A DNA stretch of 34,779 nucleotides from Candidatus Azambacteria bacterium. GTDB lineage: Bacteria > Patescibacteriota > Minisyncoccia > UBA10092. The position numbers and the translations under genes are program-made. The notes under the pieces were generated by a model, which worked only from the letters and a program-made list of their open reading frames with translations, searched no databases and was not told the origin of the DNA. Positions within the stretch are counted from its first letter, which is position 1. The number at the start of each line of letters is the position of its first letter. Positions 1 through 34,779 of this stretch are shown piece by piece. The stretch lies in the NCBI GenBank assembly GCA_016213445.1, contig JACRAJ010000002.1, positions 1 through 34,779 on the forward strand, in the 5' to 3' direction.

Positions 1-74
1 AAGCCTTCGTTTTGGAATTTTTCCTCAAGAACTTTGGCCAGCTCCATTTCGTCTTCTATAATCAACAGTTTCAT
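1..74 (-). CDS. Response regulator receiver domain protein, N-terminus only (runs off the window edge)
   Basis: Manual translation from ATG at 74: MKLLIIEDEMELAKVLEEKFQNEG, the typical receiver beta1-acidic pair (LIIEDE) followed by helix 1. Confidence 0.85.
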   Translation of the reverse strand, partial: MKLLIIEDEMELAKVLEEKFQNEG

Positions 75-197
75 AATTTATTAAATAAAGATTATTAGTA
101 AACAATAACAGTTTATCATAATTATTGCTTGTTAATCCAATATTTGCGGCATCTGGAATTATTTTAAAAAAAAATCTATAATGCACATATACATCAA

Positions 198-1469
198 GTG
201 AAACTGAATCGGAAAATCAAAAAATTTTTTAAGCGTTTGGGCCCGGGATTTATTACCGGCGCTTCCGATAACGATCCGTCCGGCATTGCCACCTATTCGC
301 AGGCCGGCGCCCAGTTTGGCTACCGCCAGCTTTGGACCGCGCTTTTTTCATTTCCATTTATGGCCGTTATCCAAGAAATGAGCGGCCGCATCGGCGTGGT
401 AACCGGCAAGGGACTTTCTGCCGTTATCGGGCGCCATTACTCCAAAAAAATCCTTTATTTCGCCATTACCCTGCTTCTTGTGTCAAATACCGTTAATATC
501 GGGGCGGATTTGGGCGCGATGGCTTCTTCTATGCGCCTTTTAATTGATCTGCCTTTTGCGGTATTGCTTTTAGCGATGACCGCGCTTATTCTTATCCTTG
601 AGATTTTTTTAAGTTATAAAACTTACGTTAAATTTTTAAAATATCTTGTATTATCGCTTCTTGCTTATATTGTCACCGCTTTCGCTATCAAACAAAATTG
701 GAGCGAGGTTTTAATATCCACGATACGCCCGACGGTTTTATGGAATAAAGCGTATTTGCTGAATATCGTCGCGATTTTAGGGACGACAATTTCTCCATAT
801 CTTTTTTTCTGGCAATCGGATGAAGAAGTCGAAGAAGAAGTTGCCAAACATAAATTGAAAGAAATGGGAGTCGGCACTCCGGAAATCGGCAAAAAAGACA
901 TTCGCGATATGCGAATCGACACGGTATTCGGAATGTTTTTTTCAAATTTTATAACTTTTTTCATAATTTTAACCGCGGCGGCAACCCTGGCGCTTTCCGG
1001 CATAACGGACGTAGATACGGCCGACAAGGCGGCTACGGCCTTGCGGCCGATCGCCGGCGATTTTGCTTATCTTCTCTTTGCCGTCGGCATTATAGGCACG
1101 GCACTTTTATCGGTGCCGATTTTAGCCGGTTCGGCTTCATACGCGGTTAGCGAGGCTTTTAATTGGAAAGAAGGATTGTATAAAAAATTTTCCAAAGCTC
1201 ATGGGTTTTACGGTGTAATCACCGTTGCCACGGCGATCGGACTGATAATTAATTTTACTCCGATTCCGCCGTTTAAAGTTCTTTATTACGCGGCGGCGTT
1301 AAACGGCATTCTCGCTCCCCCGCTTATGGCTTTAATGTTGATTATCGGCAATGACAAAAAAATTATGGGCAAATACACCAACTCTCGATTTTCCAATATT
1401 TTCGGCTGGTTCATCACCGCCGTTATGGCAATTGCGGCAATAGCGCTCATCTGGAGTTATTTTGTTTAA
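198..1469 (+). CDS. NRAMP/MntH-like divalent metal cation transporter
   Basis: GPGFITGASDNDPSGIATYSQAGAQFGY and GTTISPYLFFWQ motifs; many TM helices; GTG start with TATAAT at 177-182. Confidence 0.9.
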   Translation: MKLNRKIKKFFKRLGPGFITGASDNDPSGIATYSQAGAQFGYRQLWTALFSFPFMAVIQEMSGRIGVVTGKGLSAVIGRHYSKKILYFAITLLLVSNTVNIGADLGAMASSMRLLIDLPFAVLLLAMTALILILEIFLSYKTYVKFLKYLVLSLLAYIVTAFAIKQNWSEVLISTIRPTVLWNKAYLLNIVAILGTTISPYLFFWQSDEEVEEEVAKHKLKEMGVGTPEIGKKDIRDMRIDTVFGMFFSNFITFFIILTAAATLALSGITDVDTADKAATALRPIAGDFAYLLFAVGIIGTALLSVPILAGSASYAVSEAFNWKEGLYKKFSKAHGFYGVITVATAIGLIINFTPIPPFKVLYYAAALNGILAPPLMALMLIIGNDKKIMGKYTNSRFSNIFGWFITAVMAIAAIALIWSYFV

Positions 1470-1553
1470 ACGTTAAAATGAAAAATTCAGAATAAAAAAT
1501 TGTACAATAAATCATTAAATCATATAATAAGTTATCATCATTAAATTAAAAAC

Positions 1554-1952
1554 ATGAATGGATATATTGATAATATAGAAAAAGCGGCGTTGGAAAACGA
1601 TAATTTTCGCAAAGTCCTCTATACCGCCAAAAACAGCCAGTTGGTGCTTATGGCTTTAAAGCCGGGCGAGGAAATTGGCGAAGAGATTCACGCATTGGAC
1701 CAGTTTTTAAGGGTTGAAAAAGGGATTGGCAAGGCGTTTTTAGACGGAGTTGAACATTCTGTCGAAGATGGGAGCGCCGTTGTGATTCCCGCCGGAACAA
1801 GGCACAATGTAGTCAATGTTTCTGCCGATGCGGAGCTCAAGCTTTACACTATTTATTCTCCTCCCGAACACCGGGACGGCGTAATTCATGCGACTAAAGC
1901 CGATGCCATGGCTGACACCGCTGACCATTTTGACGGCAAAACTACGGAGTAA
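1554..1952 (+). CDS. Cupin domain protein (cupin_2)
   Basis: FRKVLYT...QLVLM, GEEIH..DQF and IPAGTRHNV cupin motifs; 132 aa. Confidence 0.9.
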   Translation: MNGYIDNIEKAALENDNFRKVLYTAKNSQLVLMALKPGEEIGEEIHALDQFLRVEKGIGKAFLDGVEHSVEDGSAVVIPAGTRHNVVNVSADAELKLYTIYSPPEHRDGVIHATKADAMADTADHFDGKTTE

Positions 1953-1984
1953 TTAAGATGAAGAATTTGAAATAGCGGCAAGAT

Positions 1985-2020
1985 AAAATAAAAAACGGGC
2001 TTTAGCCCGTTTTTTATTTT
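1985..2020. terminator. Bidirectional intrinsic terminator
   Basis: aaaataaaaaacgggc-ttta-gcccgttttttatttt between the convergent cupin and gtrA genes. Confidence 0.85.
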
Positions 2021-2030
2021 TACGCGTTTC

Positions 2031-2678
2031 TTATTTCTTAAATACGATGAATTTGTAGCCGAAAAAGTTTCCAAAGAAAGCGATGATAATGGCAAAAACC
2101 AACGCTATATTGGCCCAAATTTTCTGATCAATGCCGGCCGGCGCGCCGATAACATTAACAACAAGGTGCAAAACCCCGGTGTTTATAATGGCGACAATGC
2201 CGGAAACAAAGAAAAATTGAAAAGCTTCTCCGGTAATTTTTTTTATTCCCAATTCTTCAAAAGTCCAATATCGGTTCCAGAAAAAACTGTTTGTGACGGT
2301 TATGATAAAAGCGATTATATAAAATAAATCAACGGTGAAACCGGAGGCGATGTCGGTAATAAAAATTAAAAGATTGTAAATTCCGGCGCTAAGAAGCGTG
2401 TTTAAAACTCCTATAACTCCATATTTGCCCAGTTGAAAAAAACCGATTCGATTTTTGTATTTGGCCGCAAGATAAAATATATAAAGAGAAAAGATGGCGC
2501 CGATTGGAATAAAAAACGACCAGAACAATATAAATGGTTTTAATCCGATATTCCATTTTTCCAATAAATCCAGTATTTTTAAATTTTTCAGCGTCGGCAA
2601 TGAAAGCCAGGCAACAATTTCGCCGGCCAAAATTGCCAGCCAAAAATCTTTTTTAGCGTATTTTATTTCAGTTTCCAT
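2031..2678 (-). CDS. GtrA family membrane protein with extra N-terminal TM helices
   Basis: FQLGKYGVIGVLNT, NSFFWNRYWTF and NFFGYKFIVFKK GtrA-type motifs; divergent from two GT-C genes. Confidence 0.85.
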   Translation of the reverse strand: METEIKYAKKDFWLAILAGEIVAWLSLPTLKNLKILDLLEKWNIGLKPFILFWSFFIPIGAIFSLYIFYLAAKYKNRIGFFQLGKYGVIGVLNTLLSAGIYNLLIFITDIASGFTVDLFYIIAFIITVTNSFFWNRYWTFEELGIKKITGEAFQFFFVSGIVAIINTGVLHLVVNVIGAPAGIDQKIWANIALVFAIIIAFFGNFFGYKFIVFKK

Positions 2679-2721
2679 AAACTTATCGACATTTTAACAT
2701 GGATAATCTTTATGGTAAAAT

Positions 2722-4353
2722 ATGGCAATGAGCAGGAAATATATTTTTGTTTTAATATTAATTATTGTTTTGGCGGTTTTTTTTAGATTCCGGCAGTTTA
2801 CGTCAATTCCGGCCGGCTTGTATCAGGACGAAGCGATGAACGGCTCCGATGCTTTGACTTCATTAAAATCCGGCGATTTTTCCGCTCAAGGCGGACCAGC
2901 CTCGGGCTGGAAGATTTTTTATCAAAATAATAACGGCCGGGAAGGAATGATGGTCTGGCTTGACGCGCTGGCCGTAAAATTATTCGGAACGGAACCATGG
3001 GTTTTAAGATTGTTTCCGGCAACAGCGGGAGTTTTGGCGGTTTTAGGCCTCTATTTTTTGGCATTGGAATTATTTGGCGCGGAAATCGCTTTAATTTCAA
3101 GTTTTTTTATGGCGACAAGTTTTTGGGCGGTGAATTTCAGCCGTACGGGATTTCGAGCCGGTTTAATGCCGCTTTTTTTGATTTGGTCATTTTATTTTTT
3201 GCTACGCGGCTTTAATATACGGATGTCCGACGCTCACAATAACGGGCATCGGACATTCGTATTTATGTTCGTTTTGGCGGGAATTCTGTTCGGTTTGGGA
3301 TTCTATACTTATATTTCGTTCAGGTTTGCGCCGGTGTTGGCGCTTTTAGTTTTTGGACCGGCGCTTTTAAAAAAATATAATGGCCGATTTAATCGGCAGT
3401 TATTAATCGGATTTTTATTTTTTATTTTGACGGTTTTTATCATTGCCCTTCCGATTGGATTGTATTTTCTAAAAAATCCGACAGACTTTTTTGGCCGAGC
3501 TTCCGGAGTTTCCGTATTTTCTTCGTCGTCTCCGCTTAAAGCGGCGGCTGCCAGCGTCATTAAAACCGTCGGCATGTTTAACATTGCCGGAGATTTTAAC
3601 TGGCGCCATAATTACGCCGGTTCGCCGGAATTGTTCTTTCCGGTCGGGTTGTTTTTTCTTTTGGGAATTTGGTTGAGCATTAGGCGGTTTGAGTTTAAAG
3701 ACAAGTTTTTGCTTCTTTGGCTTGGAGTTTTTTTACTGCCCAATGTTTTAACAAGCGAAGGCAACCCCCATTCTTTAAGGGCTTTGGGCGCCATGCCGGC
3801 GGCAATGATATTCGCCGGAATCGGCCTGTTTTGGCTTTATCAAAAAATTCAGGCGTATTTTGACGGCAAAATTAAAAATCCGGATTTTTTCAAATACAAA
3901 AGCCAGCTTTTAAGGTTAAAAAAAGAAACATTTTTGCTTTTAATGGTATTTTTGGTTTTTATCGGAGCTTATAATTTTAACGGATATTTCAATCTTTGGG
4001 CTTTTAATCCAAACGTTCTTTCGGCTTTTTCTCGCGACCAAGTTGAAATTGCGAATTATCTGAACAGTTTGCCGGAACAAACGGAAAAGTACGCCATTTG
4101 GGATGCAAGCGACAGAGCGACGGATAACGGGCTTCCGGTATCGGCTCAAACGGTTTATTTTTTAACGGCGAAAAAAATTAAAGTAAATTATTTAAAATCC
4201 GACGAACTTGATAAAATAAATCCCGGTGCAAATGGTTTGGTTATCGCTCCGTTATATTATAATTTGGATTTATTGCGCGATCTGAACAAACGATTTCCGC
4301 AAAGCAAAATTAATTTTATTTACATAAACACCGCCGTTGTATCGATTCAGTAA
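2722..4353 (+). CDS. ArnT/PMT-like (GT-C fold) membrane glycosyltransferase; start may be ATG 2728
   Basis: GLYQDEA acidic motif in the first loop, NNGREG, about 11 TM segments and a soluble C-terminal tail; carries palindromic inserts. Confidence 0.85.
   Translation: MAMSRKYIFVLILIIVLAVFFRFRQFTSIPAGLYQDEAMNGSDALTSLKSGDFSAQGGPASGWKIFYQNNNGREGMMVWLDALAVKLFGTEPWVLRLFPATAGVLAVLGLYFLALELFGAEIALISSFFMATSFWAVNFSRTGFRAGLMPLFLIWSFYFLLRGFNIRMSDAHNNGHRTFVFMFVLAGILFGLGFYTYISFRFAPVLALLVFGPALLKKYNGRFNRQLLIGFLFFILTVFIIALPIGLYFLKNPTDFFGRASGVSVFSSSSPLKAAAASVIKTVGMFNIAGDFNWRHNYAGSPELFFPVGLFFLLGIWLSIRRFEFKDKFLLLWLGVFLLPNVLTSEGNPHSLRALGAMPAAMIFAGIGLFWLYQKIQAYFDGKIKNPDFFKYKSQLLRLKKETFLLLMVFLVFIGAYNFNGYFNLWAFNPNVLSAFSRDQVEIANYLNSLPEQTEKYAIWDASDRATDNGLPVSAQTVYFLTAKKIKVNYLKSDELDKINPGANGLVIAPLYYNLDLLRDLNKRFPQSKINFIYINTAVVSIQ
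2881..2910 (+). repeat. 30-nt double-hairpin element, copy A (in frame, SAQGGPASGW)
   Basis: tccgct-caa-ggcgga ccagcc-tcg-ggctgg. Confidence 0.9.
3217..3262. repeat. Intragenic hairpin of the TCCGAC-core family
   Basis: atacggatgtccgacgctc-8nt-gggcatcggacattcgtat; 19-nt arms with 16 Watson-Crick pairs, 2 G-T pairs and 1 mismatch. Confidence 0.75.
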
Positions 4354-4373
4354 ATAAAAATTTATAAATTATT

Positions 4374-6230
4374 ATGAAAAAAATTAATCTTTTGGCCGCG
4401 GCATTTTTAACAATTTTCGGCTTGCTGGCTTTTACCAGCATGTGGAATGACAATGCCAATTATGATGAAAGAATTCACTTGCCGGCCGGCTATTCGTATA
4501 TCACCCAGCAGGATATGCGGCTAAATCCGGAGCATCCGCCGCTAGTTAAAGATTTAGCCGCTTTGCCGCTTTTTTTTATAAAAATAAATTTTCCGTATAA
4601 AAGCTGGGGTTGGAATACGCCTTTATCGGTTGATTCATCGCGAACTCCGGCTTGGCAAACCGATGTCGGTTTCGGAAATGATTTGCTTTATTTTTCCGGA
4701 AACGACGCTCAAAATATGATGCGGCTCGCGAGAATTCCGATGATTTTGATAGGGCTTCTTTTGGGTTTTTATATCTTCAAATTCAGCAAAGAATTGTGGG
4801 GCGATTGGGCCGGACTTATCGCTTTAGCTCTTTATTCTTTCTCCCCCACTTTTTTGGCGCATACCAGATTGGTGACGACCGATGTGGCCGCCGCCGCCGC
4901 TTTTTTTATAAGTTTTTATTATTTATATAAGTGGCTCAAATTGCCGACCCTCCGCCCTTCAAAAAATGGCGGGGGGCGTAATCTGTGGATTTTTGGAATT
5001 GTTTTGGGTCTTAGTTTATTAACTAAATTTTCAACGATTCTTTTGATTCCGATTTTTGGGTTTATCGTTTTAGTTTGGATTTTACTGCAAGAATCCGGCG
5101 AAAAATTACGGGCTTTAAAAAAATATCTTGGCGGATTTGTTTTGGTTCTAATGATCGCATTTTTGGTAATCGGCGCGGTATACGCTTTTCACGTTCGGAA
5201 TTATCCGGCCCAAAAACAAGCGATTGACACAGATTTTATTTTATCCACTTTTGGTTTCAAGCCGCTGGCTGATTTAAGTGTCTGGATTTCTTCGCAACCG
5301 ATACTTCGCGCTTGGGGTCAATACTTTTTAGGATTTTTAATGGTGCTCCAGCGATCCGGCGGCGGCAATACGACCTATTATCTCGGTTCGATTTCAGCCG
5401 ACGGTTCGCATTCTTATTTTCCGACGGTGTATATGCTCAAAGAGCCGCTCACTTATATTTTATTGGAATTTTTCGCCTTATTTTTAGCTTTGAAAAAATT
5501 TATCGCTTATAAAAAATCGGGCGGCGCGTTGTTTGGACGGGATTTTTCAAATTTGTTAAAAAATAATTTCGCCGAGTTTGGAATGCTGGCTGTGATTTTT
5601 GTATATTGGGCTTTATCCATTAAATCCAATCTCAACATCGGCGTTCGCCATATTTTGCCCTCTTTGCCCTTTATTTACGCCTTAACGGCTCGCCAGATAA
5701 GTTTTTGGATAAAGGGCAGCATTACGGAACGAATTGCGGATTATCGCGGATTTTGGCAGCTTTTTAGTTTGCACTGGCGCCGCATTAAAAAGGGGTTTGT
5801 TGTTGCCGTTTTGTTGATTTGGGCGGTTATTTCCGTTGTTTCCGTGTGGCCGTCGTTTCTGGCTTATTTCAATGAAATTGCCGGCGGCCCCGATGGCGGC
5901 TACAAATTTGTCGTAGATTCAAATCTTGATTGGGGCCAAGATATTTTGCGATTGTCGCGGTTTATAGAAAAAAATAACATTAAAGAAATTAAGATGGATT
6001 ATTTTTCCGGCGCGCCGGCGGAGTATTACATTAAAACCGCGAAAATCGATTCTTACAATCGGGAAATTCCGCAAAAGGGCTGGCTGGCGGTATCGGCGAC
6101 GATTTACATGGGCGCTTGCAAGGGCGATAAAATCCCCTGCTCTTACAACGAACGCGCTTACACCTGGCTTGATGCGTATAAGCCGGTTGCAAAAATCGGC
6201 TACTCGATTTTTGTTTATAAGATAGATTAA
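4374..6230 (+). CDS. Lipid-carrier-dependent GT-C glycosyltransferase (PMT_2/ArnT-like)
   Basis: YDERIHLPAGYSY, RLNPEHPPLVK, LVTTD, NIGVRH and DSNLDWGQD motifs; polytopic membrane protein. Confidence 0.85.
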   Translation: MKKINLLAAAFLTIFGLLAFTSMWNDNANYDERIHLPAGYSYITQQDMRLNPEHPPLVKDLAALPLFFIKINFPYKSWGWNTPLSVDSSRTPAWQTDVGFGNDLLYFSGNDAQNMMRLARIPMILIGLLLGFYIFKFSKELWGDWAGLIALALYSFSPTFLAHTRLVTTDVAAAAAFFISFYYLYKWLKLPTLRPSKNGGGRNLWIFGIVLGLSLLTKFSTILLIPIFGFIVLVWILLQESGEKLRALKKYLGGFVLVLMIAFLVIGAVYAFHVRNYPAQKQAIDTDFILSTFGFKPLADLSVWISSQPILRAWGQYFLGFLMVLQRSGGGNTTYYLGSISADGSHSYFPTVYMLKEPLTYILLEFFALFLALKKFIAYKKSGGALFGRDFSNLLKNNFAEFGMLAVIFVYWALSIKSNLNIGVRHILPSLPFIYALTARQISFWIKGSITERIADYRGFWQLFSLHWRRIKKGFVVAVLLIWAVISVVSVWPSFLAYFNEIAGGPDGGYKFVVDSNLDWGQDILRLSRFIEKNNIKEIKMDYFSGAPAEYYIKTAKIDSYNREIPQKGWLAVSATIYMGACKGDKIPCSYNERAYTWLDAYKPVAKIGYSIFVYKID

Positions 6231-6362
6231 TTGAAAAACAAGCTGCGTTCTAGCTGTCGCTGGACAGCTGAGCGCGCGAGGAAAATTATTTATATTGGTT
6301 TTAAAGATGAAAAAGATTGAAGTGAATGCGGGTTTTGTTTTAAAAAACTAAAAAATAAAAAT

Positions 6363-7154
6363 TTATTTCATTTTGTAAAAAACGCGGGTGGGGATGCGCA
6401 AGTCGATATATGCCAGATTTTTTTCGCCGTTTTTTACGGCTTCGTTCAAAGTGGTGAATAAACTATTCGCTTCCGATTTCGGGTCCTGATTCTGATCCAA
6501 ATAAATCTGCCAGCCGCGATCGGTGACGGCTTTAAAGTTGATATTCGGCGCAGGATCGACTTCAAATTCGGTTATTTTTATTTTATTGCGGGCGATTATT
6601 TCATTATTAAATTGGATTATGAAATTTAAAATGCCGTCGTTTAAAACTTTATCGCCCGGCGCGGCATTGTTTTTTCCAAAGTCTTTTATTTTCAATATCA
6701 AAGCTCCTTCCGTTTGCGGCGCTTCTTTAAAAATAATTCCTTCTTTGTCCAAGTAATAACTGCCGGTATTGTTTTGCCAGATTCCGATCTGCGTTCTTTT
6801 TTCGAAATCAATCGCCAAACCGTGAAGCGGTTTTTTTGAAATGCTGATATTGGTCAATTCGGGAAAGGCCGCCGCCAACTTAACGTTTAACCGATTTTTT
6901 GAAAGAATGAATAAATTTTCGCCGAGATGCAAAGGCGCTGACGCGGCCGTTAATTTATAAATATCATCGGCGGCGATTATGTCGTTTTTAGGCAGTTTTA
7001 CCTCCGTTATTTTGAAAAATGACGAAAAAAACAGCGCCCAAATCGCGATTATTAATATTGCGGAGGAAGCAAAATAAAAAAGTCTGAATTTCCAGTTTCT
7101 TTTTCTCTCTTCTTTTTTTATGGTTTTGAATCTCCAATATTTGCTCGACGGCAT
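6363..7154 (-). CDS. ftsQ: Cell division protein FtsQ/DivIB-like
   Basis: Basic N-terminus, single TM, FKITEV POTRA start, C-terminal YIDLR motif. Confidence 0.8.
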   Translation of the reverse strand: MPSSKYWRFKTIKKEERKRNWKFRLFYFASSAILIIAIWALFFSSFFKITEVKLPKNDIIAADDIYKLTAASAPLHLGENLFILSKNRLNVKLAAAFPELTNISISKKPLHGLAIDFEKRTQIGIWQNNTGSYYLDKEGIIFKEAPQTEGALILKIKDFGKNNAAPGDKVLNDGILNFIIQFNNEIIARNKIKITEFEVDPAPNINFKAVTDRGWQIYLDQNQDPKSEANSLFTTLNEAVKNGEKNLAYIDLRIPTRVFYKMK

Positions 7155-7207
7155 AATATAAAGATAACAAAAAAACGGCCGCTTTCAAAACAACACAAAT
7201 AATTTTC

Positions 7208-7356
7208 CTCTAAAAACAATCCCGCATTCGTTTTCTCGCGGGTTGTGAGCCCGAGCGGGCATGGTTTGCGAAGCAAGAGCGAGGGCGAACCCTTTCATTT
7301 CCCGCGCTGGGGGAAATGAAAAAAGCGAGAAAGTGAATGCGGGGTTGTTTATAGAG
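7208..7356. mobile_element. MITE-like or structured intergenic element with about 32-bp imperfect terminal inverted repeats
   Basis: 7208-7239 matches the reverse complement of 7325-7356 at 28/32; internal hairpins, including a perfect 11-bp stem 7293-7303/7311-7321; related copy at 34641-34696. Confidence 0.6.
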
Positions 7357-7403
7357 CGAAGAAAAAGCAATGAGATTGGGGTTAGGAAAGGAAAGCGGCG
7401 CAA

Positions 7404-8615
7404 TTACATATACTTTTCCAGAACCTTTGGGATTTTTATTGTGCCGTCTTTTTGCTGGCAGTTTTCCATTATGGCGATAATCATTCTGCCGATGGCGAAA
7501 GCGGTGCCGTTCAAAGTGTGCGCGTACATATTTTTTCCGGTTTTTTCGTTTTTATATTTTATGTTGAGCCGGCGCGATTGAAAATCCGTGTCATTCGATG
7601 TTGAATGGGTTTCGCGATACTGATTTTGCCCGGGAAGCCACACTTCTATGTCGTATTTATTGGCGGCTTGCACGCCCAAATCGCCGGTGCAAATTTGAAG
7701 GACGCGATAGGGCAATTCCAAAGCTTTCATTAATTTTTCTTCCATTGAAAGCAAAAATTCGTGTTCTTTTTTGGCGTCTTCCGGCCGCGCAAAACTAAAC
7801 ATTTCCACTTTATCAAACTGGTGAACTCGCAAAATTCCTTTGGTGTCTTTGCCGTAAGAACCGGCTTCGCGCCTGAAACAGGAAGAAAATCCGGCATAGC
7901 GAAGCGGTAATTGCTTTTCGCTAAATATTTCATTCATACGCATTGCGCCTATCGCCTGCTCCGAGGTGCCTATCAAATATAAATCGTCTTTTTCAAGATG
8001 GTAAACTTCATCTTCGTTATAATCCAAATAACCCATGCCGCGCATTGCCTCCGGTTTTAAAAAAACGGGCGGAACAATCGGAATAAAGCCTTCTTTTTCC
8101 AACATATCAAAAGCAAAACGAACAAGGGCGAATTCCAAGCGGACAGCGCCGTTTAACAGGTATCCAAATCGGCTGCCGACGGCTTTTCCGGCGCGTTCGG
8201 CATCTATCCATCCGAGAGACTCGGCAAGAGCCATATAATCTTTAGCCGGAAAATCAAATTTTGGCTTGTTCCCCGCTTCGCGTAAAACTATATTTTCGGT
8301 TTCATCTTTTCCAATCGGCACTTCCGCCAGCGGCAAGTTCGGCAATTTTCTCATAAGTAAATCCAATTTTTCCGAAATAATCTTTTTTTCCGATTCCAAT
8401 TCGCTTAGTTTAACTTTAATTTCTTTGCCCTTTTCCACGTCTTTTTTGTCAGCCGCTTTTTTACGTTCGGCGTTCAAATCTTCGATTTCCTTTTCCAATT
8501 TTCGGTTTTGCTCGTCTAAATTTAAAATCAAATCGACGTCAATATCGAAACCCTTGGCTTTCACGCCTTTTTCAGTATCATTTTTATTTTCTCTTATATA
8601 TTTTATGTCTAACAT
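7404..8615 (-). CDS. serS: Serine--tRNA ligase
   Basis: MLDIKYIREN, GTSEQ, FRREAGSYGKDTKGILRVHQF, HTLNGTA. Confidence 0.98.
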   Translation of the reverse strand: MLDIKYIRENKNDTEKGVKAKGFDIDVDLILNLDEQNRKLEKEIEDLNAERKKAADKKDVEKGKEIKVKLSELESEKKIISEKLDLLMRKLPNLPLAEVPIGKDETENIVLREAGNKPKFDFPAKDYMALAESLGWIDAERAGKAVGSRFGYLLNGAVRLEFALVRFAFDMLEKEGFIPIVPPVFLKPEAMRGMGYLDYNEDEVYHLEKDDLYLIGTSEQAIGAMRMNEIFSEKQLPLRYAGFSSCFRREAGSYGKDTKGILRVHQFDKVEMFSFARPEDAKKEHEFLLSMEEKLMKALELPYRVLQICTGDLGVQAANKYDIEVWLPGQNQYRETHSTSNDTDFQSRRLNIKYKNEKTGKNMYAHTLNGTAFAIGRMIIAIMENCQQKDGTIKIPKVLEKYM

Positions 8616-8635
8616 TTTTTATTTTATTGAATTAT

Positions 8636-10048
8636 TTAAAAAGGTTTGGTTCGGTTTTGCATGTCTTGATTTTCGGTTTTCGGCCTCATTGTCGGAAAGA
8701 ATATAATTTCTCTTAGGGTATGAGAATCGGTTAAAAGCGCCGATAAACGGTCTATGCCGATGCCGAATCCGGCGCATGGAGGCATGCCGTATTCCAAAGC
8801 TTCCAAAAAATCTTCGTCAAACCGATGCGCCTCTTCATCGCCTTTTCCTCTAAGTTTTTCTTGGTTTTCGAATTTTTCGCGCTGTTCTATCGGATCATTT
8901 AATTCCGTGAACGCCTTGACCAGTTCAAATCCGCCTATAAAAATTTGAAAAGCGTCGGCTTTTGAAGGATTTTTTTCGGAGGATTTGGAAAGCGGTAAAA
9001 GCTCGGCCGGAAAACCGCTTACAAAAGTCGGTTGAATAAGCTTGTGTTTGGCGGCGTCTAAGTCGCCGAACTCTTTTATTAGGTCGTCGTAATTTTTTTC
9101 TTCAAACGGCCGCGAAAAATCAATCGAATTTCCGGCGTAAGTTATGGTTAAGCTGCCGTTGTTTAGTTTTCGCGCCAAAGATCGCAAAAGATTTTCCAAA
9201 AAAATTTTCAAATATGAAGAATTTTTGTATGCAATATAAGCTTCAAGCATCGTGAATTCCGGATTGTGGTGGGAATCCATTCCTTCGTTTCTGAAACAGC
9301 GCCCGATTTCATAAATTTTTTCAAAACCGCCGACGAGAAGCCGTTTGAGATAAAGTTCGGGCGCCACGCGCAAGTATAAGTCCATATCCAAAGCGTTCAG
9401 ATGGGTTTTAAACGGTTTGGCCGCGGCGCCGCCCGGAATCGGCTGAAGCATCGGTGTTTCAAATTCAACAAATCCATTGTTTTCAAGAAAATTTCTCAAT
9501 TCACTTATCAGCCGCGATCGCGTCAAAAAATTTTCTTTTATTTTGGGATTCATTAAAAGATCAAGATATCTTTTGCGATATCTTTCCTCCACATCTTTAA
9601 GGCCGTGCCATTTTTCCGGCAGAGGCCTCAAGGTTTTGGCGGCCATCGCCAATTTTTCAACACGGACGGTTTTTTCTCCTTTTTTGGTTTTAAAAACCAA
9701 GCCTTTGATTTCCGCAAAGTCGCCGATGTCAAAATTAGCCAAAAATTCACTATATGAATTTTTTATTTTTTCATTTTCGGACAAGCTTTTAGGGCTTAGA
9801 AAACACTGGATTTTTCCGCTTTCGTCTTCCAAATCAAAAAATGCCGCTTGGCCGTGGATTCTCATCGATTTTATTCTGCCGGCCAAATTAAATTTTCTTC
9901 CGGCCAGTCGCCAAAGCCAAAATTTATCAAGAACTTCCTTGATGCGGCAATCGCGTTTTACATCGTTTGGATAAGGATTTTTTTTCTCGGCTTTTAGCGA
10001 TTCTAATTTTTTTATTCTGATTTCGCGAAGCTCTTCAATGGTGGGCAT
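8636..10048 (-). CDS. lysS: Lysine--tRNA ligase (class II)
   Basis: LPEKWHGL, RYRKRYLDL, GGAAAKPF, APELYLKRL, FRNEG, YGMPPCAGFGIGIDRL. Confidence 0.97.
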   Translation of the reverse strand: MPTIEELREIRIKKLESLKAEKKNPYPNDVKRDCRIKEVLDKFWLWRLAGRKFNLAGRIKSMRIHGQAAFFDLEDESGKIQCFLSPKSLSENEKIKNSYSEFLANFDIGDFAEIKGLVFKTKKGEKTVRVEKLAMAAKTLRPLPEKWHGLKDVEERYRKRYLDLLMNPKIKENFLTRSRLISELRNFLENNGFVEFETPMLQPIPGGAAAKPFKTHLNALDMDLYLRVAPELYLKRLLVGGFEKIYEIGRCFRNEGMDSHHNPEFTMLEAYIAYKNSSYLKIFLENLLRSLARKLNNGSLTITYAGNSIDFSRPFEEKNYDDLIKEFGDLDAAKHKLIQPTFVSGFPAELLPLSKSSEKNPSKADAFQIFIGGFELVKAFTELNDPIEQREKFENQEKLRGKGDEEAHRFDEDFLEALEYGMPPCAGFGIGIDRLSALLTDSHTLREIIFFPTMRPKTENQDMQNRTKPF

Positions 10049-10059
10049 GGTTCAAATTA

Positions 10060-10089
10060 TCGGCCATAGGCTGATCCGCCTTTGGCGGA
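10060..10089 (-). repeat. 30-nt double-hairpin element, copy B (intergenic, 11 nt upstream of lysS ATG)
   Basis: Minus strand: tccgcc-aaa-ggcgga tcagcc-tat-ggccga. Confidence 0.9.
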
Positions 10090-10130
10090 AAAAATTAAAT
10101 TTTAATCTTAAAAATTAAAATTGTGATTTC

Positions 10131-10595
10131 TTATTTTTCTATTTTGATGATTTTATATTTTACGGCGCCGCCCGGAGTTTTTATTTCGATTTCATTTCCT
10201 ATTTTTTGGCCTAAAAACGCCCGGCCCAAAGGAGATTCATTTGAAATTTTGCCTTCTTGAGGTTTAGCTTCGGCCGAGCCGACGATGCTAAACGCTTCTA
10301 CGCCGCGGTTGGATTTAACTTCGATTGTGGAGCCTATCCTAACAATATTTTCCTCATTTGAAGCTTCGATTACCACCGCGTTTTTCAAAAGATCTTCGAG
10401 TTCGGCGATGCGATTATCGTTGAGTGATTGCGCTTCTTTCGCTTCAAAATATTCGGCGTTTTCGGAAAGATCGCCCAAATCTTTGGCCTCTTGAAGCCGC
10501 TTGGCGATTTCCTGCCGTTTTGTCGTTTTCAATTCATGAAGCTCTTTTTTAAGGGCTTCAATGCCCTCTCGGCTCAAATATGTTTGTTTTGCCAT
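10131..10595 (-). CDS. greA: Transcription elongation factor GreA
   Basis: GDLSENAEY and ISNESPLGRA motifs. Confidence 0.97.
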   Translation of the reverse strand: MAKQTYLSREGIEALKKELHELKTTKRQEIAKRLQEAKDLGDLSENAEYFEAKEAQSLNDNRIAELEDLLKNAVVIEASNEENIVRIGSTIEVKSNRGVEAFSIVGSAEAKPQEGKISNESPLGRAFLGQKIGNEIEIKTPGGAVKYKIIKIEK

Positions 10596-10604
10596 AGATA
10601 AAGT

Positions 10605-12512
10605 TTAGTTTTTACTTTTATGCTCATTAGCATACCAGAGAAAAACTTCTTTGGCAATGGGAACGGCGGCGGCCGAACCTTCGCCCGCGCCTTCAAGCAC
10701 TACGGCAACCGCGATTTTCGGATCTTCATAGGGCGCAAAGCCCGTGAACCAAGCGTTGGTTTTTTTAAAGTTTGAATAAACCTGGGCCGTGCCTGTTTTG
10801 CCGGCGGCTTTTATCGGCAAATCATTTAGAAGACGCACCGAACCTTCGGTAACCGCGTCGCGCAATCCTTCGCGGACTATTTGCAATTTATCATTGCTCA
10901 CCATATTCGTTCTTATCGCTTCCGGTTTAAATTCTTCAATTGTATTATTGTTCGGATCCGTGATTTTGGAAACAAGTTTCGGTTTCCAAAGGGTGCCCCC
11001 GTTGGCTATGGCGGCTATTGCCGATGCCAGCTGAAGCGGCGTGATAATGACATCTCCTTGTCCGATGGAGACATTATAAGTATCGCCGGTGTACCAGTTT
11101 TCTTTTTTTGTCGATTTTTTCCAAGCCGGATCGGGCACCAAACCGTTTGTTTCTCCCGGCAAATCAATGCCCAAAGTCGATCCGAAACCGAAAAGATCCA
11201 GATATTTTTTGATGCGATCAATGCCCAGTCCTTTGATGTTTTTGTAGCCGCCGCCTATTTCATAAAAATAAACGTTTGCCGAAACGGCCAAAGCCCGGCG
11301 CATATCAACGAACCCTTGCGGCCGCCAATCGCGAAAAGTGTATGTTACTTTCGGATTGTATTCATTGGGAACGGAGATATAGCCCAGAGTGTCGTCGATT
11401 TCATAATTCGGGTCGATTGTATTTTCGGCTAAAGCCGCCGCGGCCACGAACGGCTTAATCGTGGATCCCGCCGGATAAAAACCGCCGATAACCCTGTTGA
11501 AAAGCGGCCGATTTTTATTGTTAATCAATTCTTGATAAATATTTTTCGGCATGCCGCCGGTAAAAATATTGTTATCGAAATTCGGCAAACTGATCAGAGA
11601 CAAAATTTTTCCCGACGAAACATCCAAAACAACAGCCGCCGCTCCCGGCGAATTGGTTTGGGCCATTTTGGTTTTTAAAGCGTCGGTTAATAGTTTTTGA
11701 AGATCGCCGTCAATATTCAAAACAAGATTATTTCCCGGCCGGGCTTCTTGCGCCGTTAAAGTTTTTAAAACGCTGTTATCGGATTTCACCGATACGGCTA
11801 TTTTTCCGGGCGTTCCCCTAAGATCTTTTTCATATTGTATTTCAAGCTCATCTTTCCCGATGGAGCTAAGCGATGAATAATACGGGTCGGCTTTAAGATC
11901 GTCGGGAGACACCTTTCCGATATGGCCGATTAAGTGCGAAAAATACGGCCCTTCGGGGTAATCGCGTTTAGCTTCTTGATTGATGAAAAGTCCGGGTAAA
12001 TTCGGCAAATTAGCTTCAAGCGCGACGAGCGTTGCCTCGTCGGGGTCAAAGTCAAATAAAACCGGCATTGTGGAATTTTTGTTTAAACCTTCGGTAAAAT
12101 CGGCGATTTCAGCCGTGTTTTTATTGAGAATTTTGGCTATTTTCCGAATCCAGCCGTCTAAATCTTCTTGTTTTTTCGGCAAGTCGGCCGGAACGATTAA
12201 TAAAGTGAAGTTCGGCGCGTTGGAAGCAAGAACTTTATTGTTGCGGTCATAAATTATGCCGCGCGGCGCCTGGCTGTCGTAAAGTCGCACATTATTTCGG
12301 CTTGCTTTCAGGGCATAGTAATCCCCTTTCCAAATTTGAAGCCAGAATGCCCTTGTTAAAAATCCGGCCAAAATTATTATAGCGGCGACAAAAACAATGA
12401 AAGCCCCCTTTTCTTTGAGCGGAATTTCCAATTGAGCGGTTGCTTTTTTATCCAAAAGAATTTCTTCCAGTTCTATTTCGACGCGGTTTTTTTTGAAAAA
12501 TTTTTTAAACAT
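10605..12512 (-). CDS. mrdA: Penicillin-binding protein 2
   Basis: APRGIIYDRN, GSTIK (SxxK), SAN (SxN), KTGT; in the mre operon. Confidence 0.95.
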   Translation of the reverse strand: MFKKFFKKNRVEIELEEILLDKKATAQLEIPLKEKGAFIVFVAAIIILAGFLTRAFWLQIWKGDYYALKASRNNVRLYDSQAPRGIIYDRNNKVLASNAPNFTLLIVPADLPKKQEDLDGWIRKIAKILNKNTAEIADFTEGLNKNSTMPVLFDFDPDEATLVALEANLPNLPGLFINQEAKRDYPEGPYFSHLIGHIGKVSPDDLKADPYYSSLSSIGKDELEIQYEKDLRGTPGKIAVSVKSDNSVLKTLTAQEARPGNNLVLNIDGDLQKLLTDALKTKMAQTNSPGAAAVVLDVSSGKILSLISLPNFDNNIFTGGMPKNIYQELINNKNRPLFNRVIGGFYPAGSTIKPFVAAAALAENTIDPNYEIDDTLGYISVPNEYNPKVTYTFRDWRPQGFVDMRRALAVSANVYFYEIGGGYKNIKGLGIDRIKKYLDLFGFGSTLGIDLPGETNGLVPDPAWKKSTKKENWYTGDTYNVSIGQGDVIITPLQLASAIAAIANGGTLWKPKLVSKITDPNNNTIEEFKPEAIRTNMVSNDKLQIVREGLRDAVTEGSVRLLNDLPIKAAGKTGTAQVYSNFKKTNAWFTGFAPYEDPKIAVAVVLEGAGEGSAAAVPIAKEVFLWYANEHKSKN

Positions 12513-12513
12513 T

Positions 12514-13017
12514 TTAGATTTTATTTTTGATTTTAAAAATCGCCAGCATTAACAGAGCGGTAAATATCAGTTCCGATAAAAATCCGAGGTTGGCGAAATA
12601 AAATCCGAAATTTTCAAAAACTCCTATTTTAAAAAATGCGAAAATATTTATGGTCGCCCAATTGGTAAAATGATAAAGCGTTACGCCGATTGCGCTTGCG
12701 AAAAGAATAGTTCCTGTTTTCAAATTTAAAAATACGGTTTCGCAAAGAACAATAAAAACGGCGGTGAAAATCAAAAAAACCGCGCCGCTGATTCCAAAAA
12801 TTGAAAAAGAACTTGCGCCGGTTAAAATTCCTCCCAGCCAAGCAAAAAAAAGAGCTTTCGAGTTATTTTTAGTCAGCGCCAAGTACATTGCCGATATTAA
12901 AAAAAGATTCAATTTCAACCATGATGGATTTAAGAAAGAAATTTGAAAACCGGCCAAAAGAATTAAAAAAAACGCGCTGCCGGCAATTAAAAAAAACTTT
13001 TTATGGCTTTTGTTCAT
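12514..13017 (-). CDS. mreD: MreD-like membrane protein
   Basis: 167 aa, about 5 TM helices, located between mreC and mrdA. Confidence 0.65.
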   Translation of the reverse strand: MNKSHKKFFLIAGSAFFLILLAGFQISFLNPSWLKLNLFLISAMYLALTKNNSKALFFAWLGGILTGASSFSIFGISGAVFLIFTAVFIVLCETVFLNLKTGTILFASAIGVTLYHFTNWATINIFAFFKIGVFENFGFYFANLGFLSELIFTALLMLAIFKIKNKI

Positions 13018-13019
13018 TT

Positions 13020-13811
13020 TTATTGAGAGTTCAAGATAACAAATACGCTGTCGAAATCTCGGGGATCGGCCGATAACTCTATATCGGCCGTATTAAAAAC
13101 TTGATTATCTTTTGATTTGGCCTCTTTTATCTTTCCGATCACAAAACCTCGCGGCCAAATGCCGTCAGTTCCCGAAGAAATTATCAATTCCCCCGCTTCG
13201 GGATTTTTATCTTTTGCTATCAAATCGAAAATCGCGTCGGATCCCAATCCGCGAACTAGGCCGGAAATTTTGCTTTTTTCGGCAATGGCGGCTATGCGGC
13301 TTTGAGCGTCCAATATTGTTTGCACTTTGGCGGTATTTGCGCTCGCGTCAATGACGCGGCCGACAATCGTTTCTCCTTTGGAAATTACCGTCATTCCGGC
13401 ATTGATGCCGTCATTTGTTCCTTTGTCGATTAAAAAAGACCGATTATTTTGAAAATCGCGCCCGATGACGCGAGCAAGGCTTGTATTGATGGATTTTTGG
13501 GACAAATTTAATTTCTCCCTAAGAAGGGAATTTTCTTCTTCAAGCTGGGACAGTTTTGCCAATTTTTCGTTAAGATTTAAATTTTCTAAAATCAAGCGGT
13601 TGTTTGATTCCTTGATATTTTTTATGTTAAAGAAAGCGCTCTGCCAAAAGGACAGCCAACTTTTAGGTTTGGCGAAAGCGATCTCAATTGGTTTTAAAAT
13701 TTCATTTACGGATTGTTTTAAAAGTAAAACTGCGCGGCTTTGATTAAAAAAAATAAAAACCAAGCTTGTCAAAAGCAAAATAAAAAATATTGCCAAACTA
13801 TTATTTCTCAT
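13020..13811 (-). CDS. mreC: Rod shape-determining protein MreC
   Basis: N-terminal TM, coiled coil EEENSLLRE, ARVIGRD, IDKG, SSGTDGIWPRG. Confidence 0.95.
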   Translation of the reverse strand: MRNNSLAIFFILLLTSLVFIFFNQSRAVLLLKQSVNEILKPIEIAFAKPKSWLSFWQSAFFNIKNIKESNNRLILENLNLNEKLAKLSQLEEENSLLREKLNLSQKSINTSLARVIGRDFQNNRSFLIDKGTNDGINAGMTVISKGETIVGRVIDASANTAKVQTILDAQSRIAAIAEKSKISGLVRGLGSDAIFDLIAKDKNPEAGELIISSGTDGIWPRGFVIGKIKEAKSKDNQVFNTADIELSADPRDFDSVFVILNSQ

Positions 13812-13820
13812 ATTCCAAGG

Positions 13821-14855
13821 TTAATTGTTGCTTACCAGAATTTCTTTCAGCGATTCAACATCTTCAAGTATGAGTCCGCAGCCGCGCACTACGGCCGTCA
13901 GCGGATCCTCGGCTAATTTAGCGGGGATATCGGTGGCTTTCGCAACCATTTCGGGAAGGCCTCGGAGCAGGCTTCCGCCGCCGGCTAAAACGATGCCTCT
14001 AACCATCAAGTCGCTGATAAGTTCGGGAGGAGTTTCTTCGACGACGGAACGGATTTCCGAAATTATGGCGTCAACCGAAGGCGCTATCGCTTCGCTTATT
14101 TCCAGGTCGCTTATTAAAACTTCTTTCGGCAAGCCGCTTATGAGATCGCGGCCTTTTATCGTTGCGGCCAGCCTTTCCTGTAAAGGCGCCACCGCGCCGA
14201 TGGAAATTTTTATTTCTTCCGCGGTTTTTTCGCCTATTAAAAGCTTAAATTCATCATGAACGTATTGAATAATATCTTCGTTCATTTTTTCTCCGGCAAT
14301 CCGCAAATTGCGAGACACAACGATGCCGCCCAAAGAAACCACTATGATGTCGGTGGTGCCGCCGCCGATATCGACAACCATATTGCCGACAGCTTCGGAA
14401 ATCGGCAATCGGGCTCCGATGGCGGCCGCCATCGGTTCTTCAACAAGATATACTTCTCTCGCGCCGGCATTGCGCACCGCGTCCTCAACGGCGCGCCGTT
14501 CCACTTCGGTTACGCCGGAAGGAATGCCGATAACGACGCGCGGCCTTGTTAAAAAGCGATAAGGGCTCTGATGGACCTTGTTGAAAAAATATCTCAACAT
14601 CTGTTCGGTAATTTCAAAATCGGAAATCACGCCTTCAATAAGCGGCCGAACGGCGATAATATGACCGGGCGTGCGTCCGATCATTTTTTTAGCGGCGTCG
14701 CCGACGCTCAAAACTTGATTGGTTTTTTTGTTAATGGCGACGATTGACGGCTCATTGATGATGATCCCCCGCCCTCTCACATACACCAAAGTATTGGCCG
14801 TGCCAAGGTCGATGCCAATATCTTTTGAAAAAAATTTAAACAAACGCCCCAACAT
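13821..14855 (-). CDS. mreB: Rod shape-determining protein MreB (paralog 1)
   Basis: DIGIDLGTANT, EEPMAAAIGA, DIGGGTT. ATG at 14855 is preferred over the ORF-track TTG at 14882, which lies inside the palindrome. Confidence 0.97.
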   Translation of the reverse strand: MLGRLFKFFSKDIGIDLGTANTLVYVRGRGIIINEPSIVAINKKTNQVLSVGDAAKKMIGRTPGHIIAVRPLIEGVISDFEITEQMLRYFFNKVHQSPYRFLTRPRVVIGIPSGVTEVERRAVEDAVRNAGAREVYLVEEPMAAAIGARLPISEAVGNMVVDIGGGTTDIIVVSLGGIVVSRNLRIAGEKMNEDIIQYVHDEFKLLIGEKTAEEIKISIGAVAPLQERLAATIKGRDLISGLPKEVLISDLEISEAIAPSVDAIISEIRSVVEETPPELISDLMVRGIVLAGGGSLLRGLPEMVAKATDIPAKLAEDPLTAVVRGCGLILEDVESLKEILVSNN

Positions 14856-14865
14856 AAATAGAATT

Positions 14866-16158
14866 TTAGATTTTTCCGCCAAAGGCGGATCCGCCTTTGG
14901 CGGAAAATTTTAAATTTAATAATTCCGAAATTTTTACCAGCTTCGTCTCTTTTTTATTTCTTTGTTTCAATTCAACCGAATCTTTTTCAAGAGTCTTTTG
15001 GCTAACCACCGCGCGCCAAGGAATTCCCAGCAAGTCGGCGTCGGCGAATTTCTCGCCGGCGGTTTTATCGTCGCGGTCATCGTATAATACTTCCATTCCT
15101 TTATCAATGAGTTCTTCGTGGATTTTTTCCGCTTGTTCTTTAACGGAATTTTCTTCCGCTTGCTTGGCGGCGATTTCAACGAGGTGAATCTTGAAAGGCG
15201 CTATTTCTTCCGGCCAGATTATTCCTTTGTCGTCATTATGGATTTCCACGGCGGTTCCCATCAAGCGGCCCAATCCGATGCCGTAAGAACCCATTATCAC
15301 GTATTCTTTTTTACCCTCTGAATTTATAAATTGCAAATTGAAAGCGGAAGAATATTTGGTGTCCAAAGGAAAAAGATTTCCAACTTCGATAGCTTTTTCC
15401 ATTTTAATTTCTCCCCGACATTCGGGGCATTTATCGCCTTCTTCAAGCTTGGAAATTTCCTTGTTTTCCGCGTATCCGCATTTTAAACAAACAAAAATTG
15501 TGTCTTCTCCGACTGGAGTTATCACTTGAAATTCATGGGTATGGCTTGCGGTGAAAACTCCGCCGGCCGCTATGGTGTAAACGGCCTTTAAGCCGCAGCG
15601 GTTGAAAATTTTAAAATAAGCCGCCTTTACTTTTTCATAAAAGTTTTTCAAATCTTCTTCCGAAGAATGGAAGCTGTATAAATCTTTCATTATGAATTCG
15701 CGGCCGCGCAACAGGCCCGATTTTGCCCTCGGCTCATTTCGAAATTTGGTTTGGATTTGATAAGCGGCAAACGGCAAATCTTTATATGAGTTTACGTATC
15801 GGGTGGCAATAGCCGTCAGCACTTCCTCGTGCGTCCAACCCATGACGAAGTTGGCGGTTTTTTCGTTTTTTTCCTTCGCTTCAAAACCAATAGGCACATC
15901 CCAGCGTTTGGTGGCATCCAAATATTTTTTTTCCACAAGCGCCGGCATAAACATTTCTTGTCCGCCGATGGCATTCATTTCTTCGCGGATAATATTGGCG
16001 ATTTTTTCAAGCGTTCTCCAGCCTGAAGGCAGATAAGAATAAACGCCGGCGGAATTTTTATAAACAAAACCGCCCCGTTCCAAAAGCCGGGCGTTGACGC
16101 TCGTTTCATCTTTTGGATTTTCCCGCAAAGTATGTCCGAAAAGTTGTGATTGCTTCAT
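14866..16158 (-). CDS. proS: Proline--tRNA ligase, short form without the INS editing domain
   Basis: MKQSQLF start at 16158, THEE, KFRNEPRAKSGLLRGREF, MGSYGIG, GEKFADADLLGIP. Confidence 0.95.
   Translation of the reverse strand: MKQSQLFGHTLRENPKDETSVNARLLERGGFVYKNSAGVYSYLPSGWRTLEKIANIIREEMNAIGGQEMFMPALVEKKYLDATKRWDVPIGFEAKEKNEKTANFVMGWTHEEVLTAIATRYVNSYKDLPFAAYQIQTKFRNEPRAKSGLLRGREFIMKDLYSFHSSEEDLKNFYEKVKAAYFKIFNRCGLKAVYTIAAGGVFTASHTHEFQVITPVGEDTIFVCLKCGYAENKEISKLEEGDKCPECRGEIKMEKAIEVGNLFPLDTKYSSAFNLQFINSEGKKEYVIMGSYGIGLGRLMGTAVEIHNDDKGIIWPEEIAPFKIHLVEIAAKQAEENSVKEQAEKIHEELIDKGMEVLYDDRDDKTAGEKFADADLLGIPWRAVVSQKTLEKDSVELKQRNKKETKLVKISELLNLKFSAKGGSAFGGKI
14875..14904. repeat. 30-nt double-hairpin element, copy C (in the ProS C-terminus, SAKGGSAFGG)
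   Basis: tccgcc-aaa-ggcgga tccgcc-ttt-ggcgga; with flanks it is a perfect 36-bp palindrome at 14872-14907. Confidence 0.95.
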
Positions 16159-16239
16159 AAAATGTATTAAAATTAAAATGCCCTTTATTCTGAAATATAT
16201 TCTACAACAGATTTTATCATTAGAAAATATTGACAAATA

Positions 16240-16271
16240 AAATAAAAAGCGGCGCGGCTTAAAGCCGCGCC
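16240..16271 (-). terminator. Intrinsic terminator of ORF 16305-16616
   Basis: ggcgcggct-taa-agccgcgcc stem at 16251-16271, followed by a T-tract on the minus strand. Confidence 0.8.
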
Positions 16272-16304
16272 TCTTCGCGTTTAATAATCTCTCGAGATTG
16301 ATTA

Positions 16305-16616
16305 TTAAAACGCCAGATTGACCGGAATTGTGGTCGCATCGACCGACAATCCTAATCCCATCTCGCCCAAACTGAGGGCGATTTCACTCGCAATGCGAGG
16401 ATCATAATTTTTTAGAGGAGTAATGCTTACCCCTCCGTTAGAATTCCGGATCTTGGCGGAGCCAAGTGTTTTTACTTTGCGCAGTTCCCTCATTACACCC
16501 GGAGGGACTTCCGGGAAAACGATTTTAAAAATGTTTTTGTTTCCTTTTTTAAAGGAAACAACTTCTCCGAAATAAACCGTTTTTTCCTTTGTTGAACTTC
16601 TGCGCTTCTTACTCAT
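16305..16616 (-). CDS. Hypothetical protein (103 aa)
   Basis: ATG with AGGGGG SD 6 nt upstream; has its own promoter and terminator; no motif recognised. Confidence 0.7.
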   Translation of the reverse strand: MSKKRRSSTKEKTVYFGEVVSFKKGNKNIFKIVFPEVPPGVMRELRKVKTLGSAKIRNSNGGVSITPLKNYDPRIASEIALSLGEMGLGLSVDATTIPVNLAF

Positions 16617-16742
16617 AAAAAACCCCCTTATTTTTAAGAAGTTTTTACAATAAAAAAGGAATTATTCCCGCCAATTTAAAAACCAAACCTCCTTTCCTTT
16701 GTTTTTTAACCGCTTAAGCGATTTTGTCAAACAACCGAATGA

Positions 16743-16770
16743 ATAATAGCACTATCTGGCAAAATGTCAA
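16743..16770 (-). promoter_or_regulatory. Sigma70-type promoter for ORF 16305-16616
   Basis: TTGACA (16765-16770)-16nt-TATTAT (16743-16748) with TGn extension. Confidence 0.6.
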
Positions 16771-16802
16771 ACGCAATTTAGAAATCAAATTTTCTTTCAG
16801 AA

Positions 16803-17882
16803 TTATTTTAGTCTTAAAATATCCCGATAAGTTATCAGAGCAACAAGAATCAGAAGCAAAATCATCCCGATCGAGTGAATCGCATTTTCGATTTTGGGAT
16901 TTACTTTGCTTCCTTTAATCTTTTCTATGGCTAAAAATAACAGTCGGCCGCCGTCAAGGGCCGGAAAAGGAATAAGGTTTAAAACCGTTAAATTAAGGGA
17001 GATGACGGCCACCAATTGAAGAAGATATATGAAGCCCAATTGGGCGGCCTGGTTGGTTAAGACGGCAATTCCCACGGGGCCGGCCAAACCTTGAGGCGTT
17101 TTTCCCGCGGTAATCAGATTTTTCAATAAATCCCAGAATCCGGCGATTATTTCCCAAGTTAAAATGAAAGTTGATTTTATTCCGAGCCAAAAACTTTGAT
17201 GCCACGGATAAGAAATGAAACCGGTTTTTGCCAAGCCGATTCCCAAAGCGCCTTCTCCTTCGGGAGGATTGATTCTCGGTGTCGCCTTGATTTCAAAATA
17301 GTCTTTGCCGCGCTGAATATTAAATAATATTTCTTTTCCTTTATTGGCGTTAATTGCGTCTTGAAGAACGGATATTTCATTAACGGCAACGGTTTTATCG
17401 CCGATTTTAACGGATTTTATCGCGTCGCCCATTTTTATGCCGGCTTTTTCCGCCGGCGAATTGCCGCTTACGGCTACAATTTGAATCGCCGTATTTTTGG
17501 CTATCGCCTCGTTGTTTTGATCGATAATTTGGGGAAGGCCGATAAAATATCCCGCTATCAGCAAGGACATGGCCAATAAAAAATTCATGGCAACGCCGCT
17601 TACGGTGATTAAGCCGCGGGTTCCGGTTGACTTAGACGAAAAACTTTTGGGATTGCTGGTATCATTGCCGTCTTCGCCTAAAATTTTAACGAAACCTCCC
17701 AACGGCAAAAGATTAACTGAATAAACGGTTTCGCCTTTTTTTATGCCGAAAATTCGCGGCGGAAAACCGAAGCCGAATTCTTCCACCGTCAATCCGCTTT
17801 TTTTGGCGGCGATGAAGTGGCCGAATTCATGGGCTAAAATCAAAACCGCCAAAACTAAAATGAAAATTATTGCCGTTATCAT
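16803..17882 (-). CDS. rseP: RIP metalloprotease RseP (M50 with PDZ)
   Basis: HEFGH, NLLPLGGFV, PDZ SPAEKAGI, NLIPFPALDGG. Confidence 0.95.
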   Translation of the reverse strand: MITAIIFILVLAVLILAHEFGHFIAAKKSGLTVEEFGFGFPPRIFGIKKGETVYSVNLLPLGGFVKILGEDGNDTSNPKSFSSKSTGTRGLITVSGVAMNFLLAMSLLIAGYFIGLPQIIDQNNEAIAKNTAIQIVAVSGNSPAEKAGIKMGDAIKSVKIGDKTVAVNEISVLQDAINANKGKEILFNIQRGKDYFEIKATPRINPPEGEGALGIGLAKTGFISYPWHQSFWLGIKSTFILTWEIIAGFWDLLKNLITAGKTPQGLAGPVGIAVLTNQAAQLGFIYLLQLVAVISLNLTVLNLIPFPALDGGRLLFLAIEKIKGSKVNPKIENAIHSIGMILLLILVALITYRDILRLK

Positions 17883-18430
17883 CCCTCTTTAATTTCTTTT
17901 TCTTTTAATTTGGCTATGTTTTCCAAACTGCTATTCGCCGCATTTATCAATTCCTGGATTTTTTCTTTAAGTTTGAATTTTTCGTCCTCGGTAATTTTTT
18001 TGCCGTCAAATAAAGCGCTAGTTTCTTTTACGGCTTCGTCGCGCGCCGCGCGGCATTTTACTTTGGCTTCTTCAAGTTTGGCGTTTACGATTTTAACGAG
18101 AGAATTTCGCCGTTCTTCGGTTAACGGCGGAATGCTTATTCTGATAAGATTTTTATCAACAATCGGATTCAAACCGAGATTAGACGCATGTATGGCTTTT
18201 TCAATTTCGGCAATTGCGCTTCTATCCCAAGGTTCGATGACCAATAATCTGGGTTCCGGCGCCGAAATTGAAGCCAGTTGTTTCAACGGAGTTTTGGCGC
18301 CGTAGTAATCAACCGAAATGTTTTCCACGAGCGCCGGCGTGGCGCGGCCGACTCTTAAGGCTGAAAATTCTTCCTTTAAAAATTTCTCGATATTTTTTAA
18401 TTTGTTTTTTAAATTTTCCAATGTTTCCAT
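17879..18430 (-). CDS. frr: Ribosome recycling factor
   Basis: LRVGRATPALVE, YYGAKTPL, IPPLTEERR. Confidence 0.96.
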   Translation of the reverse strand: METLENLKNKLKNIEKFLKEEFSALRVGRATPALVENISVDYYGAKTPLKQLASISAPEPRLLVIEPWDRSAIAEIEKAIHASNLGLNPIVDKNLIRISIPPLTEERRNSLVKIVNAKLEEAKVKCRAARDEAVKETSALFDGKKITEDEKFKLKEKIQELINAANSSLENIAKLKEKEIKEG

Positions 18431-18456
18431 ATGTTAAACGCAAAAAATCACAAACG

Positions 18457-18487
18457 GAAATTATAGATGTCCGACATCTATAATTTC
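18457..18487. repeat. Perfect palindrome of the TCCGAC-core family overlapping the holB-like stop codon
   Basis: gaaattatagatgtc-c-gacatctataatttc (15-bp arms). Confidence 0.85.
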
Positions 18488-19221
18488 TTTATCTCCGTGT
18501 TTAATAATAATTCATCATATGCGAATTTTGGATTAATATTGGTTTCATTCAGTTTAAAATAAATGTTTTGGCTTTTCGCTAAAAGATCGGTGATTTTTTT
18601 TGTCGGGTTGGTTTTGAATTTTTCTCTCAAAAAATAAAGCCAAGTTTTGAAAATTTTCGGAGCTTTTTGAGAATTGAGTTTTTCAATATAATTATATTTG
18701 CTTGAAAAATTAGCGCCAAGCAGAGCTTCGAAAATGTCGGAGGTTTTTTTATCCGGTTCCGAAACCGCCGGCTTTATCCGCCAGAAAGGCAATCTCACGG
18801 CGCGCGATATGATGGTGTCCGCGATAGAATCGAGCGTATTAACGCAAAGTATCACAATTGCGTGCTTTGGCGCCTCTTCGAAAATTTTCAACAGAGCGTT
18901 TTGCGCGAAATTGTTTAATTTTTCCGCCGTTTCTATTATCGCTATTTTATATTCGTTTGAATAGGGCCTTAACGTTAAAAAATTTTTGAGCTGACGAATA
19001 AGATCGATGGATAGCTCATCATTCATTTCGGGTTTTATCGAAAGCAAATCGGGATGGAATTTTCGGTTGTCATTTTTTAAAATTTTATCGGCAAACCAAA
19101 AAGCCGTTTTATGTTTGGAATCTTCGTCCGGCCCGTAGAAAATATAAGCATGAGATAAATAATCGCGTCCAATGCATTTGGTCAGATAATTTGCAATTTT
19201 TTTATATCCCGTTTCATTCAT
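18478..19221 (-). CDS. holB: DNA polymerase III delta-prime-like clamp loader subunit
   Basis: SHAYIFYGP (degenerate Walker A), FHPDL, AQNALLKIFEE, TIISR. Confidence 0.85.
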   Translation of the reverse strand: MNETGYKKIANYLTKCIGRDYLSHAYIFYGPDEDSKHKTAFWFADKILKNDNRKFHPDLLSIKPEMNDELSIDLIRQLKNFLTLRPYSNEYKIAIIETAEKLNNFAQNALLKIFEEAPKHAIVILCVNTLDSIADTIISRAVRLPFWRIKPAVSEPDKKTSDIFEALLGANFSSKYNYIEKLNSQKAPKIFKTWLYFLREKFKTNPTKKITDLLAKSQNIYFKLNETNINPKFAYDELLLNTEIKKL

Positions 19222-19252
19222 CAGATTTTAATTAAAAATTGAAAATTGCGCG

Positions 19253-20266
19253 TTAGCGGCGCGCCATAACGCTTCGTTTGTAAATTTCCAGATTTTCCAG
19301 AACCAAGCCGGCGCCTTTGGCGACGCACAAAAGCGGCTCTTCAGCGATATAAGCCGGCACGCCCGTGGCTTTAACTATCAATTCGTCAAAGTTTCTTAAA
19401 AGCGCTGTGCCTCCGGATAAAATTATACCCTTGTCCATAATATCGGCCGATAACTCCGGCGGAGTTTGGGATAAAACTGTTTTTAACGCCTGGATTATCT
19501 CCTTAAGGCGTTCGGAAATGGCATCAACGATTTCATTGGTGCCCACGGTTATGTTGCGCGGCAAGCCCGTTAGAATATCTCGGCCCCTGACGCCGATATG
19601 CAACTCGTCTTTTACCGGCAAAGCCGAACCGACTTCAAGTTTTATTCTTTCGGCCGTTCTTTCGCCTATTGCGAGATTATGTTTTCGTTTAAGATGCTCG
19701 ATAATCGCTTGGTCTATTTTATTGCCCCCCACTCTTTTCGAATAAGACGTTACGATGCCGCCCAAAGAAATTACCGCGACCTCGGTTGTTCCGCCGCCGA
19801 CGCCCACAATTAAATTGCCGGAAGCGGAATTAATCGGCACATCGGCGCCGATGGCGGCCAAAACCGGTTCTTTAACGATATACGCGGATCGGGCGCCGGC
19901 ATTGATGGCGGCATCGATAACGGCTCTTCTTTCCGTTGAGCTTGATCCGGACGGCACCGTTATCAAAACATCCGGTTTTATCAGCTGAAATTTTCCGAGG
20001 CTTTTTTGTATGAAGTACCTAAGCATGGCCTCGGTGATTTTGTAATCGGCGATCACGCCGTCGCGCATCGGCCTTTTGGCGATAATATTTTCCGGGGTCC
20101 GGCCGAGCATCATCTGGGCTTCGGATCCAACGGCTAAAACGGCATTATTATCGGCGGAAATAGCCACTACCGTCGGTTCGTTTAAAATAATTCCCCGGCC
20201 GGGAACAAAAACCAAAGTATTGACCGTCCCCAAATCTATTCCTATTTTTCTGGTAAATAAACTCAT
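19253..20266 (-). CDS. mreB: MreB/Mbl paralog 2
   Basis: IGIDLGTVNT, EPVLAAIGA, GGGTTEVAVISLGG, TPPELSADI. Confidence 0.95.
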   Translation of the reverse strand: MSLFTRKIGIDLGTVNTLVFVPGRGIILNEPTVVAISADNNAVLAVGSEAQMMLGRTPENIIAKRPMRDGVIADYKITEAMLRYFIQKSLGKFQLIKPDVLITVPSGSSSTERRAVIDAAINAGARSAYIVKEPVLAAIGADVPINSASGNLIVGVGGGTTEVAVISLGGIVTSYSKRVGGNKIDQAIIEHLKRKHNLAIGERTAERIKLEVGSALPVKDELHIGVRGRDILTGLPRNITVGTNEIVDAISERLKEIIQALKTVLSQTPPELSADIMDKGIILSGGTALLRNFDELIVKATGVPAYIAEEPLLCVAKGAGLVLENLEIYKRSVMARR

Positions 20267-20272
20267 GTGATT

Positions 20273-21526
20273 TTATTCTTTAATTCTTTTGATGTCCGCT
20301 CCCAAGGCTCGCAAGCGTTCGTCAATTTTACAGTATCCCCTGTCTATTTGGTAAATATTATTGATTACGCTTTGGCCTTTTGCTAGGAGTGCCGCGATTA
20401 AAAGAGCCATGCCAGCGCGGATATCCGGACTGATTATTTTCTTGCCATAAAGAGGGCTCGGGCCCCTGACAATAACCCGATGGGGATCGGCCATCACGAT
20501 ATCGGCTCCCATTTGATTTAAAATATCCGTGTAAAATAACCGACCGTCGTAAATTGTTTCGTGTATTAAGGAAATACCTTCGGTTTGAGTCATTAAAACG
20601 GTAAATGGCGCTTGAAGATCGGTGGTAAATCCGGGATATTCCCTGGTTGTGATATTAACCGACTTCAACTTCTTGGCGGGTTTCACTATAACATAGTCTT
20701 TTCCGATTTCAAGATTGGCGCCAGTTTTTTGGAGCATCGCAAGTAGAACGTCTAGATGGTCGGTGTCGCAATTTTTGATTTTAATATTGCCATTTACGGC
20801 GACTCCCAAAATTACAAAAGTGCCGGCTTCAATTCTGTCGGGCATTCCATCCCACTCGCCTCCTCGCAAGGATTTCACCCCTTCGATTTTAATTGTCGAC
20901 GTTCCAGCGCCGGAAATTTTGGCGCCGAGAGAATTCAAAAAACTGGCGAGATTTTCCACCTCGGGTTCGCAAGCCGCGTTTTTCAATATTGTTTTTCCTT
21001 CCGCCAGCGCGCCTGCCATCATTAATGTTTCGGTGCCGGTGACGCTAACCATCGGAAAAACAAATTTTCCGCCTGTCAGTTTTTTGTTTTTTGAGATTGC
21101 GGTAAAAAACGATCCGTTTTTTTTAACGGAAGCGCCGAGCGCTTTAAATCCTTCTGTAAAAAAATCAATCGATCTTTTACCCAAAGTGCAGCCGCCGGGA
21201 TGGGGAAAAGAAACCCTGCCCGCGCGCGCCAGCAAAGGCCCCGTTAAAACAATCGAAGCCCTAAAACGTTCGGCGATTTCATAGTTTAAATCCGTTTTTT
21301 TGACGCGCGACGCGTCGAAAATATCGGAATTGAATTTAACTCCCAAATCGATTATAAGTTCTTTCATTCGGTTCACATCCTCAATTTGAGGCAAGTTGCT
21401 TATTTTTACTGGTTTTGACGTGAGAATGGAAGCGGCTAAAATTTTCAAAGCCGCGTTTTTGGCGTTGCCGATGGCAATTTCGCCTTCCAATTTTTTTCCG
21501 CCGTTTATAATAAAATATTCCGCCAT
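20273..21526 (-). CDS. murA: UDP-N-acetylglucosamine 1-carboxyvinyltransferase
   Basis: AKNAAL, RASI, PGGCTLGKR (catalytic Cys), PDRIEAGT, YPGFTTDLQ, DIRAG. Confidence 0.97.
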   Translation of the reverse strand: MAEYFIINGGKKLEGEIAIGNAKNAALKILAASILTSKPVKISNLPQIEDVNRMKELIIDLGVKFNSDIFDASRVKKTDLNYEIAERFRASIVLTGPLLARAGRVSFPHPGGCTLGKRSIDFFTEGFKALGASVKKNGSFFTAISKNKKLTGGKFVFPMVSVTGTETLMMAGALAEGKTILKNAACEPEVENLASFLNSLGAKISGAGTSTIKIEGVKSLRGGEWDGMPDRIEAGTFVILGVAVNGNIKIKNCDTDHLDVLLAMLQKTGANLEIGKDYVIVKPAKKLKSVNITTREYPGFTTDLQAPFTVLMTQTEGISLIHETIYDGRLFYTDILNQMGADIVMADPHRVIVRGPSPLYGKKIISPDIRAGMALLIAALLAKGQSVINNIYQIDRGYCKIDERLRALGADIKRIKE

Positions 21527-21603
21527 AGTGCACTTATTTTACATTGAATTTTTCAATTCGAAAACATTGACAAAATAAACTCGAAGTGGCAATAATTGCA
21601 ATC

Positions 21604-22530
21604 ATGACCAGAAGATTCAGAAGGTTTATTTTTTTGATATTTACCGCGCTTTTTATAATGTGCAGTTTTGCCGCGGTTCTTTTTGCCGAAGGTTATCGGT
21701 TTGATTTCAGCGACTTTAAACTGGTAAAAACCGGCGGAATTTTCATTAAAACATCCACTGATGGGGCCAAAATATACATTAACGACAAATACATAGAATC
21801 AACCAATGGAATTTTAACCCACAGCGTTTTAATAAGCGGTCTTGCGCCAAAAAACTACAATGTTTTTGTTTATAAAGAAAATTATTATCCATGGAATAAA
21901 GTTGTTAAAGTTGAAAATGGAATGGTGTCCGAGTTGGATAGCATACTTTTATTTCCTCTGGAATTAAAGAAAAATAAAATTGCCGAATTGTCCGATCAGA
22001 CAATTTCCGAATTTGAAATAATCGACAGCGCGGTGAAAATTAAAAATAACAAAGCCAAAACGCTCAATACCTATAATTTAAATGACGGCAAGTTGCTAAC
22101 GAGCGAGAAATTCTCCGCCAAAGGCGGACCAGCCTCTGGCTGGAAAACCACCACGTCATCTCCTCAAGAAATAATTTCTCCCGATAAGAATAAAAAACTT
22201 TATGTTTTAAATAATCGGATTTGGGTTGAATATTTAAAAAATATAACGAAAGATCCCATTAAAAATGCCGGAGAAAAAGAATTGCTTGCCATTTACGAGC
22301 CGCCAATTGATTTTTTTGAATGGTTCGGGGATTCCAAACACGTAATGTGGTTTGCCGACAACGAATTAAATGTGGCCGAATTGGATAATAGAGGCGGAAA
22401 GAGAAACAGTATTAATTTTTATCTCGGCATCAATCCCCCGTTTTTTTGGGATCGCGAAAATTCCGAACTTTATTTTTTTGAAAAAAGCGCGGGAAAAAGT
22501 GTTTTATACAAAATAAGTTTCAAATCTTAA
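21604..22530 (+). CDS. Membrane-anchored PEGA domain protein with beta-propeller-like C-terminus
   Basis: TM, GYRFD, KTGGIFI, GAKIYIND, KENYYPW. ATG 21604 is preferred over GTG 21586 because of the promoter position. Confidence 0.8.
   Translation: MTRRFRRFIFLIFTALFIMCSFAAVLFAEGYRFDFSDFKLVKTGGIFIKTSTDGAKIYINDKYIESTNGILTHSVLISGLAPKNYNVFVYKENYYPWNKVVKVENGMVSELDSILLFPLELKKNKIAELSDQTISEFEIIDSAVKIKNNKAKTLNTYNLNDGKLLTSEKFSAKGGPASGWKTTTSSPQEIISPDKNKKLYVLNNRIWVEYLKNITKDPIKNAGEKELLAIYEPPIDFFEWFGDSKHVMWFADNELNVAELDNRGGKRNSINFYLGINPPFFWDRENSELYFFEKSAGKSVLYKISFKS
22114..22143 (+). repeat. 30-nt double-hairpin element, copy D (in frame, SAKGGPASGW)
   Basis: tccgcc-aaa-ggcgga ccagcc-tct-ggctgg. Confidence 0.92.
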
Positions 22531-22970
22531 CGCTTACTCCACTGCGGAGCGCGTCGGGCTCCTTTGAGGCCAGGTTTTTTCCTTTCTTTCATTCTCGGAT
22601 CGCGGGTTAAAAATCCCAATGTCTTTAATGCGGGTTTTGATTCCGGTTGGGCCAAAGCCAAAGCGCGGCTTAAACCATGGCGCGAAGCGAAAGCTTGGGC
22701 GCGCAAACCGCCGCCGGTAATTTTTATTGAAGCGGCAAATCCGTCGATGCCAACTTTTACAAATGGATTTATCACAATATCCCGCATTTCTTTTTCTTTG
22801 AAATAATCGGTAAAATTTTTGCCGTTTACGGTAATTTCAGGATTTTTTGCGTTAAGCCAAAGACGCGCTCTGGCTGTAGCCGTTTTCCTTCTGCCGACGG
22901 CTTCCGTGTATTTTTCAATTTCAGCCGCTTTTTCCTTTTTTTGCTTTTTTATCGCCATATTATTTTTCAA
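22527..22970 (-). CDS. rpsI: 30S ribosomal protein S9 (start may be 22958)
   Basis: GRRKTATAR, LTRDPRMKERKKPGL, PQWSKR. Confidence 0.97.
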   Translation of the reverse strand: MKNNMAIKKQKKEKAAEIEKYTEAVGRRKTATARARLWLNAKNPEITVNGKNFTDYFKEKEMRDIVINPFVKVGIDGFAASIKITGGGLRAQAFASRHGLSRALALAQPESKPALKTLGFLTRDPRMKERKKPGLKGARRAPQWSKR

Positions 22971-23328
22971 TAGTTAATCTTTTCATTAATTTGGCCCGCA
23001 ATCGGTTTTTGTTGAGCATTCTTAAAACCGCCAATTTCAAAGCCCGGCCGAAATCTTTTTTGGTTACTTCGGGATATTTTAATTTTTTCAATCCGCCATG
23101 GTATCCGGTGTAATGGTAGTATATTTTTTGAGAAGCTTTTCTGCCTGTTAAAACAACTTTTCCGAAATTAAAAACCCGAACCGTCACCATCGGATCCAAA
23201 TGAGGCAAATAATCAACTTGTCTTTTGCCTCTTAGCAGAGTCGCGATTTCCGACGCCAAACGTCCCAACGACCTGCCGGCGGCGTCGATATCGTAATGTT
23301 TTGTTTTTCTGGTTGATTTGATAGTCAT
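22960..23328 (-). CDS. rplM: 50S ribosomal protein L13, short form
   Basis: IDAAGRSLGRLAS, LRGK, YYHYTGYHGGLK. Confidence 0.95.
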   Translation of the reverse strand: MTIKSTRKTKHYDIDAAGRSLGRLASEIATLLRGKRQVDYLPHLDPMVTVRVFNFGKVVLTGRKASQKIYYHYTGYHGGLKKLKYPEVTKKDFGRALKLAVLRMLNKNRLRAKLMKRLTIEK

Positions 23329-23338
23329 ACTTAATATA

Positions 23339-23689
23339 TCACTTGATAAATTCTATTATAGCCATTTTTGCGCCGTCATTTTTTCTGGCGCCCATTTTAA
23401 AAATTCTCAAATAACCGCCCTTTCTTTCTTTGAAGCGCGGCCCTAATTCTTTAAAAAGTTTACTAACCGCTTTGGCGTTCATTTTTTTCAGTAAAAGCCG
23501 CCGATTGCTTAGAGTGTCTTTTTTTGCCGCGGTTACGGCTTTTTCAACAATTGATCTGATTTCTTTAGCTCGCGCTTCCGTGGTTTTTATTCTTTCTTTC
23601 AAAATCAAGCTGTTTCCCAAATTGAACACAAAGGCTTTTCTATAATCAGCCAATCTGCCGAATTTTCGATTTTTTTTGAGATGTTTCAT
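23339..23689 (-). CDS. rplQ: 50S ribosomal protein L17
   Basis: IKTTEARAKEIR, RKGGYLRI, DGAKMAIIE. Confidence 0.97.
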   Translation of the reverse strand: MKHLKKNRKFGRLADYRKAFVFNLGNSLILKERIKTTEARAKEIRSIVEKAVTAAKKDTLSNRRLLLKKMNAKAVSKLFKELGPRFKERKGGYLRIFKMGARKNDGAKMAIIEFIK

Positions 23690-23698
23690 TAAAATTAA

Positions 23699-24670
23699 TT
23701 AATCCTTCTGTTTGAGAGTATAGCCCAATTTGCCCAAAACCTTTTTAATTTCTTTTAACGCTTTTTCCCCTATGTCTTCAATATCCAATAATTCTTTTTC
23801 GCCGAGCCGCAGTAATCCGGCTACGGTTTTTATGTGATTTTCCAAAAGGGCATTTTGGGTCCGGCTCGATAATTTCAAATCTTCTATTTTTATTTTGGTA
23901 GCGCCCGCTTCTTCTTTGGAAATTGCTTTTTCCGGAATTTTTTTCTCTTTTTCTTCTTCTCTTTTTTTAATTTTTTCCGTTACCGGAGATGCAATGATTT
24001 TAAAATGATCATTAAGCAAATTAGCCGCGCTTGTAAGCGCCTCAATCGGAGTTATCGTGCCGTCAGTTTCTATGTCGAATCTTAAGCGATTGTAATTTGT
24101 TTTGTCGCCGACTCTCATATCGTCAACTTCGAAATTAATTATTTTAATCGGAGTAAAAATAGCATCGACGGCTATAACGCCAACCTCTTGTTTGTCCCGC
24201 TTGCGCGATTCGATTGCCGAGTAGCCAAGTCCTTTTTCAACTTTGATTTCCATTTCAAGCGAAGCGTTTTTTGAAGTAAGCGTGGCAATGCGCACATCCG
24301 GACTGGCGATTTCCACTTGAGAAACGGTTTTTATGTTTTTGGCGAAAACTTCTCCTTCGCCTTTGGCTTTTAAAATTACTATTTGCGGTTCATCGCCATG
24401 CAATTTAAATCTCACCTGTTTCAAATTCAGAATTATCTCAACCACATCTTCCAAAATGCCGGGCAAAGTTGAAAATTCGTGGGCGACATTGTTTATTTTT
24501 ATCGAGGTAATAGCTGCGCCGGGAAGAGACGAGAGCATTACGCGCCGCAAAGCGTTTCCCAAAGTAAGCCCGTAACCGGGGTAAAGGTCTTCAATTTCCA
24601 AAATCGCTCGGCTTTGCGATACCTGTTCGATCAATTTTGGCGCTTTAGGCAAAGAAATGTTTGTTTCCAT
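23699..24670 (-). CDS. rpoA: RNA polymerase alpha subunit
   Basis: GYGLTLGNALRRVMLSS, HEFSTLPG, DAIFTP, alpha-CTD. Confidence 0.98.
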   Translation of the reverse strand: METNISLPKAPKLIEQVSQSRAILEIEDLYPGYGLTLGNALRRVMLSSLPGAAITSIKINNVAHEFSTLPGILEDVVEIILNLKQVRFKLHGDEPQIVILKAKGEGEVFAKNIKTVSQVEIASPDVRIATLTSKNASLEMEIKVEKGLGYSAIESRKRDKQEVGVIAVDAIFTPIKIINFEVDDMRVGDKTNYNRLRFDIETDGTITPIEALTSAANLLNDHFKIIASPVTEKIKKREEEKEKKIPEKAISKEEAGATKIKIEDLKLSSRTQNALLENHIKTVAGLLRLGEKELLDIEDIGEKALKEIKKVLGKLGYTLKQKD

Positions 24671-24696
24671 AATTTTTCTATAATATTAAAATAATT

Positions 24697-25323
24697 TTAT
24701 TTTGAATAATAAGAAATGATAGTGTTCATATTGAAATTCTTCGGCAAATCGTCGATTTTCGGTTCCGATTTTATTTTCACTTCAAGATTTTTTTTATCAA
24801 CCGCGAGCCAAGCCGGCGCTTCGTGTTTTTTTAATTTATTGTCGATATTGGCGAAAATCGCTTTGTTGCGGCTTTTAGGCTTAACGGTTACGGTTTCTCC
24901 AATTTTTACCGAATAAGAAGGAATGGTAATCTTCTTGCCATTCAGCAAAAAATGGCCATGGCTTGCCATCTGGCGCGCTATTGCCCGCGAAGCCGCAAAT
25001 CCGCTTCTATATATTACATTGTCGACGCGTTTTTCAAGAGCGGCCAACAAAAGATCGCCGGCGACTCCTTTTTTATTTTTCGCTTCTTTAAAATATCTTT
25101 CCAATTGTTTTTCGGTTATGCCGTAAGTGAATTTCACTTTTTGTTTTTCCATAAGCTGCGTTCCGAATTCCGACGCGGCCCTTCGGCGCATTTTTCCGTG
25201 CGCGCCAGGCCTGTACGGCTTTTTAAGAAAAGCCGATTTCGGCGAAAATGATCTCTCGGCTTTCAATCCGAGATTTTCGCCTACTTTTCTGGATATTTTT
25301 TCTTTTGGTCCGGTGTATCTCAT
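24697..25323 (-). CDS. rpsD: 30S ribosomal protein S4
   Basis: RYTGP, PGAHG, EKQK, RVDNVIYR, ARQMASHGH. Confidence 0.97.
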   Translation of the reverse strand: MRYTGPKEKISRKVGENLGLKAERSFSPKSAFLKKPYRPGAHGKMRRRAASEFGTQLMEKQKVKFTYGITEKQLERYFKEAKNKKGVAGDLLLAALEKRVDNVIYRSGFAASRAIARQMASHGHFLLNGKKITIPSYSVKIGETVTVKPKSRNKAIFANIDNKLKKHEAPAWLAVDKKNLEVKIKSEPKIDDLPKNFNMNTIISYYSK

Positions 25324-25338
25324 AAATATGTTGGAATA

Positions 25339-25794
25339 TTAAACTCTCCTCACTTTTTTCGGCCGCGGCCCGTTGTGCGGGATCGGCGTAACGTCTTTTA
25401 TGGAAACAATATTCAAGCCGTGGCTGGCAAAAGACCTCACCGCGGATTCTCGACCGGAACCGATTCCTCTGACAAAAATTTCAACTTCTCCAAATCCGGT
25501 TTTTTTGGTTTTTTCGAGCACCGCTTCGGCTACTTTTGAAGCGGCGTACGGCGTGGCTTTTTTCGGTCCTTTGAATCCCAGCGAACCGGCGGAAGACCAT
25601 GCCAGAACATTACCTTTTTCGTCGCTAACGGTGATAAAAGTGTTGTTATAACTTACTTGTATATAAATTCGCCCTCTGGCTATTTGATGGCCAACTTTAA
25701 CAGTTGCGGATTCAGGCGCTTTGATTTTTCCCGCCTTCTCGCTTTCTTTGAGAAGCTCTTCTTCAGTTTCTTTTTTTATTTTCTTTTTACCCAT
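25339..25794 (-). CDS. rpsK: 30S ribosomal protein S11
   Basis: SYNNT, WSSAG, KKATPYAA, DVTPIPHNG. Confidence 0.98.
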   Translation of the reverse strand: MGKKKIKKETEEELLKESEKAGKIKAPESATVKVGHQIARGRIYIQVSYNNTFITVSDEKGNVLAWSSAGSLGFKGPKKATPYAASKVAEAVLEKTKKTGFGEVEIFVRGIGSGRESAVRSFASHGLNIVSIKDVTPIPHNGPRPKKVRRV

Positions 25795-26183
25795 TATGTT
25801 TTCTCCGCTGATTTTTTACGACCGGAACCAACTGTTTTTCTCACATTGCCTCTTCTGGTTCTTGAATTGGTCTTGGTTCTCTGGCCTCTTACCGGCAAAC
25901 CCCGACTATGGCGATAGCCGCGATAAGCGCCTATTTCTTTCAATCTTTTAATATTGCTTTGGATTACTCTTTTAAGTTCGCCTTCTATTTTATATTGTTT
26001 TTCAACATAATCTTTAAGCCGATTAAGCTCTTCGGCGCTCAAATCCGACGCCTTTTTTAAAGGATCGATTTTTAAGCTGGCGATGATTTTCTTCGCTTCA
26101 CCTTGACCCAAACCGTAAATGTAAGACAAAGAAATGATTATTTTTTTGTTTTCCGGGATATTAACTCCCGCTATTCTTGGCAT
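25794..26183 (-). CDS. rpsM: 30S ribosomal protein S13
   Basis: MPRIAGVNIP, GLPVRGQRTKTNSRTR. Confidence 0.98.
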   Translation of the reverse strand: MPRIAGVNIPENKKIIISLSYIYGLGQGEAKKIIASLKIDPLKKASDLSAEELNRLKDYVEKQYKIEGELKRVIQSNIKRLKEIGAYRGYRHSRGLPVRGQRTKTNSRTRRGNVRKTVGSGRKKSAEKT

Positions 26184-26205
26184 ATGTTTTTATCTAATGA
26201 ATCCT

Positions 26206-26270
26206 GGGAATTTTTGACGTCCCGCGAAGCGGGACTAAAATTCCCGTGAAAGCCGCACCGCGGCTTTTCA
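26206..26270. repeat. Two adjacent hairpins in the rpmJ-rpsM spacer
   Basis: gggaatttt..gtcccgc-gaa-gcgggac..aaaattccc (26206-26245) and aaagccgc-acc-gcggcttt next to the rpmJ stop. Confidence 0.7.
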
Positions 26271-26381
26271 CCCTTGTCTCTGTTTATGTTTGGGGTTTGA
26301 ACAGGTTATATAAAGCCGTCTTTGGCGACGGACAATTTTGCATTTCGCGCAAATTTTTTTAACACTGGCTCGAACCTTCAT
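26268..26381 (-). CDS. rpmJ: 50S ribosomal protein L36
   Basis: [37 protein letters not shown] (zinc-ribbon form); true ATG at 26381. Confidence 0.97.
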
Positions 26382-26388
26382 TATATTT

Positions 26389-26601
26389 TTACAGCCTTTT
26401 AATAATTCGACCCCGTTTTTTATCAACCGAAAGCTCAACTTCAACTCTGTCGCCAACCAGAACTCTAATAAAATTCAGCCTCATTTTTCCTGATAAATGG
26501 GCTAAAATTTCCGAGTTGTCATCAATTTTTACCCTAAAGGTTGTGTTGGGCAAAGCCTCAACAACGGTGCCGCTTAATATGGACCTTTTATTATCTATCA
26601 C
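26389..26601 (-). CDS. infA: Translation initiation factor IF-1
   Basis: [29 protein letters not shown]. Confidence 0.97.
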
Positions 26602-26606
26602 GGCAA

Positions 26607-28400
26607 TTATTGGTTGTCAAGAGTAATGTTTATTTTGTCCGGGCTATTCGGCGCTTGCCTAACCCAAAACGGCCATAAAGAAATGGAGGCGCTGTTAACA
26701 AAATTTTTTCCGGCAATTACATTTCTCATTCCATTCTCATCAAGCCCGGCGAGATTTTTTTTCAATCCGGCCAAATCAACAACAAAAGCGTTGTCTTTGT
26801 TAAGATCGAAAGTAAAAAATATTTCGCCCTTTTTAAAATCTGCTTTAAAGGCTTGAGGATAAGATATTGTATCCCTAAAATCAAAATTTTGCAAGACGGG
26901 GTATTTATTAACCGCCGTGTAATTCACCAGCGACCTAAAATCTTTTTCATTGAAAAACACGGCTTGCCAGGTAATTTTCATGCTTACAATTTGAGAATCA
27001 ACTTTAACTTCATCTGCTTTAACGGTTGAAGCGCCGTCAATCAATACAAAATTCGAATTTTTATAAGCGTTTAAAGTGTCGTTTTTAAGCTCATTTGCCA
27101 ATTCGTTTTTCAAATTTTCTTTCGTTATTTCAATCGCTTGCGTTTGGCCGGCAGGCGCCAGACCGCCGGACACGGCCGCCATCGGCTCCGCGCTTTCCGC
27201 ATAAAATCCCGCGTATTTTGGAGAACCTTTAAATCCCGGAATGGTGAAATAAGACGGGCCGATTAAGTATTCTTTTCCGGCCGCATCGCTTACAACTTCG
27301 GTTTTGATTGAGCTGGGGATCAATTTGGAACCCGACATTTTTGCTCCCGGAACGGTTATCGATTTTTGTATCCTGAATACTTTTCCGTCTTTTGTTTCAA
27401 ATCTGGTTTGAGCTATCAATTTTTGAGGAGCCGCGCTGTAAGCGTTGTAAACGGTTATTAAGCCTCCGGCTTTAACCGGCAAATTAGCGCTGTCGTCGGC
27501 GCCGATTATTTCAATCGCTTTCGATCCGGATTTGGTCAGCAGAAAATATTGGCCGGGAAGAATTCCGTTCGCCAAATCGGGCGCGGTTATGTTTTTACTG
27601 ACGGCAGTTTGAATGGACAGCTTTATCGGAACTTCTTTCAGCGAGAGCTTCACATTGGCTTTTGGCAATATTAAATACATTGCCGCCGCCAAAAGTAAAA
27701 TCCCGACGCCGATAAAAGACGCAATTAACTGTTTTAAAGAAAAAGATTTTTTGAAACCGATTTTTGACTGTTTGATTTCGGCTTTGTTTTTCGGTTCGTT
27801 ATAGAAAGCTTCAAGGTCTTTTTCCAATTCCGAATTATCATTCGCGCCAAGTCCGACAATCGTGTTTTTACGCGCAATTTCATCTGCAATTGCGTTTTCG
27901 CCAACGAGATTTTCGCCTTCCTCATTAAAAGAAACGCCGGTTTCTTGTTGAGGAATAAAATCAATTTTCGGTTCCGAATCGGTGTTTATTTCCAAATCCG
28001 GTTCCAATTCCAATTCCGGCTCCGGCTTTGATTCCACTGACAAACGTTCCGCTTTTGCGAGATGAAAAGCCGGCGGCGTAATATCAAGCATTTTCCTTGT
28101 TTCTCTTTTAGGCTCTTTTATTTCTTTTTCTTTCGCAGGCGCGCAATTGGCGTCATAAATCGGCAGCTGTATTTTTTCCGCGAATTTTTTAATATCTTTA
28201 CTTTCGGTATCTATATATAAATTTTTATTTACGCTCTCGGCTTCTTCTTTTAAAATTTTAAGCGAATTCAAATCTGCGGCGAGCATGGAGTTTTTCGGCA
28301 AAATCAAAATTATCTCGCTATGTTTCGACTTCATCAAGCGGCCGATTAAAATCGCCGCATCGTCTTTTGTTCTGGCGCGAATTATTTCAACGTTTTCCAT
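26607..28400 (-). CDS. Hypothetical single-TM protein with a baseplate-J-like extracellular region
   Basis: N-terminal IILILPK..LKILK domain, acidic linker, TM, then [26 protein letters not shown] pattern; recognised from memory only. Confidence 0.55.
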
Positions 28401-28435
28401 TTAAAATTTATAATTTTTTAACTTTTAAAAACAAT

Positions 28436-28450
28436 GGGATTGGGTTTAGG
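28436..28450 (-). repeat. CCTAAACCCAATCCC motif downstream of alaS
   Basis: Exact 15-mer match to 34641-34655; 13/15 match at 7372-7386. Confidence 0.65.
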
Positions 28451-28492
28451 ATATTTCGGTAATTAGTAATAATTATACAACAAAATATTTTT

Positions 28493-30274
28493 TTATTCCA
28501 CAACGGCTCTTATCCGGCGTATGCCGGCCGACGAACTTTCTTCTTTTATTATTTTAAATTCGCCTATCTCGCCCGTTCTCGCGACATGCGGCCCTCCGCA
28601 AAGCTCTTTGGAATAAGCTTTGGACGGATCGGGGTCGCCGATGGAATAAACGTTAACTTCATTCGGATATTTATCTTTTAAAAAAGCGCGCGCGCCCATT
28701 CTAATGGCGCCTTCTTTGGACATCTTCGCGGAAAAAACCGGCAAATCAAGCTTGATTTTCTTGTTAACAATGTTTTCGATTTTTTTTAATTCTTCCGGCG
28801 TCAGTTTGCGGGGAAACGCAAAATCAAATCTCAATCGCTCCGGAGTAATGTCAGAACCTCTCTGTTGGACTTCCGCCTCGTTTCCCAAAACATCGTGAAT
28901 CGCCTGATGAAGCAAATGTGTCGCCGTGTGCAATCTTGTGATTTTATCGATTTCTTTAAAACTTGTCGCCTGTCGCCTGTCGCCTGTCGCTATCCCGTGT
29001 CCTCCGAATTTTTTTTCCGCTCCGGCACGGGAAATTTCCCGGTGTTTTTTAAAAGACGTTTCCCATCCGGATTCATCTATATTAAATCCCCTTTCTTCGG
29101 CAAGTTCTCGCGTCAGTTCCGTCGGAAAACCGTAGCTTTCATAAAGATGAAAAGCGTCTTCCCCGGAAATAATTTTTTCTTTTTTGGCGGCAAGCGTTTT
29201 TTCAAGCTCCTTCAGCCCCTTTTCAAGAGTCTTGTAAAATTTTTCTTCCTCTTTTTGGATTACCGTTAATATATCTTCGCGTTTTATTGAAATTTCCGGA
29301 TAAAATTCCTTATACATTTTAATAACTTTCTCCGCTAAAGAAATCAGGAAATTTTTATCAAAGTCTAAAACTTTGCCATAGCGAATGGCGCGCCGCAAAA
29401 GCCGGCGCAAAATATATCCGGCGCCAATGTTTGAAGGTAAAATGCCATCGGCGATAAGAAACACCGATCCGCGAATATGGTCGACGACAATTCTTACCGC
29501 TCGCGCTTCATTTTCTATGTCTTTGTGCGGAATTGATTGAATCAGCGGTTCGAATAAGTCGGTTTCAAAAATTGTCGGAGCGTCTTGAGAAATCATGGCA
29601 AGGCGTTCCAATCCCATGCCGGTGTCTATTCCGTTTTGTTTAAGCGGCTCCAAATTTTTATCGGCGCGGCAATAATATTGGTTGAAAACCAAATTCCAAA
29701 TTTCAACGCCGTCAACATAAATTTCCGAGGTCGGGCCGCAAGGGCCTTCATCGCCGGTCGGGCCCCAAAAATTATCCTCGCGCCCGCATTTTTTTATTTT
29801 ATCATCGCCAAGCCCCAAGCTTTTCCAAATCGCTATTGATTCAGTATCTTCCGGCACAACTTGCCCCGAGTTTGTCGAGGGGTCGCCTTTAAAAACCGAA
29901 ACATGGCAACGCTCGGGAGAAATGCCTAATTCTTTGGTGATGAATTCCCAGCTCCATTTAATCGCGTCTTCTTTGAAATAATCGCCAAAGCCGAAATTGC
30001 CGAGCATTTCAAAAAAAGTGAGATGCGACTCGTCGCCCACTTCGTCGATATCCGAAGTGCGTAATGACTTTTGTATCGAAACGGTTCGCCGCGCGCCGAA
30101 ATCTTTCACCGGATCTTTCGCGCCGGTGTAATAAAGCTTGAATTGCTGCATTCCGGCCGTCGTTAAAAGCACGGACGAATCATCTTCAGGTAAAAGCGAA
30201 GAAGAAGGCACAATTTTATGCCCCCTCTTCTCAAAAAATTCCAAAAATCTTTTTCTTAATTCTCCGGATGTCAT
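28493..30274 (-). CDS. alaS: Alanine--tRNA ligase, short form lacking C-Ala
   Basis: TTAGMQQF, HLTFFEMLGNF, GPCGP, DTGMGLER, HTATHLLH, ELCGGPH, GIRRI. Confidence 0.97.
   Translation of the reverse strand: MTSGELRKRFLEFFEKRGHKIVPSSSLLPEDDSSVLLTTAGMQQFKLYYTGAKDPVKDFGARRTVSIQKSLRTSDIDEVGDESHLTFFEMLGNFGFGDYFKEDAIKWSWEFITKELGISPERCHVSVFKGDPSTNSGQVVPEDTESIAIWKSLGLGDDKIKKCGREDNFWGPTGDEGPCGPTSEIYVDGVEIWNLVFNQYYCRADKNLEPLKQNGIDTGMGLERLAMISQDAPTIFETDLFEPLIQSIPHKDIENEARAVRIVVDHIRGSVFLIADGILPSNIGAGYILRRLLRRAIRYGKVLDFDKNFLISLAEKVIKMYKEFYPEISIKREDILTVIQKEEEKFYKTLEKGLKELEKTLAAKKEKIISGEDAFHLYESYGFPTELTRELAEERGFNIDESGWETSFKKHREISRAGAEKKFGGHGIATGDRRQATSFKEIDKITRLHTATHLLHQAIHDVLGNEAEVQQRGSDITPERLRFDFAFPRKLTPEELKKIENIVNKKIKLDLPVFSAKMSKEGAIRMGARAFLKDKYPNEVNVYSIGDPDPSKAYSKELCGGPHVARTGEIGEFKIIKEESSSAGIRRIRAVVE
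28964..28991. repeat. Heptamer tandem array (TGTCGCC)x4 in alaS
   Basis: tgtcgcc tgtcgcc tgtcgcc tgtcgct; encodes ATGDRRQATS. Confidence 0.9.
29859..29882 (-). repeat. Small imperfect hairpin insert in alaS (PSTNSGQV)
   Basis: Minus strand cccctcgacaaactcggggcaagt, between VFKGD and VPEDTES. Confidence 0.6.
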
Positions 30275-30304
30275 TAATTCAGTTTAACAGAGCATCCTGC
30301 TAAA

Positions 30305-30403
30305 CACAAATCAATAGGTTTCCGACACCTATTGATTTGTGCGGGGTTTACGATAAAAATTTTAATTTAAATGAGAATTCAATAGGTGTCGGAAACCTAT
30401 TGA
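30305..30403. repeat. REPIN-like inverted doublet of 25-nt palindromes between alaS and mnmA
   Basis: tcaataggtttccgacacctattga (30311-30335) and its exact reverse complement (30379-30403); the first extends to 15-bp arms at 30305-30341. Confidence 0.9.
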
Positions 30404-30409
30404 TGTATT

Positions 30410-31609
30410 TTAAATTATAATTCCGCCGCCGAGCATTGCGCCGTTTTTATCGTAAAACACCGCGCTTTGGCCGGGCGTAATTGCTCGTTGAGGAACATCA
30501 AAAATCAGCGACATGCAACTAGCGACACGCAACATGCTTTCATTGCTTTTCTTTGTATCTTGTAGCTTGTTACTTGTCGCTATTATTGCTTGTTGCAGCG
30601 GCTGGCGATATCTGATGCGCGCTAAGCATTTCAAAGGCAATTTCGGCGCGCTTCCGGAAATCCAATTAATATCTTTTACGGTTAATTCTTTGGCAAAAAG
30701 TTTTTCATTTTCACTTTCGGCCACCCAAAGCGTGTTTGTCTTCATGTCTTTTCCGGCAACATAATAAACTTTTCCCTGTTCGCCGGGCAAACTGCCTTTT
30801 ATTCCGATTCCCTTTCTCTGCCCGATGGTATAGAAAATCACGCCGTCGTGCGCGCCGATTGTTTTTCCATCAAGCGTTTTTATCGGCCCAGAATTCTTTC
30901 CGAGCCTTTCTTTAAGAAAACCCGCGACATCTATTTCTCCGACAAAACACACGCCCTGCGAGTCAGGCTTTTCCGCCGTCGGCAAGCCGTATTTTTTTGC
31001 CAATGCCCGCACCTGCGGCTTGGTATAATCGCCTATTGGAAAAAGGCAATGTTTCAATTGCTCCTGCGTCAAAGTCCATAAAAAATACGACTGATCTTTT
31101 GCGCTATCGTGCGCGGTGACAAGCGACAAGCGACAAGCGACATGTTTTTTAATTTTATTTCTTGTCACATGTTTTTTGTCACATGTCGCCCGCACATAAT
31201 GTCCCGTGGCGATGTAATCCGCGCCGAGCGTCAATGCTTTTTTTAGAAACAAGCCGAACTTAATTTCGCGATTGCACATTACATCGGGATTCGGCGTTTC
31301 GCCTTTGGCGTATCCGGAAACCATATAGTCAACCACGGTTTTTTTATATTCGTCTTCAAAATCAAAAACGTAAAACGGGATTTTTAAAACACCGGCGGCT
31401 CTCCGGGCATCCGCCGCATCTTGTTCGGCGCAACCGGTTAAAGACCAGCCTTTCATATAAACTCCGACAACGTCGTATCCCTTGTTTTTTCCGCCAGAGG
31501 CGGATCCGCCTTTGGCGGACAACAATAAAGCGGCGACGGAACTATCCACTCCGCCCGACATTGCCATAAATATTTTTGGTTTTTTTCGGTTTATTTTTGA
31601 CATACGCAT
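30410..31609 (-). CDS. mnmA: tRNA-specific 2-thiouridylase MnmA
   Basis: AMSGGVDSSV, TPNPDVMCN, ATGHY, KDQSYFL, DSQGVCF, YTIGQR, RYRQ, AITPGQ. Confidence 0.97.
   Translation of the reverse strand: MRMSKINRKKPKIFMAMSGGVDSSVAALLLSAKGGSASGGKNKGYDVVGVYMKGWSLTGCAEQDAADARRAAGVLKIPFYVFDFEDEYKKTVVDYMVSGYAKGETPNPDVMCNREIKFGLFLKKALTLGADYIATGHYVRATCDKKHVTRNKIKKHVACRLSLVTAHDSAKDQSYFLWTLTQEQLKHCLFPIGDYTKPQVRALAKKYGLPTAEKPDSQGVCFVGEIDVAGFLKERLGKNSGPIKTLDGKTIGAHDGVIFYTIGQRKGIGIKGSLPGEQGKVYYVAGKDMKTNTLWVAESENEKLFAKELTVKDINWISGSAPKLPLKCLARIRYRQPLQQAIIATSNKLQDTKKSNESMLRVASCMSLIFDVPQRAITPGQSAVFYDKNGAMLGGGIII
30508..30580. repeat. Inverted degenerate heptamer arrays in the mnmA C-terminal domain
   Basis: gcgacat gcaacta gcgacac gcaacat -17nt- ttgtatc ttgtagc ttgttac ttgtcgc. 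Confidence 0.75.
31116..31189. repeat. Inverted heptamer arrays in mnmA after the GHY motif
   Basis: gtgacaa gcgacaa gcgacaa gcgacat -18nt- ttgtcac atgtttt ttgtcac atgtcgc. Confidence 0.85.
31490..31519 (-). repeat. 30-nt double-hairpin element, copy E (in frame in mnmA, SAKGGSASGG)
   Basis: Minus strand: tccgcc-aaa-ggcgga tccgcc-tct-ggcgga. Confidence 0.95.
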
Positions 31610-31639
31610 AAAAATGTGTCCGCATTATATACCATATTC

Positions 31640-31674
31640 AAAAAAATTAAAACCGGGCTTTAATAAGCCCGGTT
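31640..31674 (-). terminator. Intrinsic terminator of the RNR gene
   Basis: aaccgggctt-taat-aagcccggtt (31651-31674), followed by a T-rich tract on the minus strand. Confidence 0.8.
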
Positions 31675-31688
31675 AATCGCAAGTTACA

Positions 31689-33947
31689 TTATAATTCGCA
31701 TTTTCCGGCAGTACATGCCAATTCATGTGCGCCTTTTTCATCAAAAGACTCATATGCCAGAATTTGCGAGTAGTCAATTACCGGAAATTCTTCCAGTTTT
31801 TGTTTATATTCTTCGGCGGTAATTTCCTCATACGGAGCTTGAGGATAAATACTGTCATCGCGGGGCAAGAAAGAAAGTCCGCCTATAATGTTCCAATTTT
31901 CCCAAATCCAATTTCCCACTTTCAGCCATTCGTCTTCGTTGGCGTAAACCGTTATTGATGGGTTGTGTTCGGTATAATTGATTTTGACTTTTTTCCAATA
32001 CTCGAGCTGCTCGAGAGCGCTTAAGTCATGCCGAGTAATGGCATTTTCGGGAGATTTAACCGGGAATTCCAAAACATAATTTGTAGCATGACCGTCTGGC
32101 TGTCCGTATTTGGGACGATGCGGCACTTTTTGGTCCCGCAACATTTTAAACAAAGGATCGGCCGCGTCAATTTCAACGCGCCTTATGTAATATTTGGCAT
32201 AACGCGGATGCATACCGGATGAGGCATTAACCAGTTGCGAAACCGTGCCTGATGGCTTAACGCATGTTGCGCAAGTGGAGGGATTTATGCCAAATCGTTC
32301 GGCAAAAATGCGATTTACTCTTATTACTTCCTCTTTCAATTTCTGTAAAACCGCCGCATCGCGAACAATCGGCGAATCCCATTGTCCGGTTATGGATACG
32401 CCCAAAAGCCTTTCTTCTTCGCAATTTCTTTTCCACGTTGGAGATAAAAAAGGAAAATCGGTCAAAGTAGCTTGATAAGTTCCAAGCAAAGTTGCGTAGA
32501 AGATTTTTTCCATCAGATCTTCCAAACTGTCAGAGGGTCGAGCGACTATTTCCGTCAAATTACAAAATTGTTTCGATCGCAAAAATATCTCACCGCAGGG
32601 ATTTATACCGCTTTCGTTAAAATAAGGGCCAAAAGTCAGTAAACGCCTGTGCGGCAATTGATATTTTAATCCCTCACGATTAAATATACCTCGTTCACCG
32701 GAACCGCTTTTCATTAAAGATAACCATTCCTCAAGAAATTCCGGTAAATTGGGTTTTCCATTGTAAGCGACCGAATTATTGGCCATTTGCCGTTCGGGAT
32801 GAAGCTCAAAAAAACGACCAACTTTTGCCTGTCGCATATCCGAATCATCCAGATCAGACAAAGAAAGCTCAGCGCTGCGTCTGACGCCTCCCATTATAAC
32901 AGCATCGCCAATTTTACAATTTATATCATGAACATCAATAGGTTTGAGCCGGCGACCCTGCCTGTTTAAAATTCTTGCGCGTGTAAATTTCAACAATCCC
33001 TTTAATGGCTCGGGACCGGAAGCCCACCCTCCCATAGTATTTAATCGAGTGCCTCGAGGGCGAATTTCAGAAAAATCAAAATCAATTTCTCCTCCCTTCA
33101 TCCAGGTTTCTATTCCCAAATTCAGGGCCTCAGCCCACCCCTCCTTACTATCAGGCACTTTAAAAGTTGGAAGAATTGTGCCATTTTGCTTTACAACCTT
33201 GGGCAATTCCTGAATGAAATTTTCCTCAACCGAAAAACTAATTCCGGCTCCGCACATTAATGCGTACAACTGCTCGCCAAAGTCTCTTATGTTTTTTATG
33301 GCTTGATACGCGCAGTTATAAGCGGCGACATTGGTAGCGCGCGCCGCTTTGCCCGCACTCCACATTAAGCGCATTGATGGTATCGTTTTTTGCCATAAAA
33401 TCATTTGTTGAATTTTTTCATATTCTTTAGAAGCCAGACGATCGCCAAGTTTTTCGAACATAAAAGCCATATAGCGATCAACCGTTTCAACCCATGTTTC
33501 CCGACGATTTTCGCCTGACATCCATCGGGAATAATGACCAAAATAAATAAATTCTTCATACGGTCCCTGAAAATAATTACTACTTTCATCGGCAATCTTT
33601 TTTACATCCGGCGACACCTCTTTTTTTGAAGAACGGATTTTCGCGCGTTCATGCCGATAAACGATATATGCTTTTGCAGTCTTTGGATAATCGCTAAGAA
33701 TAAGTTTTTCTTCAACGATATCCTGAATGTTCTCAATTGTAGGAACACCCCCATTACAGTAAATTCTTCCCAGTTCTTCAACAACATAATTAGCGACGAT
33801 TACGGCATCGCTAAAAACCAAAGTTTTGCCAAGATCAATACCAGTCACCTGCATAGCTTTCCAGACGGCATTTGTAATCTTTGTTTGATCAAACGATACA
33901 ATTCGTCCGTCACGTTTCCTGATTTCCAACAATACATTATTTTCCAT
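31689..33947 (-). CDS. nrdJ: Class II (adenosylcobalamin-dependent) ribonucleotide reductase with N-terminal ATP cone
   Basis: ATP cone IRKRDGRIVSFD...AKAYIVYR; NCAY, GGVRRSA, NPCGEI (thiyl Cys), CVKPSGT, C-terminal CTAGKC; no beta subunit gene nearby. Confidence 0.85.
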   Translation of the reverse strand: MENNVLLEIRKRDGRIVSFDQTKITNAVWKAMQVTGIDLGKTLVFSDAVIVANYVVEELGRIYCNGGVPTIENIQDIVEEKLILSDYPKTAKAYIVYRHERAKIRSSKKEVSPDVKKIADESSNYFQGPYEEFIYFGHYSRWMSGENRRETWVETVDRYMAFMFEKLGDRLASKEYEKIQQMILWQKTIPSMRLMWSAGKAARATNVAAYNCAYQAIKNIRDFGEQLYALMCGAGISFSVEENFIQELPKVVKQNGTILPTFKVPDSKEGWAEALNLGIETWMKGGEIDFDFSEIRPRGTRLNTMGGWASGPEPLKGLLKFTRARILNRQGRRLKPIDVHDINCKIGDAVIMGGVRRSAELSLSDLDDSDMRQAKVGRFFELHPERQMANNSVAYNGKPNLPEFLEEWLSLMKSGSGERGIFNREGLKYQLPHRRLLTFGPYFNESGINPCGEIFLRSKQFCNLTEIVARPSDSLEDLMEKIFYATLLGTYQATLTDFPFLSPTWKRNCEEERLLGVSITGQWDSPIVRDAAVLQKLKEEVIRVNRIFAERFGINPSTCATCVKPSGTVSQLVNASSGMHPRYAKYYIRRVEIDAADPLFKMLRDQKVPHRPKYGQPDGHATNYVLEFPVKSPENAITRHDLSALEQLEYWKKVKINYTEHNPSITVYANEDEWLKVGNWIWENWNIIGGLSFLPRDDSIYPQAPYEEITAEEYKQKLEEFPVIDYSQILAYESFDEKGAHELACTAGKCEL

Positions 33948-33955
33948 TTTTTCTT

Positions 33956-34040
33956 CCTCCTCTTTCTTTTTTATTTAATTTTCAAAAAACAATCTTTTTT
34001 GAGTAATAAAAAGATATCATTGGCCCTTGTTTTTTGTCAA
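33956..34040 (-). promoter_or_regulatory. nrdJ promoter, boxA-like leader and SD
   Basis: TTGACA (34035-34040)-18nt-TATCTT (34011-34016) with TGn extension; TTGTTTTTTGAAAA (33979-33992); AGGAGG (33956-33961) 8 nt before ATG. Confidence 0.65.
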
Positions 34041-34063
34041 AAAAACTTATACAATAGCGCGGT

Positions 34064-34636
34064 ATGATAAATTACAATGAACTGAAACCGGGAGTGGTTT
34101 TCATTTTAGACGGCGAGCCGTATGAAGTGCTGGAATTTAATTTTATGAGAATGCAGCAAAGAAAGCCCGTTGCTCAAACGAAAATCAGAAATCTGATTTC
34201 TGGCAAAATATTAAGCCGTAATTTTGCTCACACGGAAAGTTTTGAAGAAGCGGAAATCGATTTTAAAAAAGTAAAATTTCTTTATTCGCACCGCGACAGA
34301 TTTGTTTTTTGCGACATTCAAAATCCATCGGGGCGTTTTGAATTGCCCGTTGAAGTCGTCGGCGACAAAGCGAAATTTTTCAAGCCTAATTCGGAGGTGG
34401 AAGTGATAAGCTTTAAAGATAAAATTATCAATATCAAATTACCCATTAAAATGGATTTTAAAGTCGTTGAAGCGCCGCCGGCCATTCGCGGCAATACGGC
34501 GCAAGGCGGCAACAAAATCGTCACCATAGAAACCGGCGCTCAAGTCGCCGTTCCCCTTTTCATCAACGAAGGCGATATTATAAAAATCAACACCCAAACC
34601 GGCGAATACACGGAAAGAATCGAAAAAGGAAAGTAA
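34064..34636 (+). CDS. efp: Elongation factor P
   Basis: NELKPG, DGEPYEV, RNLISG, PPAIRGNTAQGG, ETGAQVAVPLFINEGD, GEYTER. Confidence 0.96.
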   Translation: MINYNELKPGVVFILDGEPYEVLEFNFMRMQQRKPVAQTKIRNLISGKILSRNFAHTESFEEAEIDFKKVKFLYSHRDRFVFCDIQNPSGRFELPVEVVGDKAKFFKPNSEVEVISFKDKIINIKLPIKMDFKVVEAPPAIRGNTAQGGNKIVTIETGAQVAVPLFINEGDIIKINTQTGEYTERIEKGK

Positions 34637-34640
34637 ATTC

Positions 34641-34696
34641 CCTAAACCCAATCCCTCGTGCTCACAACCCGCGAGAAAACGAATACGGGGTTGTTT
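34641..34696. repeat. Short copy of the 7208-7386 element downstream of efp
   Basis: Reverse complement of 34655-34696 matches 7214-7255 at 39/42; preceded by cctaaacccaatccc. Confidence 0.85.
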
Positions 34697-34779
34697 AAAA
34701 GCCTTGCTGGTTTGGAATTAAAAAAGATTTATTATTTTGGAACAGAATCTCCCAGAATTTTTTTCGATTCTTCCATATC

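Follow-up and report, generated by a model that had tools for sequence, protein, structure and literature searches.

REPINs, which go together with RAYTs, are doublets of inverted hairpins that act as one replicating unit. IS200/IS605 elements insert on the 3' side of a single fixed tetra- or pentanucleotide, with a Y1 TnpA encoded in the genome, and the Y1/HUH chemistry works on hairpin ends and leaves no target duplication. DNA uptake sequences occur at very high density and originate by point change, and illegitimate recombination of short fragments also exists. REPs, as described in the part of PMC3733652 covered here, are short GC-rich stem-loops, often arranged as head-to-head dimers, that are dispersed and differ between related genomes; one of their ends bears a tetranucleotide tag (GTAG or CGTC), most are extragenic, and some are intragenic, including ones in DNA polymerase I, repair genes and tRNA synthetases. 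The same part of that source gives one REP superfamily as having no known dedicated transposase and leaves the movement of CGTC repeats open. RPEs, in the portion of PMC10969869 covered here, are palindromic repeats of about 100–150 bp, in ten families and in Rickettsia only, that lie in frame in unrelated, often essential genes, add a tolerated peptide and have no known transposase. Nematomorph mitochondrial coding palindromes, in the corresponding portion of PMC6649704, are translated inverted repeats of up to 284 bp that are gene-specific and form no dispersed family. Intragenic REPs and RPEs have already been described in other bacteria (PMC3733652, PMC10969869, each in the part covered).

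The 30-bp element analyzed here resembles REPs in being a short GC-rich palindromic stem-loop with many dispersed copies (24 in 426 kb), and differs from them in its 15-nt unit, its dimer of exactly 30 bp, and its lack of a GTAG or CGTC tag and of a link to a RAYT. Moreover, REPs are mostly extragenic, whereas 21 of the 24 copies are genic in the genome that contains the locus (G000), and the stems are the same across several phyla. Like RPEs, the element inserts in frame in unrelated ORFs and adds a peptide, but it is 30 bp long and cross-phylum, a distinction drawn from the published description of RPEs. Under the MITE definition given in the covered part of PMC10969869, it is MITE-like in being small and non-coding, with inverted-repeat halves readable as abutting 15-bp terminal inverted repeats and a lineage-specific copy number; unlike MITEs, it makes no target-site duplication, is GC-rich rather than AT-rich and lies far under the usual size. 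No parent insertion sequence with matching ends was seen in the ~2 Mb of DNA examined. It shares the inverted-hairpin doublet with REPINs, but the REPIN-like family and RAYT-like gene of G000 are separate from the 30-mer. As in palindromes derived from IS200/IS605, there is no target duplication and there are hairpins at both ends; unlike in those, the junctions vary and show only a T-rich/A-rich preference, three carriers (G002, G008, G009) lack a Y1 match, and a TnpB-type domain is found in 0 of 41 relatives. In contrast to DNA uptake sequences, copies occur at about 1 per 17 kb and arise as 30-bp blocks. Nematomorph palindromes are similarly inverted repeats within translated coding sequence, but those are long and gene-specific. 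We consider the element, with a probability of roughly 0.6, to be a REP/RPE-like miniature repeat in the form of a 30-bp head-to-head dimer, moved by an unrecognized agent other than the resident RAYT. A literature search, with supplementary files (e.g., Additional file 3 of PMC3733652, on intragenic REPs) outside its scope, found neither the unit sequence, nor the peptide, nor such an element in Patescibacteria. Matches to the sequence in the literature were cloning primers only.

Five copies in the window and the fold of the element

The window, that is, the whole stretch of 34,779 nt, was scanned with a degenerate pattern allowing up to 3 mismatches, the chance level being taken from 100 dinucleotide shuffles. 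The pattern gave 8 matches at 5 sites, three of which are palindromic and hence matched on both strands, against a chance expectation of 0.00 matches. All five copies listed in the initial annotation are present:

2881..2910, + strand: copy 1, asymmetric type (TCCGCT-CAA-GGCGGA + CCAGCC-TCG-GGCTGG), in a PMT_2/GT-C glycosyltransferase ORF (2722-4353, + strand), frame 0, aa 54-63, FSAQGGPASGWK
10060..10089, no strand assigned: copy 2, intergenic, one imperfect stem, between the start of a class II aaRS ORF (8636-10048, − strand) and an ORF at 10131-10595 (− strand)
14875..14904, − strand: copy 3, perfect palindrome, in the ProRS (proS) ORF (14866-16236, − strand), as the C-terminal tail …KFSAKGGSAFGGKI running to the stop codon, last 13 codons, just upstream of mreB
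22114..22143, + strand: copy 4, asymmetric type, in a PEGA-domain protein ORF (21586-22530, + strand), frame 0, aa 177-186, FSAKGGPASGWK
31490..31519, − strand: copy 5, in the MnmA ORF (30410-31609, − strand), frame 0, aa 31-40, LLL[SAKGGSASGG]KNKGYD

The hosts originally assigned to the four coding copies (GT-C, proS, PEGA and mnmA) were confirmed, and these copies (2881, 14875, 22114 and 31490) translate as SA[KQ]GG[SP]A[FS]G[GW]K. The copy 1 site in GT-C is an empty 10-codon gap in the congener G002 and is filled by the same type in G005; the copy 4 site is empty in G002, and the ProRS of G002 has no 13-aa tail. In MnmA, copy 5 follows the PP-loop helix and precedes the next strand; it corresponds to an exact 10-aa gap both in PDB 2hma and 9hlv and in 5 of 5 congeneric orthologs (75–80% identical). 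Copy 2 lies 12 nt upstream of the class II synthetase gene, which is of the Asp/Lys/Asn type and is not proS; its mismatched stem reads G.T on the + strand and A.C on the − strand, and it folds into two hairpins (−17 kcal/mol as RNA). For copy 4, the lowest energy (−19.5 kcal/mol) belongs to the two-hairpin fold. In the window, all Rfam families stayed below their gathering scores.

Each half of the element is a GC-rich 15-nt stem-loop with a 6-bp stem and a purine-rich 3-nt loop, and the two 15-bp halves abut head to head as inverted copies, i.e., as terminal inverted repeats. Read along the dimer, purines prevail in loop 1 (223 of 237 copies) and pyrimidines in loop 2 (224 of 237). Its length is a multiple of three, and stop codons are absent from all of its frames. 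The proposed layout of two abutting hairpins was borne out in 89 distinct copies: pairing holds in 99.2% of stem cells, and changes on both sides of a stem occupy 99 cells, versus 29.9±3.7 after shuffling, with 0 of 500 shuffles reaching 99. Perfect copies reach their lowest energy as a single long hairpin (−28.8 kcal/mol as RNA), but this fold was dropped because, with 82.4% pairing versus 83.6% in shuffles, it has no covariation support. The compensatory changes thus support two short hairpins and not one long one, and the maintenance of the stems by such changes argues that a single-stranded or cruciform form matters. The second-stem covariation put forward in the initial annotation is real, but the third stem cited for it, that of copy 2, is the imperfect one. 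Among 454 units collected by a pattern with no pairing requirement, 5 were uncompensated at positions 1/15 and none at 3/13. An alignment of 93 copies with 4-nt flanks gives the consensus nTTT-TCCGCC..GGCGGA-AAAn, with neither a GTAG nor a CGTC tag at the element ends. Codons are identical across copies, with no synonymous spread, and the predominant variant differs genome by genome. By direct reading of the sequence, symmetric copies show a 12-6-12 inverted-arm layout that resembles recombinase core sites.

Host genes, insertion sites and distribution

A scan for further copies, as had been proposed, found 24 double-hairpin copies in the 426 kb of G000. The 21 within ORFs (Pfam-supported hosts or long ORFs) add 10 amino acids to mostly essential genes, including MnmA, PolA, RuvB, three aminoacyl-tRNA synthetases, L25, NusB and FBA; PIF1 and ComEC join PolA and RuvB as hosts with a role in genome maintenance. 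Since the coding fraction of this genome is ~0.85 (ORF proxy), genes are not avoided. In other lineages, many copies are intergenic.

The single reading frame originally claimed holds for the coding copies of the window and not more widely: frames 0, 1 and 2 account for 17, 0 and 4 of the 21 coding copies in G000 and for 79, 4 and 20 of 103 internal coding copies in the pooled set, as assigned on stop-to-stop ORFs and not on gene models. A target matrix built on 40 intergenic-like copies predicts about 0.43/0.18/0.39 for these frames (chi-square 48.7, the copies not being independent), and a strict TT/AA target excludes frame 1 because an in-frame TAA would be needed. The frame bias is larger than target preference would produce, an indication of purifying selection after insertion. 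SAKGGSAFGG, the frame 0 peptide, is the commonest, usually with a hydrophobic residue before it and Lys after it. We also suspected an orientation rule linking copies to the coding or replication strand, as the asymmetric frame 0 copies of G000 read SAxGG then PAxGW in 6 of 6 cases; it was dropped, as long ORFs elsewhere hold 2 forward copies (L177, L209) and 5 reverse copies (L180, L182, L183, L194, L198).

Filled and empty sites compared with a congener differ by exactly 30 bp (10 codons), with identical flanks and no duplicated base, so that copies come or go as exact 30-bp blocks without target duplication. The initial annotation was right on this point, as on the codon-multiple insertion into unrelated proteins, and the clean 30-nt empty sites that it called for were found in orthologs of MnmA, PolA and PIF1, among others. 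Examples (with a slash at the junction) are AAA TTA/AAA GTG in PolA, TTY/AAA in a YceG-like gene and ATT/GAA in PIF1; the PolA of G002 has a frame 1 copy with a clean site at TTTT/CA, other clean insertions have no T/A microhomology (e.g., ATG/GCY), and the FBA insert is a gap in solved structures. Across four sets (23, 29, 86 and 44 copies), T occupies position −2 in 83–89% and A position +2 in 77–91%. T-rich/A-rich junctions are thus favored, in coding and non-coding copies alike, but vary in detail, and the flanks are best conserved at −2/+2 and less so at the junction bases −1/+1.

Only G000 and G002, non-sisters in a supported tree, have the FBA and RuvB sites filled; both sites are empty in G001, G003, G004, G005 and G008. 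The GT-C, L25, ComEC and CysRS sites are likewise patchy, with subtypes differing at one site, and the number of hairpin units at one site varies (1, 2 or 3) among close relatives. Because sites are filled in non-sisters and empty in sisters, gain or loss is recurrent and precise; where non-sisters carry a copy at the same site, it may have been gained repeatedly or have been lost repeatedly and precisely in other genomes, the data being compatible with either. Where G000 and G002 share a filled site (two cases), their copies are distinguished by a loop base only, while flanking synonymous sites often differ; these are probably independent gains.

Of 401 genomes sampled from the phylum, 48 contained the element, which is patchy within a genus, with 0 matches in G003 and 29 copies in its congener G002 (a figure covering 20 of at least 21 contigs). 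The element is not confined to CPR and crosses phyla: up to ~65 sites per genome were found in MAGs labeled, by their own depositors, Kiritimatiellae, Lentisphaerae, Omnitrophota and Ignavibacteria. The stem sequence is near-identical across several phyla. This suggests either a reader protein that the carriers share or some route by which groundwater and sediment bacteria exchange DNA.

Candidate agents of movement and rival explanations

The mover is most likely an unrecognized trans-acting recombinase or nuclease, and not the resident RAYT. Among five copy-rich genomes, DDE_Tnp_1 was matched in 0, rve in 2, resolvase in 2 and a Xer-like integrase in 4; the IS110 type occurs in 2 of 41 relatives, and the TnpB-type domain in none of the 41. 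G002, with its 29 copies, matches a Xer-like integrase only, with no Y1, TnpB-type, IS110, DDE_Tnp_1, rve or resolvase match. An autonomous parent, in which single units would flank a gene, was not seen in the ~2 Mb of DNA examined.

The repertoire of G002 also fits a spread without any transposase, by microhomology-mediated template switching at stalled forks or by hairpin-protected single-stranded fragments annealing at the fork, perhaps after DNA uptake, with the T-run/A-run flanks as microhomology. Exact insertions without target duplication, T-rich/A-rich flanks on copies and empty sites, the 1, 2 or 3 units at one site in close relatives, as from slippage, and the presence of the competence gene ComEC all agree with such a route, which would need no shared enzyme for the cross-phylum occurrence. 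However, flanks conserved at −2/+2 and not at −1/+1 resemble site recognition more than microhomology, some clean insertions (ATG/GCY) have no T/A microhomology to use, and near-identical stems across phyla are easier to explain by a protein reader, so that we regard this route as credible but unlikely.

The chances are slim for the mechanism that the initial annotation favored, a REP mobilized in trans by a Y1/HUH transposase (a RAYT or an IS200/IS605-type TnpA) recognizing the hairpins in single-stranded DNA. An element with hairpins at both ends and no target duplication agrees with this chemistry, the single Y1_Tnp gene of G000 is RAYT-like (226 aa, with HUH-like and Tyr motifs), and Y1_Tnp genes occur in 5 of 5 large non-CPR carriers tested; in addition, tyrosine transposase genes and repeat families often fail to co-occur, according to the covered part of PMC3733652. 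The RAYT-like gene is flanked, however, by a different REPIN-like repeat (13 hairpins genome-wide) and not by the 30-mer. Element and Y1_Tnp are unassociated in 41 relatives (both in 8, element only in 8, Y1 only in 14, neither in 11), and the copy-rich G002, G008 and G009 (91, 88 and 93% completeness) have no Y1 match. In the five large non-CPR carriers, a double copy lies within ~1.5 kb of only 1 of 20 Y1 loci, and on one side only, and both the GTAG and the CGTC tag are missing from the unit.

A signal in DNA or RNA selected by the host (for example, a sequence bound by a nucleoid, topoisomerase or recombinase protein, a structure in the mRNA, or a signal for DNA uptake) would account for stems maintained by compensatory change, for the inverted-arm layout of symmetric copies, and for the two sites shared by G000 and G002, at which a single loop base differs while flanking synonymous sites often do. 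The hosts PolA, RuvB, PIF1 and ComEC also agree with a signal of this kind, and intragenic REPs show the same trend in the covered part of PMC3733652. Yet we judge it very unlikely, given the low density (~1 per 17 kb), the contrast between G003 and G002, copy positions that are not orthologous and an origin by 30-bp blocks and not point changes; that the two shared sites are probably independent gains weakens the argument from conservation.

Selection of the ten-residue peptide itself, as a flexible linker or a modification or cleavage site, with DNA similarity secondary, is close to refuted. Frame 0 does predominate (79 of 103), usually between a hydrophobic residue and Lys, but codons are identical in all copies, the same DNA is also read in frames 2 and 1 or is intergenic, the peptide is missing from sister-species orthologs and solved homologs, and intergenic copies share the flank preference. 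An assembly or sequencing artefact has a negligible probability: unitigs break at copies, so such repeats can confuse assemblers, but the element is in frame and obeys coding constraints, occurs in assemblies from many depositors and methods, and recurs in independent Logan contigs of four runs with 17–22 different flanks per run. Among the joints listed for those runs, which derive from contigs and not reads, none was an exact 30-nt skip.

For a miniature repeat moved by an unrecognized agent, the course of events would be as follows. A stop-free 30-bp block would be inserted at a T-rich/A-rich junction, genic or not; a genic copy would merely add ten residues and so would survive where the peptide is tolerated. 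Selection after insertion would then enrich the Gly/Ser/Ala frame (SAKGGSAFGG), tolerate the Pro-rich frame (PPKADPPLAE) at a lower frequency and all but eliminate the basic frame (RQRRIRLWR), and the genome-specific predominant variants may reflect local amplification. A stronger reading, possible yet doubtful, is that this is the smallest mobile DNA so far: 30 bp made of nothing but two abutting hairpin ends, still active in several phyla, entering and leaving genes precisely, gained or lost independently at the same sites in related genomes, moved by an unrecognized widespread enzyme or by no dedicated one, and shaped to be stop-free in all three frames, with a harmless Gly/Ser/Ala loop from its commonest frame.

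If true, ultra-small genomes almost without intergenic DNA still carry a proliferating repeat built for harmless translation. Such a repeat would explain many of the short inserts, rich in Gly or Pro, that CPR proteins have, a warning for annotators and structure predictors, and filled sites would be natural maps of permissive loops in essential enzymes. At 30 bp, with many genomes available and sites that are cleanly filled or empty, the element offers a tractable case for the movement of REP-like elements that lack a RAYT. As for possible vectors, plasmids of cultured bacteria gave 3 weak matches only (E 0.1–0.5) and were set aside as carriers. Phages are not the main carriers either, the symmetric pattern occurring in 2 stretches of the viral collection versus at least 120 stretches of the genome collection.

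Copies in the window and the source genome

The five copies of the 30-bp element that the initial annotation reported in the window are all present, and a degenerate pattern allowing up to three mismatches found no other site there (0 expected from 100 dinucleotide shuffles). In each copy, two 15-nt units (6-bp stem, 3-nt loop) stand end to end. When perfect, TCCGCC-AAA-GGCGGA followed by TCCGCC-TTT-GGCGGA, the element is a 30-bp palindrome, and both strands therefore read alike and encode the same peptide.

Element copies in the window, by start coordinate (genic hosts from the ORF map and Pfam)
2881: PMT_2/GT-C glycosyltransferase
10060: intergenic, directly upstream of a class II Asp/Lys/Asn-type synthetase
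14875: ProRS, last 13 codons
22114: PEGA-domain protein
31490: MnmA

The four coding copies share a single frame, as had been described, and all read SA[KQ]GG[SP]A[FS]G[GW]K. This single-frame rule fails across the source genome (G000; 426,113 bp in 2 contigs, GC 0.42–0.44), which contains 17 abutting pairs of perfect 6-3-6 hairpins, 15 of them from the element family, and 24 element copies when one substitution per unit is allowed. A 13-mer from the element occurs 21 times in this genome, the highest count among listed 13-mers once simple AT-rich ones are excluded. Three of the 24 copies are intergenic and 21 lie in ORFs; with ∼85% of the genome coding (ORF proxy), genes are thus not avoided by the element. 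Among the 21 coding copies, 17 are in frame 0 (SAKGGSAFGG), none in frame 1 (basic, RQRRIRLWR), and 4 in frame 2 (Pro-rich, PPKADPPLAE), the last in NusB, TatD, and a Pro-rich protein that carries two copies. Besides these three frame-2 hosts, the element lies in GT-C, ProRS (tail), MnmA, an IscS-like class V aminotransferase, CysRS, ArgRS, class II FBP aldolase (FBA), a methyltransferase, ribosomal protein L25, a PIF1-type helicase, ComEC, DNA polymerase I, RuvB, the PEGA protein, a 192-aa protein without a Pfam match, FKBP (tail), and a TPR membrane protein.

Filled and empty sites, insertion target, and reading frame

When MnmA is aligned with the solved MnmA structures 2hma and 9hlv, the gap corresponds to exactly the ten element-encoded residues, and the insert is absent from all five congeneric orthologs (75–80% identical). 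FBA shows an 8-residue gap at the element position relative to 3q94. We also compared the source genome with G002, a congener sampled as 20 contigs (424,336 bp, of at least 21 contigs) that hold 29 copies. Most copies of either genome lie opposite an empty site in the ortholog of the other, and several pairs are exact in DNA, with the same flanks, ten additional codons, and zero bases duplicated or lost. These pairs provide the clean 30-nt empty sites, free of target-site duplication, that the initial annotation had suggested looking for. Judged from these sequence comparisons, the element is inserted DNA. A peptide motif maintained by protein-level selection is excluded, because the element codons are invariant and because other frames and intergenic positions carry this DNA as well.

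Exact filled/empty pairs (caret, insertion point)
PolA: AAA TTA^AAA GTG
YceG-like protein: TTY^AAA
PIF1: ATT^GAA
NusB: TTT^GAA
Frame-1 copy in G002 PolA: TTTT^CA
One further insertion: ATG^GCY

The left flank is T-rich and the right flank A-rich in all four copy sets, with T at position −2 in 83–89% of copies and A at +2 in 77–91%, and with weaker preferences at −1, −3, +1, and +3. Because empty sites already show these bases, they mark a target preference and do not come with the insert. A strict TT^AA target is impossible in frame 1, because an in-frame TAA would be required; TTAA occurs within genes of the source genome 1484, 0, and 1521 times in the three phases. A position matrix derived from 40 intergenic-like copies gives expected fractions of about 0.42–0.45, 0.17–0.19, and 0.37–0.41 for phases 0, 1, and 2. 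The observed frames depart from this prediction (chi-square 48.7, with copies that are non-independent and ORFs that serve as gene proxies). Thus, target preference accounts for part of the frame-1 deficit, but not for the frame-0 excess, for which the simplest reading is post-insertion selection on the encoded peptide.

Reading frames of copies located 12 aa or more from both ORF ends, in ORFs of 190 aa or longer (frame 0, frame 1, frame 2)
G000: 14, 0, 3
G002: 17, 1, 6
Symmetric scan set: 42, 3, 4
Asymmetric set: 6, 0, 7
Total (n = 103): 79, 4, 20

Hairpin structure

Covariation was assessed in an alignment of 93 copies (89 distinct) taken from G000, G002, and seven further genomes. With two hairpins as the model, 99.2% of cells pair, and 99 cells are changed on both sides, compared to 29.9±3.7 in shuffled alignments (reached in 0 of 500), which bears out the stem covariation noted in the initial annotation. 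The minimum-energy fold of perfect copies is a single 13-bp long hairpin (−28.8 kcal/mol as RNA), but as the conserved structure it performs no better than shuffles (82.4% versus 83.6% paired) and was rejected.

A pairing-agnostic pattern collected 227 distinct copies (454 units), in which positions 1/15 are T-A in 407, C-G in 42, and unpaired in 5, and positions 3/13 are C-G in 393, A-T in 61, and unpaired in none; these counts represent copies, not events, because subfamilies amplify. Further compensated stems were TTCGCC/GGCGAA and TGCGCC/GGCGCA. The four stem types that combine the two covarying pairs nevertheless require several double changes of independent origin. Units face each other head to head: among 237 perfect doubles, loop 1 is purine-rich in 223 and loop 2 pyrimidine-rich in 224. 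The element can thus be regarded as a pair of 15-bp terminal inverted repeats that abut. In G440, a Lentisphaerae-labelled genome, an amplified subfamily found on many contigs has one recurring stem mismatch in many of its copies. This mismatch is G.T or A.C depending on the strand, a hint that the active form is one of the two strands.

Distribution, turnover, and candidate movers

The element was detected in 16 of 41 relatives with at most one mismatch (reversed-pattern control, 0 in all), and varies within the genus from 29 copies in G002 to no match in G003. In an even sample of the phylum, exact matches occur in 48 of 401 genomes and 46 of 320 genera. A symmetric-type scan of one genome per species matched at least 120 stretches; among the 80 listed, the depositors' labels are Patescibacteriota (CPR) for 37 and other taxa for 35 (among them Omnitrophota, “uncultured Gammaproteobacteria,” Kiritimatiellae, Ignavibacteria, Lentisphaerae, Planctomycetales, and Chloroflexota), with 8 unlabelled. 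Chance may explain two matches that lie in very GC-rich contigs and have GGC-rich flanks. The predominant variant differs from genome to genome, as local amplification would predict. Logan contigs from four groundwater runs break at copies, with 17–22 different flanks per run, which confirms the element independently of the genome assembly.

Whole-genome matches in five large non-CPR carriers (forward, reverse)
G438, Kiritimatiellae-labelled, 4.1 Mb: 64, 65
G440, Lentisphaerae-labelled, 3.1 Mb: 60, 63
G439, Omnitrophota-labelled: 13, 18
G436, Ignavibacteria-labelled, 1.63-Mb contig: 5, 5
G437, Ignavibacteria-labelled, 1.65-Mb contig: 7, 5

In a Kiritimatiellae-labelled MAG (L027 4569–4752 and 6390–6572), the 30-mer lies within a ∼185-nt composite intergenic repeat beside other palindromic units, and in G437 (C4:2136771–2137778) four identical copies with 326-nt spacing lie within a longer tandem repeat.

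A tree of FBA and RuvB (625 gap-free columns, element columns removed) gave the topology (G008,((G000,G003),(G001,(G005,(G004,G002))))), with support of 85–99. Of these seven genomes, only G000 and G002 carry the element at the FBA and RuvB sites, in each case at the identical nucleotide position, and the remaining five have empty sites, which on this tree requires two gains or four precise losses per site. Similarly, G000 shares a filled GT-C site (that of the window) with G005 and a filled L25 site with G001, both sites being empty in G002, and subtypes differ between genomes at the ComEC and CysRS sites. Two readings fit: repeated insertion at a small number of permissive or preferred sites, or frequent precise excision. 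Under either, a precise process has been at work since the divergence of these species. Close relatives differ in how many units a site holds (1, 2, or 3). One site has three units in G004 (L252 2267–2311) versus two in G002 (C11:3266), the ComEC site retains one unit in G002 versus two in G004 and G005, and in G002 IscS only the first part of a copy is left after a 30-nt deletion.

The initial annotation likened the element to REPs spread by RAYT/Y1 transposases and proposed mobilisation in trans; three results speak against a RAYT/Y1 mover. The one Y1_Tnp/RAYT-like gene of the source genome (226 aa, on C2) is flanked on both sides by another hairpin doublet (the REPIN-like family listed below), not the 30-mer. 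Among the 41 relatives, Y1_Tnp occurs in 22, the element in 16, and both in 8, close to the independence expectation, and the copy-rich genomes G002, G008, and G009 have no Y1 match. In the five non-CPR carriers, a double copy lies within ∼1.5 kb of 1 of 20 Y1 loci, on one side only. As for other enzymes, a TnpB-type domain was found in 0 and IS110 in 2 of the 41 relatives; among five copy-rich genomes, DDE_Tnp_1 was found in none, rve in two, resolvase in two, and a Xer-like integrase in four. No unit-gene-unit arrangement was seen in the ∼2 Mb of DNA examined. The source genome has a possible integrated element at C2:167285–175640, where a tyrosine integrase, a 527-aa serine recombinase, and an rve-type integrase are found inside 9 kb.

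Intragenic REPs, including those in polymerase I, repair genes, and tRNA synthetases, have been described, as have REP dimers and a REP superfamily without a dedicated transposase (PMC3733652), and Rickettsia has RPEs, ∼150 bp long, as in-frame insertions (PMC10969869). The element differs from what is described in unit size, its exact 30-bp dimer, the lack of a GTAG or CGTC tag, of a RAYT link, and of target duplication, its mostly genic location in the source genome, and its cross-phylum identity. A literature search of main texts found no published description of it.

The source genome carries other small repeats. Tandem heptamers of GCGACAA or AGCGGCA (3–4 units) within genes (MnmA, TatD, and ArgRS) are a second kind of small in-frame insert; those in MnmA fall where the protein has 12 inserted residues compared with PDB 2hma.

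Other repeats in the source genome
GCGACAA/AGCGGCA heptamers: window 31118–31142 (inside mnmA); C1:43462; C2:41479, 55734, 64288, 67550, 56791, 65172, 68115, 191243
Second repeat family, REPIN-like (hairpin doublets ∼68 nt apart; 13 hairpins genome-wide, two in the window): window 30314–30332, 30382–30400; C2:30578, 31315, 31383, and 8 further sites
∼90-nt repeat (at least 8 copies or fragments): C1:82872, 97961; C2:70996, 133860, 166821, 246535, 252999, 266360
Tandem GAAAATT heptamers: 13 sites, one at window 19234–19248

Follow-up and report, generated by a model that had tools for sequence, protein, structure and literature searches.

A ten-residue insert in MnmA of a Candidatus Azambacteria bacterium and its probable origin from a dispersed 30-nt double-hairpin element

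The mnmA gene and its insert

The window, which is the whole stretch of 34,779 nt analysed here from a Candidatus Azambacteria genome, carries on its minus strand the gene of the tRNA 2-thiouridylase MnmA (30410..31609). This 399-aa open reading frame matches PF03054 (3.4e-68), PF20259 (1.7e-22) and PF20258 (5.4e-17) and displays the three-domain architecture and the SGGxDS PP-loop of MnmA. The PP-loop itself (SGGVDS) as well as D109, C112, C221 and K41 were found to be invariant in an alignment of 21 sequences. D109, C112 and C221 also align with solved MnmA structures and are taken here, by analogy with the Escherichia coli enzyme, to be the catalytic aspartate and the two cysteines. Pfam matches, structures and alignment all describe a host gene that is intact apart from a single insert.

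The insert occupies positions 31490..31519 and reads directly from the window, on the plus strand, as TCCGCCAGAGGCGGATCCGCCTTTGGCGGA. On the coding minus strand it specifies S-A-K-G-G-S-A-S-G-G, residues 31-40 of the protein. It is a near-perfect palindrome, with an inverted repeat that is 89% complementary and 0 nt between the arms, and it is built of two hairpins, each with a 6-bp stem and a 3-nt loop: on the coding strand, TCCGCC-AAA-GGCGGA (31505..31519) is followed by TCCGCC-TCT-GGCGGA (31490..31504). The flanking codons are TTG (Leu30, 31520..31522) upstream and AAA (Lys41, 31487..31489) downstream. In the alignment with solved structures (2hma_A, E 3.5e-82) a gap of exactly ten residues lies opposite the insert.

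The AlphaFold model of the insert-bearing MnmA has a mean pLDDT of 85.1 and comprises a helix at residues 21-31, a coil at 32-45 and a strand at 46-53, with pLDDT values below 50 at residues 35-41. The ten residues are therefore predicted to form a flexible loop between helix alpha1, which follows the PP-loop, and strand beta2. An earlier note, made from the DNA alone, had described a precise ten-residue insert near the end of this helix in an otherwise intact enzyme and had proposed a structure prediction and an MnmA alignment as checks; the modelled loop agrees with it, and so do the orthologues described below.

Empty sites in related genomes

Among the mnmA loci of 29 relatives, one (L012) was excluded as its N-terminus is missing, leaving 28 orthologues that cover the site. 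None of the 28 contains the ten residues. The MnmA proteins of the same genus, which are 75-80% identical, read AALLL|KQKGYDVVG at this point, the bar marking the place of the insert. At the DNA level, alignment with ten orthologues of the same family revealed a clean 30-nt gap between TTG and AAA or AAG in seven; the three others have one 27-nt and two 33-nt gaps, in genes whose length there differs by one codon. The TTG is unchanged in the empty orthologous sites, and the alignment of filled and empty DNA displays no target-site duplication. An insertion that postdates the split of the source species from its sampled relatives is, taken as a whole, the best explanation of these alignments and a highly probable one.

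A dispersed family of double hairpins

The window contains seven occurrences of the same 15-nt unit where 0.13 would be expected, and none of 100 shuffles reached seven. In the 426-kb genome TCCGCC is the commonest stem of 6-3-6 hairpins (33 versus 7 for the runner-up), and 23 double elements were counted. The window holds three further genic copies: one in the gene of a PMT_2 glycosyltransferase (2881..2910, plus strand; a TCCGCC and a CCAGCC unit, encoding SAQGGPASGW), one at the C-terminal end of the prolyl-tRNA synthetase gene (14875..14904, minus strand; residue 445 of 456, SAKGGSAFGG) and one in the gene of a PEGA-domain protein (22114..22143, plus strand; SAKGGPASGW). Another copy at 10060..10089, made of a degenerate TCAGCC-type unit and a TCCGCC unit, is intergenic, the longest open reading frame spanning it being 26 aa. 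Across the genome, 20 of the 23 doubles lie within open reading frames that are 178 aa or longer; Pfam matches support 16 of the host genes. The hosts include aminoacyl-tRNA synthetases, DNA polymerase I, RuvB, ribosomal protein L25, an aldolase and cysteine desulfurase in addition to MnmA.

The double element was observed in 18 of 41 genomes, with counts of 0, 5, 5, 6, 13 and 27 within the genus, and the reversed pattern used as a control gave no match in any of the 41. The coding-strand 30-mer of the mnmA copy is identical to 12 of the 21 copies in the same-genus genome G002, and hundreds of further contexts in the metagenome contain it. A broader set provided 82 copies from genomes labelled as many phyla. 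Throughout the family the loops vary while the stems are conserved or changed in a compensatory manner, each of the variants TCCGCC, CCAGCC, TCAGCC, CCCGCC and TGCGCC being accompanied by its complement. The mnmA insert thus very probably belongs to a dispersed family of 30-nt palindromes, in which two 15-nt hairpins of the form TCCGCC-NNN-GGCGGA stand side by side, and its exactness would follow from its being a palindromic copy of a mobile repeat. A role as terminator was rejected because, on both strands, a run of T stands before the hairpins and a run of A after them, whereas an intrinsic terminator has the opposite arrangement. When carriage by phages was checked, only two viral contigs with the element were found. 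In the literature searched, with subscription journals outside its coverage, no published description of the element was found; the two 15-mers occur in no paper there, and a 12-mer matches cloning work that, judging by the titles, is apparently unrelated.

Mode of insertion and target preference

At 27 sites that could be aligned between a relative and G000, seven clean ten-residue gaps were found, as well as two such gaps beside substitutions, five sites filled in both and 13 variable loops. Insertions in RuvB, aldolase, ComEC and CysRS were common to more than one species. In three pairs compared at the DNA level (L057, L066 and L096) the difference was exactly 30 nt and no duplication was present. 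In a set of 80 half-sites 94% had a T at position -2, and in a set of 164 it was 82%, for a background of 29%. As read from the aligned DNA, these comparisons showed that the family prefers T-N|N-A sites and inserts exactly, without target duplication. TTG|AAA in mnmA fits this preference. The double hairpin would have entered mnmA exactly between TTG and AAA, leaving no duplication, and with a length of 30 nt and an insertion point between two codons, it would read in frame as Ser-Ala-Lys-Gly-Gly-Ser-Ala-Ser-Gly-Gly.

Reading frame and alternative explanations

The frame giving S-A-x-G-G was used in all 16 Pfam-supported host genes of the source genome, in 35 of 40 copies in five relatives (also given as 34 of 38; 5 of 40 in other frames) and in 50 of the 63 broad-set copies located in open reading frames of at least 120 aa, the other 13 being in other frames. 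Even against a null of 0.55, this bias has P values of 7e-5, 5e-6 and 5e-5, respectively. Only 31-49% of candidate target motifs coincide with a codon boundary, and target preference cannot account for the bias. In the source genome, the two genic copies that are out of frame reside in a proline-rich protein, where P-P-L-A-E fits. In the broad set, every copy with a TGA or TAG loop lies between genes or in a different frame, and among the five relatives a copy with a TAA loop is coded on the opposite strand, as Leu. Genic copies in less tolerable frames would appear to be purged by selection.

The earlier note had left two outcomes side by side, the insert being either tolerated or bypassed at the RNA or translation level. 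Excision of the 30 nt from the RNA, or ribosomal hopping between two GGA codons, could draw on a stable predicted fold of the mRNA segment (-25.2 kcal/mol, z -3.61) and on two identical GGA codons lying 15 nt apart, since paired identical codons are a feature of bypassing in phage T4 gene 60. Nevertheless, no stop codon follows a take-off codon, the insert contains no in-frame stop at all, and no Rfam family matches 31490-31519, the nine matches obtained being all weak, below the gathering score and elsewhere. Moreover, known self-splicing introns are longer than 30 nt and inteins longer than ten residues; intron, intein and programmed bypass were all rejected, with no splicing RNA, only ten residues and no in-frame stop. 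The family-wide frame bias and the fact that stop-loop copies are found only between genes or out of frame contradict removal, which is very unlikely, and because of them we infer that the insert is read, in other words that it is translated and not bypassed. We also infer that MnmA still works with the insert and tolerates the loop; of the two outcomes, it is the first that the data favour. Retention of the insert for a useful new property of MnmA or of other hosts, for example a flexible linker or an interaction loop, is a slightly better but still quite improbable alternative. The insertions shared by several species indicate that long persistence is possible. However, the same DNA and codons occur in unrelated proteins, intergenic DNA and tRNA fragments, it is the stems and not the peptide that are conserved, through compensatory changes, and the copy in MnmA is present only in the source species among those sampled.

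Other regions of the MnmA family are hypervariable in length, which could point to an ordinary lineage-specific expansion by slippage or drift of a length-variable loop. Yet at this site the 28 relatives differ by at most one residue, so that the naturally variable loop that the earlier note had named as the observation that would count against it was not encountered. The inserted DNA is also identical to copies elsewhere in the genome and to those of G002, and recurs in the many metagenome contexts; such an expansion is hardly conceivable. An assembly artefact, in which the repeat would have been mis-threaded into mnmA, is just as hard to sustain. In an independent assembly of the source run, both flanking contigs break inside the element and neither spans all of it, as such an artefact would allow, but they run 21-24 nt into it with zero differences and overlap each other. 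In the contigs of three groundwater runs, which drop rare variants, none joined 31489 to 31520 as an empty allele would, and a minority allele without the insert may be compatible with these contig-level data. The landing of the insert exactly in frame at a codon boundary and the presence of the same type of insertion in many assemblies from other projects argue against mis-threading as well. The metagenome depth at 31488-31541 amounts to 11,011 versus about 62-70 on the flanks, and loose ends that diverge at 31485-31488 and 31519-31522 place the limits of the element where the alignment does. The independent contigs were observed to break at every copy of the element.

Candidate partners for mobility

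In G002, the genome with 27 copies, an intact tRNA-Asn and an 81-aa GIY-YIG gene are bracketed by two identical double hairpins, each located inside a tRNA T-loop (GGTTC|double hairpin|GAATCC). These hairpins have one unit and both loops in common with the mnmA copy. The same layout was found at a tRNA-Ser (L125), and altogether GIY-YIG cassettes are located at tRNA-Asn, tRNA-Glu and tRNA-Ser. A double hairpin of this stem family accompanies 8 of the 80 metagenomic genes most closely related to the bracketed nucleases, the only sub-family that is linked to it, and in seven of these eight loci it lies upstream of the start codon, with its end 11-23 nt away. The source assembly, which is 86.6% complete, has no called tRNA-Asn gene; its contig C2 ends inside the T-arm of an intron-interrupted tRNA-Asn, and the left flank of this locus matches the flank of the G002 cassette.

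Mobilisation in trans by such a small tRNA-gene cassette, with a GIY-YIG nuclease and the same hairpins at its border, is on these gene arrangements a possible mechanism, although the odds are somewhat against it. No GIY-YIG match was found in the source assembly, nor in G004, which has six copies, and the only match in G009 (nine copies) is about 400 aa long. No double hairpin lies near 20 further small GIY-YIG genes. GIY-YIG genes in general were rejected as partner, since 3 of 30 small GIY-YIG loci with a double hairpin is not above the genome background of 20 in 304 pieces (Fisher P 0.34). Only 4 of 80 loci in the broad sample had a GIY-YIG-like open reading frame at a distance of up to 1.5 kb, and 3 of 80 had a tRNA. 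The hairpins beside the nucleases could also simply mark additional insertions at T-N|N-A loop sites that suit the element.

A slightly more tentative extension of the cassette hypothesis is that the 30-nt hairpin may be a non-autonomous solo form, the autonomous form being the GIY-YIG cassette that homes into conserved tRNA loops and supplies a replacement tRNA. The cassette nuclease would open T-N|N-A sites, and copying of the hairpin into the opened site would leave no duplication. Since tRNA loops hardly differ from one bacterium to another, such a system could pass from phylum to phylum. The solo hairpins would then scatter ten-residue loops in essential genes and give rise to continuing protein-length variation in small genomes.

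A REP- or REPIN-type repeat moved by a Y1 transposase, of the RAYT or IS200-IS605-like kind, was also considered. Single-strand Y1 transposition would be consistent with the hairpin ends and with the lack of a target duplication, and the source genome encodes a single Y1_Tnp protein (228 aa). However, a Y1 gene is present in 10 of the 18 genomes with the element versus 12 of the 23 without it, and in none of the richest, G002 (27), G009 (9), G008 (7) and G026 (5). No such hairpin was found within the roughly 800-1000 nt scanned on either side of the Y1 gene of the source genome, and most copies of the element are intragenic rather than extragenic. Y1/RAYT was rejected as mobiliser since its presence does not track the element, and this origin is considered improbable.

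Comparison with known systems

Excerpts of PMC10969869 describe the Rickettsia palindromic elements as palindromic selfish repeats of about 150 bp, in ten families, reported in Rickettsia; they lie in frame in unrelated housekeeping genes, are translated and are thought to be compatible with protein folding. The present element likewise resides in frame in unrelated housekeeping genes. When compared with these descriptions, it differs from the family-specific peptides of the roughly 150-bp elements by its 30 nt and ten residues, its two minimal hairpins and its occurrence in genomes labelled as many phyla. In the same way, PARCELs are presented in the available extract of PMC2996958 as palindromic coding repeats distributed horizontally in diverse microbes. 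The two have this palindromic coding nature and wide range in common, whereas PARCELs are described there as intragenic tandem modules of surface proteins and the 30-nt element as found here forms single insertions in housekeeping enzymes.

The short hairpin repeats of mitochondria are GC-rich, inhabit AT-rich compact genomes with patchy copy number and occasionally insert in rRNA and protein genes, and the double-hairpin elements of Allomyces are said to lack flanking duplications, according to passages of PMC2800124. Portions of PMC4478555 report putative target-site duplications for the GC clusters of yeast mitochondria and propose intron-encoded endonucleases as their helpers. On these partial accounts, the present repeat is also a short GC-rich hairpin, patchy among close species and found in protein genes; unlike the organellar GC clusters with their putative duplications, it is bacterial and lacks a target duplication. 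It also differs from a MITE, as the whole 30-nt element is the inverted repeat and no target-site duplication flanks it.

REP, BIME and REPIN sequences are, in the sections of PMC3733652 at hand, GC-rich palindromes of 20-40 nt in many copies, often paired, extragenic by definition and tied to RAYT genes. Shortness, GC richness, pairing and multiplicity are thus common to both; the copies studied here are mostly genic, do not track with Y1 and end in TCCG.. and not in the GTAG or CGTC tags given in that source. Finally, phage T4 SegB is a free-standing GIY-YIG homing endonuclease among tRNA genes in the abridged description of PMC2330249. The small candidate GIY-YIG genes at tRNA-Asn, tRNA-Glu and tRNA-Ser would resemble it in this respect, and differ from SegB as described there in that the cassette hairpin is also dispersed as a miniature repeat through host genes.

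Concluding remarks

At 30 nt and without target duplication, the element would, to our knowledge, rank among the smallest mobile elements. The occurrence of almost identical copies under many phylum labels implies that the element often spreads horizontally. Inserts of this size disrupt alignments, gene models and short-k-mer assemblies. The movement of mitochondrial hairpin repeats is likewise described as unsettled in parts of PMC2800124 and PMC4478555, and if the link to GIY-YIG nucleases and tRNA genes were true, it would offer a testable mechanism for the movement of hairpin mini-elements. A clean insertion in the essential enzyme MnmA is explained in this manner as the probable footprint of selfish DNA, and it suggests that very small genomes tolerate such elements within their core genes.

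The double hairpin inserted in MnmA

Window positions 31490-31519 read TCCGCCAGAGGCGGATCCGCCTTTGGCGGA on the plus strand, and their minus-strand reading encodes SAKGGSASGG, residues 31-40 of a 399-aa ORF (30410..31609). This ORF carries the three MnmA domains, PF03054 (3.4e-68), PF20259 and PF20258, together with the residues that are invariant in the MnmA alignment (the PP-loop, D109, C112 and C221), and the host enzyme is otherwise intact. Solved MnmA structures match it at E 3.5e-82 with a ten-residue gap exactly opposite the insert. A search of 41 genomes, the source genome and its 40 nearest relatives, found MnmA in 40. The MnmA loci of 29 relatives were fetched, one of which was without the N-terminus, and the insert was absent from all 28 orthologues covering this region. 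In same-genus MnmA proteins, AALLL runs directly into KQKGYDVVG at the insertion point. At the DNA level, a 30-nt gap from TTG to AAA/AAG was observed in 7/10 same-family orthologues and the remaining three differed by one further codon. Length is thus nearly constant at this site, unlike in a naturally variable loop. An exact ten-residue insertion beside the PP-loop, as an earlier note had proposed from the sequence, is thus confirmed.

In an AlphaFold2 model built from 21 sequences (mean pLDDT 85.1), strand 12-16 is followed by helix 21-31 and strand 46-53, with residues 32-45 lacking regular structure and pLDDT below 50 at residues 35-41. The insert is predicted to be a low-confidence loop at the distal end of the helix that starts at the PP-loop, in agreement with the placement near the end of the helix after the ATP-binding motif put forward in the same note. 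By analogy with the topology of such alpha/beta folds, this end of the helix would lie opposite the nucleotide-binding edge.

Two further lineage-specific MnmA segments, at 31116-31182 and 30520-30582, also align to gaps in the solved structures. Both are made of a repeat other than the double hairpin, so that mnmA holds repeat-derived inserts of two families. A GACAAGC heptamer is present in 3.6 copies at 31118-31142 (100% matches), and its inverted partner arrays form the inverted-repeat pairs I1 and I2. In the orthologues L005 (genome G005) and L009 (G011), other ten-residue inserts, PSSAKASAGK and PSFAKASDGK, were found directly before the C-terminal EMLGGG; L009 also has an eight-residue insert following KGWS. 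Long low-complexity inserts (…KSQIPNKSKI…NCKLK) occur in the first domain of several orthologues. Downstream of mnmA, the intergenic stretch 30300-30409 gave several weak hairpin-type Rfam matches, all below the gathering score. Metagenome contig depth there reaches 534 vs about 68, which points to probably another repeated hairpin element.

Element family and distribution

The insert consists of two tandem 15-nt hairpin units, each with a 6-bp stem (TCCGCC/GGCGGA) and a 3-nt loop, that jointly form a near-perfect palindrome (inverted repeat I3). The 15-nt unit occurs 7 times in the window for 0.13 expected, a number reached in 0/100 shuffles, and 45 times with at most one mismatch across the 426-kb genome. 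Among perfect 6-3-6 hairpins of the genome, TCCGCC is the commonest stem, with 33 occurrences vs 7 for the runner-up CCAGCC. Grouping of the units gave 23 double elements, in which TCCGCC, CCAGCC and TCAGCC stems are combined, each with its own complement.

The 30-nt pattern was found in 18 of the 41 related genomes, with same-genus counts of 0, 5, 5, 6, 13 and 27, and the reversed-pattern control gave no match in any of the 41. In the related genome G002, 12 of 21 copies match the coding-strand 30-mer of mnmA at every base. In contigs from three groundwater runs, depth at 31488-31541 amounted to 11,011, 1,201 and 2,885, for a flank depth of about 62-70 in the run holding the stretch, and loose contig ends diverge at 31485-31488 and 31519-31522. 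The unit therefore recurs in hundreds of further settings, bounded there as it is at the insert. When one genome per species was scanned, the exact pattern turned up in at least 126 stretches. The matches listed were labelled as many candidate-phyla-radiation lineages, Kiritimatiellae, Omnitrophota, Ignavibacteriota, Planctomycetales, Gammaproteobacteria, Chloroflexota, Firmicutes-type and others, labels that depend on binning since all are metagenome-assembled genomes. Only two viral contigs had the exact pattern. The first 141 nt of contig C1 (window 1-141) are reverse-complementary to its last 141 nt without a mismatch, owing to a terminal inverted repeat or else to an error of assembly.

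Reading frame and translation

In 16/16 Pfam-supported hosts, the element sits at a codon boundary in the frame S-A-x-G-G-(S/P)-A-x-G-(G/W). The hosts are MnmA, ProRS, CysRS, ArgRS, Pol I, RuvB, L25, a class II aldolase, a class V aminotransferase of the cysteine desulfurase type, FKBP, ComEC, a PIF1-like helicase, a methyltransferase, and PMT_2, PEGA and TPR proteins. The aminotransferase copy (C1:49480-49509, locus L041) reads SARGGSASGG at residue 278; enzymes of this type are sulfur donors for MnmA. The sole clear genic exceptions in the source genome, two copies within one proline-rich protein, give P-Q-P-x-A-G-P-P-L-A-E. The preferred frame was used by 35/40 copies in relatives (34/38 without two copies in ORFs below 150 aa) and by 50/63 copies of a broad set lying in ORFs of at least 120 aa; 19/82 copies of that set were apparently intergenic.

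Target preference was ruled out as the source of this bias, as candidate target motifs scanned in 258 long ORFs of the source genome fell at codon boundaries in just 31-49% of cases, and a null of 0.55 still gives P values of 7e-5, 5e-6 and 5e-5 for the three samples. Where a loop would read as a stop in that frame, the copy lies between genes, is in a different frame or is coded on the other strand. Neither the frame bias nor this placement is expected were the segment removed before or during translation, and the insert has no in-frame stop. No Rfam family matches at 31490-31519. A stable fold is predicted for the mRNA segment (-25.2 kcal/mol, z -3.61), with no sign that it is anything but an ordinary structured stretch. 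Of the two fates envisaged in the earlier note, tolerated or bypassed, these sequence patterns support that MnmA tolerates the insert and speak against bypass. The G002 Pol I copy (L066) lies in a long ORF in the basic frame FRQRRIRLWR, at a site that is a clean 30-nt gap in the source genome; disfavoured frames are therefore sometimes tolerated.

Insertion mode and target

Forty copies from five relatives were compared with the source genome; one short ORF was skipped and 12 copies were without a spanning match, leaving 27 alignable sites. Seven are clean ten-residue gaps in the source genome, two are such gaps next to substituted residues, five have the element in both genomes (RuvB, aldolase, ComEC twice, CysRS) and 13 are loops with unrelated sequence in the source genome. 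In CysRS, the insertions of different species fall at two distinct sites that are separated by about 15 residues (L088, L092, C1:68898-68927). The shared site holds TCCGCC and CCAGCC units in the source genome (C1:68898-68927) and two TCCGCC units in G004; the second site, in G001, lies upstream. The pattern points to a hot spot for insertion, with one stem variant replacing another at an orthologous site.

DNA alignments of L057, L066, L096 and mnmA gave exact 30-nt differences, in which no flank duplication was found. Insertion favours a particular target: a T at -2, equivalent to an A at +2 across the junction, was present in 94% of 80 half-sites and in 82% of 164, for a background of 29%, and these bases are already in place in empty sites.

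Candidate mobilisers

Evidence on small GIY-YIG nucleases is mixed. In G002, two identical double hairpins enclose an intact tRNA-Asn together with an 81-aa GIY-YIG gene. Each of the two double hairpins lies within a piece of tRNA T-loop (GGTTC-hairpins-GAATCC) and has one unit (TCCGCC-TCT) and both loops (AAA, TCT) in common with the mnmA copy. Double hairpins with other stems lie on both sides of two tRNA-Glu cassettes, and an Eubacteriales-labelled genome has a tRNA-Ser 5' fragment, hairpins, a GIY-YIG gene and intact tRNA-Ser in this order. The 80 metagenomic genes most closely related to the three bracketed nucleases included eight with a double hairpin of the same stem family (4/8 at 50% identity or more vs 4/72 below), which in seven ended 11-23 nt ahead of the nuclease start codon. 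On the other hand, 0/20 further small GIY-YIG genes had a double hairpin, the total of 3/30 is not above the source-genome background of 20/304 pieces, and just 4/80 element loci of a broad sample had a GIY-YIG-like ORF within 1.5 kb. No GIY-YIG match was obtained in G004 or in the source genome, where the absence may be a gap as the latter is 86.6% complete; G009 gave only a match of about 400 aa. Taken together, the link is regarded as real for one sub-family of cassettes, and a causal role of the nucleases in element mobility would be possible, though somewhat less likely than not.

Most relatives have the GIY-YIG class of about 400 aa, at a guess UvrC-like from its size, and the source genome is without even that class. 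No tRNA-Asn gene was called in its assembly. The terminal tRNA-Asn of contig C2 (C2:279857-280096, L056:458-697) contains a group I intron in the anticodon loop (RF00028, 84.3 bits, E 6e-22); C2 stops inside the T-arm, and the upstream flank matches that of the G002 cassette.

Y1 (RAYT-type) transposases were rejected as mobiliser, since their presence does not track the element: they were found in 10/18 genomes with it and 12/23 without, and are absent from the four element-richest relatives. The single Y1 gene of the source genome has no such hairpin nearby.

Relation to known elements

No description of the double-hairpin element was found in a literature search, and it does not have the defining features of REP/RAYT elements or MITEs. 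In form, it is similar to the double-hairpin and hairpin-forming repeats of mitochondria. The Allomyces repeats are said to be without flanking duplications (PMC2800124), and for yeast GC clusters putative target duplications are described, with intron endonucleases put forward as helpers (PMC4478555). In behaviour, the closest analogue is the Rickettsia palindromic element, which is reported from one genus, in frame and translated in unrelated genes (PMC10969869). The double hairpin likewise lies in frame in unrelated genes and is probably translated; the Rickettsia element differs in its length of about 150 bp. The mnmA insert is a new form of an already known kind of selfish DNA.
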